Positions 1-64,000 of a stretch of DNA of 64,000 nt are shown here, one piece after another. This DNA is from Oscillospiraceae bacterium (lineage in GTDB: Bacteria; Bacillota; Clostridia; Oscillospirales; CAG-272). The stretch covers positions 871 to 64,870 of the forward strand of contig SVTW01000003.1 of assembly GCA_015063585.1 (NCBI GenBank). The letters run 5' to 3'. How positions within the stretch are numbered: position 1 is the stretch's first letter; each line of letters starts with the position of its first letter. The notes beneath the pieces are model-generated. The model saw nothing but the letters and a program-made list of their open reading frames with translations, did no database searches and had not been told where the DNA came from. The position numbers and the translations under genes were made by a program.

Positions 1-2
1 CT

Positions 3-365
3 ATGGGCTTTTCTTGTGATATCGATGCGTTTCCTCCCGAATACAAAAAGCGCTGGAGTGACATTATCGCGCAATATAAACATGACAGAGACTTTTACAA
101 GGACGCTACTGCGCGTATTCTTGTAGATTCTGACAGTATTATTGCCATTGAGTATGCCGACAAAACGTTCAATCAGTGTGTGATTCAACTGTTTACCAAA
201 ACGACGTATGCTCGAGAAATTGTTCTGTATCCTGCGGTTTGTTCGGAAGCAGAGTATCTCTATGGTGACAGCATTCTTTTGGGAAAGGATATCATGGAAA
301 ATGGGATTTTGATTCAAAAGCTGAATGATAATACTTGCCAAATATTAAAAATGGTTAAAAAATAA
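3..365 (+). CDS. Hypothetical protein, probably 5'-truncated by the window edge
   Basis: 120-aa ORF at the window start in AT-rich sequence; no motif recognised. Confidence 0.55.
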   Translation: MGFSCDIDAFPPEYKKRWSDIIAQYKHDRDFYKDATARILVDSDSIIAIEYADKTFNQCVIQLFTKTTYAREIVLYPAVCSEAEYLYGDSILLGKDIMENGILIQKLNDNTCQILKMVKK

Positions 366-449
366 AAAAATTTCAAAATATGAAATGATAAATAGGTAGA
401 CACATAGAAACCACTATGTATCTGCCTTTTTTCTATGTGCAATAAAAGA

Positions 450-630
450 AAAGGCACGGGCAAGACCACCCACTCGCTCTGCTCCTGTTTGTTTGCAATA
501 TAAAACTCGGCAAGCGTGGTCAGCACCTTCAATAGCACTTCCTTCGGTTTGTATAGCTCCAAACGCCTTGTTTGCACTGACGGTAGAGCTTGCCAAGGCA
601 CAAGACATCGACGAACACCTCAAGTCAACC
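450..630 (-). pseudogene. Possible degraded gene fragment
   Basis: Protein-like stretch LKVLTTLAEFYIANKQEQSEWVVLPV inside an otherwise non-sensical ORF (314-601); no convincing start or RBS. Confidence 0.25.
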
Positions 631-631
631 G

Positions 632-668
632 ACCAAATGCATTGAGGCTGCGTCATTGGCGCAGCCTC
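632..668. repeat. Collapsed fragment of repeat module H (hairpin GAGGCTGCG-TCATTGG-CGCAGCCTC)
   Basis: Same hairpin as at 25459-25483 and, reverse-complemented, at about 2271-2295. It is preceded by ACCAAATGCATT from the other end of module H and lies just past the stop of ORF 673-1365. Confidence 0.7.
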
Positions 669-672
669 TTGG

Positions 673-1365
673 TCATCTTTCAAAGAAATTTTCCTGTTTA
701 TCAAGAAATCGTTGCCTTTCAGCATCGGTCAAACGATTGAATTTGGCAAGCGTTTTTCGTATCTTTTTGTTTTTCGTTAAGCGTTTCATTCTACTCACTT
801 GCATCGGATATGTAAACAGCGTTACAAGGAATCCGTTTCCAAGAATATCGGTCAGAGCAAGTGTTTTGGCAAATTTCAGTACGTCTTTTCGGTTAGTTTC
901 ATAAGCATCTGTCAGCTTGTAATAACGATTAAAATTTGATACTTCAAAAAACGAATAACACATAGGAATCAATTCTAAAATATCAAATCGGTCAAGCGTT
1001 CCAAAGGCGTAATGCTGCAATGTAATGTCCAAACGGTCTCCGTCTTGCAAGCCAACAACATGATAATTACAACCAACCCGTAAAATCATCTTATCAAGAG
1101 AATTCAATAAAACCTTTGAAGCCTTTTTGGCAAGCTTATCCTTCCAATCGTTTTCCTCGAATTCATTTAGAATTGATTTTGGATCTGCCATCATTGGAAT
1201 TAGAGATAGAGAAAATTCATCATCAAAAATTTCTGCTATAATCGAGGAAGAATTCATTTCCTCCTCACACAATGCTGAAATATAATAATATCGTTCTCCG
1301 TGAGAATCGGTAATTTTTATTTTACAGTCATAAATACTCGCTTTTAATGTAAAGATTATTTTCAC
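673..1365 (-). CDS. Hypothetical protein (230 aa, AT-rich)
   Basis: Clean ORF with GTG start preceded by an AGGTGGAG RBS-like sequence on the minus strand. Confidence 0.75.
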   Translation of the reverse strand: MKIIFTLKASIYDCKIKITDSHGERYYYISALCEEEMNSSSIIAEIFDDEFSLSLIPMMADPKSILNEFEENDWKDKLAKKASKVLLNSLDKMILRVGCNYHVVGLQDGDRLDITLQHYAFGTLDRFDILELIPMCYSFFEVSNFNRYYKLTDAYETNRKDVLKFAKTLALTDILGNGFLVTLFTYPMQVSRMKRLTKNKKIRKTLAKFNRLTDAERQRFLDKQENFFER

Positions 1366-1423
1366 AGACTCACCACCTTAATTTTATTATATCACACCTT
1401 TTCCAAAAAGTAAATACAGATCA

Positions 1424-1452
1424 GTATAAATCCCCTTGTTTTGCAGATACTA
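1424..1452 (+). promoter_or_regulatory. Putative forespore sigma-G/F promoter of spoVT
   Basis: GTATA-17 nt-GATACTA resembles the sigma-G consensus GHATA...CATAHTA; spoVT is sigma-G dependent in Bacillus. Confidence 0.45.
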
Positions 1453-1488
1453 ACATCACAAATCTGTAAATCAAGGAGATTTTTATAT

Positions 1489-2046
1489 ATGAAAGCTACA
1501 GGAATCGTAAGAAGAATCGACGACCTCGGACGCGTCGTGATCCCCAAGGAGATCAGAAGAACCATGCGCATTCGCGAGGGCGACCCGCTCGAAATTTATA
1601 CCGACCGCGAGGGAGAGGTCATTTTTAAAAAGTATTCCCCCATCGGCGAGCTTGCGTCCTTTGCCTCACAGTATGCCGAAACACTGCACAAAACCTGCTC
1701 TCTTGCCGTTGTGATCTGTGACCGTGATGCTGTCATTGCCTGTGCGGGTGTTCCGCGCAAGGACTACACCGACAAGGCTCTCTCGCACGAGCTGGAGGCT
1801 GTAATTGAGGGGCGATCCCTCTACGTGGCGCGTGAGGACGGTGAACCAATCCCCGTATTGGCGGAGGGCGGCGCGCACGTTGTAAATTGCGCCATGCCGA
1901 TCATCAGCGAGGGAGATATCGTTGGATGCGTTGCGTCATTGAGCGAGGGACAGCGTGATACGCGTCGTGACGTGCCCGCACTTGAAGTAGAGACCAAGCT
2001 CATTCTCACTGCCGCCGGATTCCTCGGCAGACAGCTTGAGAGCTGA
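1489..2046 (+). CDS. spoVT: Stage V sporulation protein T (AbrB-type DNA-binding domain + GAF domain)
   Basis: MKATGIVRRIDDLGRVVIPKEIRRTMRIREGDPLEI...KKYSPIGEL at the N-terminus and AAGFLGRQ at the C-terminus; AAGGAG RBS. Confidence 0.95.
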   Translation: MKATGIVRRIDDLGRVVIPKEIRRTMRIREGDPLEIYTDREGEVIFKKYSPIGELASFASQYAETLHKTCSLAVVICDRDAVIACAGVPRKDYTDKALSHELEAVIEGRSLYVAREDGEPIPVLAEGGAHVVNCAMPIISEGDIVGCVASLSEGQRDTRRDVPALEVETKLILTAAGFLGRQLES

Positions 2047-2124
2047 AGGAAACGAATCACCAAACGACTCTTTCTCGTAAGAAAGATTGCTCATCTGGCA
2101 CGAACTTTCCCCACAATCAAAAAA

Positions 2125-2295
2125 GGGGGTGAGTCAAATGCAAAAATGCATTTGGTACTCACCCCCGACGTTTTTGCTTTGCGGCTAAACACCGCAATTT
2201 TCGACTGCTTTACAGTCGAAAACCGCAAATTCCGCGCTACAAAAAAGCCTACCGTCGGCTTTTTTGAGCAGAGGTTGCGCCAATGACGCAGCCTC
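2125..2295. repeat. Stand-alone repeat module H (multi-hairpin, ~170 bp)
   Basis: GGGGGTGAGT...ACTCACCCCC plus further hairpins. A near-identical inverted copy is at 25459-25629 and a partial copy at 27553-27594. Confidence 0.85.
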
Positions 2296-2470
2296 CTTAA
2301 TTTGGTATATAAAATTTCTATCTTTCCGTCCACAAATCCAACGCCAACACCCTTTTGGAATTTCAGCAAATCAGCATATCTGCCGTTTTATTTCAGCCCT
2401 AAGTCTTGCAGCAATTCTGCCATTTCGGATTTATGAGTCTCAAAGCAGTGAAGAACGGTTCACCGCATCG

Positions 2471-4480
2471 TTATTCCTCCGGAATCAAGGCAATGATGTC
2501 CTGAATGGACATACACATAGTGTCTGCTTCCTTGGCTCTGTGATTGGTCAGAATCGTTTGCGCGACCTTCTGCATAGCGGGAATACCGCTACGGGTCAAT
2601 TGATTTTCATAAATGACAACGTTCACGCCACGTGCTTTGAACTCTTCCTCGGTAACCGCATGGAAAGCGGTGGGGACCACAACAATAGGCGTTACGCTAT
2701 CCTTAGCACGGAATTTCTCAACAAATTCAAAAATTTCGGCAGGATCCTTTTTGCGGCTGCGAATCATAATGGCATCCGCGCCCGCCTTCGCAAATGCAAA
2801 GCCACGCTCCAACGCATCTTCCATACCACGCTCCAAAACCAGGCTGTCGATACGGGCACAGATCATAAAATCTTGGGTCTTTTGCGCTTTCTTACCGGCT
2901 TGGATCTTCGCGCAGAAATTCTCAATGGAATCCTGCGTCTGCTCGACCTCGGTTCCAAAAAGAGAATTCTGTTTCAATCCGATCCGGTCCTCAATGATGA
3001 CCATTGAAACACCCATGCGCTCCAAACTCTTGACTGTATATGCAAAATGCTCGGTAAACCCGCCGGTATCACCGTCAAGGATGATCGGCTTGGTGGTAAC
3101 CGCCATTATGTCATCAATGGTACGAAAACGCGAAGTCATATCCACAAGTTCTATATCGGGTTTTCCTTTTGCGGTACTGTCGCAAAGACCGGAGACCCAC
3201 ATCGCATCGAACTGATAGGTTTTTCCGTCCTGCAAAACCTTGGTCTGCTCGGCGATCAAGCCCGTGATACCGCTGTGCGCTTCAATAGCGTTCACGCACC
3301 CCTTCATAGCAATCAGCTTTTTCAGTCTGCCGCGACGAACGTCGGGCATAGAAAGCTGCAATTTAGACATTTTCTCAAGTTCATCAAATTTTTCATCTTT
3401 TGAATACGGGAATTCCACAAGACGACCGCCGTATTCAGCCAGAACACTCACAACCTCGTCTCGCACAGGGCGCTGAAAACCCTCGCGCCAATCGTCACCG
3501 TGAACGACATAGGTGGGGCGCAACGTGCGAAGATTGTCCACATAACTCAAGGTTTTTTGTTCCACCACACAGCTCACGCCGTTGATGTTTTCCACAAGAG
3601 ACTTTCTTTCCGCAAAAGGCATCAAGGGAAAGCGCTTGTAGCTGGCAACCGCCTCATCCGACAAAACACCGACGATCAGCTTGCCAAGTTTGGCGGCTTT
3701 TTTGATGATCGCAATGTGACCGCTGTGGATCATATCGGTTGCAAAACACATATACGCAGTGCGATTATCCACCTCATGAACGCGCGCGGAAACGATGGCA
3801 AGATCCTCCGGAGTATCAATCTCAGCGCAAAGAGCGTCCTTAAAATCCAAGGGATAGATCTTGCAACGGTCCGAGACCTCATTGAAAGCGTTTTCCGCAT
3901 AGCATTTGCGGGTATCGTTTTCGCAGAAGGTGCAGATGTTATCAAGCCACACGTTCCAATCCTCTTTACAGAGCTTGTAGAGGGGCTGTGCCGCCATGGC
4001 GTCGGTGAAGAACTCAATCCCCACCTTTTCGATCCTTCCGTTATGGATCACCGCCTTAAAATCCTTTTCGGGAAGCTCCAATGTCGAGCTGACTGTCATG
4101 CAGCTAACGGAGCTTTCCAAAACCGCGTCAAATACAGCGTTCTCGAAAACCAGATCTCCATGCATGAAAACGATGTCCTCATCGCGGAGATATTCCTTAG
4201 CGCAATAGATGGAATAGATATAGTTGGTTGTGTTGTAAAGGGGGTTGTTCACAAAGGTATAGTGTAACGGAAGTCCCAGCGAATTACAGTAGTTGACCAG
4301 GATCTCGTCAAAATAACCCGTAGTCATCACAACCTCGGTAATGCCGGATTGCGCAATAATTTTCAGCTGTCTGCTGAGGATCGTATCCTGTTTGGAAATC
4401 TCGGTCATGCATTTGGGGTGCTCGCTTGTCAGCACACCCATGCGGTGTCCAAGACCGGAATTGAGTATTACGGCTTTCAT
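2471..4480 (-). CDS. pepM: Fusion: LicC/PntC-like nucleotidyltransferase + HxGH cytidylyltransferase + phosphoenolpyruvate mutase-like domain
   Basis: MKAVILNSGLGHRM...PKC (NTP transferase); DMIHSGH and VVHGDDW (CTP transferase); EAHSG, DGDTGG and EDRIGLKQNS (PEP mutase, variant motif). Confidence 0.85.
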   Translation of the reverse strand: MKAVILNSGLGHRMGVLTSEHPKCMTEISKQDTILSRQLKIIAQSGITEVVMTTGYFDEILVNYCNSLGLPLHYTFVNNPLYNTTNYIYSIYCAKEYLRDEDIVFMHGDLVFENAVFDAVLESSVSCMTVSSTLELPEKDFKAVIHNGRIEKVGIEFFTDAMAAQPLYKLCKEDWNVWLDNICTFCENDTRKCYAENAFNEVSDRCKIYPLDFKDALCAEIDTPEDLAIVSARVHEVDNRTAYMCFATDMIHSGHIAIIKKAAKLGKLIVGVLSDEAVASYKRFPLMPFAERKSLVENINGVSCVVEQKTLSYVDNLRTLRPTYVVHGDDWREGFQRPVRDEVVSVLAEYGGRLVEFPYSKDEKFDELEKMSKLQLSMPDVRRGRLKKLIAMKGCVNAIEAHSGITGLIAEQTKVLQDGKTYQFDAMWVSGLCDSTAKGKPDIELVDMTSRFRTIDDIMAVTTKPIILDGDTGGFTEHFAYTVKSLERMGVSMVIIEDRIGLKQNSLFGTEVEQTQDSIENFCAKIQAGKKAQKTQDFMICARIDSLVLERGMEDALERGFAFAKAGADAIMIRSRKKDPAEIFEFVEKFRAKDSVTPIVVVPTAFHAVTEEEFKARGVNVVIYENQLTRSGIPAMQKVAQTILTNHRAKEADTMCMSIQDIIALIPEE

Positions 4481-4630
4481 AAGGTCTCCAATCTTGCTTT
4501 TATTTGCTTATATAAAATTAAAATACCATCTCACTTCGATCGGTTGCAATTTGCACCCACGTTGACAGATAGGGAGTCATTCGTATCGATCTCCGCTCAT
4601 TTCTTCTCCCGCACGCGCGTTGGGAAATTT

Positions 4631-5332
4631 CTATACGTCTTTCGGCAAGCAGGGGTTCTGCCGCGTAAAGCAGGTGTATTCTCCGCGGCGAATACGGTCG
4701 ACAAAGTCGCGGTCGTCTGCGATCGGTGCGGTCATCTCGATCCCTGCCAGCAATTTTTGTCCGATTCCATGGTGATTATCCGAGCCCGCAAAATGCAAAA
4801 GTCCGTAATTGTCGGCGTATTCCCGCGCCATCCGATTTTCAAATTCGGTACGGCAGGCATTGACGACCTCTACCCCGTCTACAGCCCGCGGAAAAAGGCG
4901 AATGTGGTCGATATACCAGGATTCTCGGAAGGGGTGCGCGTGGATCACTAATGCGCCGCTCTCGGTCAAAAGCTTGAGCTTTTCACTGTGCTTGAGCGTT
5001 TCCAGCTCGGGGTGCGAAAGATACCAAGATTTATCCAATCCGTAGACCAAAAAATCACTTCCGCCATAGGTTATCTCAACACCGCAAAAAACCGAAAGTC
5101 CAAACTCCTTGCCGATCCGCAAGCCCTCCTCATAATCGGCGAAAAAAAGCTCGGTGCGCTCAGCATAGCTCTTTCCCTGCCCCATTTTGGATTCGGGTTC
5201 AATATAATGATTCGTGATAAAAACCCCCGCGTACCCCAAAAGGCGGTAAAAATCCAACGCCTCCCGGACACTTACACGTGCGCAACGGCTGGCGGGGGAA
5301 GTATGCAGATGTGTTTCATAGCAATATTTCAT
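4631..5332 (-). CDS. PHP-domain metal-dependent phosphoesterase
   Basis: ETHLHT, ITNH, HAHPFR and GSDNH PHP motifs. Confidence 0.88.
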   Translation of the reverse strand: MKYCYETHLHTSPASRCARVSVREALDFYRLLGYAGVFITNHYIEPESKMGQGKSYAERTELFFADYEEGLRIGKEFGLSVFCGVEITYGGSDFLVYGLDKSWYLSHPELETLKHSEKLKLLTESGALVIHAHPFRESWYIDHIRLFPRAVDGVEVVNACRTEFENRMAREYADNYGLLHFAGSDNHHGIGQKLLAGIEMTAPIADDRDFVDRIRRGEYTCFTRQNPCLPKDV

Positions 5333-5461
5333 AAAAAGTCCCCCTTTTTGTACCTGCTCTTATTATATCAGAAATTGCCGAATAAGTCAACCATACATTC
5401 AAAAAAAGCGGGACCCGTACCGGAAAACGTATCATAAAGCGCAAAAATATCCGCCGTGTGC

Positions 5462-5490
5462 TTGACTTTTCTTTTCGATGGAGATATAAT
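5462..5490 (+). promoter_or_regulatory. Sigma-A promoter of the large surface protease gene
   Basis: TTGACT-17-TATAAT, with AAGGAGG RBS downstream. Confidence 0.65.
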
Positions 5491-5547
5491 AAATCATATA
5501 GTAATATATTGAATGGGATTTTTCAAGTTTAAGGAGGCAGACACACG

Positions 5548-8500
5548 ATGAAACAGCCCAATCCGCATCCAATCCCCCGACACGGCAAAAAGCTTGCTGT
5601 GATCCTGATCCCGCTTTGCGCGATCCTGCTCTGCGTTGCCGCAATCCTCGGTGCGCTGTATTTTCAGGATCAAAAGGTGCAATACCGCGACGAATTGATC
5701 CGCGACCTGACCGAGCACCGCGGCGAATACGACGAGCAGAGCATCGTCCTCAGGGATACCTCGCGCGGCACGGCAACGGCACTTGCCGAAAAGCTCGGCG
5801 CCTCGCTCCGCATTACGAAGGACGGAAAATTTGCTACGTTAACGCTCCCCGAAGGAACCACCTTCCTGGACATTTGCGCCGACGAGGATCATTTCAACGA
5901 TCTGCATCACATGTCGATCGATTATCACACATACATAAGTGATATCGCCACCGATGAGGAGGATGACGGTCTCCCGCTCCCCATGCGTCCGCAATACACG
6001 GTCAGCGACGAGGGATACAGATCACAAACCTATCTGGACTACGTCAACCTGAAGGATACGTGGAACTCCACGCGCGGAGACGGTGTATTGGTTGCCGTGA
6101 TCGACACGGGAATTGACACCGATCACTCCGAATTTGCGGGACGGATCAGTGAATATTCCTACAACGCGAGTGAAGACAAGATCGTAAAGGACTTTACCGA
6201 CGAGAACGGCGCGTTCGATTGGTCACTGATCGAGGACGAACAGGGACACGGCACCTCGGTTGCGGGTGTGCTCGCGTCTCCGCTCGACAACGGCGGCATC
6301 GTGGGCATCGCCCCCAACGTCACGCTGCTCGTCATCAAAGCGGAATGTGACGAAAGCGGTGCTTTTAAGCGCACGTCGGACCTGGTATTTGGACTCTATT
6401 ATGCCATTGAATGCGACGCGAAGGTCGTAAACATGTCCTTTGGCGGAAAAGGAGACGAAGCATCCAACCCCTATGCCTCTGCCACGCAGCTTGCGGTGGA
6501 CAGTGACGTGATCTGTCTCGCCGCTGCGGGAAATGATTCCTCCAGCGAGACCTGCTACCCCGCATGCGACCCCAACGTAATCGGTGTCGGCGCGCTCGAA
6601 CAGGACGGCTGGGGTCTTGCAAGCTATTCCAACTTCGGTGAAAACGTTGACATCGTTGCCCCCGGCTCCACCTACACCGCATCAAATAACGGCGGCTATC
6701 AGTCCACACGCGGCACTTCTCTTGCCTGCCCTGTTGCCGCGGGTGCGGTTGCGCTTTACGTTTCAACCAATTACTACGTGGAATTTTCCGAGATCTGCGA
6801 GCTGCTGTATGCCTCCTGCTACGATTTGGGTGATCTTGGGCACGACTGGTATTTTGGCTACGGCGCGCTCGATATTTCGGCTTTGATTTCCGAGGAGCGC
6901 GGAACGGTTACCTTCAATATGATGACCGATGAGCTTGAAAATACCACGCAGGTCTTTATCCGGAACCACACACTTCAGAATATTCCCACCCCCGAACGTC
7001 TCTATGCTGTTTTTGACGGCTGGTATTACGATCCCCAATGCACCGATGAATACGATTGGTATGCCGATGCCTTTTCGAGCGATCTTACGCTCTATGCAAA
7101 TTGGGTCAACGAGGAAGACGGCATTCCCTATACCTACGTGGAATTGGAGGACGGCACCATTGAGATCCGCTCCTATACGGGCCGCCGCCGTTTCATCACG
7201 GTTCCCGCTTTCATTGAAGGAAAAACGGTCTCCTCGATCGGTCGCGGTGCCTTTGCGGGGCAGACCAATCTCCGGCAGGTCACGCTCCCCGAGGGACTCG
7301 TTTCGATCGGTGACAACGCCTTTGGCGGATGCTCCAATCTGGTTCGCATGCAGATTCCCGACAGCGTAACCGTGATCGGAGAAGGCGCGTTTGTCAACAA
7401 CGTGCGACTCACCGCCGTTACGTTTGGCAGCAAGAGCACGCTGAAAACGATTGGCAGCTTTGCCTTCCAGAATTGCGCGCGGATCCGCGACATCACGCTT
7501 CCCGCATCGCTCCGGGAACTGGACGGCAGGGCGTTTCTGGGTGCCACCTCGATCTCGGCATTCGCACTGCAAAGCGGCAACACCGCCTTCTCGGTGCGAG
7601 ACGGCGTGCTGTTCCGTGCCGACGAAGTCACCCTGGTGTGCTATCCCGCCGGACGCAACGGAACCTATGCGATTCCCGCGTCGGTACGCACGGTTGGTCC
7701 TGCGGCATTTGCCTACGCAAAGATTACACAGATCGATCTGAAAAACACAAGTAAGATCGATCAGGACGCCTTCGCCTTCTGCCGCATCACGTCTCTTTCG
7801 ATTCCCAACAGTGTCACCTCTTTGGGCTCCACCGCATTTTCCAATTGCAGTGCCCTGCGAGAGCTGACGCTCGGTACCGGCTTACGGACCATTCCCGAAA
7901 TGGCGTTTTTCTACTGTGACAGCCTGCAAGCCGTTACGATCCCCGCAGGGGTGACCGCGATTGATAAATCGGCATTCGCAGGTTGCTTCGCGCTTCATTC
8001 GCTGGAATTTGCTCCCGAAAGCCAATTGATCAAGATCGGCGATGAAGCATTCTCCCCTGCCAACATCCAAACCGTCAGCCTCCCTGCATCCCTCACCGAG
8101 ATCGGGCAAAGAGCCTTTCGGTCCTGTCCGCTCACCGCGGTTCATTTCGCGCCCAACGCGGCTTTGAAGCAGATCGGTCAGGAAGCCTTTGCAGATACCG
8201 CTGATCTGACCGAGATCACCTTGCCCGAAGGCTTGCAAGCGGTTGGCGAGTCGGCGTTTATCAGAAGCGGGCTCCTTCGCGTAACGCTTCCCGCCTCGCT
8301 CCGCACGCTTGGTAACGGTGCGTTTGCCGAATGCCCGTCGCTGACCGAGATCCATGTCAATGCGGGAAATTCCGTATTCACCTCGGTGGATGGCGTCCTG
8401 TTCGACGCGGCTCAAACCACCCTTCTGATCTATCCCGCCGGAAAAACCGCTTCCGAGTATACGGTTCCCATTGGCACGGAAACGATCGGCAAGCAGGCAT

Positions 8501-11500
8501 TCCGCGGTGCCGTGCATCTTGTTGCCGTTACCCTCCCCGAGGGCGTACATACGATTTCCGAATATGCCTTCTACGGCTGCAGCGGCATGTATTCCTACGG
8601 GCTGCCCTCTACGCTCAAGCAGATCGACCGTTACGCGTTCTCCCAAAACAGCTCGCTCTATGCTCTCACGATCCCCGCGGCGGTGGAACAGATCGGTCCG
8701 TTCGCATTCGCCGAGAACTGGGAGCTGAGCTATTTCAACTTCGCAGAAAATGCGATGCTCAAGCGCATCGGTTATGGAGCGCTTGCTTATTGCGGCATAT
8801 ATGAGCTGCGCATTCCCGCATCGGTCTCCACGATCGCGCAGGGCGCGTTTGAGGGTTGCACCGATCTGCAAAGCATTACCTTCGCGCAAAACAGTGCGTT
8901 GGAAAAACTTTCGGCATATCTCTTTGACGGTTGCACCAATCTCTACAGCCTCCGTTTTGAAGCGGGTAGCGCGTTGACCTCCATTCAAGCACACGCGCTG
9001 GAGGGCATGAGACAGCTTACCACGGTGGATTTCGGGGACGCAAAGCTCACCGAGATCGACAACTTCGCGTTCCGTTTCTGTGAGAATCTGAACGCACTCC
9101 TCATTCCCGAAGGTGTTACCTATATCGGACGCTACGCCTTTTATAACTGCACCTCGCTCCGCACGCTGACCGTTCCCGCAAGCGTGGAGCGCATCGGTCG
9201 CTTCGCCTTCCTCGGCGCGGAAGATCTGAGCATCTATTTTGCCGCCGATACCCTGCCCTCCAATCTGCAAGCCGATTGGGATCACGGCATCACGGGTTAT
9301 TACCTCGGGGTTACCGACGTGCAAACCGGCGGTGACTTCATCTATGCCGCTCTGACAAGCGGAAACACCGCACTGATCCAATACCTCGGCAAGGAAACAA
9401 GACTCGATCTGAACGCGGTCGACCTCGGCGGACCGATCATCACGATCGGCGGAAAAGCCTTTTATTACAGTCCGATCGAGGAAGTGATCCTGCCCGATAG
9501 CCTGATCACCATTCAATCCTATGCCTTCTATCATTCATCGCTCAAGTCTCTCACCGTTCCGAGCACGGTTTCCTTTATCGGACGCGAGGCATTTGCCGAC
9601 ACTCCCATACAAACCCTGACGATCCCCGCGGACGCAGCATTGACCGTGATCGAGCAGTCGGCGTTTGCGAACACCGCGAAGCTGTCGGCTCTCACGCTTC
9701 CCAAGTCCCTGACCACCCTCGGACGTGCCGCATTCAAAAACAGCGCGATCACGTCGCTCACGTTTGCCGATGGCATTGGCTTGACCGAGATTTCCGAGGA
9801 AGCCTTTGCCTACACGAAGATCACGTCCCTCCGTCTCCCCGATTCGGTCACACTCATCAACCACAACGCGTTCCGTGAGACCGAGCACCTGCAAAGCGTA
9901 ACCTTTGGCGCGGGAGAGGATCTGATGCTGATGAGCAACGCGTTCTATCGCGCAGGGCTCACTTCTCTTACGATCCCCAAAAATATTTCCTATATCGGTG
10001 AATATGCCTTTGTGGCACTTCCTCGGCTGCAGGCCTTTGCGGTGGACGCTGAGAATCCCTACTATGCCGCACAGGACGGTCTGCTCTGCTCCAAGGACGG
10101 CAGACGCCTGATCGCCGTTCCCGCGGGACGCACGGGCTCACTCGCAGTGCCCGCCGGTATTGAGATCATCGGATTCGGCGCCTTTGAAAACACCGCGCTC
10201 TCCGAGGTGACCTTCTCTGAAAGTGCGAATATCCTCTCGATCGGCTACCGCGCGTTCTACAGCGCACAAAACCTCTCGTCGATCCGCATTCCCGCAAGTG
10301 TGGTTGCCATTGACTACTACGCATTCGCAAACTGCACCTCCCTCCAATCCGTAACCTTTGAGGCGGACAGCGCGCTCAACGGTATCTATGAGGGTGCCTT
10401 TCTCGGTTGCCTCAAGCTTTCCGCGATCACGCTCCCCGATTCGATCATTGAGATCTCGGATTTCGCCTTCTACGGCTGTGCCGCGCTTGATTCGATCCCG
10501 ATCTCCGAACAATCACAGATCCTCGGCATTTACAGCTATGCCATGGCATACACCGGTCTTAGCGGCGAGCTGACCACGCCCGCAACCCTGATCGACATTG
10601 GAGACTACGCCTTCCTCGGCACAAAGATCACCTCCGCTAAAATCCCTGCCGACAACGCGCGGCAGCTCCTGCTCGGCATTGGCGTGTTCCGTGACTGCAA
10701 CTCGCTCACTTCGATCACGCTTCCCTTTATTGGAGCCTCCTTTGAGGATAGCCGCATTACGTGGTTCTCCTATATCTTCGGTGCGGGAAGCTATGAGGCA
10801 AGCGAGGCATATCTGCCCGCATCGCTCAAACGCGTGGAGATCGCGGAGGGCTTGACCACCATCGGTGCATACGCCTTCTGCGAGGTCAAAACACTTGAAG
10901 AGATCGTACTGCCCCATAGCATCGTTACGCTCGAGCCCTTTGCCTTCCATGAATCCTTTGCTGCATACGAGCTGACCAACACCGTGACGCTTGCCACCGA
11001 AACGATCGATCACTTCGCGCTTTATTTCGGTCACGGCATGACCGGTTCACTCCGTTTGGGTGAGGGCTTGGAAAGCCTTATGGTTCCCATTGAAGGGATC
11101 CGCCACCTCTACCTCCCCGCTTCCCTCACGCATATTGAGCCTCAGGTGCTCAACATGAACCAACAGCTCCAATCGGTTGAGATCGCGCCCGAAAATCAGC
11201 AATTCTCATCGCTCGACGGCGTTCTGTATAACAAAGCGGGAACCGAGATCCTCGGCGTTCCCGGCGGTCTTGCCGGTCACGTTACCCTCCCCGCAACGCT
11301 GAACGAAATTGGAGCAGATGCCTTCCGCGAATGTCACAACATTACCGAACTGACACTCCCCGAGGGAATTACGCGCATCGCAAGCGGTGCCTTTGCGGGA
11401 AATATGAATCTTGTGAAGATCACGATCCCCTCAACGCTTACCGCAATTGATGCAGAAGCCTTTTCGGGCTGTAACGCTCTTCAGGTGATCTGCAACAACA

Positions 11501-14500
11501 GCCACCTTCAGATCCAAATCGGCTCAAATGAGCTCGGCGGCATCGCATATTACGCAAAAACCGTGATCAATGCCGACGGTTCGATCCAATTTATTGATAA
11601 CCTGACCAACAGCGAATATCTCCAGATCGACGGATTCCACTTTATCAGTCTGTCCGGCGGAACCTATGAGCTGATCGCATACCTCGGAAACGAGGCAAGC
11701 GTGCGCCTGCCCGAATCGGTACGCGGCAAGCCCTACACGATCAGCAACATGCGCGGCGGCAAGGAGATCACGGTTCCCGGCTCGCTTGGCACGTTGCCCT
11801 TCGCGGCATTTGCCGACAACCAGACGCTGGAGAGCGTGATTTTGGAGGAAGGAATTACCGAAATTTGTGACAGTGCCTTTGGCGCATGTCACGCCCTCCG
11901 CTCGGTCAAGCTGCCGCAAAGCCTTGAGGCGATCGGCTCCAACGCCTTTTACATGTGCTCACGCATGACCGCTCTCAACCTTCCCGCAAAGCTGCGGACG
12001 ATCGGTCAGCAAGCGTTTGACACCTGCTCTTCCATTCGTGCGTTTGCGCTGCCTGAGGGGCTTGAAACGATCGGCAGCGGCGCCTTCCGCTACTGCACGG
12101 GTCTGGAATCGATCACACTCCCCGCAAGCCTGAATGAGATCGGCTCAAGTGCGTTTGAATCCTGCTCCTCGCTCAAAAACTTTGAAATTGCCGACGGAAA
12201 CCGCAGCTTTATCGAAAAGGACGGCATCATCTACAATCATACCGCAACCGAAATGATCTATGTGCTCCCCTCGGTCAGCGGTCACGTAACCCTCCCCGAT
12301 ACCCTGCTTTCAATTCCCGACCAAGCATTTTCCGAAATGTCAGCCGTCACGGGCATCACGATTCCCGAGGGACTGACTACAATCGGTTACAGCGCGTTCT
12401 ACAAAACCTCGATCACCTCGATCACGTTGCCCGCCTCGCTCATCAGACTTGACAGCGACGCGCTCTGCACCGAAACGCTGACCGAGATCCGCTACGGCGG
12501 CACGCTCCGCGATTGGATCGCGCTCGATCGCGGATATACCAACACGCAAACCGCGATCGACCTCTACCTGAACGGAGAGCGCCTGATCAACGCGGAGATC
12601 CCCGAGGGTATCACCGCCATTCCCGCCGATACCTTTACCAACCTCACCATTGAGCACGTCACCTTCCCCTCCACGCTGGTTTCAATCGGAGAACGCGCCT
12701 TCCAGCGTTGCAGCGCACTCTTCAACGTGCACATTCCCGCCTCCGTACAGAAGATCGAAGACCGCGCCTTTGCGGACTGCCAGTCCTTCCGTTCGATCAC
12801 GGTGGATCCCGCAAACAATCATTTCAGCGCACACGACGGAATCCTTTATAACAAAGCGATGACCGAGATTCTGTTGGCTCCGAGCGCGCTGGTTGGAAAC
12901 GTTGAAATTCCCGAGGGCGTTACCACGATCCCCGATTGGATCTTTGAAATGCCCCTGCTTGCCTCGATCAAGCTGCCCTCCACGCTGACCGCAATTGGAG
13001 AATATGCCTTCCACGAGGTGCAGATCGGTTGTGTTTACAACAACAGTAATCTTCAGCTGACCCCCGGAAGCACGGAAAACGGACGCGTTGCGCTCTATGC
13101 GAGAATGGTGGTGGACAAAAACGGAACGCTCACCCGCCATTCGTTCTATCCCGACTTTGAAATGAAGATCTCCGACGACGGATTCCTTTACTTCAAGGAA
13201 TGGAATTACGATGTTTTCAGAATGCGCGCCTACCTTGGAAATGAGGAGACCGTGATGCTCCCGCTTACCTTCAACGGGGAAGCATATCTCCCCTATGACG
13301 TACACGGTATCAAAAATCTCATTATCCCGAACGGAATGACCGAGATTCCGGAAAGCGCGTTCAACCATTCCTACTCGTTGCAAAGCGTCACGATTCCCGA
13401 AAGCGTGACCAAGATCGGCAACAACGCATTCAATTCCTGCATCAATCTGCGTCAGATCGCCATTCCCGACACGGTCACAAGCCTTGGCTGGGGCGCGCTT
13501 GACGGCACCTACTATTACAACAACCCCAACAATTGGAATTCGGACGGACTGCTTCTGCTCGGCAACCATCTGATTGCTGTAGACCCCGACGCAGAATACG
13601 TCAAGATCCCCTCCACCGTACGCTCGATCTCTGGCAGTGCCTTCCAAAACTGCTTCAAGGTGCGCCAGGTGACCATGCGCGGTGACTACGATTGCTACGG
13701 ACTGCTGCAACCGTTGACCAACCTGGAAACGCTGGTTCTGACCGAGGCGGTCACGCACCCGCTCTGCGAGATGTTTGAAAACAATCAACCTCTCACGCTC
13801 AGAAGCATTGTTCTGCTTGACAATCTGCGCCTGATGCTCGAGGAGCCCTCCTTCCTCTTTGCCGAATTGCACAACCTTAACATCTACGTGCAGGGCGAGG
13901 AAAAGGATCTGAAGTGGAATGAAAACTTCCCCAATTGGAACAACGGCAACACGGTCCTCTACGGCACACGCTGGACGCTCGCGGAGTTCTACGGGCAGGA
14001 CGGCAAACTGATCTTCAGCTCGCCCTTCTCCTCGGCGCAGATCATTCGTCAGCCTTGGGTGAACGCCTACACTGACGATCTCTACCGCTACACCTTCATC
14101 GGATTTGACTTAAACGGTGACGGTAGCGTGGATACCCTCCCCGCAACCTCAACGGTTTGGATTCATGCGACCGCGATCTACACACGCGAGTTCCGCTGTG
14201 CGGAGGAAGGTCACCGTTGGCAGGTGGATCAAGCGGTAAACGCGCAGCAGCACACGCTGATTTGCGCTTGCGGTGAAACCTCGATGGCAGATCACAAATG
14301 GAGCGCGGGAACGGTCGTCACGCCCGCAACGCATACCCGGGAAGGTGTGCGTGAGTTGACCTGTTTGGGTTGCCGACACAAAACGACCGAAGCGATCCCG
14401 CGCACCACCGAGCACACCTTTGACCAATGCGTTCCAAGCGATGCGTATTTCGCGGCGGACGCAACCTGCACGCACTCGAAGGGCTATTTCATGAGCTGTA

Positions 14501-14913
14501 TTTGCGGTGAAAAGGGATCTGAGATCTTCTTCTCCGGCACAGCGATGGGCGAGCATTCCAATCCGGGTGTCTATGACTACGACGACAACGAACACCGCTT
14601 CTCCTGCACCGAATGTGGGCAGATCATTGCCGATTCCCACAATTGGGGCGAGTGGACCACCGATCCCGCAAACGACAGTCTGAAACGCCGTTCCTGCACC
14701 GTCTGCGGTTACACGCAAGAAGCCGCAAACGGAAACGGCAATGGAAATGGAAACGGGAATGGCAACGGGAATGGCAACGGCGATAGCAATGGCAACACCT
14801 CCAATTCCGGATCGGGTGGCTGCTTCGGTTCGCTCAGCCTCTCCCCGCTCACCGTCGCGCTCCTTTGCCTCGCGCCCCTTCTCTCCTTCCGCAAAAAAAG
14901 GAAAGGCCAATAA
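5548..14913 (+). CDS. Giant surface protein: S8 subtilase + InlB-B-like repeat + many BspA-type (LRR_5) repeats + Cys/His-rich repeats + C-terminal membrane anchor
   Basis: Catalytic triad motifs VIDTG, GHGT and GTSLACP; oxyanion AAAGN; dozens of IxxxAFxxCxxLxxIxLP repeats; FDGWYYD..LYANW; N-terminal TM; GN linker, GGC, TM and RKKRK tail. Confidence 0.92.
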   Translation: MKQPNPHPIPRHGKKLAVILIPLCAILLCVAAILGALYFQDQKVQYRDELIRDLTEHRGEYDEQSIVLRDTSRGTATALAEKLGASLRITKDGKFATLTLPEGTTFLDICADEDHFNDLHHMSIDYHTYISDIATDEEDDGLPLPMRPQYTVSDEGYRSQTYLDYVNLKDTWNSTRGDGVLVAVIDTGIDTDHSEFAGRISEYSYNASEDKIVKDFTDENGAFDWSLIEDEQGHGTSVAGVLASPLDNGGIVGIAPNVTLLVIKAECDESGAFKRTSDLVFGLYYAIECDAKVVNMSFGGKGDEASNPYASATQLAVDSDVICLAAAGNDSSSETCYPACDPNVIGVGALEQDGWGLASYSNFGENVDIVAPGSTYTASNNGGYQSTRGTSLACPVAAGAVALYVSTNYYVEFSEICELLYASCYDLGDLGHDWYFGYGALDISALISEERGTVTFNMMTDELENTTQVFIRNHTLQNIPTPERLYAVFDGWYYDPQCTDEYDWYADAFSSDLTLYANWVNEEDGIPYTYVELEDGTIEIRSYTGRRRFITVPAFIEGKTVSSIGRGAFAGQTNLRQVTLPEGLVSIGDNAFGGCSNLVRMQIPDSVTVIGEGAFVNNVRLTAVTFGSKSTLKTIGSFAFQNCARIRDITLPASLRELDGRAFLGATSISAFALQSGNTAFSVRDGVLFRADEVTLVCYPAGRNGTYAIPASVRTVGPAAFAYAKITQIDLKNTSKIDQDAFAFCRITSLSIPNSVTSLGSTAFSNCSALRELTLGTGLRTIPEMAFFYCDSLQAVTIPAGVTAIDKSAFAGCFALHSLEFAPESQLIKIGDEAFSPANIQTVSLPASLTEIGQRAFRSCPLTAVHFAPNAALKQIGQEAFADTADLTEITLPEGLQAVGESAFIRSGLLRVTLPASLRTLGNGAFAECPSLTEIHVNAGNSVFTSVDGVLFDAAQTTLLIYPAGKTASEYTVPIGTETIGKQAFRGAVHLVAVTLPEGVHTISEYAFYGCSGMYSYGLPSTLKQIDRYAFSQNSSLYALTIPAAVEQIGPFAFAENWELSYFNFAENAMLKRIGYGALAYCGIYELRIPASVSTIAQGAFEGCTDLQSITFAQNSALEKLSAYLFDGCTNLYSLRFEAGSALTSIQAHALEGMRQLTTVDFGDAKLTEIDNFAFRFCENLNALLIPEGVTYIGRYAFYNCTSLRTLTVPASVERIGRFAFLGAEDLSIYFAADTLPSNLQADWDHGITGYYLGVTDVQTGGDFIYAALTSGNTALIQYLGKETRLDLNAVDLGGPIITIGGKAFYYSPIEEVILPDSLITIQSYAFYHSSLKSLTVPSTVSFIGREAFADTPIQTLTIPADAALTVIEQSAFANTAKLSALTLPKSLTTLGRAAFKNSAITSLTFADGIGLTEISEEAFAYTKITSLRLPDSVTLINHNAFRETEHLQSVTFGAGEDLMLMSNAFYRAGLTSLTIPKNISYIGEYAFVALPRLQAFAVDAENPYYAAQDGLLCSKDGRRLIAVPAGRTGSLAVPAGIEIIGFGAFENTALSEVTFSESANILSIGYRAFYSAQNLSSIRIPASVVAIDYYAFANCTSLQSVTFEADSALNGIYEGAFLGCLKLSAITLPDSIIEISDFAFYGCAALDSIPISEQSQILGIYSYAMAYTGLSGELTTPATLIDIGDYAFLGTKITSAKIPADNARQLLLGIGVFRDCNSLTSITLPFIGASFEDSRITWFSYIFGAGSYEASEAYLPASLKRVEIAEGLTTIGAYAFCEVKTLEEIVLPHSIVTLEPFAFHESFAAYELTNTVTLATETIDHFALYFGHGMTGSLRLGEGLESLMVPIEGIRHLYLPASLTHIEPQVLNMNQQLQSVEIAPENQQFSSLDGVLYNKAGTEILGVPGGLAGHVTLPATLNEIGADAFRECHNITELTLPEGITRIASGAFAGNMNLVKITIPSTLTAIDAEAFSGCNALQVICNNSHLQIQIGSNELGGIAYYAKTVINADGSIQFIDNLTNSEYLQIDGFHFISLSGGTYELIAYLGNEASVRLPESVRGKPYTISNMRGGKEITVPGSLGTLPFAAFADNQTLESVILEEGITEICDSAFGACHALRSVKLPQSLEAIGSNAFYMCSRMTALNLPAKLRTIGQQAFDTCSSIRAFALPEGLETIGSGAFRYCTGLESITLPASLNEIGSSAFESCSSLKNFEIADGNRSFIEKDGIIYNHTATEMIYVLPSVSGHVTLPDTLLSIPDQAFSEMSAVTGITIPEGLTTIGYSAFYKTSITSITLPASLIRLDSDALCTETLTEIRYGGTLRDWIALDRGYTNTQTAIDLYLNGERLINAEIPEGITAIPADTFTNLTIEHVTFPSTLVSIGERAFQRCSALFNVHIPASVQKIEDRAFADCQSFRSITVDPANNHFSAHDGILYNKAMTEILLAPSALVGNVEIPEGVTTIPDWIFEMPLLASIKLPSTLTAIGEYAFHEVQIGCVYNNSNLQLTPGSTENGRVALYARMVVDKNGTLTRHSFYPDFEMKISDDGFLYFKEWNYDVFRMRAYLGNEETVMLPLTFNGEAYLPYDVHGIKNLIIPNGMTEIPESAFNHSYSLQSVTIPESVTKIGNNAFNSCINLRQIAIPDTVTSLGWGALDGTYYYNNPNNWNSDGLLLLGNHLIAVDPDAEYVKIPSTVRSISGSAFQNCFKVRQVTMRGDYDCYGLLQPLTNLETLVLTEAVTHPLCEMFENNQPLTLRSIVLLDNLRLMLEEPSFLFAELHNLNIYVQGEEKDLKWNENFPNWNNGNTVLYGTRWTLAEFYGQDGKLIFSSPFSSAQIIRQPWVNAYTDDLYRYTFIGFDLNGDGSVDTLPATSTVWIHATAIYTREFRCAEEGHRWQVDQAVNAQQHTLICACGETSMADHKWSAGTVVTPATHTREGVRELTCLGCRHKTTEAIPRTTEHTFDQCVPSDAYFAADATCTHSKGYFMSCICGEKGSEIFFSGTAMGEHSNPGVYDYDDNEHRFSCTECGQIIADSHNWGEWTTDPANDSLKRRSCTVCGYTQEAANGNGNGNGNGNGNGNGNGDSNGNTSNSGSGGCFGSLSLSPLTVALLCLAPLLSFRKKRKGQ

Positions 14914-14926
14914 AAACAATCAAATC

Positions 14927-16178
14927 GGGGACGCGGGGACGCGGGGACGCGGTTTATGCGGGGTCTTTTTGAAAAAAGACCCCTGCACCCCAAAAACTTT
15001 CCCGAACCAATTTCTATTGTGTGCTGGAGTGTCACATAGCTAAAGGCACAGGTACTACCGATTGCCGTCAGGCGCCGCCAAGACCCTGCCGGCACTCGCG
15101 GAGGACGCAAACACCCCCATCGGGAAAAGTTTTGGTCAAGCTTTTTCAAAAGCTTGCGAGGTCAAGGGCGAGTAGCCCTTGGCGCGCTCCGCAGAGCGCG
15201 AAACTCCCCTGATCGGCGTTTCTTTTTGATAGATTTTTCTTTGCGCCTCCTTCTTGCAAAGAAAAATCGGCTGTGGAGTGCCGAGAGCAATACGGGAGAC
15301 TAGTTTTTTGTCAGAAAACTTCTTGAAAGAAGTTTTCCGACACCTTTCAAGAACTTTCCCGAACGATTTTTATAGTGTGGTGGGGTGTGCATCGGCTCAG
15401 GACTTAGGTATTCCCAATTGCCGTCAGGCACCGCCAAGACCCTGCCGGCACTACCGATACGAAACCAGTTCTTTATTCGAGTCATTCTGAGCCGCGTAAG
15501 CGTGCGAAGAATCTGGTAACTTTTCCGAAAAAGGCAAAGCCTTTAAAAGAATGTTTCAAGATCCTTCGCGGCTACCGCCTCGCTCAGGATGACCCAGAAA
15601 AGGGGTTGTATTCAGAGTTATAAACAACCCCTGCCGGCACTACCGATAAAGAAAAAATTACATTTTTCGAGTCATCCTGAGCGAAGGGGCGAAGCCCCGA
15701 GTCGAAGTTTTGCGTAGGTGAGGCATGCCGAACGGAGCAAAACCAACGAAAACAACCATGGGTTGTTTGAGGCAGGGATCTACTTAAAATCGCCATTGGC
15801 TTGCCGTATGAGAGTTGCTTTTTTGAAAAAGGCAAAGCCTTTAAAAGAATGTTTCAAGATTCTTCGCACGCTTACGCCCGACAACGCTTTGCGTGTCGCT
15901 AAAGTGCTTTGCACTTTTCTGCTCAAGAATGACCCGAAAGGGAATTTTCGCAAACATAAACCCATCGGTGCTCGCGAAAAAGCAAATTTGTCCACAGCCT
16001 CCCTCCGGGAGGGAGGTGGATTTTGCGTAGCAAAAGCCGGAAGGAGCCGGCGATGGCTGTGACTTACAATTCCCAAAAACGCGAACGACGTGAATCATAC
16101 ACAAACTTCACCGGCACTCGCGGAGGACGCGGGGGACGCGATTTTCGTCAGAAAACGTCTTGAAAGAAGTTTTCTGAC
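14927..16178 (+). repeat. Mosaic array R1 (B-C J D-A-C J E-L J M-E J F J A; 5 junctions)
   Basis: Junction cores (CGG) at 15090, 15446, 15635, 15966 and 16112; every module recurs in other intergenic regions. Confidence 0.92.
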
Positions 16179-16198
16179 AAAAAACCTGGCGAAAGGTA

Positions 16199-16227
16199 TT
16201 GAAATTACAAAAAGAATCTGTTATAAT
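16199..16227 (+). promoter_or_regulatory. Sigma-A promoter of hisS operon
   Basis: TTGAAA-17-TATAAT with extended TG, immediately after array R1. Confidence 0.6.
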
Positions 16228-16263
16228 AAAGAAGAATATAGATTTTTCCAAGAGGTATTGGCA

Positions 16264-17568
16264 ATGAGCGAGAAGCTATCAACACAGCCCTACAAAGGCA
16301 CAAGAGATTTTTACCCGCGCGAGATGCGCATGCGCAATTGGTTTTTTGGTGTGATCCGCCACGTTTTAGAGCGCTCGGCGTTTGAGGAATACAACGGCCC
16401 CATGCTTGAGTCGCTCGCTCTTTACGCCGCAAAAAGCGGGGAGGAGCTGGCAAATGAGCAAACCTATAACTTTACCGACAGAGGCGACCGCCGCATGGCG
16501 ATCCGCCCCGAAATGACCCCCACCGTGGCACGCATGGTGGCGGGCAAGATGGGCGAGCTCAATTTCCCGCTCAAGTGGTTCTCGATCCCGAACATGTACC
16601 GTTGCGAGCGTCCCCAACGCGGCCGCTTGCGCGAGTTCTGGCAGATCAATGTTGACATTTTCGGCTGCGATGGCTTTGAGGCGGACCTTGAGGTCATTTC
16701 CAGCGCGATCGCCCTTCTGCGCGCGTTCGGCGCGGACGAGAGCATGTTCACCGTGCGCATCAACAACCGCCGCTTCTTCAACGACGTGATCGCCGCCATT
16801 GCAGGAACCGATCCCGAGGGCAGCCGCAAGGTCTCCAAGGTCATTGACCGCAAGGGCAAGATCCCGCGCGAGGAATATGAAAAAGAACTCCGTGAGCTCG
16901 GTCTCTCGGACGGGCAGATCGCCAAGATCGACGCGCTCTACACCATGGACGTGTCCGATGCCATCGCCCTCTGCCCCGATTCGGTGGGCGCGGGAGAGCT
17001 CCGTCAGCTCTTTGACGCACTTGACCGCACGGGTCTGCGCAAGTATTGCGTCTTTGATTTCGGCATCATTCGCGGTCTGGATTACTACACGGGTACCGTG
17101 TTTGAGGTCTTTGACAACGCGCCCGAGAACAACCGCGCCATGTTCGGCGGCGGCAGATACGACAACCTCGTTGGCCTTTTCGTCAAGAACGCAAAGGTTT
17201 CGGGCGTTGGATACGGCATGGGAGACGTCACGCTGGAGCACTTCCTCGAAACGCACAAGCTCATGCCCGCCTCCTTTGACGAATCGGTCAAGGTGCTCGT
17301 CACACGCTTTGAAGACGTCCCCTACGACCGCTACCTCGCGCTGGTGGATACCCTCCGCGACGCCGACATCACCGCATCGGTCTACCTCGGCACGAAAAAG
17401 TTCGGCAAGCAGATCGACTTTGCCGTAAAGGACGGCTATTCGCACGTGCTGATCATGGGCGGCGACGAAGCGGCACGCGGCGTGGTACGCGTGAAGGATC
17501 TCAACACACGCGAGGAATGCGAGACCACTCCCGACGGCGTGATCGCGCTTTTGAAAGACAAACAATAA
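16264..17568 (+). CDS. hisS: Histidine--tRNA ligase
   Basis: KGTRDFYP, RPEMTP, RCERPQRGRLREFWQ, RGLDYYTG and GGGRYDNL; start set at the ATG after GAGGT. Confidence 0.96.
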   Translation: MSEKLSTQPYKGTRDFYPREMRMRNWFFGVIRHVLERSAFEEYNGPMLESLALYAAKSGEELANEQTYNFTDRGDRRMAIRPEMTPTVARMVAGKMGELNFPLKWFSIPNMYRCERPQRGRLREFWQINVDIFGCDGFEADLEVISSAIALLRAFGADESMFTVRINNRRFFNDVIAAIAGTDPEGSRKVSKVIDRKGKIPREEYEKELRELGLSDGQIAKIDALYTMDVSDAIALCPDSVGAGELRQLFDALDRTGLRKYCVFDFGIIRGLDYYTGTVFEVFDNAPENNRAMFGGGRYDNLVGLFVKNAKVSGVGYGMGDVTLEHFLETHKLMPASFDESVKVLVTRFEDVPYDRYLALVDTLRDADITASVYLGTKKFGKQIDFAVKDGYSHVLIMGGDEAARGVVRVKDLNTREECETTPDGVIALLKDKQ

Positions 17569-17620
17569 AACGAAAATATAATGATTTCGGACAGAAAATC
17601 AAGAAAGGTAGGTTCCCCCT

Positions 17621-18538
17621 ATGCAACGCTTTACAACAACCTCCTCCGACGGAAAAACCACTCTCGCCGCTTATAAGCTGGTTCCCGAGAACCCGCGCGG
17701 CATGCTCCAGATCTCGCACGGCATGTGCGAGTACATTCTGCGCTACCGTGAATTCGCGCAGTTCCTCGCCAACGAGGGCATTCTGGTGTTCGGTCACGAC
17801 CACCTCGGTCACGGCTACTCCGCGAAATCCACCCGCGACCTCGGCTACACCGCAAAGGACGGCGGCGTTGACTTCCTCGTTGAGGACGTGCACAACCTCA
17901 CTCTCAAAATGAAGCAGGAGTACCCCGATCTGCCCGTGATCCTGTTCGGTCACAGCATGGGCTCCTTCATCGCTCGCGCGGTGCTGGAGAAGTATTCCTC
18001 CACTTATCAGGCAGCCGTGATCTGCGGTACGGCGGGCCCCGGTATGCCCACCGCATTCGGCAAGGCGGTTACCAAGCATATGATGACCTTCCTTGGAGAG
18101 CATTTCCGCTCCAAGATGCTCCGCCGCGTTTGCTTCGGCGGCTATAACAAAAAGTGCGGCGAGGGCTGTGACCGCAACGCATGGCTCACGCGCGACGAGG
18201 AGATCGTAAAGGCTTACAACGCCGATATGCTCTGCGTTTACAACTTCACCCTGCGCGGCTACTACGACCTCTTTACCCTGCTTGATCAGGTCAACCGCGA
18301 GGATTGGGCCGCTACCCTTTCCAAGGACCTTCCCGTGCTGGTCGTCAGCGGCGAGGAGGACCCCGTGGGCAATTGGGGCGAGGGACCGAAAAAGGTTGCC
18401 GAGGCTCTGCTGGCAGCCGACATGCGTGACATTACCCTCAAGCTCTACCCCGAAATGCGCCATGAGATCGTAAACGAGATCGGACGCGATGAGGTTTGGA
18501 AAGATCTGCTCGAATGGCTGAATCAGAAGTTCGCTTGA
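17621..18538 (+). CDS. Alpha/beta hydrolase (lysophospholipase/Hydrolase_4-like)
   Basis: HGMCE, DHLGHG, nucleophile GHSMG, EDPV and RHE. Confidence 0.9.
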   Translation: MQRFTTTSSDGKTTLAAYKLVPENPRGMLQISHGMCEYILRYREFAQFLANEGILVFGHDHLGHGYSAKSTRDLGYTAKDGGVDFLVEDVHNLTLKMKQEYPDLPVILFGHSMGSFIARAVLEKYSSTYQAAVICGTAGPGMPTAFGKAVTKHMMTFLGEHFRSKMLRRVCFGGYNKKCGEGCDRNAWLTRDEEIVKAYNADMLCVYNFTLRGYYDLFTLLDQVNREDWAATLSKDLPVLVVSGEEDPVGNWGEGPKKVAEALLAADMRDITLKLYPEMRHEIVNEIGRDEVWKDLLEWLNQKFA

Positions 18539-18978
18539 TCGACCTGCGCGAAACGAAGGGCCGCATTCTCGGCGTTGATTTCGGTGATACCAGAACCGGT
18601 CTTGCCGTGTCGGACATCGGCCGCTTTCTCGCCTCGGGGATCGGATACGTTTCGCCCGGCGGGATCGAAAAAACCGCCGCCGCGGTTGCCGACGTCGCAC
18701 GTGAGCACGCGGTCGGTGCCGTTGTGGTGGGGCTCCCGCGCAACATGGACGGCTCGGAGGGCTTTCGCGCCGAGCGCTGCCGCGCGTTTGCCGCTCTGCT
18801 TTCCGAAAAGCTCGGCGGCAGCGTTCCCGTTGCCATGATCGACGAACGGCTTTCCACAGTCTCGGCATCGCGCTACCTCAACGAGACCAACACGCGCGGA
18901 AAACAGCGCAAGCAGGTGATCGACACGCTTTCGGCGCAGATCCTTTTGCAAAACGCGCTGGACCGCCTCAAAAATTAA
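18535..18978 (+). CDS. ruvX: YqgF/RuvX pre-16S rRNA nuclease / Holliday junction resolvase-like
   Basis: ILGVDFGDTRTGLAVSD, VVGLP, IDERLST and IDTLSAQILLQ; TTG start overlaps the upstream stop. Confidence 0.92.
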   Translation: MIDLRETKGRILGVDFGDTRTGLAVSDIGRFLASGIGYVSPGGIEKTAAAVADVAREHAVGAVVVGLPRNMDGSEGFRAERCRAFAALLSEKLGGSVPVAMIDERLSTVSASRYLNETNTRGKQRKQVIDTLSAQILLQNALDRLKN

Positions 18979-19106
18979 GACAACATACAGGATCGGACAT
19001 CGGGACTGTTGCATTCGCAGGGAGAAGCGATACGGCTTCCGCATCGAACCGCAACAGTCCCGCTTTGCCGACCGAACGGCTATCCCCCGAAAGGAATCCA
19101 CAAAAC

Positions 19107-19982
19107 ATGAAACGCTCTATGCCGCCGCGCATCGCGGCCATTCACGACCTCTCCTGCTTCGGCAGGTGCGCCCTCACCGTTGTGCTGCCAACGCTCTCGG
19201 TCATGGGCTATCAGGTCGTCCCCGTCCCAACCGCTCTGCTCTCAACCCACACGGGCGGCTTTGACGGCATTTATTTCCGCGACCTCACCGCCGATATGGA
19301 CGCCATCGCCGCCCATTTGGATCGGCTTGGGGTCTCGTTCCGCGCGATCTACACGGGCTTTCTCGGCAGTGCCGAGCAGATCGAGACCGTCTCGCGCTTT
19401 CTCGATCTCTTTGCCGCGCGCACCGACGAGAGCCAAAATACGCCGCTGATCCTGATCGACCCCGTAATGGGCGACGACGGCGTGCTCTACTCCACCTACA
19501 CCCCTGAGCTGATGCGCGGAATGAAGCAGCTTGCCGCGCGCGCACAGCTTCTCACCCCCAACCTCACCGAGGCATGCTTTCTCACCGACACGCCGTGGCG
19601 CGATACCGCCGCGCTCCCCGAGGCCGAGGCGCTCGCCTTTGCCGAGTCGCTCCTTTGCGCGCTGGAAGGCATTTGCGGCGGCAGGATCGTGATCACGGGG
19701 ATCGGGCTTTCGGACGGGACGCTGGCAAACGTGGGCCGTGATACCGATGGCTCGCGCTTTTGCGTGCGCCTTCCGCATGAGGGCAGACCCTTTCCGGGTA
19801 CGGGAGACCTTTTTGCGTCGGTCCTGCTCGGTGCCCTGCTCGACGGCAAGGAATTTCCCGCCGCCTGCGAAACGGCCGCGCGTTTTACCGCCGAGGTGAT
19901 CCGCGATTCCGCCGCGATCGACGCCCCCGCGCGCAACGGTGTCGCGCTTGAATCGCATCTCGGCAAACTCGCCAATTTATGA
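19107..19982 (+). CDS. pdxK: Pyridoxal/pyridoxamine kinase
   Basis: IAAIHDLSCFGRCAL, PTALLSTHTGG, DPVMGD, TPNLTEA and GTGDLFAS. Confidence 0.9.
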   Translation: MKRSMPPRIAAIHDLSCFGRCALTVVLPTLSVMGYQVVPVPTALLSTHTGGFDGIYFRDLTADMDAIAAHLDRLGVSFRAIYTGFLGSAEQIETVSRFLDLFAARTDESQNTPLILIDPVMGDDGVLYSTYTPELMRGMKQLAARAQLLTPNLTEACFLTDTPWRDTAALPEAEALAFAESLLCALEGICGGRIVITGIGLSDGTLANVGRDTDGSRFCVRLPHEGRPFPGTGDLFASVLLGALLDGKEFPAACETAARFTAEVIRDSAAIDAPARNGVALESHLGKLANL

Positions 19983-19996
19983 AAGGAAGCTCAAAA

Positions 19997-20716
19997 ATGC
20001 CAAATTTCCGTAAAGTCCGCATCGTCGGACGCATCATTCGCACCCTTTTGGTGCTTCTGGTCGTTGCCATCAATGCGCTCCTTCTCTGGCGTGTGTTCGT
20101 CTCCACCAAGCCCCCCCGCGAGATCGGACATCTGCAAGCAAACGAAGCGCTTGTTTCGGCTTACGAGACCCACGGCACCTCGCTCACCCTGCGCTATCAG
20201 GAGCAGGCATCGATCACGCGCGCCGAGGGCAACTACGGCTATTTCTCGGTCACGCAGTGCGTCTTCATTCCCGAAGCCGAGCAGGTGCAGATCGTTTTGC
20301 GCTACAACAACAGCACGATCCGCCATCTCGCCGAGGACTACACGCTCGATGAGATCCCCGACCGGGAAAACCATCTCTTTGACGTTACGTTGGTGAAAAC
20401 CACCGACCTTACCCCCGAGGACAGCTCGGACAATATCCAGCCCGAAACGCTTGAAAAAACTCGCTATTCTCCAAATGAAAACTATTTGCGCGACACCACC
20501 TCGCTCTACACCTACTACCGCTACACCTTTGACGGGGTCTGTGTGGACGATCTGACGGTTGGCGTATTTGTGGATATATTCTACGTGGACGACCTCAACT
20601 ATGAGGAAAAAGCTTACGGCACGCTCTGCATCTACGATGACGGCTCGGAATGGCTTGCCTATTCGCTCTCCGGTGCCGACAAGGCGGCTCTCGCCGCTTG
20701 GCGTGAGGAAAACTGA
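19997..20716 (+). CDS. Hypothetical membrane-anchored protein
   Basis: Single N-terminal TM and host-like codon usage; alternative start at 19979. Confidence 0.75.
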   Translation: MPNFRKVRIVGRIIRTLLVLLVVAINALLLWRVFVSTKPPREIGHLQANEALVSAYETHGTSLTLRYQEQASITRAEGNYGYFSVTQCVFIPEAEQVQIVLRYNNSTIRHLAEDYTLDEIPDRENHLFDVTLVKTTDLTPEDSSDNIQPETLEKTRYSPNENYLRDTTSLYTYYRYTFDGVCVDDLTVGVFVDIFYVDDLNYEEKAYGTLCIYDDGSEWLAYSLSGADKAALAAWREEN

Positions 20717-20778
20717 CAAACGATCTTATTTTTTGCGGCATCAATCTGCCAATATCAGAACAGAAAGGACTCCTTGCC

Positions 20779-21777
20779 ATGAACGTTCCCTATTCTCACG
20801 AAAGCATTCGCCTGACAGGTCGTTGGGACACGCGTGATCCCCACGCCGCCGTTGCGACCGCTACGGGCTCTTATATTGAATTTGCCTTTGAGGGCAAAAT
20901 GGCACTCGTGCATTTTGACGTTTCGATGAACGCCACGCCGCGCCTGCATCTATGGCTCCAGCTCGACGGCGGCGACATGTTTGACGCTCCGATCGACAGC
21001 CACATGCGTGTGATCGCGAAAACCGAAGGCAAGCACGTCTGCCGCATCATCTACCGCGGCGGCACCGAGCAGGAAAGACGCTGGTACGCGCCCCTGACCG
21101 CGAAGGTCTCCTTTATGGGCGTTCAAACCGAAAAGCCGATCCCGATCCCTGCCGACAACCGCCGTGTGATCGAATTTGTGGGCGACTCGATCACCGAGGG
21201 TGTACTGATCGACGTGGATTTTGCCGAAGGCGGCATGCCCGCGCACGAGATCAGCCAGCTCAACCGCTGTTATCTCGACGACGTTTGCGCTACCTACGCA
21301 TGGCAGACCGCCGAGGCGCTTGATCTGCGTCCCGTCTTTATGGGCTACGGCGCTGTGGGGGTCACGCGCGTTGGTTGCGGCTCGGTCCCCTTCGCACAAA
21401 ACGCTTATCCCTTCAATTTCGACGGCTCGCCCATTACGCACGCGCCCTCCGATTTCGTTCTGATCAATCACGGCGCAAACGACCGCGGCAGACCCACCGC
21501 TCTCTATCTGGAAAATTACGCGCGGCTGCTTGACGTTGTGCGCGAAAAGAATCCCAACGCGACCGTGATCGCGCTCTCGGCTTTCTGTGGTGCGCATCAC
21601 GCGGAGCTTGGCGAAATGATTGCCGACTACAACGCAAAGAACAACTGCAACGTCCGCTTCATCGATTCCAACGGTTGGATCTCCCCCGAGCCCCTGCACC
21701 CCCTGCGTGACGGGCATAACACCGTGGCAGAGCATCTGATCCCGCTCCTGAAGGAAATTGTTTCCGAGCAGGCATAA
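20779..21777 (+). CDS. SGNH/GDSL hydrolase (CE2-like esterase)
   Basis: IEFVGDSITEG, NHGANDR and LHP motifs after an N-terminal beta-rich domain. Confidence 0.85.
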   Translation: MNVPYSHESIRLTGRWDTRDPHAAVATATGSYIEFAFEGKMALVHFDVSMNATPRLHLWLQLDGGDMFDAPIDSHMRVIAKTEGKHVCRIIYRGGTEQERRWYAPLTAKVSFMGVQTEKPIPIPADNRRVIEFVGDSITEGVLIDVDFAEGGMPAHEISQLNRCYLDDVCATYAWQTAEALDLRPVFMGYGAVGVTRVGCGSVPFAQNAYPFNFDGSPITHAPSDFVLINHGANDRGRPTALYLENYARLLDVVREKNPNATVIALSAFCGAHHAELGEMIADYNAKNNCNVRFIDSNGWISPEPLHPLRDGHNTVAEHLIPLLKEIVSEQA

Positions 21778-21791
21778 ATAAGGACGCAGGC

Positions 21792-22415
21792 ATGAAGGCT
21801 TTTATCTATACGGGCGGTAAGATCCACCCCGCGCTTGTAACCGAAGCACCAAAGGAAGGCGACCTGGTCCTTGCGGCAGATTCGGGCTACACCAACGCGC
21901 GTGCACTTGGTGTGATGCCGCAGATCCTGCTCGGCGACTTTGACTCACTCGGCGAGGAAAACCTCCCCGACAACGTGGAGCTGATCCGCGTGCCTGCCGA
22001 GAAGGACGACACCGACACCCAGCTCGCCGTGCGCACGGCTTTGGAGCGCGGAGCCAACGAGCTTGTGATCATCGGTGGCTTGGAGGGTCGCCTCGACCAC
22101 ACGCTCTCCTCGGTCGCGATCCTCGAATACCTCGACAAAAACCATATCCACGCGCTGATGACAAGTGGCAAAAACCGCGTGCGCTTTCTGCGGAACAACA
22201 GTACGCTCATCGCACGCAGTGCCTACCGCTATCTCTCGCTCATCGCCGCCGACCCGATCGTAAAAGGCGTGACGCTCGATGGCTGCAAGTACCCGCTCAA
22301 AAACGCGCGCCTCTCGCGCACCTTCCAATACGCAGTCTCCAACGAGATCATCGGAAACTGCGCTTTTCTCGACGTCCGCCGCGGCGGTGTCTGGATCATC
22401 GAAAGCATCGACTAA
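21792..22415 (+). CDS. thiN: Thiamine diphosphokinase
   Basis: AADSG, GDFDS, EKDDTDT, GRLDH, KYPL and VSNE. Confidence 0.93.
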   Translation: MKAFIYTGGKIHPALVTEAPKEGDLVLAADSGYTNARALGVMPQILLGDFDSLGEENLPDNVELIRVPAEKDDTDTQLAVRTALERGANELVIIGGLEGRLDHTLSSVAILEYLDKNHIHALMTSGKNRVRFLRNNSTLIARSAYRYLSLIAADPIVKGVTLDGCKYPLKNARLSRTFQYAVSNEIIGNCAFLDVRRGGVWIIESID

Positions 22416-22432
22416 AACTTGATCTAAAACAC

Positions 22433-22987
22433 GGGGACGCGGTTTTTGCGAGGGCGCGGTTTGCGGGGTCTTTTTGAAAAAAGACCCCTGCACCCCAAAA
22501 ACTTTCCCGAACCAATTTTTATGGTGTGATGGGGTGTCCATCGTCTCAGGACATAGATATTGCCAATTGCCGTCAGGCGCCACCAAGACCCTGCCGGCAC
22601 TACCGATAAAGAAAGAATAACCCTTGTCTTGTAGGGACCGGCGTCCTCGACGGTCCAAAGAAGGAATGAATGACACCACGGTGTGGTGTCAGAACGCGAG
22701 CGTGACCGAGCCGCAGTGAGAACTCGACGGTCCAAATGCAATAATATTAAACCCCTGCCGGCACTACCGATAAAGCGAGATTTTCCACAGCCTCCCTCCG
22801 GGAGGGAGGTGGGTTTTGCGTAGCAAAAGCCGGAAGGAGCCGGCGATGGCTATGCCTTACAATTCCCAAAAACGATACTGACGTGAATCATACACAAACT
22901 CCATCGGCACTCGCGGAGGACGCGGGGGTACGTTTTTTGCGGGGAGGCAATCTTCGTCAGAAAACTTCTTTCAAGAACTTTTCTGAC
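22433..22987 (+). repeat. Mosaic array R2 (B-C J G J F J A)
   Basis: Junction cores at 22595, 22759 and 22905; GTAGGGACCGGCGTCCTCGACGGTCC and CCTCCCTCCGGGAGGGAGG hairpins. Confidence 0.92.
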
Positions 22988-23018
22988 AAAAAATAAAAAA
23001 GGAGAAACCAACGAAAAG

Positions 23019-24398
23019 ATGAGCATTGGCAATTTTTTAGCGCAACGGCGCGCATGGCGGCAGGGAGTACGTCACTGCACCTTTGACCCGCAGGGTCCCG
23101 GTGTAGTACGGATCCATCTGATCCCGCCGCGTCCGCGTTTTTTCGGCACGGCACCGCACATTGTCATATTAAACGGCTACTATCTGCTCCCGATCGGCTA
23201 TTCATGGGCGATCCTGCTTTCGCATTTTATGGAGGAGGTGGAAGCCACGGGCGGTGATCCGATCGACGACGCCGAAACCGAAGCTCTCATCGAACGCACG
23301 GTTGCGCGGACACGCCGCTTCTACCGTCACGCATCGGCGGAGGAGCTGCGCGAAGACCTGAACGAGATTCTGGACGTCCTTTTCGCCGTTGCGGGCGGAG
23401 CCAATCCCGACGCCGAGATCGAGCGTCTTTCGATCCGTTCCTATGCCAAGCACATGACCGCACCGCACCGCATGGATCTGATGGTGAGTGCCATGACAGA
23501 CGAGGGCGGTGCATGGAAATGCAATCAAAAATGCCGCTTCTGCTATGCGGCAGGGCAGAGTCTTTCGGGAACGCGCGAGCTTTCGGGCGACGAATGGAAG
23601 CGTGTGATCGACCGTCTCCGCCGCGCGGGCGTGCCCATGCTGACCTTCACGGGCGGTGAACCCACACTGCGCGAGGACCTTTGCGAGCTCGTCGCGCATG
23701 CGAAATGGTTCGTAACAAGACTGAACACCAACGGCGTGGCGCTCACGCGTGCGCTTGCCGACGGTCTTTGCAAAGCCGAGCTCGACAGCGTGCAGATCAC
23801 GCTTTATTCCGCCGACGAGACCGTACATAACACGCTTGTTGGGGCGTCGCATCATGCCGACACCTTGCGCGGCATTGAAAACGCGCTCGCGGCGGGGCTC
23901 GACGTCAGTGTAAACACCCCGCTCTGCCGCCTCAATGCCGACTACCCTGCCACGCTCACGCTCCTGCACCGCCTTGGAGTCCGTTACGTCACGCTGAGCG
24001 GACTGATCTGCACGGGTGGTGCGGCAAGTGCGCATGCCGATCAGGATCTGACCGAGGACGAGCTCTGCGCGATCCTTGGCGCGGCAAAGGAATTTTGCGA
24101 CACGCACGGCATGGAGCTTGATTTTACCTCTCCCGGTCTGATTGCATCGGAACGCCTGGAGGCACTCGGCTTGCGTGTTCCGATGTGCGGCGCCGCGCTT
24201 TCTAACATGGCGGTCTCGCCCGACGGGCACGCGATCCCCTGCCAGAGCTGGCTCTCCGCAGATGCCACGCTCGGCAACCTGCTCACCGATCCATTCGACA
24301 AAATATGGAAGCACCGCATCTGCCGCCGTCTGCGCGCAATGACCGAAGCCGAGGCACTGCGTTGCCCCTTCCGCTCCGCATCGGGAAAGGAGATTTGA
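23019..24398 (+). CDS. Radical SAM protein with SPASM/Twitch-type C-terminal domain and ~150-aa N-terminal extension
   Basis: CNQKCRFC (CxxxCxxC), TGGEP, NTNG and CGAALSNMAVSPDGHAIPCQ. Confidence 0.92.
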   Translation: MSIGNFLAQRRAWRQGVRHCTFDPQGPGVVRIHLIPPRPRFFGTAPHIVILNGYYLLPIGYSWAILLSHFMEEVEATGGDPIDDAETEALIERTVARTRRFYRHASAEELREDLNEILDVLFAVAGGANPDAEIERLSIRSYAKHMTAPHRMDLMVSAMTDEGGAWKCNQKCRFCYAAGQSLSGTRELSGDEWKRVIDRLRRAGVPMLTFTGGEPTLREDLCELVAHAKWFVTRLNTNGVALTRALADGLCKAELDSVQITLYSADETVHNTLVGASHHADTLRGIENALAAGLDVSVNTPLCRLNADYPATLTLLHRLGVRYVTLSGLICTGGAASAHADQDLTEDELCAILGAAKEFCDTHGMELDFTSPGLIASERLEALGLRVPMCGAALSNMAVSPDGHAIPCQSWLSADATLGNLLTDPFDKIWKHRICRRLRAMTEAEALRCPFRSASGKEI

Positions 24399-24399
24399 A

Positions 24400-25452
24400 A
24401 TGGCAAGCAAAAAGAAAAAATACTCCCCCGATCCCTTTTCCGAGCAGGAGATCCGCAAAAAACGAAAATTCCCAATCCTTGACACGATCCTGATGGTCTG
24501 TCTGGTCGTGTTGCAGATCTGCATGGTCATTTTGGCAATCATCTACAACCCCCAACCGCAGGACGTGATCAATGCGTATGAGATCACGGTCGAGCCGCGC
24601 GGTGACGGCACGCTCGACATCACCTACCGCCTCCTTTGGACGCCGCTGGACGAGGACGAGCCGCTGACGTGGATCGAAATTGGCATGCCGAACCGCTCCT
24701 TTACGGTGGATCGCACTTCTCTCGGCGGTGCGGCAAGCAGCACGGTGCCCTACATCGAGGACGATTTCTGCACGTTGGAGGTCCACCTCGACCGCGCCTA
24801 TACGGCTGGCGAGCAGCTCGAAATTTGCTTTACCGTCAACCAAGCCAACATGCTTTGCAAGGACGAGGACGGCTATTTCTACGAGCTGATCCCCTCTTGG
24901 TTCAACGCTACCCCCGTGGAGCATTTTACCTTCCGTTGGAAGGACGCGGTGGGGCTGACCGAAACCAACGCGGCATCGAAAAAGTCCTCCTATCACGTTT
25001 GGGAGGGCGAAATGCCCTGCGGCACCTACGTTCCCATGACGGTGCGCTATAACGCCGACTCCTTCCGGGGCGCGCAAACCGTAAAATATGAGGAATTCAA
25101 CGATTCGGACGTTGAAGACACCCTGCGCGGCGATAAGATCGGAATGGTGATCGGAATGGTCTTTTTGATCCTGTTGGTCGGCGCCTTTGAGGTCTATCTG
25201 ATCGACAGCTTCGTTTCCTACGATCGCGGACGCGGATTCCTTTCGGGTCACGGTCACCGCGTGCATCTCTACGGACGCGTCAATCCCCTCTATCGCACCG
25301 CCTGCAATGAGGCGTCCGCCTCGCACCGCTATCGCGGCGGAGGCGGCGGTTGCGCCTGCGCATGTGCCTGCGCCTGCGCTTGCGCCGGCGGCGGCAGAGC
25401 CGGCTGTAGCCAAAAAGACGGCTTCGCTTGGAAAAAACATTTGAATACCTAA
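24400..25452 (+). CDS. DUF2207-like membrane protein with Gly/(Cys-Ala)6 C-terminal tail
   Basis: N-terminal TM, YEITVEPRGDGTLDITY beta domain, second TM, and tail GGGGGCACACACACACAGGGRAGC. Starts 1 nt after the radical SAM stop. Confidence 0.8.
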   Translation: MASKKKKYSPDPFSEQEIRKKRKFPILDTILMVCLVVLQICMVILAIIYNPQPQDVINAYEITVEPRGDGTLDITYRLLWTPLDEDEPLTWIEIGMPNRSFTVDRTSLGGAASSTVPYIEDDFCTLEVHLDRAYTAGEQLEICFTVNQANMLCKDEDGYFYELIPSWFNATPVEHFTFRWKDAVGLTETNAASKKSSYHVWEGEMPCGTYVPMTVRYNADSFRGAQTVKYEEFNDSDVEDTLRGDKIGMVIGMVFLILLVGAFEVYLIDSFVSYDRGRGFLSGHGHRVHLYGRVNPLYRTACNEASASHRYRGGGGGCACACACACACAGGGRAGCSQKDGFAWKKHLNT

Positions 25453-25458
25453 AATAAA

Positions 25459-26322
25459 GAGGCTGCGTCATTGGCGCAGCCTCTGCTCAAAAAAGCCGAC
25501 GGTAGGCTTTTTTGTAGCGCGGAATTTGCGGTTTTCGACTGCAAAGCCGTCGAAAATTGCGGTGTTTAGCCGCAAAGCGAAAACGTCGGGGGTGAGTACC
25601 AAATGCATTTTGGCATTTGACTCACCCCCTTTATCGTACCCCCGCGTCCTCCGCGAGTGCCGATAAAGTTTGTGTATGATTCACGTCGTTCCCGTTTTTG
25701 GGAATTGTAAGGCATAGCCATCGCCGGCTCCTTCCGGCTTTTGCTACGCAAAACCCACCTCCCTCCCGGAGGGAGGCTATGGGAAAACTCGCTTTTCCGC
25801 GAGCGCCGGCAGGGTCTTGGCGGCACCTGACGGCAATCGGTAGTACCTAAGTCCTGAGACGATGGATACCCCATCACACTATAAAAATCGTTCGGGAAAG
25901 TTCTTGAAAGGTGTCGGAAAACTTCTTTCAAGAAGTTTTCTGACAAAAAACGCGTCCCGTGTTGCTCTCGGAACTCCACAGCCGATTTTTCTTTGCAGGA
26001 AGGAGGCGCAAAGAAAAATCTATCAAAAAGAAACGCCGATAAGGGAGTTTCGCGCTGTGCGGAGCGCGCCAAGGGCTACTCGCCCTTGACCTCGCAAGCT
26101 TTTGAAAAAGCTTGACCAAAACTTTTCCGCAAGAGCTCTCGGTTTTTTCGCGAGTGCCGGCAGGGTCTTGGCGGTGCCTGACGGCAATCGGTAGCACCTA
26201 AGTCCTGAGACGATGGATACCCCATCACACTATAAAAATCGTTCGGGAAAGTTCTTGAAAGGTGTCGGAAAACTTCTTTCAAGAAGTTTTCTGACAAAAA
26301 CCGCGTCCTCGCGTCTCCGCAT
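25459..26322 (-). repeat. Mosaic array R3 (A-C J D-A-C J F J H)
   Basis: Reverse-orientation junction cores at 25660, 25806 and 26157. Confidence 0.92.
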
Positions 26323-26338
26323 CATGCGGTTTTAGCGG

Positions 26339-26367
26339 TTGACTTTTACGCGGGATTCTGTTATAAT
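26339..26367 (+). promoter_or_regulatory. Sigma-A promoter of FtsK-like gene
   Basis: TTGACT-17-TATAAT with extended TG; GAGGAGG RBS. Confidence 0.65.
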
Positions 26368-26402
26368 GAAACGGAAGAATCCAAGAGAGGAGGCATTTTA
26401 AA

Positions 26403-27524
26403 ATGAGCCAAGCAAGCTTTCCGAATATTGAAGGCGATAGCTGGGAGCATCTTGCATTTTGCACCTACACCATATCGGAATTTTTAAAGAATGTGGGGCT
26501 TGAGGCGCGCGAGATCACGTACTCCAAATCGCCGCGCGTCACACGCTACAGGGTCACGCTTCAGCCGCCACGCGAAAAAAAGAAGCCTCCTAAGGCTTCG
26601 TCGCTATCCTCCGAGCTCGCACTCGCTCTGCACAGCGCGTACCCCGTACGCGTTTCGGTGGAGCCAAACCACCCGAACACGCTTTTGATCGACATTCCAA
26701 ACGAAAATACCGAGGCGGTGACCTTTTCGGACGTCCGCTCCCTGTGCCGCGATACCGAATCCGAGCGGCTTCCGTCACTCTGCATCGGCATTGATACCGA
26801 CGGCTGGCCCGTACAATTTCGCTTGGATCTTCAGCCGCATCTGCTCGTGTCGGGTATTTCGGGTTCGGGAAAGACCTCGCTGATCAACACCTTTATTGCG
26901 GGGCTTACCTCCAAGCTCTCGCCCAAGGATCTCTGCTTTTTGCTGTTTGACCCCAAAAAGGTCGAGTTTTCCGCGCTGAAGTCGTTTCCTTACCTGCTCT
27001 ACCCCATAATCAGCGACCCCGACGAGGCAATTTCGGCATTGCAGATCCTTTGCGAGGAGATCAAAGCACGTTGTGAACGGCTCCGCGCGGCGCATACCGT
27101 TGGAATTGTAACCTACCGACGCGAAGCCATCGGAAACAACCGTCTTCCGCCAATGCCCTATGTCGTGGTGGTGATCGACGAGATCATGAACCTGATGCTC
27201 ACGTCCGAAATGCGCAAAAAAGCGACCGACGCCCTCTGCTACATCACGCAAAAGGGGCGCGCCGCGGGCGTTCACCTCATCATCGGCGTACAGAGACCGT
27301 CACCCATTATTCTGCCCGAGCTGCTTCTTTCAAACCTCCCAACACGCATCGCGCTGCGCACGACCACCATGATCGATTCCAAAATGATTCTCTTCGGACA
27401 TGACGGCGCGCAACATCTGTGCGGGTCGGGCGATGCGCTTCTCCTCCTTTCCGAGGACGCCCAAACACCGATCCGCTTTCAGTCCGCCTACACCCTCCCC
27501 GAGGATATTCTCTCATTCGTATAA
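26403..27524 (+). CDS. Short FtsK/SpoIIIE-family ATPase (alpha + ATPase domains only)
   Basis: SPRVTRYRV...IDIPN alpha domain, PHLLVSGISGSGKT, DPKKVE, VVIDE, QKGRAAGVHLI, QRPS and GSGDAL; no TM or gamma domain. Confidence 0.88.
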   Translation: MSQASFPNIEGDSWEHLAFCTYTISEFLKNVGLEAREITYSKSPRVTRYRVTLQPPREKKKPPKASSLSSELALALHSAYPVRVSVEPNHPNTLLIDIPNENTEAVTFSDVRSLCRDTESERLPSLCIGIDTDGWPVQFRLDLQPHLLVSGISGSGKTSLINTFIAGLTSKLSPKDLCFLLFDPKKVEFSALKSFPYLLYPIISDPDEAISALQILCEEIKARCERLRAAHTVGIVTYRREAIGNNRLPPMPYVVVVIDEIMNLMLTSEMRKKATDALCYITQKGRAAGVHLIIGVQRPSPIILPELLLSNLPTRIALRTTTMIDSKMILFGHDGAQHLCGSGDALLLLSEDAQTPIRFQSAYTLPEDILSFV

Positions 27525-27552
27525 AAACATAAAAACGCAGGGCGAGGTTCAT

Positions 27553-28133
27553 GGGGGTGAGTCAAATGCAAAAATGCATTTGGTACTCACCCCCTCTCAT
27601 TTTGCTCTCGGCACTCCACAGCCGATTTTTCTTTGCAAGAAGGAGGCGCAAAGAAAAATCTATCAAAAAGAAACGCCGATCAGGGAGTTTCGCGCTCTGC
27701 GGAGCGCGCCAAGGGCTACTCGCCCTTGACCTCGCAAGCTTTTGAAAAAGCTTGACCAAAACTTTTCCGAATGAGCTTTCGGTTTTTCCGCGAGTGCCGG
27801 CAGGGGTTGTTTATAACTCTGAATACATACCTTCTTGGGTCATCCTGAGCGGGCGGCAGCCGCGAAGGATCTTGAAACATTTTTTCGGAGTTTTTGCCTT
27901 TTTCGGAAAAGCTACCAGATTCTTCGCACGCTTGCGCGGCTCAGAATGACCCCGATAAAGAAAACGGTTTCCTATCGGTAGTGCCGGCAGGGTCTTGGTG
28001 GCGCCTGACGGCAATTGGCAATACCTAAGTCCTGAGCCGACGCGCACTCCACCACACTATAAAAATCGTTCGGGAAAGTTTTTGGGGTGCAGGGGTCTTT
28101 TTTCAAAAAGACCCCGCAAATCGCGTCTCCGCA
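27553..28133 (-). repeat. Mosaic array R4 (B-C J E-L J D, ending in an H hairpin)
   Basis: Reverse junction cores at 27797 and 27984. Confidence 0.92.
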
Positions 28134-28161
28134 TAAAAAACGTCAAAATTTGGTCATACTC

Positions 28162-28190
28162 TTGACACATTGGGCTGTTAGCATTATAAT
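28162..28190 (+). promoter_or_regulatory. Sigma-A promoter of ABC operon
   Basis: TTGACA-17-TATAAT (perfect consensus). Confidence 0.75.
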
Positions 28191-28239
28191 ATTATAGATA
28201 GATAAAAACATTTTGCGAAAAGAAAGAGAGGCACAAAAT

Positions 28240-29277
28240 TTGATCGAGGTCAAAAATCTGACAAAGAAATACGGCGATCACACCGCGGTGGATCACCTGA
28301 ATTTCAAGATCTACAACGGCAAAATTTACGGTCTGCTCGGGCCGAACGGTGCCGGAAAATCCACCACCATGAATATGATCACGGGCTGTCTTGCCCCCAC
28401 CGAGGGCAGCGTGCGCATCAACGGCTTTGACATGTTTGACAAGCCGCTCAAGGCAAAAAAATGCATTGGCTATCTGCCCGAAATTCCGCCTGTTTACGGC
28501 GAGATGAGTCCCTTTGAATACCTCATGTTCGTGGCGGAGGCAAAGGGCGTTTCTTATGCGCGCGCGCTCCGCCAGGTGCAAGAGGTCATGGAGCTGACGC
28601 TGCTGCTTGACATGCGCGACCGCCTGATCAAAAACCTCTCCAAGGGTTACCGCCAGAGAGTTGGCATTGCGCAGGCAATGCTCGGGAACCCCGACATCAT
28701 CATTCTTGACGAGCCTACCGTGGGGCTTGATCCCAAGCAGATCAAGGAGATCCGCGAGCTGATCCGTCGGCTGGGCGAGATGAAAACCGTGATCGTGAGC
28801 AGCCACATTCTCGCCGAGATCAGCGAGCTTTGCGACCACGTGCTGATCCTGTCGGGCGGCAAGCTGATCGCCAACGCGCCGATTGAGGAGCTACAGGACA
28901 AGGCGGGCACCACCGCGCGCATCAAAATTGCGGTGCGCGGTGACGAACAGGGCATTTTGGAGGTGCTGGACGGCATCGACGAGATCGAATCCTGCACATC
29001 GGAGGGCTCGCGCGAGGCGGGTGTGGTCTCGCTCACCGTTACGGCAAGCGGAGAGACCGACCTGCGCGACCGCATCTTTTTCGCTATGGCAGACCGTCGC
29101 TATGCCGTGGTCTCCATGGAACGCGAAGAGGCATCGCTCGAGAGCATTTTCCTGCGCCTGACCGAGGAAGCCGCACAGTCCGCCAACACCCGCAAAAAGT
29201 CCGCTCCCCTCGCGAGTGCTGAAGTGAATGACCGCGACGGCGAATACGAGCTGATTGACGAAGAAACGGAGGATTGA
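28240..29277 (+). CDS. ABC-2 type transporter ATP-binding protein (GldA-like)
   Basis: GPNGAGKST, LSKGYRQR, ILDEPT and SSH; TTG start inferred. Confidence 0.93.
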   Translation: MIEVKNLTKKYGDHTAVDHLNFKIYNGKIYGLLGPNGAGKSTTMNMITGCLAPTEGSVRINGFDMFDKPLKAKKCIGYLPEIPPVYGEMSPFEYLMFVAEAKGVSYARALRQVQEVMELTLLLDMRDRLIKNLSKGYRQRVGIAQAMLGNPDIIILDEPTVGLDPKQIKEIRELIRRLGEMKTVIVSSHILAEISELCDHVLILSGGKLIANAPIEELQDKAGTTARIKIAVRGDEQGILEVLDGIDEIESCTSEGSREAGVVSLTVTASGETDLRDRIFFAMADRRYAVVSMEREEASLESIFLRLTEEAAQSANTRKKSAPLASAEVNDRDGEYELIDEETED

Positions 29278-29282
29278 GCCTT

Positions 29283-30146
29283 ATGTCCGCTATTTTTCGA
29301 AAAGAATTAAAAATTTATTTTTCGGGTCTGTTCGGATATGTTTCCACCGCGATCCTCCTGCTTTTCGCGGGGCTTTTCTCGGCGCTGATCCATCTCTTTT
29401 CGGCAAGTGCCGATTTCGCCTTGACGCTGACCTTGATGCAATGGGTCTTGATCGTGCTGATCCCCTTTTTCTCCATGCGCAGCATTGCCGAGGAACGCCA
29501 CAGCCGCACCGACCTGCTCCTCTATTCGCTCCCTTTGCGCCTCTCCGAGGTCGTGCTCGGTAAATTTTTGGCGCAGGCGGTCCTGTTTCTCATTCCAACG
29601 GGCGTAATGGCACTCTTCCCGTTGCTCTTTTCCACCATGGGAAGCATCAACCTTGCCTCTGCCTACGTTGCCCTCTTTGGCTACGTGCTCATGGCGCTTG
29701 CCCTGATCGCGCTTTGCACCTACCTCTCCTCGCTGGTGGAAAACCAGATCGTTGCGGCGGTGCTTTCGATCGCGGCATTGCTCGGCTTCTATTTTCTCGG
29801 CTCCTTCCTGCCGCTTTTGCCCACCGCGTCGCTTTTCTCGCTGGTGGTCTGCCTGCTGGCGGCACTCGGCGCGGGGGCTTTGATGTGGCGCGCCACCAAA
29901 AACGTAACGCTCGGCCTGATCATCGCCGCGCTGCTTGTTACCGCCGTCTCTGTGGTCTTTCTTGTAAGACCCGAGGCGTTTGTCAATCTCATTGCTTCAT
30001 TTTTGCATGCCGTGAATCCCTTTACGCGCTTCGGCGGCATGACCTATGGGCATCTTGATCTGCCCGCTGTTCTGTTTTATCTGACCTTTATCGGCGTTTT
30101 CCTGTTCCTCACGGTGCAGTCGATGGAAAAACGCCGCCGCGTTTGA
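29283..30146 (+). CDS. ABC-2 permease (GldF-like)
   Basis: AIFRKELK.YF, MRSIAEER and VVLGKF; multiple TMs. Confidence 0.88.
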   Translation: MSAIFRKELKIYFSGLFGYVSTAILLLFAGLFSALIHLFSASADFALTLTLMQWVLIVLIPFFSMRSIAEERHSRTDLLLYSLPLRLSEVVLGKFLAQAVLFLIPTGVMALFPLLFSTMGSINLASAYVALFGYVLMALALIALCTYLSSLVENQIVAAVLSIAALLGFYFLGSFLPLLPTASLFSLVVCLLAALGAGALMWRATKNVTLGLIIAALLVTAVSVVFLVRPEAFVNLIASFLHAVNPFTRFGGMTYGHLDLPAVLFYLTFIGVFLFLTVQSMEKRRRV

Positions 30147-30163
30147 GAGGAGGGAGGCTTATC

Positions 30164-31693
30164 ATGCAAGAACGCAACCGCATCGCCGCCTTTTTCGGGC
30201 TCAACAAATACCACCGCGCAGGGGCTGTTTCGGCACTGCTGATCCTTTTGGTGCTGGTGCTTGCCATCACGCTCAATGCCCTCACCGCGCTTTTGCCGCA
30301 CACGGTGTCCAAAATCAACCTCACGGGCTCCGATACCTTCAAGCTCTCGTCGCAAACGCTCGATTGGCTGGAGCATGAGCTCGACGAGGACGTGACCCTT
30401 TATTGGCTCTGCTCGGGCGGTCGCGCCGCGGCAGACTCCGACCTGTACGAATTCCTGCTCCGTTTTGAGGAGGCAAGCGACCGCGTCACGCTTCACATCG
30501 TTGACCCCGCCACCACGTCGGATTCCTTTATCCAAGCCTACGGCGGCAGCTGGCCCACCGACCGCAGCCTGATCGTGGAAAGCGAAAAGCGCTATCGGAT
30601 CCTCGATGTCAACGAGCTTTATTACTATTACTACTACGACGGGACCAACAGCATGGTCCTCTCCGCCGCCGAATATCAGGAAATGCTCATGATCATGGAG
30701 GACGAGAAGTATGCCGCGCAAGCCGAAACGCTCCTCTCCTTCTTCACCGCTTATTTTGACGGCAACTCGCGCCTGACCAATGCCGTTAATTTCGTCACGC
30801 GCGACGATATCACCGTGGTCTACACGCTCACGGGCTCGGGTGCCTCGGCGCTTGATTCCAACCTCTCCTATCTGCTCGCGCAGAATTGCCACGAGGTCCG
30901 CACAACCATCTCGATCGCCGCCCTGCCCGAGGACTGCGACGTGCTTCTTCTCAACGCGCCCACCACCGACCTCACCGATGCCGAAGCCGCCGCGCTCTCC
31001 GCATACCTCAATGCCGGCGGAAAGCTCTTTCTCACCACCTTTTATGCCGCCGCTGACCTCCCCAACCTTGCAAAGGTCCTCGGCACTTACGGACTTGGCT
31101 TTATGGACGAGGTGAACACCGTGCTGGAAAACAACCCGAACTACGCGCTCAGCGATTCCACCTCCTCCTACCCCTCGCTCTTTAAAGTCCATCTGCGCGC
31201 CGATCACCCCTTTGGCGAGGGGCTCGAAAACTCCTTTATCGTTTATTTCCCGCACGCGATCACGCTCACCGAAACCGAGGGTGTTACGCTCACCTCTTGG
31301 CTCTATACCTCGGCGGCGGGTCAGCTTTCGGTCTATAACAAGACCGACAAAAAATGGGAAAACAGCGAGAAACGTGCCGAATATACGGTCGGCGCGATCG
31401 CCGAGCGCGGAGAGACACAGATCGTTTGGATCTCCTCGCCCGATGCCCTCACTGCAAATATCAATGCCTATACAACGGGCAGCGCGAACTTTGCACTCAT
31501 CAAATCTGTGATCGACCACCTCGGCAATACTGCAAATGAGTCGATCTCGATCCCATCCGCGCAAATCCCGCCCGCGAAGCTCGCCGTTACCCCCAATCAG
31601 CTCATGATCTGGAGTATCGTGCTCGTGCTCGTCCTGCCCGCCTCCGCACTTACCGTCGGCATCATCGTTTGGTCCTTTAGAAAGAAAAAATAA
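30164..31693 (+). CDS. GldG-like ABC transporter accessory protein
   Basis: N-terminal TM, INLT..FKLS, LDEDVTLY, VDP, LTNAVNFV, PTTDLT and YLNAGGK; C-terminal TM. Confidence 0.8.
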   Translation: MQERNRIAAFFGLNKYHRAGAVSALLILLVLVLAITLNALTALLPHTVSKINLTGSDTFKLSSQTLDWLEHELDEDVTLYWLCSGGRAAADSDLYEFLLRFEEASDRVTLHIVDPATTSDSFIQAYGGSWPTDRSLIVESEKRYRILDVNELYYYYYYDGTNSMVLSAAEYQEMLMIMEDEKYAAQAETLLSFFTAYFDGNSRLTNAVNFVTRDDITVVYTLTGSGASALDSNLSYLLAQNCHEVRTTISIAALPEDCDVLLLNAPTTDLTDAEAAALSAYLNAGGKLFLTTFYAAADLPNLAKVLGTYGLGFMDEVNTVLENNPNYALSDSTSSYPSLFKVHLRADHPFGEGLENSFIVYFPHAITLTETEGVTLTSWLYTSAAGQLSVYNKTDKKWENSEKRAEYTVGAIAERGETQIVWISSPDALTANINAYTTGSANFALIKSVIDHLGNTANESISIPSAQIPPAKLAVTPNQLMIWSIVLVLVLPASALTVGIIVWSFRKKK

Positions 31694-31699
31694 TCTGCA

Positions 31700-32391
31700 G
31701 GACGCGCGGGGACGCGGGGACGCGGTTTATGCGGGGGCGCGATTAATGCGGGGGCTTTTTGAAAAAAGACCCCTGCACCCCAAAAACTTCCCCGAACGAA
31801 TTTTTATTGTGTGATGGAATGTTTATCGTCTCAAGGCTAAGGTATTCCCAATTGCCGTCAGGCGCCGCCAAGACCCTGCCGGCACTCGCGGAAGACGCGG
31901 GGATGCGGCTTGCGGGGGACTTTTGCAAAAGTCCCCCTGCACCCCCAAAAACTTTCCGGACTATTTTTATAGTGTGATGGGGTGCGCGTCGGCTCAGGAC
32001 TTAGGTATTGCCAATTGCCGTCAGGCGCCACCAAGACCCTGCCGGCACTCGCGGAAAAGAAAGAACAGCCCATGTCTTGTAGGGACCGGCGTAGCGAAGC
32101 GACGTGAGCGGAATGAATGACACCACGGTGTGGTGTCAGAACGCGAGCGTGACCGAGCCGCAGTGAGAACTCGACGGTCCAAGTGCGATAAGATTAAACC
32201 CTGCCGGCACTGTCGAGAAAGCAAATGTTTCCACAGCCTCCCTCCGGGAGGGAGGTGGGTTTTGCGTAGCAAAAGCCGGAAGGAGCCGGCGATGGCTATG
32301 CCTTGTAATTCCCAAAAACAGGAACGACATGACTCATACGCATGCTCTTTCCGTCACGACTCCGTCGTGCCACCCCCTCGCGGAGGGAGCT
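31700..32391 (+). repeat. Mosaic array R5 (B-C J K-C J G J F)
   Basis: Junctions at about 31880, 32043 and 32205; lies between convergent genes. Confidence 0.92.
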
Positions 32392-32432
32392 GGTTTATGC
32401 AAGATTTTTACACCCTTTGTGTTTTCATCCGA

Positions 32433-32468
32433 AAGGGGCGGTCTCATTTCAACTTGAGACCGCCCCTT
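32433..32468. terminator. Hairpin, probable intrinsic terminator
   Basis: AAGGGGCGGTCTCA-8 nt-TGAGACCGCCCCTT, a perfect 14-bp stem just downstream of the minus-strand lipoprotein gene. Confidence 0.7.
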
Positions 32469-32492
32469 ATGTTTGTGCGTAAGTATTTCATG

Positions 32493-33119
32493 TTAGCCCG
32501 TAAAGGAATCGAGGTACCAAAGTCCATCGTCCTGTTTGACAATGCGGATCGACGCGGTTTGCGTCTGCTCGGGCGTGATATCGAGAACGTATTCGATTTC
32601 GACAAAGCAAGCATCGCGTTTGCCGATGGTCACGACCTTCATCGTAGAATAGTCATAGATCGGGATCCCCTCTATGGCAAAGGCATTTGAGGTGGATTGA
32701 TACAGCGAGCCGTTTTCCTCCAGATAGCGAGCACCCGTCACGGCAGTGTCGGACGCGAGACCGTCAAAGGCGGCGGGAAAGAGCGCGGTTTCCAAATACT
32801 TCTGGCTATACACCTTTGCGGCGGCAATTTTGATCTCGTCCACCGACTGAAAATTCGCCTGCGGTTTCACGAGCTCGTAGTCGCCCTTATAGGGAAAATC
32901 GAAGTACAGGTGTGAAAATTCGGCAAATGCCGAGTCGGTTTTCCACACGGGCAGACCGTCGCCATAAAAGACCGTATTCAATTCATAGGACGCTTCGATC
33001 AGCTCCACCACACGGTCGTAGATTTCATCGACGTGGGGTGGGGTGGCGCATGCCGAAAAGGTGACAAGAACCGTGGACAGCATGCAGAGTGTTAAAATCA
33101 TTAATAGTATTTTTTTCAT
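32493..33119 (-). CDS. Hypothetical lipoprotein
   Basis: MKKILL...VTFSAC lipobox signal peptide. Confidence 0.8.
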   Translation of the reverse strand: MKKILLMILTLCMLSTVLVTFSACATPPHVDEIYDRVVELIEASYELNTVFYGDGLPVWKTDSAFAEFSHLYFDFPYKGDYELVKPQANFQSVDEIKIAAAKVYSQKYLETALFPAAFDGLASDTAVTGARYLEENGSLYQSTSNAFAIEGIPIYDYSTMKVVTIGKRDACFVEIEYVLDITPEQTQTASIRIVKQDDGLWYLDSFTG

Positions 33120-33132
33120 GTTCTTTCCTTTT

Positions 33133-33525
33133 TTCGGGAATTGCAAGGCTTATCCTTCGCCGGCTCCTTCCGGCTTTTGCTGCGCAAAACCCACCTCCCT
33201 CCCGGAGGGAGGCTGTGAGATAATTCGCTTTCTCGGTAATGCCCGATGGGTTTATGTTATCGAAAATCCCCTTCTTGGGTCATTCTGAGCCGCGCAAGCG
33301 TGTGAAGAATCTGGTTACTTTTCTGAAAAAGGCTAAGCCTTTAAAAGAATGTTTCAAGATCCTTCGCGGCTAACGCCCCGCTCAGGATGACCCACAAGGG
33401 GGCGAAAAACGCATACACGTGTGTTTTTCTTTATCGGCAGTGCCGGCAGGGTCTTGGCTAGCCTCGACGGCAATTGGCAATACCTGATCACTTGGACCGT
33501 CGCGTTCTCACTGCGGTTCGGTCAC
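33133..33525 (-). repeat. Mosaic array R6 (G fragment, C', J, E pair, J, partial F)
   Basis: Junction-like sites at about 33230-33255 and 33430-33456; the G fragment overlaps the gyrA stop. Confidence 0.88.
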
Positions 33526-36042
33526 TTCTGTAGTCGGTTCTTCGGTGGGTTCTTCGGTGGGTTCTTCGGGATTTTCGTCCTCGCTATGCGGCGTGGTGGT
33601 GAAGTTTACAAGCTTTTGGTCCTCGCCAAGACGCATCACAATGACACCGCCCGCGCTTCTCGAACGGCTCGGGATTCCCGAAACGGGAGTACGAATGATG
33701 GTACCCGTGTCGGTAATCATCATCAGGTCGTCGTTGTCGTCCACCGCGGCAATACCCGTGAGGATTCCGCTCTTTTCGGTGAGGTTGTAGCAGGTAACAC
33801 CCATACCGCCGCGATGCTTCATCAGGCGGAAATCGTCGAACGGGCTACGTTTTCCGAATCCGTTTTCGGTAACACAGAGCAGGTCCTTGCCTTCCTCTAC
33901 CACGCAAACACCCGCAACGTAGTCACCGTCACGCAGGTTGATTCCGCGCACACCTCTTGCGGTTCTGCCCATCACGCGCACGTTGCTCTCCGAGAATCGG
34001 AGCGCCTGTCCTTGTGCTGTGGCGATCAGCAGGTCGCATTCACCCTCGGTTGCAACCACAAATACAAGCTCGTCGCCCTCGTCCAGATTGAGCGCGATCT
34101 TGCCGCCCTTACGCTGGTATTCGTATTCCGACAGCAGCGTGCGCTTGATTACACCGCGCTTGGTTACCATGGTGAGGTAACGGTCGTCCGAGAAGCCGTC
34201 GACGCTGATGCACGCCGTGATCTTCTCGCCTTCGGTCAGCTCGAGAATGTTGACAATGTTTTGTCCCTTTGCGGTTCTGCCCGCCTCGGGAATCATATAC
34301 GCCTTGCGCATTTGTACCTTTCCCGTGTTGGTGAACATCATCAGATAGGAGTGGCTGTTGACCGCGATCACACGCTCGATATAATCCTCTTCCTTTGTGG
34401 ACATACCGATAATGCCGCGTCCGCCACGGTTTTGCGCCGAATAGGTGTCGGCAGGCTGACGCTTGATGTAGCCCGCGTGCGTGAGCGTAATGACACAGCT
34501 ATGGCGCTCGATCAGATCCTCGAGAATGATCTCATGCTCGGCGGGAACAATATCGGTGCGGCGATCGTCGGCATACTTGCGGCGGATCTCGCCCAGCTCG
34601 TCCTTGATGATCTGGCGGATCTTGCCCATGTCGGCAAGAATTGCCTCCAGCTCGGCGATCAGCGCGTGCAAGCGTGCCAGCTCGTCCTCAATTTTGCTAC
34701 GCTCCATGCCCGTCAGCTTGCCAAGCGTCATTTCCACGATCGCTTGTGCCTGCAGGTCGGAAAGACCAAACCGCTCCATCAGCGTGAGCTTGGATTCGGG
34801 GATCGAGGGCGAGGTCTTCATGATCTGCACGATCTCGTCAATGTTGTCGAGCGCGATCTTATAGCCCTCGTAAATATGTGCCTTCGCCTTTGCCTTGTCC
34901 AGATCATACTGCGTGCGGCGGATAATGACCTGCTCCTGATGCGCGATATAGTGATCGAGGATCGTGGGCAGATCCAGCACCTTCGGCTCGTTGTTCACAA
35001 GCGCGAGCATGTTGATGGCAAAGGTCTCCTGAAGCTGGGTGTATTTGTAAAGCTGGTTGAGCACGATCTGCGGATTGACGTCGCGGCGATACTCCACCAC
35101 AATGCGCATACCGTCTCTGCCCGATTCGTCGCGCAGCTCGGTAATGCCGTCGATCTTCTTTTCCTTTACACAGTCGGCGATCGACTCGCAAAGCATGCTC
35201 TTGTTCACGCCGAACGGAATTTCGGTGAACACGATGCGGCGGTGATCCTCCTCGATCGCGGCACGTGAGCGCACCATGATGTGTCCCTTACCCGTGGTGT
35301 AAGCCGCGCGAATGCCGTTGACACCGTAGATCGTCGCGTAGGTCGGAAAATCGGGACCCTTGATATATTCCATCAGCTCGTCAACCGTGGATTCGGGATG
35401 GTCCATGCGGTAGACCGTGGCATCAATGACTTCCCCCAGATTGTGCGGCGGAATGTTGGTTGCCATACCAACCGCAATACCCATCGAACCGTTGACCAAA
35501 AGATTGGGGAAGCGCGAGGGCAAAACCGTCGGCTCTTGCAGGCGGTTGTCAAAGTTGGGCATCATGGGAACCACGTTTTTGTCAAGGTCACGCATCATCT
35601 CGTCGGCAATGCGGTCCAAACGCGCCTCGGTGTAACGGTATGCGGCGGCGGGGTCGCCGTCGACCGAACCGAAGTTACCGTGACCCTCTACCAAGGGATA
35701 GCGCAGAGAGAAGGGCTGTGCCATACGTACCATCGTGCCGTAAACGGCGGCGTCACCGTGCGGGTGATAGCGACCCAGCACGTTACCAACCGTGGTTGCC
35801 GACTTGCGGAAGGGCTTGGAGTGTACCAAGCCGTCCTCGTACATTGCGTACAGAATCCGTCTCGCACCCGGCTTCATGCCGTCCCGTACGTCGGGAAGCG
35901 CGCGCGCCATGATGACCGACATGGAGTATTCAATGAAGGATTTTTTAACCTCCTTCTCCATACTCACGTCCACGATCTTCTGGTTTTCAAACAGGGCGAT
36001 CTCCTGCTGATTTGCTGCGTTTTTGTCTTTTTCGTTTGCCAC
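33508..36042 (-). CDS. gyrA: DNA gyrase subunit A
   Basis: [26 protein letters not shown] (catalytic Tyr) and GyrA-box QNRGGRG. Confidence 0.97.
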
Positions 36043-36096
36043 GTTTCTATACCTTTCCTGTTCGTATATTGTCTGAAATTACAATCAAAATTTGCG

Positions 36097-36645
36097 TTAA
36101 ATGATGCGGCGTCGCTCCAGCCTGCGGCAGAAGGAGCGAAGCGGCAAAAAGAGCGCGATCCCGCATACAGCCGTGAGCAAAAGCTCGGGCAGGACAGCCG
36201 TCCACAAAAGCGAGAGAAGCGAAAACGTCGCATAGCTCAGGCTCGCCCGGAGCAGGGTCAACGCCGCCTTTGCGGACAGCGCGATCGCAAGCATCGTTAG
36301 ATAGACCGTGAATCGCTTTGGGATCACGGCGCGGGCATAATGCCCGATGGGATAGCATAAAAGAAGATAAAAGAGCGGAAGGAGCGTAAATGTACCGCCC
36401 CCCATTGCCTCGATCAGAAAGCCCGCCGCAATGCCTGTAACGGCACCGGTCTCCTTTCCGCAAAAGAAAGCGATCGCAAGTACGGTAACGGTGGTGAGAT
36501 CGGGTATGGCGCCAAAGATGCGGATACGTCCGAAAAACGAGACCTGCAACACCGTGACAGCAAGGATCAGCACACCGAGCATCAAAACGGCTCGCAAATG
36601 GTCGGACCGTCGCGCCGCGCTGCGGCTCATGAAGTATTTTGCCAT
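36097..36645 (-). CDS. mreD: Rod shape-determining protein MreD
   Basis: Hydrophobic ~180 aa with GAIPDL and G..G..AGFL.E; directly downstream of mreC. Confidence 0.75.
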   Translation of the reverse strand: MAKYFMSRSAARRSDHLRAVLMLGVLILAVTVLQVSFFGRIRIFGAIPDLTTVTVLAIAFFCGKETGAVTGIAAGFLIEAMGGGTFTLLPLFYLLLCYPIGHYARAVIPKRFTVYLTMLAIALSAKAALTLLRASLSYATFSLLSLLWTAVLPELLLTAVCGIALFLPLRSFCRRLERRRII

Positions 36646-36659
36646 ACGTGCCTCTCTTT

Positions 36660-37508
36660 TCAAGCCGCGGGAGCGCTTTTCGACTCATATCCCGTGAGGA
36701 TCATCACCCATTGAAGCGCCGAAAAATCAACTGCGGGGCGCACGGTTGCCACCAAAGCGCGGCTGAATTCGTCCACCTCGACCGAAATGACCTCGCCGAG
36801 ATAAAGATCGGCAGGATAGACGCTCCCGATCCCGCTGGAATACACACGATCCCCCACCTGCACGTCGGCATTTGCCTCCACGTAGGTAAGCTTGCAAAGA
36901 CCCTCCCGCGAGAGCGAATAGTCGCCGCTGACAATGCCCGTGCTGCCGGTTCGCGGCAGATATGCGCCCACCGAGCTGTTGGGATCGATCACCGTGGTGA
37001 CAGAGCACCAATTGATGCCGACCTCGGTAACGTAGCCGACCACACCGGAAGCCGAAATGACGGGCATGTTGACCGCAATGCCGTGAATTTGACCGCGGTT
37101 GAGGGTAAAAGCGGTGGACGTACTGTCGGCAGAGAAGCCGATCACCATCGCGTCGCACATCACAAAAGAGGGGTGTGCGGCTTTGATGTCGAGATATTCG
37201 CGCAGACGCTCGTTCTCGGCTTCGAGAATCTCGCCGCGCTCCAGCTCCTCGCGGAGGGATTCCAATTCGTCTCGCAGGGCTTCATTTTCCTTTGTCAGCG
37301 CGTCGATTCCCTGAAAATACCGTCCAATGCCCGTAAAGCCGTTTGTCACAACCGAGGCGCACCAACGGAAGGGAGCGGTCAGGGTTCCAACTATATTTTT
37401 CGCAAGTCCGCCGTAGCCCATGAGAGAAAACGTGGTTGGAACGGCGCAAAGCACCACAGCCACGCAAAGGCAGATGATAAAAAATTTATTTTGGAATAAT
37501 TTTATCAT
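36660..37508 (-). CDS. mreC: Rod shape-determining protein MreC
   Basis: N-terminal TM, coiled coil ENERLREYL, LNRG..HGI..NMPV...GVVG, SSG.G.VYP and PAVDF. Confidence 0.92.
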   Translation of the reverse strand: MIKLFQNKFFIICLCVAVVLCAVPTTFSLMGYGGLAKNIVGTLTAPFRWCASVVTNGFTGIGRYFQGIDALTKENEALRDELESLREELERGEILEAENERLREYLDIKAAHPSFVMCDAMVIGFSADSTSTAFTLNRGQIHGIAVNMPVISASGVVGYVTEVGINWCSVTTVIDPNSSVGAYLPRTGSTGIVSGDYSLSREGLCKLTYVEANADVQVGDRVYSSGIGSVYPADLYLGEVISVEVDEFSRALVATVRPAVDFSALQWVMILTGYESKSAPAA

Positions 37509-37604
37509 AGTCTTTCTCTTTTCTGCAGATTGGTTTTGACGGTTTGCGGATTTTTTGGAATGGGGTTGAAAAAGTTCAGGGGTTGAGGGTTGAAAAAGTG
37601 CGAG

Positions 37605-38150
37605 GCAGAGCGACGCCAAGCATGACGGAAAGAGCATGCGTATGAGTCTCGTCGTTTCCGTTTTTGGGAATTGCAAGGCTTAGCCATCGCCGGCTCCTTC
37701 CGGCTTTTGCTACGCAAAACCCACCTCCCTCCCGGAGGGAGGCTATGATGAATCTCGCTTTTTCGCGAGTGCCGATGGGGGTGGCAGTGCTTAACATAAT
37801 CGCATTTGGACCGTCGAGTTCTCACTGCGGTTCGGTCACGCTCGCGTTCTTCCTTCTTTGGACCGTCGAGTTCTCACTGCGGCTCGGTCACGCTCGCGTT
37901 CTGACACCACACCGTGGTGTCATTCATTCCGCTCACGCCGCTTCGCTACGCCGGTCCCTACAAGACATGGGTTATTTTTTCTTTATCGGTAGTGCCGGCA
38001 GGGTCTTGGCGGCGCCTGACGGCAATTGGGAATACCTAAGTCCTGAGACGACAGACACTCCATCACACAATAGAAATTGGTTCGGGGAAGTTCTTGAAAG
38101 GTGTCGGAAAACTTCTTTCAAGAAGTTTTCTGACAAAAAAATCGTCTCCC
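37605..38150 (-). repeat. Mosaic array R7 (A-C J G with internal duplication J F)
   Basis: Junctions at about 37760-37784 and 37982-38007; ~45-bp duplication at 37807-37851 / 37858-37902. Confidence 0.9.
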
Positions 38151-38173
38151 TGCAAAAACCGCTCTTGTTATTT

Positions 38174-40213
<2,040 letters not shown>

Positions 40214-40299
40214 TCAATCCCGCATTTTTTATGTGGATTTTTAAATTTTTTTCGATTGATTTTTTGGAAAACTTCTTTATGGGGTGCTCTAAATCGCGT

Positions 40300-41058
40300 G
40301 AGCCTGTGAAGGGTCTTGAAACATTCTTTTAAAGGCTTTGCCTTTTTCAAAAAAGCAACTCTCATACGGCAAGCCAATGGCGATTTAAAGTAGATCCCTG
40401 CCTCAAACAACCCATGGTTGTTTTCGTTGGTTTTGCTCCGTTCGGCATGCCTCACCTACGCAAAACTTCGACTCGGGGCTTCGCCCCTTCGCTCAGGATG
40501 ACTCGAAAAATGTATTTTTTCTTTATCGGTAGTGCCGGCAGGGTCTTGGCGGTGCCTGCTGGCAAACGGCAGTACCTAAGTCCTGAGCCGACGCGCACTC
40601 CATCACACTATCAAAATCATTCGGGGAAGTTCTTGAAAGGTGTCGGAAAACTTCTTTCAAGAAGTTTTCTGACGAAAAAACGCATCTCCCGTGTTGCTCT
40701 CGGCACTCCACAGTCGATTTTTCTTTGCAAGAAGGAGGCGCAAAGAAAAATCTATCAAAAAGAAACGCCGATAGAAGGATTTCGCGCTCTGCGGAGCGCG
40801 CCAAGGGCTACTCGCCCTTGACCTCGCAAGCTTTTGAAAAAGCTTGACCAAAACTTTTCCGACAGAGCTTTCGGTTTTTTCCGCGAGTGCCGGCAGGGTC
40901 TTGGCGGCGCCTGACGGCAATTGGGAATACCTAAGTCCTGAGCCGACGCGCACCCCATCACACTATAAAAATCGTTCGGGAAAGTTCTTGAAAGGTGTCG
41001 GAAAACTTCTTTCAAGAAGTTTTCTGACGAAAACCGCGCCCCCGCGTTCCCCGCAAAA
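40300..41058 (-). repeat. Mosaic array R8 (A-C J D-A-C J M)
   Basis: Reverse junction cores at 40535 and 40890. Confidence 0.92.
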
Positions 41059-41079
41059 CCTGCTTTTTTTAAACTACCT

Positions 41080-41352
41080 TTACCCTTCGAATCCGCCGAA
41101 TTGTTCGACTCTGCCACAGAGAGCAGAAGTGGAGAGTTGAGAGAAGCAGATGCGATAAGCCTTTGTTTTCGGGTCGCGGTAAAGTACAAAGGATTTCGGA
41201 ATTTCTTCGGATGCAAAGCGCACACTTCCCTGCCGATTTGCCGCATTGATATACTTTTTTGTGACAGCCGAAACGGTTGCCGTGTCGGCATCAAAGATTG
41301 CTACAATATCACGAATGCGAATGTTCTGATTATTTCCAACGTGTAAATACAT
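41080..41352 (-). CDS. remB: RemB/YaaB (DUF370) family protein
   Basis: MYLHVG...IVAIFD...PKSFV...S.STSAL..R, in its usual position between recF and gyrB. Confidence 0.88.
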   Translation of the reverse strand: MYLHVGNNQNIRIRDIVAIFDADTATVSAVTKKYINAANRQGSVRFASEEIPKSFVLYRDPKTKAYRICFSQLSTSALCGRVEQFGGFEG

Positions 41353-41357
41353 GGCGA

Positions 41358-41978
41358 TTATTGATCTCCGTTTTGCGGAATATAGAACGTTTGCTCGGGT
41401 CCCGTGTCACGAATCAGCGTTTCGGGATCGCGGAACTTGAACAAAAGCAGCAAAATGATGTAGATATCGCCTGAGCAACCACCCAGATGCAAGCCGAATA
41501 AAACGGCTGTGAGCACGTAGCTCCACGGATCTACAAAATAGAACCAAACGGCGAGAGCAAGAAAGATGACCGTGAATACCACAAGCGGCGCGGCAGAGGC
41601 AATGAGTGAGATCCGCCTTTTTACGTAAATTTTCGGAACTCCGCAAAACGCGCAGCTCCAACTAATTCCAAAGGTCAGTTTTTCACCTGTGAGCACTTTA
41701 TAGGCAATTCCGTGTACCAACTCGTGGAGCACGATGTAGGCAAAGATCGCAACGCAAAAAATCATCATTGGAGTGATCATTTGCGCGTCACCAATGAAAG
41801 TATTACCGTTGAATCGACCCGTCAAAATCAAAGGCAGGAATGCAACTACCATTACCAATGCCAGAATGACCAACGCGATCAGATTCATAATCAGTCCAAC
41901 CTTAACCGATTGGGCATTCAAATAAAATACTTGACGATAGCCCTCAGGAAGGCTTTTTTCAAAATGTTTCGTTTTCAT
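41358..41978 (-). CDS. DUF3267 family membrane zinc metallopeptidase-like protein
   Basis: HELVHG (HExxH), AAPLV, GGCSGDIY and RDTG; several TMs. Confidence 0.8.
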   Translation of the reverse strand: MKTKHFEKSLPEGYRQVFYLNAQSVKVGLIMNLIALVILALVMVVAFLPLILTGRFNGNTFIGDAQMITPMMIFCVAIFAYIVLHELVHGIAYKVLTGEKLTFGISWSCAFCGVPKIYVKRRISLIASAAPLVVFTVIFLALAVWFYFVDPWSYVLTAVLFGLHLGGCSGDIYIILLLLFKFRDPETLIRDTGPEQTFYIPQNGDQ

Positions 41979-41994
41979 AGTCCTCTTTTTTTCT

Positions 41995-42642
41995 TTTTTG
42001 GGAATTATAAGGCTCAGCCATCGCCGGCTCTTTCATGGAAGGAGGCTGTGGGAAAATTTGCTTTATCGGCAGTGCCGGCAGGGTCTTGGCTAGCCTCGAC
42101 GGCAATTGGTAATATCTAAGCCCTGAGCCGACGCGCACTCCATCACACAATAAAAATTATTCGGGAAAGTTCTTGAAAGGTGTCGGAAAACTTCTTTCAA
42201 GAAGTTTTCTGACGAAAAAACGCATCTCCCGTGTTGCTCTCGGCACTCCAAAGCCGATTTTTCTTTGCAAGAAGGAGGCGCAAAGAAAAATCTATCAAAA
42301 AGAAACGCCGATCAGGGAATTTCGCGCTCTGCGGAGCGCGCCAAGGGCTACTCGCCCTTGACCTCGCAAGCTTTTGAAAAAGCTTGACCAAAACTTTTCC
42401 GAAAGGGACTCTCGCTTTTTCGCGAGTGCCGGCAGGGTCTTGGCGGCGCCTGACGGCAATCGGCAGTACCTAAGCCCTGAGCTGACGCGCACTCCATCAC
42501 ACTATCAAAATCGTTCGGGAAAGTTCTTGAAAGGTGTCGGAAAACTTCTTTCAAGAAGTTTTCTGACGAAAACCGCGCCCCCGCATTAATCGCGTCCCCG
42601 CGTCAAACGTGTCGGAAAACTTCTTTCAAGAAGTTTTCTGAC
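41995..42642 (-). repeat. Mosaic array R9 (A, A-C J D-A-C' J truncated F)
   Basis: Reverse junction cores at 42075 and 42429; extra A palindrome at about 42611-42642. Confidence 0.92.
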
Positions 42643-42652
42643 AAAAAATATT

Positions 42653-43753
42653 TTAATTATATCTTCCGTTTTCCACGCGAATCATTTTGCCGCCCGTGAT
42701 GCCGGAGGGCTCGCAGGTGGTGATGATCACCTGCCGATCGCGAATCTTTGACGAAAGATAAACGCGGCGGGTGGAATCAAGCTCGGAGAAAACGTCGTCA
42801 AACAGAAACACAGGTCGTTCTCCCGTGATCTCGGCGCAAACCTCACCCTCGGCAAGCTTCATGGCAAGCGCTAAGGAACGTTGCTGTCCTTGCGACGCAA
42901 AAGCACGCGCAGGACGCTCGTTTACGTCGATTTCAATATCATCCTTATGAATCCCCCAAAGCGTGCTCCCCGCGCCAATTTCGCGGTCGTAGTGCGACGT
43001 AAGAAGCTTTAAATAGCTCTCCTCGGCTTTCTTTGTGTCAAGATACTCCTCAGGGGCAAGATGCGAGGATCCGCTGTAACGCACGCTCGGCTTTTCTCGC
43101 TCCCCCGTCATCTCCTCAAAGCAAGCGCATACATGACGCTCGGCTCGCGCGAGATATTCGGTGCGGTATTTCGAGATCACAGCCGCTTCGTGCGCAAGCT
43201 GTACCGACCAAAATTCAATGGTATCCGAAAAGGTCTTTCGATCCTCCTCGGCATTTCGGATCAGTTGATTTCTCTGCTTTAAAATTTGATTGTATCGCTG
43301 CAGGCTTTTTAAATAGACAGGATAAAGCTGCGAGAGCGCAATATCAAGATAGTTTCGTCTCTCGCCCGGCCCCTCCTTGATCAAAGACAAATGCTCGGGA
43401 CAGAACAAAACGGTTCGAAACGCGCCTACTACGTCAGACAGCCGATCGATCTTTACGTGATTGTGTTCGATCCTGCGCCTTCTTCCCTTCATCATGCGGA
43501 CCGTGATGTTTTGCCGACGCACCGAATCGCTGAAATCAAGCGAGATCTCTGCCATGTCGGCTCCGAATCGGATCATTTCTTCTTCATGCGACGTGCGAAA
43601 GCTTTTTCCAATGGCTGTGAAGCTGATTGCCTCCAACAGGTTTGTTTTTCCTTGCGCGTTGTTTCCAATCAGAATATTCACCCCTCTGTCGAATTGGATC
43701 TCCGCTTCTTCGATGTTGCGAAAATTTTTTACTTTGATCGCATGACATTCCAT
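42653..43753 (-). CDS. recF: DNA replication and repair protein RecF
   Basis: NFRN, GNNAQGKTNLLEAI, KSFR, GIHKDD, SQGQQR and DDVFSELD. Confidence 0.96.
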   Translation of the reverse strand: MECHAIKVKNFRNIEEAEIQFDRGVNILIGNNAQGKTNLLEAISFTAIGKSFRTSHEEEMIRFGADMAEISLDFSDSVRRQNITVRMMKGRRRRIEHNHVKIDRLSDVVGAFRTVLFCPEHLSLIKEGPGERRNYLDIALSQLYPVYLKSLQRYNQILKQRNQLIRNAEEDRKTFSDTIEFWSVQLAHEAAVISKYRTEYLARAERHVCACFEEMTGEREKPSVRYSGSSHLAPEEYLDTKKAEESYLKLLTSHYDREIGAGSTLWGIHKDDIEIDVNERPARAFASQGQQRSLALAMKLAEGEVCAEITGERPVFLFDDVFSELDSTRRVYLSSKIRDRQVIITTCEPSGITGGKMIRVENGRYN

Positions 43754-43844
43754 TTGCGGACTCCTTTCTGTTTCGGTTAACCAACGGGAAATATTTTTGA
43801 TTGGGATACTTTTATTTTTTAATTTTAAAAGTTTTTTCAAATGT

Positions 43845-44426
43845 AAAGGCTTTGCTTTTTTTCAAAAAAGCAACTCTCATACGGCAAGCCAATGGCGATT
43901 TTAAGTAGATCCCTGCCTCAAACAACCCATAGTTGTTTTCGTTGGTTTTGCTCCGTTCGGCATGCCTCACCTACGCAAAACTTCGACTCGGGGCTTCGCC
44001 CCCTCGCTCAGGATGACTCGAAAAATGTAATTTTTTCTTTATCGGCAGTGCCGGCAGGGGTTGTTTATAACTCTGAATACAACCCCTTTTCTGGGTCATC
44101 CTGATGCGTGTAAAAGCGCAAGCGCTTTGGCGAAGGATCTTGAAACATTCTTTTAAAGGCTTTGCCTTTTTTAGAAAAGCTACTAGATTCTTCGCACGCT
44201 TGCGCGGCTCAGAATGACCCCGATAAAGAAAACGGTTTTGTATCGGCAGTGCCGGCAGGGTCTTGGTGGCGCCTGACGGCAATTGGCAATACCTGAGCCC
44301 TGAGACGATGGACACCCCATCACACCATAAAAATTGGTTCGGGAAAGTTCTTGAAAGGTGTCGGAAAACTTCTTTCAAGAAGTTTTCTGACAAAAACCGC
44401 GTCCCCCGCGTCCCCGCGGACGCGCG
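43845..44426 (-). repeat. Mosaic array R10 (A-C J E-L J M)
   Basis: Reverse junction cores at 44051 and 44252; sits where yaaA is normally found. Confidence 0.92.
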
Positions 44427-44430
44427 TTTT

Positions 44431-45582
44431 TTACTCTTTCATACGAACGGGGAGAAGCATGAAGATTTCTTCTTTTCCTTCTTCGGTGGAAACGGGCTCG
44501 ATGTTGATGCTGGTGAGGGCGGAGGTCATGGAGATCTTCACCTTTTCGGCATCGCTTGCGCGTAGACTGTCGATCAGGAAGCGGTTGTTGAACGCAATGA
44601 GCAGATCTTCACCCTCATGCTCGATGTCCACCTCGTCGTAGGTGCTTCCCATCGTGGAAACAGCCGAGATTTTGAGCAAGTTCTCCTCAAATTTCAGCTT
44701 TACGTGCGAACGAACGCTTCCCGCAACCTTTTCCTCGGTTACAAGTGCCGCTCTTTCAAGTGCCGCGATCATGGTCTCTCTGTCGGCAATTGCCGTGATG
44801 CGGTGCGTGTTTACAATAATGCGGTTGTAATCAATATACTGACCCTCGATCAGACGCGAGAAGAAGATCATCGATCCAATGTTAAATACAATGTTCTTTC
44901 TCGTCATGTAAATGCGGACCTCCTCACGCTCATCGTCACGCAACAGCTTGATCAGCTCAATCACCGTTTTGGTGGGAATGATAAACGAGAATTGCAGCGA
45001 GGAACCGTCCTCATTTTTATTTTGAATGTCGGTGTGAACCGAGCACTTTGCAAGCTTGAAGCTGTCGCAGGATACCATGAGCAGGTTGCCCTCGGTCACA
45101 CGGAAATAACAACCGTTGAGGACCGGTCGCTGGTCGTTGGACGCCATGGCGTATGTGATTTTGGAAAGCATGCTTTTGAGAACAGACTGCCCGATCACAA
45201 ATCCGTCCGACGTGACCAAACGCGGGATCGCAGGATAGGTCTCGCCTGCCAAAGCGTTCATTTTGTGGCTCGATTTGCCGCTCGTGATGCAAGCCTGAAG
45301 CTTGTCGTCAACCTCCAGCGTGATCTTTTCGCCTTCCATTACACGCAGCGTTTGCGTGAACTTTTGCGCGTTTACAATGAAGGTTCCCGCTTCCTCAACC
45401 TGTGCGTCAACCGTGATGCGCATACCCTTTTCACCGTCAAAGGTGGTCAAAACGCAGCTTCCGTTCTCCTGTGCGTCGATCAGAATACCGTCGATCGATG
45501 CCTGCGTGGATTTGCCCGATACCGCTCCCATCAGGGGCGCTACCGAATCGCTGATTTCTTTTCTGTTGAATATAATTTTCAT
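44431..45582 (-). CDS. dnaN: DNA polymerase III beta sliding clamp
   Basis: 383 aa; RPVLNG, SRLIEGQYIDY, IAFN.RFL.D and MLLPVR; downstream of dnaA. Confidence 0.96.
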   Translation of the reverse strand: MKIIFNRKEISDSVAPLMGAVSGKSTQASIDGILIDAQENGSCVLTTFDGEKGMRITVDAQVEEAGTFIVNAQKFTQTLRVMEGEKITLEVDDKLQACITSGKSSHKMNALAGETYPAIPRLVTSDGFVIGQSVLKSMLSKITYAMASNDQRPVLNGCYFRVTEGNLLMVSCDSFKLAKCSVHTDIQNKNEDGSSLQFSFIIPTKTVIELIKLLRDDEREEVRIYMTRKNIVFNIGSMIFFSRLIEGQYIDYNRIIVNTHRITAIADRETMIAALERAALVTEEKVAGSVRSHVKLKFEENLLKISAVSTMGSTYDEVDIEHEGEDLLIAFNNRFLIDSLRASDAEKVKISMTSALTSINIEPVSTEEGKEEIFMLLPVRMKE

Positions 45583-45654
45583 GTGTGGAATCTCCTTATA
45601 TCAAAATTGAAGGTCCCTTCCGCTCTCTCGCTTCCGCGAAGCGGTAGAAAGAAG

Positions 45655-46115
45655 GAAAGATAGATAGATTAAGTAGTCGTCGTAGAAGTAGGGTTTGGGG
45701 ATTGCGTGGAAAACCCCGAAAACCCTTATGCCATAAGGCTTTTCCCGCTCCTTGACTTTTGAAAACAAGGTGGAAAAAACAAGGAAAAGCTGTGGACAAA
45801 ATGTGGAAAACTTTTTCTCCCTTCGCTCTTTTTCATCCAAAAAGCGTTTTGGAACGGCAAAAGACCGAAAATTGGATTTTTCCACATGCCGAAAAAAATA
45901 TTTGAAATGTGGAAAACGTGAAACAAAACGACATTTTAGGAAGGATCGGTCCGTTTTTCCACAGACCGTATTTTTCACTTTCCCACAAGCATTTTTGATG
46001 CCATGCTTATGATTTTGATGCGGTTTTGCGACGTTATCAACAGGTTTTCAAGAGTTTTCCCCTGTGTTTTCCACAGGTGTGGAAAACCTTGTGGAAAACT
46101 TTGAATTTATCCACA
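45655..46115. promoter_or_regulatory. Replication origin oriC: DnaA-box cluster plus DnaA-trio unwinding element
   Basis: Perfect TTATCCACA at 46107-46115 and about 10 near-consensus boxes (e.g. 45791, 45802, 45878, 45908, 45955, 46034, 46067, 46078, 46090). Trio-like AAG TAG TCG TCG TAG AAG TAG at 45671-45691 lies next to a G-rich tract and a box at 45705. Confidence 0.9.
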
Positions 46116-46129
46116 ACCCGTTTTTTTCG

Positions 46130-47497
46130 TTAACCCATGATCTCTTTTTTCAGCTCGTTCATTTCCACGGCAAATACCGAATCAAACTGCGCTTTTTGAG
46201 AGGTTGAGTTGTAGGATGCCATGATCGTGGTGTGATCGCGGTCGTAGATCTTTGCAATGTTCGGGAAGGACATTTCGGTCAATTCACGGATCAGATAGAT
46301 CGAAACGTGACGCGCCGCCGCGATCTCCTTGTTTCTCTTGGGGCCGATCATATCCTCTTTCGAAATTTTATACTTATGGAAAACAGCCGAGAAAATCTTA
46401 TCCACCGTGATGCTCACGGGCTCGGCTCCCTCCAGCAGCTCGGAAATGCACTCGCGCGCAACGTCCATCGTGATCACCTTGCCCGAGATAAAGGTAAGAG
46501 CCGCAAGCTTTTTGATCGCGCCCTCGATCTGTCGGATATTCGAGCGCAGGTTCTCGCCCAAAAACGTCAGCACGTCGTCGGGGATCACCACGCTCACCTG
46601 CTCGGCTTTCTTTTTGATGATCGCAATGCGAAGCTCCAGATCGGGCGGCTCAATGTCGGCGATCAGTCCCCACTCGAAGCGCGATTTGAGACGGTCCTCC
46701 AGCGTTTTGATGTCACGCGGCGGACGGTCGGAGGTGAGAATGATCTGCTTCTTTTCCTCATACAGCGCGTTGAAGGTGTGGAAAAATTCCTCCTGCGTGG
46801 AGATCTTACCCGCGATAAACTGAATATCGTCGATCAGAAGAACGTCGCAGGTGCGGTATTTGTCGCGAAAATCCTCCATTGTTTTGGTGGCAAGGCAGGA
46901 GATCATCTGGTTGGTGAAATCCTCACCCTTTGTGTAAATGATCTTGATATCGGGGTTGTTTTGCTTGAGACGGTTGATCATTGCGTAGAGCAGGTGCGTT
47001 TTTCCAAGGCCGCTGTTTCCGTAAATAAAGAGCGGGTTGTAATTGTTTGCCGGGTCGTTTGCCACTGCAACGCACGCCGCGTGCGCAAATTTGTTTGTGC
47101 TGCCAACGATGAAATTTTCAAATGTGTATTCAAAATTGTAGTTGGGCAGGCTCTTTTTGAGCGCCTCGTTTTTCTTTGGTTCGGAGACCCTTTGCGGTGT
47201 TGAGGTTCGGATACCGTCGGACGCCAACGCTTTCCCTGTGAAAATCAGATTCACCTCAACCGTGAATCCGAGCAGGTTGCAAAAAGCCTCACGGATCGAA
47301 TCCATATAGCGGTTATGAATGATATCATATTTAAATTCCGAGTTGATCCCCAGCGTAATGGTGTCCTCTTGATAGGAAATGATCTCGATGTTTCCAAACC
47401 AAAGGTCAATTGTAGACTCCGAGAGCTTTTCGCGGAAGGAATTCACCACCATTTCCCAAACGGGGCGAATTTCCTCGATGTAATTACGTTCTGCCAA
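46130..47497 (-). CDS. dnaA: Chromosomal replication initiator DnaA
   Basis: YTFENF, YNPLFIYG.SGLGKTHL, LLIDDIQF, TQEEFFHTFN, RL.SRFEWGL and RDHTT. Confidence 0.98.
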   Translation of the reverse strand: MAERNYIEEIRPVWEMVVNSFREKLSESTIDLWFGNIEIISYQEDTITLGINSEFKYDIIHNRYMDSIREAFCNLLGFTVEVNLIFTGKALASDGIRTSTPQRVSEPKKNEALKKSLPNYNFEYTFENFIVGSTNKFAHAACVAVANDPANNYNPLFIYGNSGLGKTHLLYAMINRLKQNNPDIKIIYTKGEDFTNQMISCLATKTMEDFRDKYRTCDVLLIDDIQFIAGKISTQEEFFHTFNALYEEKKQIILTSDRPPRDIKTLEDRLKSRFEWGLIADIEPPDLELRIAIIKKKAEQVSVVIPDDVLTFLGENLRSNIRQIEGAIKKLAALTFISGKVITMDVARECISELLEGAEPVSITVDKIFSAVFHKYKISKEDMIGPKRNKEIAAARHVSIYLIRELTEMSFPNIAKIYDRDHTTIMASYNSTSQKAQFDSVFAVEMNELKKEIMG

Positions 47498-47683
47498 CGG
47501 CTTGACTCCTTTCTTTTGCTTCTTCCTGACTTTTATTATCTATAAATTCTTAAATATTAAATTACGCGCATGCGTTTATAATATATATTAATATTATAAC
47601 ATATAATTACCTATATTACAATGATAATATTATAATTTAAAAAAAGTTTACAATTTTTTTCTGAAAAGGCGAAAAATATCCTA

Positions 47684-47711
47684 TTGACAGAATGAAAAAA
47701 AGGGGTATAAT
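47684..47711 (+). promoter_or_regulatory. Sigma-A promoter of copA
   Basis: TTGACA-16-TATAAT after a very AT-rich spacer. Confidence 0.65.
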
Positions 47712-47756
47712 GAAAGTTGGTTCGTTATGACTAACTCCCGAAAAAAGGAAAAAGGA

Positions 47757-50399
47757 ATGAAAAGACTACATTTTACATTACAAGGAATGAGCTGTGCGGC
47801 ATGTGTGGCACATGTGGAGCGCGCGGTCAGAAGCGTTGTGGGAGAGGATACCCCCTTTACGGTGTCGCTCCTGACCAACTCGCTCACGGTTCTGCCAAAT
47901 GAGGAGCTTTCGCAGGAGGAAGCCGATGCGCTTACCGAGCGTCTCGCGGCGGCAATACGCGCGGCGGGATATACGCTTTTAACCGAGGCTCCGACCGATG
48001 AGGGGCAGAATCGCGAATCCCGCGCGCGGCTGATCCGTTTGATCCTCTCGGCACTCTTTACGCTCGGCGTGATGTATCTCTCCATGGGCGGCATGATTGG
48101 GCTTCCGATCCCCTCCTTCCTCACGGGAGATGCGGGCGGACTTTTCATGGCACTCGCGCAATTGATCCTGACGCTGCCCGTAATCGTTTTGAATTTCAAA
48201 TTTTTCAAAAACGGATTTTCCTCCCTTCTGCACCGCACACCCAACATGGATTCGCTGATCGCGGTGGGATCGGGAGCCTCCTTGCTCTACGGTATTTTTG
48301 CGATTGTAATGATCGCACGTGCGGCGGGAAATGCCGAAATCATTCACACGTGGGTGCATGATCTCTATTTTGAGTCGGCGGCAATGATCCTCACGCTCGT
48401 CTCGCTCGGAAAGCTGCTGGAATCGCGCGCAAAGGACAAAGCCTCCGACGCGGTGCGCTCTCTTGCCCGTCTCTCTCCCAAATTCGCAACCCTTTTGCGG
48501 GACGGAAAAGAATGTTCGGTTCCGATCTCCGAGATCCGCGTTGGCGACCTGCTTCTGATCCGCGCGGGGGAGCTTATCGCGGTGGACGGTGAGGTGGTTT
48601 CGGGTACGGGATCGGCGGACGAATCGGCTCTCACGGGTGAGAGCATGCCTGTGGAAAAAGAGGTGGGGGCGCAGGTCCGCGCCGCCTGCGTGATGCTCAC
48701 GGGTGCCGTTACCGTGCGTGCCACGGGTGTGGGTGAGGACAGTTCCCTTGCCCGTATCATTCGCCTGCTGGAGGACGCCGCAGCATCCAAAGCCCCCATC
48801 GCGCGCATTGCCGACCGCGTGAGCGCCGTATTTGTTCCCTGCGTGATGGCAATTTCGGCTCTTACGCTGGTCGTTTGGCTGCTCCTGACGCAAAATGCCG
48901 AGCATGCCCTGCGCTCGGCGATCTCGGTTTTGGTTATTTCCTGCCCCTGTGCGCTCGGACTTGCGACACCGACTGCGATCACGGTGGGGATCGGACGCGC
49001 GGCACGAAGCGGAATTCTCTTTCGAAATGCCGAGTCGCTTGAAAAGCTCTGCTCGGTCAAAACCGTTGTGTTTGATAAAACGGGTACGCTGACCGAGGGC
49101 AAGCCTGCCGTGACCGCGCTGATCTCCTATCGGGAACCGGCACATCGCGTGCTCTCTTGCGCCGCCGCTGTGGAACGTCTTTCCTCGCATCCGCTGGCAC
49201 CTGCCGTGAGCGCGGCGGCAGGATCGATCCTGTGCGAGCGAGGCGCCGATTGTCAGCCCCTTGCGGTAAGCGATTTTGAAGCGCTTGTAGGCTATGGAGC
49301 GGTTGGAACGGTGGAAGGTGTGCGCTGTTACGTTGGCAAGCCCGACGCGGCTTTTCTCGCCTCTGTGCGCGCCTCCGTGCCGACCGATCCCGCGCTTTTG
49401 CGTGAGGGTATGTGCGAAAAAGACGACACGTCCTCGCTCTTTTCGGATTTTGCGGCTTTGGAATCGCTCGGAAAGACGGTTGTAATTGTAAAATTTGATA
49501 CCGCGGTGGTTGGTCTGATTGCCATTGCCGACCAGATCCGAACCGACTCACGCGAGGCGATCGCGCTTCTGCATGAGCAGGATATCAAGGCGCTGATGCT
49601 GACGGGCGATAACGAACGCACTGCCGAGGCAATTGCGGCAGACGCCGCTCTCGACGGCTTTTACGCGGGTCTTTTGCCCGAGGACAAGGAACGTATGGTG
49701 TATCAGCTCTCCAAGCAGGCTCCCTGCGCGATGGTGGGAGACGGAATCAACGATTCTCCTGCCCTTGTGCGTGCCGACGTTGGCATTGCGATCGGAACGG
49801 GTACCGAAACCGCCATCGATTCCGCCGACGTGGTGCTCTCGCGCCCCTCTCTGCTCGGCGTGGCTGAGGCTTTCGGCATCAGCCGCGTCACGATCCGCGT
49901 CATTCGCCAAAATTTGTTCTGGGCGCTTTTCTACAACGCCGTTTGTATTCCCGTTGCGGCGGGTCTGTTTTATCCTCTTCTTGGCTGGCAGCTCAGCCCG
50001 ATGCTGGCATCGGCGGCAATGAGCTGTTCCTCGGTGTTTGTCGTCCTCAACGCTCTGCGCCTGAAAACGATGAATCTGAATACAAAAAAACACGCACGGG
50101 TTGAAAATTCCCGTGCGTCAAGCATAAAAAAGAATGAAAATCATGAAAATATGGATCATAAAGGAGAACAAGAAGACATGCTGTTTCATACCGAAAAGAC
50201 CTACGTCCTCCACGTGGAGGGAATGATGTGCCCGCGTTGCGTGGCGCACGTGAAAACCGCTTTGGAAGGCGTCAAGGGCGTCAAGCGCGCCGACGTTGAC
50301 CTCGATTCCAAAACCGCTACCGTGGTTGCCACCCTAAAGGACGACTCCGCCCTGTGTAAGGCGGTTGTCGACGCGGGCTATGAGGTTGTAAAGGAATAA
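47757..50399 (+). CDS. copA: Cu(I)-translocating P1B-type ATPase with N- and C-terminal HMA domains
   Basis: GMSCAAC, TGES, CPCALGLATP, DKTGT, HP, GDGIND, FYN, AAMSCSS and C-terminal GMMCPRC. Confidence 0.92.
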   Translation: MKRLHFTLQGMSCAACVAHVERAVRSVVGEDTPFTVSLLTNSLTVLPNEELSQEEADALTERLAAAIRAAGYTLLTEAPTDEGQNRESRARLIRLILSALFTLGVMYLSMGGMIGLPIPSFLTGDAGGLFMALAQLILTLPVIVLNFKFFKNGFSSLLHRTPNMDSLIAVGSGASLLYGIFAIVMIARAAGNAEIIHTWVHDLYFESAAMILTLVSLGKLLESRAKDKASDAVRSLARLSPKFATLLRDGKECSVPISEIRVGDLLLIRAGELIAVDGEVVSGTGSADESALTGESMPVEKEVGAQVRAACVMLTGAVTVRATGVGEDSSLARIIRLLEDAAASKAPIARIADRVSAVFVPCVMAISALTLVVWLLLTQNAEHALRSAISVLVISCPCALGLATPTAITVGIGRAARSGILFRNAESLEKLCSVKTVVFDKTGTLTEGKPAVTALISYREPAHRVLSCAAAVERLSSHPLAPAVSAAAGSILCERGADCQPLAVSDFEALVGYGAVGTVEGVRCYVGKPDAAFLASVRASVPTDPALLREGMCEKDDTSSLFSDFAALESLGKTVVIVKFDTAVVGLIAIADQIRTDSREAIALLHEQDIKALMLTGDNERTAEAIAADAALDGFYAGLLPEDKERMVYQLSKQAPCAMVGDGINDSPALVRADVGIAIGTGTETAIDSADVVLSRPSLLGVAEAFGISRVTIRVIRQNLFWALFYNAVCIPVAAGLFYPLLGWQLSPMLASAAMSCSSVFVVLNALRLKTMNLNTKKHARVENSRASSIKKNENHENMDHKGEQEDMLFHTEKTYVLHVEGMMCPRCVAHVKTALEGVKGVKRADVDLDSKTATVVATLKDDSALCKAVVDAGYEVVKE

Positions 50400-50429
50400 T
50401 AGTTGGTTTTTTTCTGACATTTTGTTATA

Positions 50430-50836
50430 CGGGGGGACTTTGCAAAAGTCCCCCCGTATTCATTCGCTCTCATGTTGCTCTCGGCTCTCCACAGCCGATT
50501 TTTCTTTGCAGGAAGGAGGCGCAAAGAAAAATCTATCAAAAAGAAACGCCGATCAGGGAGTTTCGCGCTCTGCGGAGCGCGCCAATGGCTACTCGCCCTT
50601 GACCTCGCAAGCTTTTGAAAAAGCTTGACCAAAACTTTTCCAAAGGAGCTCTCGCTTTTTTTCGCGAGTGCCGGCAGGGTCTTGGTGGCGCCTGACGGCA
50701 ATCGGGAGCACCTAAGTCCTGAGCCGGTGGACACCCCATCACACCATAAAAATTGGTTCGGGAAAGTTCTTGAAAGGTGTCGGAAAACTTCTTTCAAGAA
50801 GTTTTCTGACGAAACCCGCGTCCCCACGTTTCCGCG
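50430..50836 (-). repeat. Mosaic array R11 (A-C J D, ending in K palindrome)
   Basis: Junction at about 50657-50683; lies between convergent genes. Confidence 0.92.
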
Positions 50837-50853
50837 TTTTTGCATATTTCTTT

Positions 50854-51804
50854 TTATTCCTCGAAGCAATGATAGGTTTCGAGGATATGTTTACCGATGT
50901 CGTAGAGAAGATCTACGGCTTTTTGTTTTAGGTGAAGCGGCGGATCGAGGAGGGAGGTAACGGTTTGATCGCCGTGCGTCCAGGGCTTGCGGTGGTAGGG
51001 AATATTGCGCGAATGCAGGAGCGTGTAAGAAGCTTCAAACGTAAAGAAGCCGTCGTAATTCACATCAAGCAGGGCTTGCATGATGGCATCGAAATTGATG
51101 ATCCCCGCAAACGGCCAGCTGTGGTGGTGGACGTCACCGAAATTATCCGAAATATGCAGACCCTTGAGTTTATCGCCGAGGTCTTTGATATGTTGGTACT
51201 GTCCCTCAAGCGGACGTCTTGTTACAATGTTGCTGTGCGCCGTATCCCAGCAGGCGGCGAGCAGAGGGTGGTTGACGTGATCCAAAAAACGCCGCATTTC
51301 GGCACCCGTTGTGAATTTTGTATTCGTGTTGTCCCAATTTTCGGTCATAACCGTGATGTTATATTTCTCCATGAGGTCAAAGAATTCGCGATAAAATTTT
51401 GTATTGTAGCGGTAAAAATCTGCCTCGGTAAAGGAGTCGTGCGGGCAGGCATGGACCACAATGCGGTCAATGCCGAGCAGGTGACAGATCTCAATGGATC
51501 GGCGGATCGCGCGGATATTGGTGCGATAGGTCTCGTCGTTTGGATTTTCAAACACCTGCAAGCAGGGATCGTGCAGACACGGCGCATGCGAAACGACAAA
51601 ACGCACGCCTGCCTGTGCCGCGGCGTTTCCCCATTCGTCTGCCAATCGACGCCAACCGTTGTCGTCCTCGGAGAAAAATTCGGGAATGCTACCCGATTGT
51701 TCCAAATTGATGTATCGAAATTTTGTACCCGCAAAATGCTTGATGCATTCGGTCATCGATTCTGCGTACAGAGACAAATCGCCCGTGGAGGTTACCAGCT
51801 TCAT
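50854..51804 (-). CDS. Sugar phosphate isomerase/epimerase (AP endonuclease-2 TIM barrel)
   Basis: HAP, VVHA, TEN, WDTAH, LHISDN, H..PF.G.I and TFE motifs. Confidence 0.87.
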   Translation of the reverse strand: MKLVTSTGDLSLYAESMTECIKHFAGTKFRYINLEQSGSIPEFFSEDDNGWRRLADEWGNAAAQAGVRFVVSHAPCLHDPCLQVFENPNDETYRTNIRAIRRSIEICHLLGIDRIVVHACPHDSFTEADFYRYNTKFYREFFDLMEKYNITVMTENWDNTNTKFTTGAEMRRFLDHVNHPLLAACWDTAHSNIVTRRPLEGQYQHIKDLGDKLKGLHISDNFGDVHHHSWPFAGIINFDAIMQALLDVNYDGFFTFEASYTLLHSRNIPYHRKPWTHGDQTVTSLLDPPLHLKQKAVDLLYDIGKHILETYHCFEE

Positions 51805-51827
51805 CTTTTTTCTCCTTTTTGACTTGT

Positions 51828-52626
51828 TTTGAGCCGCGCGAGCGTGCGAAGGATCTTGAAACATTCTTTTAAAGGCTTTGCCTTATTCAAAAAAGCAACT
51901 CTCATACGGCAAGCCAATGGCGATTTTAAGTAGATCCCTGCCTCAAACAACCTTTGGTTGTTTTCGTTGGTTTTGCTCCGTTCGGCATGCCTCACCTACG
52001 CAAAACTTCGACTCGGGGCTTCGCCCCTTCGCTCAGGATGACGCAGAAGGAAAATTACAAATACGCATACACGCGTGTTTTTCTTTATCGGTAGTGCCGG
52101 CAGGGTCTTGGAGGTGCCTGACGGCAATTGGCAATACCTGAGTCTTGAGCCGACGCGCACTCCATCACACTATAAAAATCGTTCGGGAAAGTTCTTGAAA
52201 GGTGTCGGAAAACTTCTTTCAAGAAGTTTTCTGACGAAAAACGCGTCTCCCGTGTTGCTTTCGGCATTCCACAGCCGATTTTTCTTTGCAGGAAGGAGGC
52301 GCAAAGAAAAATCTATCAAAAAGAAACGCCGATAAGGGAGTTTCGCGCTCTGCGGAGCGCGCCAAGGGCTACTCGCCCTTGACCTCGCAAGCTTTTGAAA
52401 AAGCTTGACCAAAACTTTTCCGAAAGGGGATCTCGCTTTTTCGCGAGTGCCGGCAGGGTCTTGGTGGCGCCTGACGGCAATTGGCAATATCTATGTCTTG
52501 AGCTGATAGACACCCCATCACACTATAAAAATTGGTTCGGGAAAGTTCTTGAAAGGTGTCGGAAAACTTCTTTCAAGAAGTTTTCTGACAAACCGCGTCC
52601 CCGCAAAACCCGCTCCCCCGCGTCCG
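51828..52626 (-). repeat. Mosaic array R12 (A-C J D-A-C J M-E)
   Basis: Reverse junction cores at 52097 and 52450. Confidence 0.92.
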
Positions 52627-52636
52627 TCGCGTCTTT

Positions 52637-54019
52637 TTAGGATTCGTTTGCGATATGTTGTTTGATTTTACGGTAGGTAAGGCCGCAGAAAAGGAAGTGC
52701 GTACCGGCGGTAAGGATCCAAGAAATGGGATAGGAGAGGTAGAGCATGAAAGGTGTTGGGAAAGCGGCGAAGATGGTGTAGATCCACACGATGCGGAACA
52801 GGCAGGAGCCCACGAGCGAGACGATCATTGGCGGGAGCGATTTTCCAAATCCGCGCATGACGCCGCATCCAACCTCCATCAGACCGCACAGAAAGTAGGT
52901 CACACCCATGATCGAAAGGCGGATCATTCCCGCATCAATCACGGCGGTGCCGTCGGTGAAGATCGAAAGCAGGGGTCTGCCAAACAGAAGCGCGAGACAG
53001 CCCACCGAGAGCCCCACGACCGTTACCACGCAGGCACTGAGCAGGATCGACCGTTTTACACGGTCTAATTTTTTTGCGCCGAGGTTTTGACCCACAAAGG
53101 TAAGCGCCGTGTGATAGAGCGCGTTTTGCGAGGCGTAGATGTAGGAATCAATGTTGCTCGCCGCGGTGTTGCCCGCCACGAACGCGACATTCCCAAACCC
53201 GTTGATCGAGGATTGGATCAGCACGTTGGAGAAGGAGAAAAGCGTTCCCTGGAGTCCCGCGGGAAGCCCGATGACGATGATCTTTTTGAGCTTTTCGGGA
53301 TAAACACGAAGTTCACGCAGTTCAATTTTACAGGGTCCGTCCATGCGCATCATGTAGATCAGAATGAGGACGCATGCAACCCAGTGCGAAGCGGCGGTTG
53401 CAATGCCGACACCGAGCGCGCCCAGCCCAAACACAAGCACCATTACAAGGTTGAGCCCCACGTTTGCAACACCCGCGGCCGAAAGAAAGATCAGCGGACG
53501 GGTGGTGTCACCCGACGAGCGCAGGATCGACGCGCAGTAGTTATACAGAATATTGGCAGGCATGCCGCAAAAATAAGCCATCATGTAGGGTACCGCCTCA
53601 TCGAGTACGGTGGGGTCGGTTTTCATCATGGCAAGCAGAGGGCGTGCCATGCAAAGTCCGAACACCGTGAGGAGAGCTCCGAAAAACAGCGAGACGATCA
53701 CCGATGTGTGCACCGTTCTTTTTACGTCACGGTATTGTTTTGCACCAATGTCATGCGCTACGCAAACGCCCGCGCCAACCGAAAGACCAAAGAAAAGGTT
53801 GACGATGAGGTTGATCAGCGCACCGCACGAGCCCACCGCCGCCAACGCCGTTTCGCGTTCGGCTGGTGTGTTGCCGCCCCATTGACCAACCACAACGGTG
53901 TCCGCCGTGTTGAACAACTGTTGCAAAAATGCCGTTGCGATCAACGGAAGCGTGAAAAGGATCATTTTGGGAAGAAGTGGTCCGTCCGTCAAATTTCGTT
54001 TAACTTTCGATGCTGCCAT
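52637..54019 (-). CDS. MATE family efflux transporter
   Basis: LTDGP, QQLFNTADT.VVG, ALAAVG, LRSSGDT.RPL and GQNLGA; about 12 TMs. Confidence 0.93.
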   Translation of the reverse strand: MAASKVKRNLTDGPLLPKMILFTLPLIATAFLQQLFNTADTVVVGQWGGNTPAERETALAAVGSCGALINLIVNLFFGLSVGAGVCVAHDIGAKQYRDVKRTVHTSVIVSLFFGALLTVFGLCMARPLLAMMKTDPTVLDEAVPYMMAYFCGMPANILYNYCASILRSSGDTTRPLIFLSAAGVANVGLNLVMVLVFGLGALGVGIATAASHWVACVLILIYMMRMDGPCKIELRELRVYPEKLKKIIVIGLPAGLQGTLFSFSNVLIQSSINGFGNVAFVAGNTAASNIDSYIYASQNALYHTALTFVGQNLGAKKLDRVKRSILLSACVVTVVGLSVGCLALLFGRPLLSIFTDGTAVIDAGMIRLSIMGVTYFLCGLMEVGCGVMRGFGKSLPPMIVSLVGSCLFRIVWIYTIFAAFPTPFMLYLSYPISWILTAGTHFLFCGLTYRKIKQHIANES

Positions 54020-54131
54020 GTCGGTTCCTTTCGTTGCGTGAAGACGTGATTCCATACGAATATATTATACCGCTATTGTGAATAAAGGTCAAGTTTTTTC
54101 CAAAAAATGTTGGTTCAAAAATTTTTACGGC

Positions 54132-54160
54132 TTGCTTTTTAAAGGGTTATGTGCTATAAT
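54132..54160 (+). promoter_or_regulatory. Sigma-A promoter of MFS gene
   Basis: TTGCTT-17-TATAAT with extended TG. Confidence 0.55.
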
Positions 54161-54193
54161 AATTGCGAAACATCAAGAAAGAAGGAATTTTTC

Positions 54194-55453
54194 GTGAACA
54201 CTTCCATTCGTCCGCGTGCGCGCGCAATTGCGTGGTCCTGTATGCTCATTTATTTTGCAAGTTATTTAATGCGAATTAACTTCGCCGTGATGATGGTGAA
54301 GATCTGCTCCGACCTCGCCGTGGAAAAAACCGACCTCGCCGTGGTTGTAACCGCGCTGACGATCGCCTACGGAACAGGTCAGATCATCAGCGGCTTGATG
54401 GGGGATAAGATCAAGCCTCAGCTGCTTCTCACCGTGGGACTCGCGCTTGCCGCCGTTTGTAACCTTGCCATGTTTTTTTGCACCGCCATCCATGCCATGA
54501 CGATTGTTTGGGCGGTCAACGGCTTTGCGCATTCGATGCTTTGGCCACCGATCGTGCGCCTGATGTCTATCTATCTGACCGACAGCGAATATAGCTACTC
54601 CGCCGTGCGCGTTTCGTGGGGATCTTCGTTCGCAACGATCTTTCTCTACCTCCTCTGCCCGCTGCTCCTGCAGGTAATTGCGTGGCGCGTGGTGATGCTT
54701 TTCTGTGCCTTTGGCGGTTTGGCGATTATGGTGTTCTGGATGCTCGTTCACCCGCGCCTTTTCACCGACCCCGTTGCAAATTCGCGCAATACGTCTGCAA
54801 AAAACGATCCGTCCGAGCCCCAAAAACGCCTCCCCGTTCCTCGCTTCGTTTACTTCCCCATCGCCCTGATTATGCTCGGTATTATTCTGCAGGGCATGCT
54901 TCGTGACGGCGTTCAAACCTGGATGCCCAGCATTCTCTCCGAAACCTTCCCCGAAATTGTGACCCAGGAAGGCTCGATTGCGCTTACGGTTGTGCTTGCC
55001 ATCTTCAGCGTCATCAGCTTCTCGGTGTTCGATAAACTTCACCGCGCGGTCTTTCAAAATGAGGTCTTTTGCGCCGGCATGATCTTTATTCTCTCCGCCG
55101 CGTCGGCTTTGATTTTGTACGTGGTGGGACTCTTTACAAGCAACATCATCGTTTCCGTGCTCTTTATGGGTACGATCGTTGCCTGCATGCACGGGATTAA
55201 TCTTATGCTGATCACCGTGGTTCCAAAACGCTTTGTCAAGAGCGGAAAGGTTTCTACCTATTCGGGACTCCTGAATGCCTGCACCTACATCGGCGCAGCC
55301 ATTTCTACCTACGGTTTTGCCGCTATCGCGGAATCCTTCGGCTGGAATTTTACCATTCTCTCGTGGGTCATCATCTCTGTCCTCGGGATCGTTGCCTGCC
55401 TCGCCGCTACCCCCCATTGGAAAAAATTCCGCCGCGATTACGCGGATCCATAA
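54194..55453 (+). CDS. MFS transporter (GlpT/OPA-like)
   Basis: YFASYLMRINF, YGTGQIISGLMGD and W.VNGF.HSMLWPP; about 12 TMs; GTG start inferred. Confidence 0.88.
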   Translation: MNTSIRPRARAIAWSCMLIYFASYLMRINFAVMMVKICSDLAVEKTDLAVVVTALTIAYGTGQIISGLMGDKIKPQLLLTVGLALAAVCNLAMFFCTAIHAMTIVWAVNGFAHSMLWPPIVRLMSIYLTDSEYSYSAVRVSWGSSFATIFLYLLCPLLLQVIAWRVVMLFCAFGGLAIMVFWMLVHPRLFTDPVANSRNTSAKNDPSEPQKRLPVPRFVYFPIALIMLGIILQGMLRDGVQTWMPSILSETFPEIVTQEGSIALTVVLAIFSVISFSVFDKLHRAVFQNEVFCAGMIFILSAASALILYVVGLFTSNIIVSVLFMGTIVACMHGINLMLITVVPKRFVKSGKVSTYSGLLNACTYIGAAISTYGFAAIAESFGWNFTILSWVIISVLGIVACLAATPHWKKFRRDYADP

Positions 55454-55480
55454 ACGAAATCATGCAGAGCTTGTGTGGAA

Positions 55481-55511
55481 GACTTTTGCAAAAGTCCCCC
55501 ATACACCCCAA
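55481..55511 (+). repeat. Isolated K-type palindrome fragment
   Basis: GACTTTTGCAAAAGTCCCCC..CACCCCAA, as at about 31915-31950. Confidence 0.7.
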
Positions 55512-55537
55512 TCGACACCCATAAAAGGAGAACGTAT

Positions 55538-56434
55538 ATGAAAAAGATCAGCATTTCCATAGGCGGCTTGCAACGGAAATACGGCGACCGCCGCGCGCTT
55601 GAAATTGCCAAGGAGATCGGTTGCGATGCCGTGGACTTTGATTTAACATGCTATGATACCCGCAAAAAAGATACTGTTTACGCCATGGACGAGCAGAGCG
55701 TGCGCACGTATTTTGAGGACCTGCGCCTTTACGCGGAACCGCTGGGTCTTGCGGTCGCGCAAACACATGGACGCATCAAGGGCTTTATCAACGACCCCAC
55801 CGAGGACGACGCGTTGGTGGAAAACGCAAGGCTTGACTGCATTGCCACAAAGGCATTGGGCGCGCCCTATTGCGTGATGCATACCACAACCTCGATCCAT
55901 ATGGGCGCGGACCCCGACCCTGCGCTGATGCACAAGCTCAATTATGATATGTTCACGCGGATCCTGCCCTTTGCAAAGGAAAACGGCGTGGTGATTGCCA
56001 CCGAGACCTTTGGAGACGCGCCGAAGCTTGGATGCTGCGACTTTTTCGGCAACCTGCATGAGTTTATCAAGGGCTACAACCGCGTTTGCGCCTGCGGGGA
56101 CTATGCCGATTGGTTCAAGATCTGTATGGATACGGGCCATACCCACAAGGCAACGCGATTTGATAACCCGTCCGTGGGGGAAACGATCCGCTTGCTCGGC
56201 AAGAACATCGTTTGCCTGCACCTGCATGACAACGACCGCATTACCGATCAGCATAAGATCCCCTTTACCTGCACCATTGATTGGAATGACGCGCTCGCGG
56301 CACTTGACGAGATCGGCTACAGCGGCATTTGGAACGCGGAGGTTGCGCTCGGACGGCATTTTGGAAGGGATTTTGAAATTGAGACTGCCGCCTTCTGCGT
56401 AAAGGTGATGAACAACGTGCTCAACAATCCGTAA
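55538..56434 (+). CDS. Sugar phosphate isomerase/epimerase (AP endonuclease-2 TIM barrel)
   Basis: QTH, VMH, ATE, MDTGH, LHLHDND, DQH.IP and NAE. Confidence 0.87.
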   Translation: MKKISISIGGLQRKYGDRRALEIAKEIGCDAVDFDLTCYDTRKKDTVYAMDEQSVRTYFEDLRLYAEPLGLAVAQTHGRIKGFINDPTEDDALVENARLDCIATKALGAPYCVMHTTTSIHMGADPDPALMHKLNYDMFTRILPFAKENGVVIATETFGDAPKLGCCDFFGNLHEFIKGYNRVCACGDYADWFKICMDTGHTHKATRFDNPSVGETIRLLGKNIVCLHLHDNDRITDQHKIPFTCTIDWNDALAALDEIGYSGIWNAEVALGRHFGRDFEIETAAFCVKVMNNVLNNP

Positions 56435-56500
56435 ACCGACCAACCGGACACCGCCCCTCCCCCTCGCCCCGCTCTTGCGTGCGGAAAGCCGAAAAATTGA

Positions 56501-56588
56501 AAATAAAACAACACGTATTGCGAAATAAATCAACACGTATTGAAAAATAAATCAACACGTATTGCGAAATATCAACACACGTAGTGAA
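56501..56588 (+). repeat. Four tandem 22-bp repeats (AAATAAATCAACACGTATTGCG) at the island boundary
   Basis: Units start at 56501, 56523, 56545 and 56567; they coincide with the drop in GC content. Confidence 0.88.
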
Positions 56589-56844
56589 AAAAGGACTCCC
56601 CAGCCAATCAATGTCATTAAGTTAAGCAACTTTTAGTTCTAAAAAGGTTTCAAACTTGATTGACTTGATGGCAGTCTCGCCCGAAGCCGTTAAGTTAAGA
56701 CGGCGTAAAAAAGGAAACAGCATCTCGGATTTGATTCCAGTGGTGCTGTTTCCTTTTTGTTTAATAATATTATTGCTTTTTTGTTTTTTTACACACTTTT
56801 TAAGAATGATAGGCACGCCAAAAGGACAGGAGGTTAAGCCTGTC

Positions 56845-58167
56845 TTATGCGGCGACACGATATGCAAACCAGGTGAAAGATTTTGCCTGAACATTTTTGC
56901 GCTTGTCTTTTCGTCCCGGTCTATGTGGCAATGTATATCGCAATATTTCTATTTCTAATTCTCTGAAATCCTTGCTGCGATTTCTAAAGAAATCCAAGCA
57001 AAGTTGAATGGCTGCTGTATGGTTCACAACATAAACATTCTTATTTTGCTTGCTTTGATAGATTACAATCTCTCCTATGATACTTTCGCTATAATTGTAC
57101 TTGATCAAGGAAATATAGATTTCTTGTAACGCCATATCCAAGCCCTTGGCTTTTATATGAGCTAACCCCGTAGCATATTTTAAATGTCTGAAGGAAGTTT
57201 CAATTCCCCAACGTTTGTGATAAAGCTCTTTTAAGTCATCACGAGAAAACCTGTTACGCGGCAAGGTTGTAACAAGCGTCTCATATTTTCCTGTATCTAA
57301 TTTGAATCGAACCACTCGAATCTTTAAATCATACGGCGACGAAAAATCCCATTTTGAAATAGCGGTTTTAGGGCTGTTCTTTTTACCTTTCTTGCTTCCT
57401 GTCTGTATAAAATGTCTTCCTGCCGCTTTGTCTTCTTTGGTTTGTCTTGTGGTAATCCCGATCCTAAGATCGCAATCCAATTCTGTCATTGGAAGAGCTG
57501 CGATTTCTCGAACAGCGCCTTTTCCTTGCTTGACTCTCAAAATAAGATCTAAATGCTTGCTTTCTACAAAATGTGCCATAACATTAAAGCTTTCATAGCC
57601 TCTGTCGGCTATCACAATTGCTTTTTCATTTGGATCCAAATTAGGCAACATTTTGATCAGGGCATTTCTTTCATCTGCCACGCGTTTTCCTTGGGCTATA
57701 GCACACAAAAACGCATTATTGTAGAGATCATACAGAGCATTCAAATGCATCAAAGAGTACGGCTTTTCTCCTTCCTTTGAAACCAATGTATCTCCCTCGT
57801 TGGGGAAAATATTGATGTCCGTTCCGTCAACTGCAAAAAGCCGATATCCTTTGTGTTTGTTTTTGAAAGCACATTTCTTAATGAACATTTCATGTATGGC
57901 AAGAAATGCTGTGCTGAGTAACTTTTGACGCTGTTGAACAAGCGCAGACTTGGTGACATCGGTGTTGGCGTACTTTGAATACTTTATGATTTCCTGCGTC
58001 AGTGAGCCTCCGCCCATATTAATCAACATATGAATCAGATCCTCTAAACCGAGCTTGCGATTTCTGCTAAAATCCTTTCCCGGATTTGTAACGTATTGGT
58101 CTTTGTTTCGGATCACTCCTTGAATAGCTTCTTCCAGATATCTGCTTGCTACATTCGCTTTCGGCAT
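56845..58167 (-). CDS. IS4 family DDE transposase
   Basis: DFSRNRKL, AVDGT, IADRGY and LYHKRWGIETSFRHLK (Y-R-E-K signature). Confidence 0.92.
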   Translation of the reverse strand: MPKANVASRYLEEAIQGVIRNKDQYVTNPGKDFSRNRKLGLEDLIHMLINMGGGSLTQEIIKYSKYANTDVTKSALVQQRQKLLSTAFLAIHEMFIKKCAFKNKHKGYRLFAVDGTDINIFPNEGDTLVSKEGEKPYSLMHLNALYDLYNNAFLCAIAQGKRVADERNALIKMLPNLDPNEKAIVIADRGYESFNVMAHFVESKHLDLILRVKQGKGAVREIAALPMTELDCDLRIGITTRQTKEDKAAGRHFIQTGSKKGKKNSPKTAISKWDFSSPYDLKIRVVRFKLDTGKYETLVTTLPRNRFSRDDLKELYHKRWGIETSFRHLKYATGLAHIKAKGLDMALQEIYISLIKYNYSESIIGEIVIYQSKQNKNVYVVNHTAAIQLCLDFFRNRSKDFRELEIEILRYTLPHRPGRKDKRKNVQAKSFTWFAYRVAA

Positions 58168-58211
58168 TTCTTGCCCCTCCTTTCTTTGTCTTTTTACCTT
58201 TCTAAACGGTG

Positions 58212-58475
58212 TTACGTTTTTCGACCATGCAGTTGAATACGAAGGCGAACAACTTCCTGTTGCAGTTGCTTTTTCGTCATACCGGTTACGCGGCAGAGCT
58301 CGATCAGTTCCCGAAAGACTTTATGCTTGTATAGATAAGTCCGAGATACTCCCGCAGCGGCTGAAACTGTTTGATAATTGATCGCTTCACCGTTTTCGAT
58401 CATTTTTTCGATGATCGCCTGTGTTTGCAGGTGCTTTGCTACTGCTTCCTTTTTTGTTTCTTCAATCAATCCCAT
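58212..58475 (-). CDS. DUF6262 / TnpC-like small HTH protein
   Basis: AI.KM...GE.INYQTVS.AAGVSRTYLYKH...RELIE followed by a short coiled coil. Confidence 0.75.
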   Translation of the reverse strand: MGLIEETKKEAVAKHLQTQAIIEKMIENGEAINYQTVSAAAGVSRTYLYKHKVFRELIELCRVTGMTKKQLQQEVVRLRIQLHGRKT

Positions 58476-58620
58476 GATTACAATTTGCAGAAATTACGCA
58501 ACCTCGCATATATTATAACGCCCCAAATCACTCGTGTAAAGAAAAACACCAAGTCACTTGCCGTTTGGGTGGACTTGGCTTGTTTTAGTTACAATGACAG
58601 TGGTTCAATGGTCAAAAACA

Positions 58621-58649
58621 TTGACATAAGACTCCAATTATGGTATAAT
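58621..58649 (+). promoter_or_regulatory. Consensus sigma-A promoter
   Basis: TTGACA-17-TATAAT with extended TG. Confidence 0.75.
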
Positions 58650-58684
58650 ATTGATAGATGAAAAAGGCGCGGGAGGATGTAAAA

Positions 58685-59866
58685 ATGATTGCAGATCTGT
58701 TGGATAGCGGTTTGTATGAAATTGAAAATAAGACTCCTGCGAACGAAGATAACCCTTTGGAAAAGCTTCGTCTTCGGTATTTACCGGTTGCCTCAGAATG
58801 CCCAAAATGCAAATCCTCTAACTTTATTAAAAAAACCGCATCTACGCGCACGATTATAGATGTGTTGGGCAATCAACCCATCGAAATTACGGTTGTAAAG
58901 CAACGCTACAAATGCTCTTGCGGCAAGACCTTTACATTGAAAGATGATACGGATTATCCCGATCGTATGCATATTACAAAAGAAACATCCGACAAGCTTG
59001 GAACTATGATCTTGGGGGATGCGGATCTTTCCATCACGCAGGCAGGTGAAATGTTTGGTGTTGGCAGAACAACCGCATCGAAAGCATTGCATCAAAAGAT
59101 CAAGGAGTTAGCCGATCAAACCTTTTCGGTAGCGCCTTGTGTGAAAATCTCTTATATCCCGTTTTATTTTACGAACAAAGAACGTTGTGCGATTGCGGGA
59201 ATTGATCGATTCGGAACTGCATTTTTGTTGGACATCATAGACGAGTATTCCGAAGAACGGCTATCTCGTTTCTTTCCTAAAACAGACTCCTTTAAGAATG
59301 ACATCTCGGTTTCCTTTTGCAAGTTGGATTCAACCGTCACACAAGCGATCCGCACGCACAATTCCGCTGACGTCGGAATCGTGCACCGCTGTGTTTCTGA
59401 TTATATAGAAAAAGCAAGGGAAAAAGTTGGAGACGCATTATATGCCGAAAAGTATGATGTCCTTGCCGATTTGGAGCGAGTAATGTTTTCTCAGCCTTCC
59501 GTACAGTTCGGTTTGATATTTAGTGATTGGAAAGCCGCCCTTTCCTCAGAAGTTCGGGATGCTTTGAGTTCCTTTATCGAAACTGTGAACACGTTCTTTC
59601 AGGAATGCACCGTTACGACGATGCATCCTAAAAAAGATACGTCGTTTAAGAAGTTGAGGGAGATTATTACCAAATTCCGCAAGGATCGCACCAATTTCGA
59701 CACGATGGTGTTTCGCTTGTTATATGCTAACAAGACCGCGATGTCTACACCCAACGGCCCGCACATTTGGAATTCGATCAACAGCATGATGGCACCTGTT
59801 ACCGGTGGCATGTCGGAGTTTGGGGTGGATATTGATGCGTTGTATGAGGAGATATTAAAATCTTGA
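58685..59866 (+). CDS. ISL3-transposase-like protein with degenerate catalytic motifs
   Basis: Zinc finger CPKC...RTIIDV...QRYKCSCGKTF, HTH (SITQAGEMFGVGRTT) and FDTMVFRLLY C-terminus; ATG after GGGAGG. Confidence 0.7.
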   Translation: MIADLLDSGLYEIENKTPANEDNPLEKLRLRYLPVASECPKCKSSNFIKKTASTRTIIDVLGNQPIEITVVKQRYKCSCGKTFTLKDDTDYPDRMHITKETSDKLGTMILGDADLSITQAGEMFGVGRTTASKALHQKIKELADQTFSVAPCVKISYIPFYFTNKERCAIAGIDRFGTAFLLDIIDEYSEERLSRFFPKTDSFKNDISVSFCKLDSTVTQAIRTHNSADVGIVHRCVSDYIEKAREKVGDALYAEKYDVLADLERVMFSQPSVQFGLIFSDWKAALSSEVRDALSSFIETVNTFFQECTVTTMHPKKDTSFKKLREIITKFRKDRTNFDTMVFRLLYANKTAMSTPNGPHIWNSINSMMAPVTGGMSEFGVDIDALYEEILKS

Positions 59867-59882
59867 AACGTCACCCTTTATC

Positions 59883-59922
59883 AAAAAAGCTACGCAATTT
59901 TAGATGGTTGCGTAGCTTTTTT
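59883..59922 (+). terminator. Intrinsic terminator (bidirectional type)
   Basis: AAAAAAGCTACGCAA...TTGCGTAGCTTTTTT. Confidence 0.8.
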
Positions 59923-60117
59923 ATAACCTTCCAAAACACAATATATAGATGATGCTTTGTGAAATGATTGTAAACAACACAACACATTGCGCTGACAGGT
60001 TGATTTGACATGAAAAATATGGTATAATATTGGTATCAAAAGTTAATTTTTAACACCTTAAATTATGTAAGTTCCAACTACAAAAGCATACAAGGAAAAA
60101 CAAAATGGAGGCGAAAA

Positions 60118-63100
60118 ATGATAAATAAAATCTTTTCGGCTGTTGGTAAGGCTATTGATGGTGCCTTTTCATCTTTTGGTAACAAGAAAATGCTTGAAAA
60201 GGCAACGGCTTTCTGCGATGAAAAAATTAAATTTCCAAAACTGATAAAGGAAATTGAAACAAAAATCGAGGAGAAATATGATCAATATTCTTTTTATAAC
60301 GATTTAAATGCTTATCTTGTAGATAATAAAGTTATCCCCCTGCTTTTTGCGACTTTTGGAGAAGGTGGCAATAATATTCCTACAGAATCTCAATTTCGAA
60401 AACTCCACCTAACCAATTTTTCAAAAAAATATAAGCAGTATTCTCGTTATGAAAAAAGCTTTATAAGTGAATGTTTAAGTTTCATCTACGGCGAAGTACA
60501 AAAAGGAGTCATTGATTTAAATGCTCACACCGAAAGCGGCAAGTTTCATATTGCCATCAATCTTGCCACTGCACAAGGTTTGGAAGCTTGTTCTGAAATA
60601 AAGGAAGGCCAAAAAGATATTAAGAGCGAAACAACTCAAATAAAAGAAATGCTTTCTGAGTTGTGTGCCCGCATTCCTCAAACAACGATTCAACATCAGC
60701 AAATAACCGCTACAACCATCGATGACATTGGAGCTATGTCTGAAAAAATTTCAAACTTTTTGAAAAAAATCGATTTGGTTGGTACGGCCGAAAATCCGGT
60801 TGCGAACGATGAAGATGCAATAATTAAATATCAAGAACTTTCCGCTGAAGCCTTAACAACGCTGCTGGGGGAGAATGCGGCTCAGGTGAATCTGGTTATT
60901 GGTTCTCTTCAATGTCATATTGCCATCCATCATAGTAACTTGGGGCAAATTGACAAGGCTTTTCAGTGTTTGGAGAACGTCCCTACAGATGCGGTGAAAG
61001 GAAGTAAATTATATCATTTTGTAATAGCCGTAATAATTGTTAATCATGGCATCGAAGAAAAATACGATATAGCATCTGCCAGTGTTAATCGCGCACTCGA
61101 ATTGGATGCAAACTATCATAGAGCTTTTTTGGTTGGACAATATCTGTCTGTGTTGCGAAAAGCTGATTCCTTGGAAGCTATTCTTACGGCTTTGGATTCT
61201 CGTTTTGCGCCTATTTTAGAAGAAAACAGTGATTGCACTTTGATCGCAGATTATTTTATTTATCGAGGATTTATTTGCAAAGAGTTTGTTGAATTTGATG
61301 CTGCAGAACAAGCATTTATTAAGGCAAAAGAGTTTGGGTATGACGAATTGGTTTCCGATTATAATATCGGGTTATTGTACTATACTCGTGCAACGCAAAA
61401 TGTTCCAAAAAACACACGAGTTTTTTGTGCTAAAGTAGATACGTCTTTGCTTATAAAGACAATCGATTTATTCAAACCGTGGCTTTTTGATAGAGCAGGT
61501 AGCATTCCGGTATTTATTAAATCGCGAATGGTAGGGCTCTATGCGTCTGCGTGTTCGATCATTGGAATTAAACACGATTTGAAACCAATCGAACAATATA
61601 TTAAGCTCCCCAATTTGGAATATGAAGTCCAAAGAATTCTTGCTTTTGGCACAGACCAGCAAATCGGAGATGAAATTGTTGGGCTACTTGCCCCCGAGGA
61701 TCAGTTGTACGCACAGATTGTAAATTGCGTCAACGCGGATCGTTACAGTGATATTCCATCCATTTTTGCCAATATGACTGACGAACAACTCTCGATTCAA
61801 CCCGCTCCTACAATTTTTATGATATTGCAGGCATGTATTATTAACAAAGATGTCGATGGTTATCAAAGATACCGTGCTTTTATTAAACCGACTGATGAAA
61901 CTGATCATATTGAGTGTTTCGACGCATATATGCTTGAGCAAGAAGGAAACATTGAAAAAGCAAAAGAGATACTTGATAAATATGCTTTTTCGTCGGTTGA
62001 CTATCATCTTTTAAGCAATATTTTACGCTTTTATGCAAGAAATAATTTTGATGCTGAACGTGAAAAGTTGTTTTTGTATTTATTGAATGCTTCTCAGGAA
62101 AAACGGATCTTTATTGATGACAAACTGGATCTTTACGAAAAGGCAATCCATTTTTTTATCAGTCAAAAATCTGATTATGCAAAACATTTTGTTGACGATA
62201 TTCAAGAGGATACCGTGTTAGCGTGGCGGTTGAAAGCTTATTATTATGAAGCTATTGGTGATATTCATAATTTGTTGTCTGCTATAAGCGAGCTCGCCAA
62301 TAAAGAACAAGGTAAGCAACTTGAGCATACGAAAAACAAATGCATTTGTCTTTTAAAACTTATGCGATACGAGGATGCGCTAATAGAATCCAAAGCTCTT
62401 TTAGAAACTGTCCACGAAAACAACATCAAGGATCGCACACAAATCCTTTGGATAATCAGTACCGCATATCTGTTCCTTGGTGATGAAGCAAACAGTGTCT
62501 CATGGGCGAATAAGGCGCATGAGTTAACAGTACCTATCCCTTCCGATAAAAGCCATCAAGCATATTTTGCTCGAGCAATGCGAGTGGGAGCATCTGAGGA
62601 CTCCTTGGGATCAATATTAGAGTATCAGAAGATGCACCCTGTAGCGGTCGATTGGTTGAAAGCGATTAAACTACCCGAAAATTCAACCGGAGAGGATTTT
62701 GTAAATGCCTTGAATGAAATGACCGGTTATTCGCATGAAAAATATATGCAAAGAGAAAAAGAGTTTCTCTCATATTATAATTCGGATATTGGGTTTCCAA
62801 ATTCACTTTTGCTAAAACACTGTGGTGACAATTTAAATTCCTTCTTTGCTCTTTTCTCAAAAAACAAATTGCGAGTTGCTAATGGCAATCCCAATAATCT
62901 TGAAAAAAGCCAAAAGTTGATAGGAGAACATGTTATTGTCGATACACTTACCTTAATCGTACTTTATCGATATGGTTGTTTAGAAGCCTTAGAGAAGATT
63001 CCTAACATTCATATTTGTTATTCGACGCTTGCAAGGATGCAAGATTATTATCAGACTTTAAGCGCTGGATATGTTGGAGAACTTTTAAGGTGGATGAGTG

Positions 63101-63840
63101 GAGCAACCAATATCGTATGGGAACCTGACGGATACTATATTGACTCATATCTATCAAATGTGTTCGAAAAAGATTTTATTTCATCGTGTGGGGTGGCTTC
63201 TAAAAAGAACATTCCTTTATTAACAATGGAAACGTCAATGGAGCAAATGGCTTTACTCGATGAATCGAAGAGGTTTGCTAATTTGCAGGTTGTTGGCATA
63301 GTTCCTTTATGTTATTCTACAATGGAACAAGAACCGGAAAAGCTCAGCAAAATGTTATATGAGCTTCTTAAAGACTGCACATTTATCAGTTTTACGGCTG
63401 AAACGATTTATGAGCAAATTAAAGCAAATAATTTCATCATAGATGAAAATATGCTTTCAAGATTTTTTATTTGTAGATCTTCTTACGATATGCTCAGTTT
63501 TGAAAATGTGTATGTTATTACCATTAAATTGTTGTTGGAAGATCACCCGGATTCGGCAGTTGCCTTTGCAGCATTGGTTGTGAATAATGCAGAAACCATT
63601 TGGAGAAAAGGAACATATTACAGATATCTGCAAGGGCAATGGAAAGATCCGGAAGCAATCGCAAAAACGAAGGCGATAACACAGTATGAACTCTGTCTGC
63701 TTTACCATTTGAAAAATGTTTTTTCGAATAATCTTCCTTCGCAAATACAGCAACAATGTGAGTCTATTTTTGAAAACGTAAAACGAGAATTAGGGCGGGA
63801 ATATGTAGCAGAGATTATGGAATCGCTCAAATCAATATGA
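60118..63840 (+). CDS. Large TPR-repeat protein with C-terminal PIN-like domain (putative anti-phage/conflict protein)
   Basis: 1240 aa, AT-rich, helical TPR-like repeats; VIVDTLTLIVLYRYGCLEAL...IHICYSTL and later IPLLTME resemble the PIN domain of TPR-GreAB-C-PIN systems. Confidence 0.7.
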   Translation: MINKIFSAVGKAIDGAFSSFGNKKMLEKATAFCDEKIKFPKLIKEIETKIEEKYDQYSFYNDLNAYLVDNKVIPLLFATFGEGGNNIPTESQFRKLHLTNFSKKYKQYSRYEKSFISECLSFIYGEVQKGVIDLNAHTESGKFHIAINLATAQGLEACSEIKEGQKDIKSETTQIKEMLSELCARIPQTTIQHQQITATTIDDIGAMSEKISNFLKKIDLVGTAENPVANDEDAIIKYQELSAEALTTLLGENAAQVNLVIGSLQCHIAIHHSNLGQIDKAFQCLENVPTDAVKGSKLYHFVIAVIIVNHGIEEKYDIASASVNRALELDANYHRAFLVGQYLSVLRKADSLEAILTALDSRFAPILEENSDCTLIADYFIYRGFICKEFVEFDAAEQAFIKAKEFGYDELVSDYNIGLLYYTRATQNVPKNTRVFCAKVDTSLLIKTIDLFKPWLFDRAGSIPVFIKSRMVGLYASACSIIGIKHDLKPIEQYIKLPNLEYEVQRILAFGTDQQIGDEIVGLLAPEDQLYAQIVNCVNADRYSDIPSIFANMTDEQLSIQPAPTIFMILQACIINKDVDGYQRYRAFIKPTDETDHIECFDAYMLEQEGNIEKAKEILDKYAFSSVDYHLLSNILRFYARNNFDAEREKLFLYLLNASQEKRIFIDDKLDLYEKAIHFFISQKSDYAKHFVDDIQEDTVLAWRLKAYYYEAIGDIHNLLSAISELANKEQGKQLEHTKNKCICLLKLMRYEDALIESKALLETVHENNIKDRTQILWIISTAYLFLGDEANSVSWANKAHELTVPIPSDKSHQAYFARAMRVGASEDSLGSILEYQKMHPVAVDWLKAIKLPENSTGEDFVNALNEMTGYSHEKYMQREKEFLSYYNSDIGFPNSLLLKHCGDNLNSFFALFSKNKLRVANGNPNNLEKSQKLIGEHVIVDTLTLIVLYRYGCLEALEKIPNIHICYSTLARMQDYYQTLSAGYVGELLRWMSGATNIVWEPDGYYIDSYLSNVFEKDFISSCGVASKKNIPLLTMETSMEQMALLDESKRFANLQVVGIVPLCYSTMEQEPEKLSKMLYELLKDCTFISFTAETIYEQIKANNFIIDENMLSRFFICRSSYDMLSFENVYVITIKLLLEDHPDSAVAFAALVVNNAETIWRKGTYYRYLQGQWKDPEAIAKTKAITQYELCLLYHLKNVFSNNLPSQIQQQCESIFENVKRELGREYVAEIMESLKSI

Positions 63841-64000
63841 CAACCTATCATACCGCACTGTTGTTCCCATAATTTAGCAGTAGTCTTCGGGCTACTGCTT
63901 TTTTATTACCCTATAAGATTTTCATCTCATAGCCGTTCTGTTTTGATGATATCGACGATAAACACCTATAATTAAACAGAGTCATCGACAGAAATTGCGA

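Follow-up and report, generated by a model that had tools for sequence, protein, structure and literature searches.

The twelve intergenic arrays of non-coding repeats in the window, the 64,000-nt stretch of DNA analyzed here, closely parallel the mosaic repeats of Neisseria and Escherichia coli, as judged by comparison of their organization, rather than representing a new cassette-swapping machine. The arrays are probably not a working cassette-exchange system. Our favored reading, which has about an even chance of being right, is that they form a mosaic resembling neisserial intergenic mosaic elements (NIMEs) and BIMEs, produced by lineage-specific accretion of non-autonomous structured repeats beside a resident D-A element downstream of genes.

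Arrays around the replication origin

The DNA is that of a gut bacterium, and the array-filled intergenic gaps surround the replication origin. The first-pass annotation had described 12 arrays of about 8 kb in total with junctions facing the same way within each array. This description was borne out: core sites fall in 12 gene-to-gene gaps, the re-drawn boundaries sum to about 8.6 kb, and cores are co-oriented in each of the 12. The arrays as assembled are as follows, with core-to-core distances in bp given in parentheses.

14915..16095, minus strand: array R1, between a 3121-aa LRR/subtilase gene and hisS; cores at 15084, 15440 and 15629; in core orientation X, core, E-L (189), core, D-A-C (356), core, D-A
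22416..23018, minus strand: array R2; cores at 22589 and 22753; X, core, G (164), core, D-A
25453..26402, plus strand: array R3; cores at 25803 (GCG variant) and 26154; X, core, D-A-C (351), core, D-A
27525..28212, plus strand: array R4; cores at 27794 and 27981; C-type X, core, E-L (187), core, D-A
31694..32420, minus strand: array R5; cores at 31874, 32037 and 32199; X, core, G (162), core, D-A' (163), core, D-A
33120..33507, plus strand: array R6; core at 33440
37507..38173, plus strand: array R7, downstream of gyrB; core at 37992; module M, degenerate core, G with two nested-element copies, then core, D-A
40199..41079, plus strand: array R8, between a conserved 90-aa ORF and gyrB; cores at 40532 and 40887; X, core, D-A-C (355), core, D-A
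41979..42652, plus strand: array R9, downstream of recF; cores at 42072 and 42426; M, core, D-A-C (354), core, D-A, A
43841..44430, plus strand: array R10, between dnaN and recF; cores at 44048 and 44249; X, core, E-L (201), core, D-A
50400..50853, plus strand: array R11; core at 50668; C-type X, core, D-A
51865..52636, plus strand: array R12; cores at 52094 and 52447; X, core, D-A-C (353), core, D-A

The arrays share the grammar X, (core-body-tail)n, core, D-A, in which every core of an array faces the same way. All 12 window arrays terminate in core, D and A; D is truncated in R6, where it leads into a fragment of a small nested element (family D16) that overlaps the gyrA stop codon. The hairpin A end lies nearest the gene, with D-A just downstream of the stop codon, in 10 of the 12, the exceptions being R3, whose D-A end points at the start of an FtsK-like gene, and R4. 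Genome-wide, where 56 dispersed arrays were found, the A end lies toward the 3' end of a gene in 33 of 44 arrays according to crude gene calls, and opposed neighboring cores less than 1500 bp apart form only two pairs.

The core and the units between cores

The 12-nt core, GTGCCGGCAGGG, was found with at most one mismatch at 23 window sites, all inside 15084-52458, whereas 100 shuffles averaged 0.32 sites and never gave more than 2. It is the commonest 12-mer of the genome, which contains 115 cores. Mean pairwise identity reaches 0.99 in the core but only 69-88% in the sequence directly around it; the values in mid-D and in the tail are 0.80 and 0.69, respectively. Module D starts with a 9-bp hairpin of which the core is the 5' arm. 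Array R8 provides reference copies of these features.

40532..40576, plus strand: core and partner, in which the 5' arm GCCGGCAGG pairs with CCTG(A/C)(C/T)GGC about 12 nt downstream
40532..40886, plus strand: reference D-A-C unit of 355 bp, comprising core, D hairpin, hairpin A (~40637-40679), linker, module C and tail
40711..40866, plus strand: module C, with four Watson-Crick hairpins (H1-H4)
~40714-40769, within module C: pyrimidine arm, purine arm and mirror purine tract of an intrastrand triplex motif

The partner arm is present after 71 of the 115 cores, and the core hairpin of the nearest species (G080) is doubly changed, compensated and still fully paired. With its preceding A, the core becomes a 13-mer, AGTGCCGGCAGGG, that has 112 copies here compared with none or one in each of 40 relatives; an 18-mer version yielded only single chance matches across the species collection. 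The tetranucleotide GTAG directly precedes 28 of 108 cores, with most cores carrying GCAG or CGAG instead.

Genome-wide, 59 co-oriented core-to-core units shorter than 700 bp clustered into classes of 21, 7, 6, 5, 4, 3 and 2 members plus 11 singletons; the units listed are non-coding repeats of 86-576 bp. The lengths initially assigned to D-A-C (351-356 bp; R1, R3, R8, R9 and R12), G (162-164 bp; R2 and both the 162- and 163-bp intervals of R5) and E-L (187-201 bp; R1, R4 and R10) all agree with the core-to-core distances given above. An F module of exactly 146 bp had also been proposed, but no such interval is present among the 59 units; a 147-nt family (D8) exists in R3, R6 and R7. Neighbors do change as claimed, with 15 left and 13 right flank classes at 108 fully flanked junctions; after the commonest left class comes D in 20 cases, G in 4, E in 3 and another sequence in 3.

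The notion of one recurring junction, however, stood only with regard to the constant, near-invariant core. Similarity breakpoints pile up to the same extent about 105 and 145 nt after the core, at either border of hairpin A, and small elements are nested within units. The 86-bp and 162-bp units differ by a 77-93-bp element in a hairpin loop; one copy has this element in tandem, and two others have it inverted. E-L bodies carry 14-bp terminal inverted repeats, and unit tails are of one of two 8-nt types. D alleles are block-wise and apparently reassorted. No two D-A-C units are identical (pairwise identity of 0.82-0.98), and there is therefore no sign of recent movement, a point against accretion.

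The first-pass annotation had likened the arrays to integron- or pdif-style cassette recombination. Such site-specific exchange is not supported: no integron integrase was found in the 86.5%-complete assembly, the 56 arrays are dispersed, sites lie around essential genes, and breakpoints also fall within units. Ten co-oriented arrays flank gyrA, gyrB, recF and dnaN, so that recombination between these direct sites would be expected to delete the genes. More generally, we consider it improbable that a dedicated site-specific recombinase, similar to that of integrons, pdif modules or NIMEs, acts in trans at the core to integrate and excise core-to-core units as circles. A near-invariant core amid variable flanks, the co-orientation of cores in arrays, and the occurrence of exactly one core per unit with combinatorial neighbors are all consistent with such an enzyme, and D-A is always the right-hand end, as expected if units enter one resident site. 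The same idea has been put forward for dRS3 in the account of NIME arrays in PMC1797815. The assembly also contains three tyrosine and two large serine recombinase genes. However, none of these reaches the integron, XerC or XerD cut-off, with the three tyrosine recombinases scoring 60-94 bits on the integron-integrase model (cut-off of 265) and falling below the XerC and XerD cut-offs as well. No array adjoins a recombinase gene, the nearest being ~3 kb away (contig C80). Activity at direct sites around gyrA, gyrB and dnaN would presumably be lethal, breakpoints are equally frequent at hairpin A edges and nested elements, and relatives possess the same modules without the core.

The earlier statement that the window encodes no recombinase or HUH nuclease is not quite accurate, given that a DDE_Tnp_1 transposase ORF (56845-58167) is located in the window outside the span of the arrays. 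A tyrosine recombinase gene lies 364 bp past the window end on the same contig, and neither gene is linked to the repeats. Searches of the 86.5%-complete assembly for Y1/HUH, IS110, TnpB and reverse transcriptase (PF01797, PF01548, PF07282 and PF00078) gave no matches. Y1 genes in the genus are IS200-like, and no core-like motif was found at them in three loci examined. No transposase or recombinase in the assembly could be tied to the repeats, an observation that also counts against accretion.

Module C and the formation of the arrays

Module C is ~147 nt long, and its copies in this genome share an identity of 0.967. Double changes affect 18 of 32 predicted pairs, and 70 copies yielded 2615 Watson-Crick cells compared with 12 G:T and 22 A:C. 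Three-way covariation of the pyrimidine, purine and mirror-purine tracts was apparent in 66 of 67 parsed copies. These compensatory changes and the three-way covariation support the view that the structure of module C is under selection. Within the same units D varies far more than C, a difference that counts against accretion in that in-place gene conversion or selection explains it better than inserted copies simply decaying. In addition, the triplex motif and the stems, which are strictly Watson-Crick, suggest that DNA-level structures, either single-stranded or cruciform/H-DNA, may be what is recognized or selected.

Of the 77 other genomes of the genus, 65 contain a match to module C (79-92% identity) and 54 contain matches to further pieces, including hairpin A. 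A model of C additionally has hits in 16 of 150 other genomes from the order. At five loci with flanks examined in relatives, C is solitary or in an inverted pair, and it occurs in both orientations relative to adjacent genes. The modules, judging from these matches in relatives, predate the arrays. No multi-unit array was found at the orthologous origin-region gaps of four relatives (G019, G010, G080 and G053): module matches were absent from these loci in G019 and G010, and four short matches each were present in G080 and G053. The dnaN-recF alignment gap corresponding to R10 is 15 bp in G019, and the R8 position in the nearest species is 89 bp. The one alignable orthologous array, that of R9 in G080, has the same left module M, tail and core, with a single D unit where the window holds D-A-C and D-A. 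Neither a target-site duplication nor a clean empty/filled pair at nucleotide resolution was obtained with these relatives, which are too diverged, and this counts against accretion.

A doubtful, though not far-fetched, alternative requires no mobility. The modules would serve the host, for instance as structures at mRNA 3' ends, as hairpins with a terminator or insulator role, or, as has been suggested for REP/BIME, as sites bound by gyrase or the nucleoid. The arrays would expand and be reshuffled solely by replication slippage, unequal crossing-over and gene conversion between dispersed copies, with a hot spot at the core hairpin. The gene-3'-end orientation of the A end, the uniformity of C with pairs kept across species, the apparent reassortment of D alleles, and tandem D-A runs in one relative (G011) favor this possibility, as does the association of E. 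coli intrastrand triplex repeats with local rearrangement described in the relevant part of PMC4666352. The orientation bias could indeed reflect host function (3'-end structure) rather than selfish spread, and it counts against accretion. Colonization of new loci would still be needed, however, with the orthologous gaps being empty in G019 and G010, and the 12-20 nt shared between units are a poor substrate for homologous exchange. In addition, a simple scan detected no excess of terminator-like sites (14, compared with 11.9 ± 3.4 in shuffles), and C adopts either orientation relative to adjacent genes in relatives.

The arrays lie in an assembly of 99 contigs in which 39 of the 115 cores are no more than 800 bp from the end of their contig, a core is present at 23 of the 198 contig ends, and Logan contigs of four runs end at array edges, with none bridging an array. 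Internal unit order and copy number thus rest on one short-read assembly. That the shuffled orders are in part artefacts of short-read metagenome assembly across near-identical modules (C copies are ~97% identical over 145 nt, and a relative's tandem array includes a run of N) is nevertheless very improbable. Gene order across all arrays is the same in four relatives, variable D and tail segments provide unique anchors for each unit, the same unit classes occur on many contigs, an independent-looking run (X2, ~1% different) breaks at the same edges, and comparable structures are present in assemblies of other species.

Accretion beside D-A would have proceeded as follows. The small-element families (D-A, C, E-L, G, M and a 64-93-bp nested element) are, on the evidence of the genomes compared, old residents of the genus, in part order-wide, and are normally single in intergenic DNA. 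In this species, D-A is typically found just 3' of the stop codon with hairpin A gene-proximal, and the short hairpin that opens D supplies the core as its 5' arm. Further elements would accrue directly 5' of the D hairpin, each bringing or regenerating one core, a process that would give rise to the observed grammar. These non-autonomous elements may insert with a strong preference for the core site and for hairpin loops of earlier copies, with the mobilizing enzyme, absent from or unrecognizable in the assembly, probably being supplied in trans. Local duplication and gene conversion between copies would then follow insertion.

Comparison with known repeat systems

As in integrons and pdif modules, discrete units lie between recurring sites in variable order. 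The units here, in contrast, are non-coding repeats in 56 dispersed arrays rather than on one platform with an integrase, and their co-oriented sites flank essential genes. The integron cassette core-site pattern was not matched by the sequence 3' of the core in three right-flank classes. The terminal inverted repeats of E-L, the insertion of the 64-93-bp element, in either orientation or as tandem copies, into the hairpin loops of other units, and lineage-specific copy numbers and loci are reminiscent of MITEs and nested repeats, whereas no autonomous partner, target-site duplication or recent identical copies were found here.

Module C resembles the BoxC/PIT/TMECO repeats in being a multi-copy intergenic repeat and in its block order of pyrimidine, loop, complementary purine, short loop and mirror purine, which corresponds to the "class II" topology as outlined in PMC4666352. 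According to the section of that paper on TMECO, a triplex formed in vitro and TMECO loci were more rearranged between strains; the motif in module C is instead supported by sequence covariation. Module C differs in its A/T richness, its triads being T·A·A apart from one or two C·G·G, whereas those repeats are G/C-rich; in its arms of 9-11 nt; in its first loop, which as parsed here comprises 9-10 nt (the triplex finder of PMC4666352 allows 1-6 nt, as described there) and a 5-nt GGCGC-type block pairing beyond the third block; and in the embedding of the motif in a 147-nt four-hairpin element.

REP/BIME sequences of enterobacteria and pseudomonads, which are mobilized by RAYT (Y1), are described in the portions of PMC2817692 and PMC3733652 concerned as high-copy, short, G+C-rich imperfect palindromes, typically with a 5' GTAG tag, that form mosaic intergenic clusters, often 3' of genes, with proposed roles at mRNA 3' ends or in gyrase or IHF binding. 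The arrays share the abundance of such palindromes, their mixing with other motifs, the mosaic clustering downstream of genes and, for part of the cores, the preceding GTAG. However, most cores follow GCAG or CGAG, cores are co-oriented in each array whereas REPs alternate in orientation as depicted in PMC2817692, the inter-core units are long (86-576 bp) and highly structured, and no Y1 gene was found in this assembly.

The first-pass annotation regarded the architecture as undescribed, but NIMEs, as presented in the corresponding part of PMC1797815, are closely similar. No match to the dRS3 sequence and no neisserial uptake sequences were found here, the host not being a Neisseria and its nearest clusters being Bacillota-like, and no phage or IS110-type site-targeting enzyme was identified. 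In the present arrays the constant part consists of a half-hairpin of 12 nt and a tail of 8 nt, whereas dRS3 is a 6-N8-6 inverted repeat, and the units here are conserved structured elements found alone in other species. NIMEs are arrays of ~50-150-bp RS units set apart by a constant 20-bp repeat, dRS3, for which the authors proposed a specific recombinase, and the likeness extends, as far as that description goes, to many families of non-coding units (19-214 bp), one short dyad-like constant repeat, variation in unit number per array between related genomes, and opportunistic insertion of other small repeats.

Arrays in the replication origin region

The window comes from a 2.24-Mb assembly (51.2% G+C, 99 contigs, 86.5% complete) and spans the replication origin region, with the cumulative GC skew reaching its minimum at about 45-46 kb. 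It also carries hisS and genes for a P-type ATPase and an ABC transporter, among others. The protein clusters nearest to DnaA are mostly from Bacillota, and the public runs that contain the locus are metagenomes from animal gut or faeces, with part of the interval 37400-44500 present in 20 runs. The genes to which we refer are as follows.

46130-47497, minus strand: dnaA
44431-45582, minus strand: dnaN
42653-43840, minus strand: recF
38174-40198, minus strand: gyrB
33508-36042, minus strand: gyrA
5548-14913, plus strand: LRR/subtilase protein of 3121 amino acids, immediately preceding array R1, that contains a subtilase domain plus 17 leucine-rich repeat stretches of the BspA type
56845-58167, minus strand: DDE_Tnp_1 transposase gene, the sole DDE gene found in the assembly, in a low-G+C stretch

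Read in the orientation of the core, the constant 12-nt junction word, all twelve intergenic arrays (R1-R12) begin with a left module that lacks the core, continue with up to two core-body-tail units, and end with the core followed by modules D and A; D is truncated in R6. The arrays bracket dnaA, dnaN, recF, gyrB, and gyrA, and 56 dispersed arrays were counted genome-wide. In 10 of the 12 window arrays, the neighbouring gene is transcribed towards the array and its stop codon directly adjoins the A end, the exceptions being R3 and R4, which flank an FtsK-like gene on either side. Genome-wide, with genes called only crudely by longest ORF, the A side lies towards the 3' end of a gene in 33 of the 44 arrays with a gene assigned there, and the core side shows no orientation bias by the same crude calls (23 versus 22). 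The order of stop codon, A, and D was also found in two relatives, G080 and G011.

The FtsK-like gene (26403-27524, plus strand) encodes an FtsK/SpoIIIE-domain protein of 373 amino acids (PF01580, E = 2e-32) and lies exactly between D-A and C modules. No orthologue is present in any of the other 77 genus genomes, where the sole matches are FtsK proteins of 1000-1200 amino acids with 36-37% identity. We considered this gene as a gene-carrying cassette; an array ending in D-A followed by one starting with C accounts for this layout with no need for a cassette.

Four public runs were compared with the window over 33000-52700. Their Logan contigs are short and none bridges any array, and the candidate joints in these runs have short sides (21-45 nt) that are compatible with other copies of the repeats. 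Misassembly can affect the order or number of units in an array, but not the phenomenon itself.

The junction core, units, and candidate enzymes

The core, GTGCCGGCAGGG, occurs with at most one mismatch at 23 sites in the window, against 0.32 expected, and all of these sites fall in the twelve gene-to-gene gaps. No other 12-mer is as common in the genome, where it has 113 exact copies (115 with one variant allowed). The cores of one array are co-oriented, with opposed neighbours less than 1500 bp apart providing two exceptions genome-wide. A second genome-wide repeat family, with approximately 90-109 copies among the commonest 12-mers, consists of palindrome-like words rich in A/T, around ...AAATGCA... 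and flanked by GGGGGTGAG.

Module D follows the core in 71 of 115 cases, and the core letters GCCGGCAGG pair with CCTGACGGC approximately 12 nt downstream in D, with one G·A mismatch. A solitary D-A element of G080 contains GCTGTCAGG...CCTGACAGC, a doubly changed and fully paired version of this hairpin, and a third version of the core is present in six tandem D-A units of G011. The pairing within D together with these two altered versions shows that module D begins with a short hairpin, of which the core is the 5' arm. Units that start with E-L, G, or the 223-bp body carry the half-hairpin only. The 8 nt that precede the core at 108 junctions are of two types, TATCGG(T/C)A (n = 45) and (T/C)(T/C)(T/C)CGCGA (n = 51), and the 15 left and 13 right flank classes of these junctions combine freely.

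Defining a unit as the interval between consecutive co-oriented cores less than 700 bp apart, we obtained 59 units of non-coding repeats genome-wide. They span 86-576 bp, with length clusters at 86, 158-164, 187-201, 209-212, 223-224, and 351-375 bp, and fall by sequence into classes of 21, 7, 6, 5, 4, 3, and 2 members and 11 singletons. The lengths assigned to D-A-C, G, and E-L in the first-pass annotation are reproduced in these core-to-core spacings; the length of 146 bp that it gave for module F corresponds to none of them. Its proposal of a single recurring junction is borne out to the extent that alignment ends pile up at cores, but equally large piles lie approximately 105 and 145 nt downstream. 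An all-against-all comparison of the twelve arrays identified these additional seams as the two edges of module A, a 15-bp hairpin. In R8, for example, 16 alignments start at array positions 438-444 and 20 end at 475-481, with the cores being located at 334 and 689. Hairpin A is also found on its own, with 15 copies in the region (family D4).

Nesting contributes further to unit structure. The 86-bp unit is converted to the 162-bp G unit by a 77-93-bp element within the loop of a small hairpin; one unit carries two copies of this element, and two others carry it in inverted orientation. Terminal inverted repeats of 14 bp bound the E-L body. The G+C-rich word CGCGTCCCC or its complement follows hairpin A in many units, and also occurs at 14927-14950, in one to three tandem copies, and its repeat number accounts for the D-A-C length classes of 351-356 versus 363-375 bp. 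The stop codon of gyrA (33508-33510) and approximately the last eight codons lie within 33491-33536, a segment 78% identical to the nested element (family D16), so the end of the GyrA tail seems to have been supplied by a repeat insertion.

Conservation is uneven within units. Mean pairwise identity among the 21 D-A-C units is 0.99 in the core, 0.88 in the rest of the D hairpin, 0.80 in mid-D, and 0.69 in the tail; for module C in the same units it is 0.967. This unevenness and the 3'-end orientation bias of the arrays both favour a serious rival to the accretion of non-autonomous repeats, namely a purely recombinational or host-function origin.

No match to Y1/HUH (PF01797), IS110 (PF01548), TnpB (PF07282), or reverse transcriptase (PF00078) families was found in the assembly itself, although absence from an assembly that is 86.5% complete is not proof of absence. 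Three tyrosine recombinase genes score 60.4, 94.0, and 68.6 bits on TIGR02249 (cut-off of 265) and are also below the XerC and XerD cut-offs, and two large serine recombinase genes are present. None of these recombinase genes, nor the DDE gene, adjoins or is linked to any array, and the inverted repeats of the DDE gene are unlike the module ends. Across the genus, Y1 matches occur in 21 of 77 genomes, 18 of them over the cut-off, and the three loci examined (L192, L193, and L194) are IS200-like, with their own unrelated hairpins and without a core-like motif. We rank a dedicated site-specific recombinase that exchanges cassettes at the core lower, because no such enzyme was seen in the 86.5%-complete assembly, because direct sites bracket essential genes, and because seams also occur elsewhere than at the core.

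The IS200-like elements L193 and L194, from G071 and G080 respectively, look nearly identical over the stretches compared in these two species, a likeness that may reflect recent horizontal transfer within the genus. The interval 56-64 kb is low in G+C (36-46%) and contains, in addition to the DDE_Tnp_1 gene, an ORF at 58658-59866 with a weak ISL3 zinc-ribbon match and a 1240-amino acid ORF without a family; a tyrosine recombinase gene (C3:65234-65710) lies just beyond the window end. This stretch has the appearance of an acquired island with no relation to the arrays.

Pairing and mirror symmetry in module C, and modules in relatives

The reference D-A-C unit folds, under a Watson-Crick model, to -132.1 kcal/mol (z = -5.0) on one strand and -130.3 kcal/mol (z = -4.1) on the other. 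RNAalifold applied to 29 copies of module C from 26 species gave 32 pairs in four hairpins (H1-H4), 18 of the pairs with both sides changed, and a one-sided (wobble) change in three cells only. Among 70 copies from relatives, the 40 proposed pairs comprise 2615 Watson-Crick cells, 12 G:T, 22 A:C, and 56 others, and the wobble asymmetry of 12 versus 22 cells favours neither strand. Near-absence of wobble pairs on either strand is not usual for an RNA constraint acting on one strand. The scarcity of wobble on both strands of C thus points to what would be a strand-symmetric, DNA-type constraint.

The 3' arm of H1 is mirrored by the purine tract that comes after H1, and this tract co-varies with both arms. 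The blocks could be parsed in 67 of 72 copies, with a perfect complement in 66 of the 67 and a perfect mirror (at least 9 nt) also in 66, across eight distinct purine patterns. Seventeen of 18 distinct block triples are consistent, compared with 6.4 on average and at most 14 for shuffles (0 of 5000 reach 17), and 69-70 of 70 copies retain a GGCG/CGCC stem that would close the two purine tracts. Given that Watson-Crick pairing cannot yield mirror symmetry, this feature is the signature of a putative intrastrand triplex, predicted to adopt a purine motif on this strand and a pyrimidine motif (U·A-U/T·A-T plus C·G-C) on the other. Three-way covariation of the triplex type was not found reported for bacterial repeats in the limited, partly accessible literature looked at.

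Searches for known elements gave little. Rfam at gathering thresholds yielded zero matches over the whole window and, with E values up to 5 over 40199-44430, four weak and irrelevant matches only; no tRNA or tmRNA was found in the window, and promoter and terminator counts over 37400-44500 were not above those for shuffles. The repeat sequence strings had no relevant literature match in a search whose range ended short of the supplementary per-genome triplex-motif tables of PMC4666352.

Hairpins A and H4 (for example, 40637-40679 and 40826-40845) and the conserved 3' end of C share the half-site-like word AAAACTT/AAGTTTT, and H4 of C is matched exactly by the centre of hairpin A in G011. This likeness suggests that A and H4 have a common origin or are bound by the same protein.

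The core with its preceding A, a 13-mer, has 112 copies here and zero or one per genome in 24 genomes of the genus and 16 of the order. An 18-mer core version gave only 44 single, unrelated chance matches across a species-representative collection. Another 18-mer gave 38 loci in a metagenome collection, with no second strain of the species among them and with module homologues only in L094 and L114, which align to the window in the manner of the G080 locus. The D-A-C unit has matches in 65 of the 77 other genus genomes, nearly all at unit positions 181-327 (module C) and with 79-92% identity; at the five loci examined with their flanks, C is intergenic, solitary or in an inverted pair, and in either orientation. 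Array R10 has matches in 54 of the 77 genomes, mostly to hairpin A, as well as to a piece of the long E-type body in approximately eight genomes and to a diverged D in G080, G010, and G011; copy numbers in relatives are minimum values. With a covariance model of C, matches were obtained in 16 of a sample of 150 other genomes from the order, representing at least nine other families and with up to 19 scored copies per genome. These distant copies keep only H2-H4 and flanking conserved single-stranded motifs, the H1/triplex part being replaced.

In four loci from other families of the order (L200, L206, L210, and L199) and one from the genus (L050), the H2-H4 part ends 20-45 nt upstream of a start codon, with L206 and L210 apparently preceding the same gene in two species, and the 3' part of the order-wide element contains TTGAC-like words. 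The element could have a leader- or promoter-proximal role at such sites.

Gene order from dnaA to gyrA is conserved in G080 (the nearest species, with 88% gyrB DNA identity), G053, G019, and G010. The origin loci of G019 and G010 contain zero module matches, and those of G080 and G053 contain four short matches each and no multi-unit array. The alignment gap between dnaN and recF is 15 bp in G019 versus 590 bp (R10) here, and that before gyrB is 89 bp in G080 versus 881 bp (R8) here. Downstream of recF, G080 shares left module M, the tail, and the core with the window and then has one D unit with a 19-bp loop insertion; in the window, M is followed by D-A-C, core, D-A, and an extra A, with the A region so diverged that the ends of the difference cannot be placed relative to G080. 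From these orthologous loci, the arrays formed in this lineage, by accretion onto older elements that stood singly.

Six tandem D-A-type units of approximately 176 bp, with their own core version, make up L077 (G011:C20:26400-27400), which also contains a run of 10 N, showing that D-A-type arrays break assemblies in other species too.

Interpretation and comparison with known systems

The arrays fit a mosaic of non-autonomous structured repeats that was accreted in this lineage. Accretion would have taken place next to resident D-A elements downstream of genes, with the half-hairpin core as a favoured seam. A more ambitious combined reading, in which the core is the recognition and strand-exchange site of a putative trans-acting, structure-directed enzyme and C is a selected intrastrand triple-helix element, strikes us as improbable. 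In this uncultured lineage of gut Bacillota, an enzyme of this kind would build arrays out of structured elements belonging to several families. The triplex of C might form in DNA and stall or guide replication and recombination, or, on the strand that is mRNA-sense in most arrays, C might instead form an ENE-like U·A-U triple helix serving as a cap for the 3' ends of transcripts.

How NIME and BIME arrays are built and what they do has been a question since the first genomes, and the locus bears on it as a second, unrelated mosaic system, in an uncultured animal-gut bacterium and with a clean grammar: a core-less left module (X), (core-body-tail)n, and core-D-A. Its building blocks are traceable across at least 77 species of the genus and partly across the order, they carry strong signals of selected structure, and the arrays surround the most conserved chromosomal genes, making orthologous comparison easy. 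If an enzyme or host function becomes attached to the core or to C, the system would be relevant to repeat-driven genome plasticity and to bacterial non-B DNA; if neither does, it is a well-characterised new example of a known phenomenon.

The integron- or pdif-style assembly put forward in the first-pass annotation does not agree with the dispersed arrays, the co-oriented cores, and the failure to find such a recombinase. An integron is expected to have an IntI-type recombinase adjoining its array, whereas here there is none, the three candidates in the 86.5%-complete assembly being far below the cut-off. Integrons also have a single platform of mostly gene cassettes ending in attC, in contrast to 56 dispersed arrays of non-coding units in which a junction hairpin is present only where D comes after the core. 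In pdif systems, 28-bp dif-like sites alternate around modules, whereas the array cores are co-oriented and the recombinases are below the XerC/XerD cut-offs; the likeness of the core to dif was judged against a consensus only.

REP/BIME elements with a RAYT differ in that a Y1 gene (PF01797) is typically flanked by its own REPs, whereas the present assembly has no match. REPs are short imperfect palindromes with a 5' GTAG or CGTC tag that alternate in orientation within a BIME, and here the comparison is divided: a palindrome is present, GTAG precedes 28 of 108 cores (the others having GCAG or CGAG), and the orientation of the cores does not alternate. It is likewise divided for MITEs, which combine terminal inverted repeats, a target-site duplication, and a related autonomous IS: terminal inverted repeats were seen for the E-L body, no target-site duplication was resolved, and the DDE gene of the window shows no matching inverted ends. 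Elements derived from IS200/IS605 would be expected to come with Y1, TnpB, or both and with matching subterminal hairpins, and PF01797 and PF07282 have zero matches in the assembly.

Module C shares its class II block order (pyrimidine, complementary purine, mirror purine) with the BoxC/PIT/TMECO repeat of Escherichia coli, which, according to the accessible part of PMC4666352, forms a triplex in vitro and has loci that are more rearranged between strains. The reverse strand of C resembles the ENE/MALAT1-type layout of two U-rich strands, a closing stem, and a downstream A-rich tract, but wobble pairs are nearly absent on both strands and there is no Rfam match. Elements of this type are listed for viruses, vertebrate lncRNAs, and eukaryotic transposons in the portion available of a 2020 review (PMC7583470), and the ENE-like reading, if true, would provide the first bacterial example among the classes listed there.

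Neisserial NIMEs, as described in PMC1797815, are similar in that arrays of diverse short non-coding units are separated by one constant short repeat and vary between related genomes. They differ in their repeat, the Neisseria dRS3 (ATTCCC-N8-GGGAAT). An actual neisserial identity was rejected, with zero dRS3 matches in the window and uptake-sequence variants occurring zero or one time in the genome. Among described architectures, the neisserial NIME comes closest, and BoxC/TMECO is a precedent for the triplex sub-motif.
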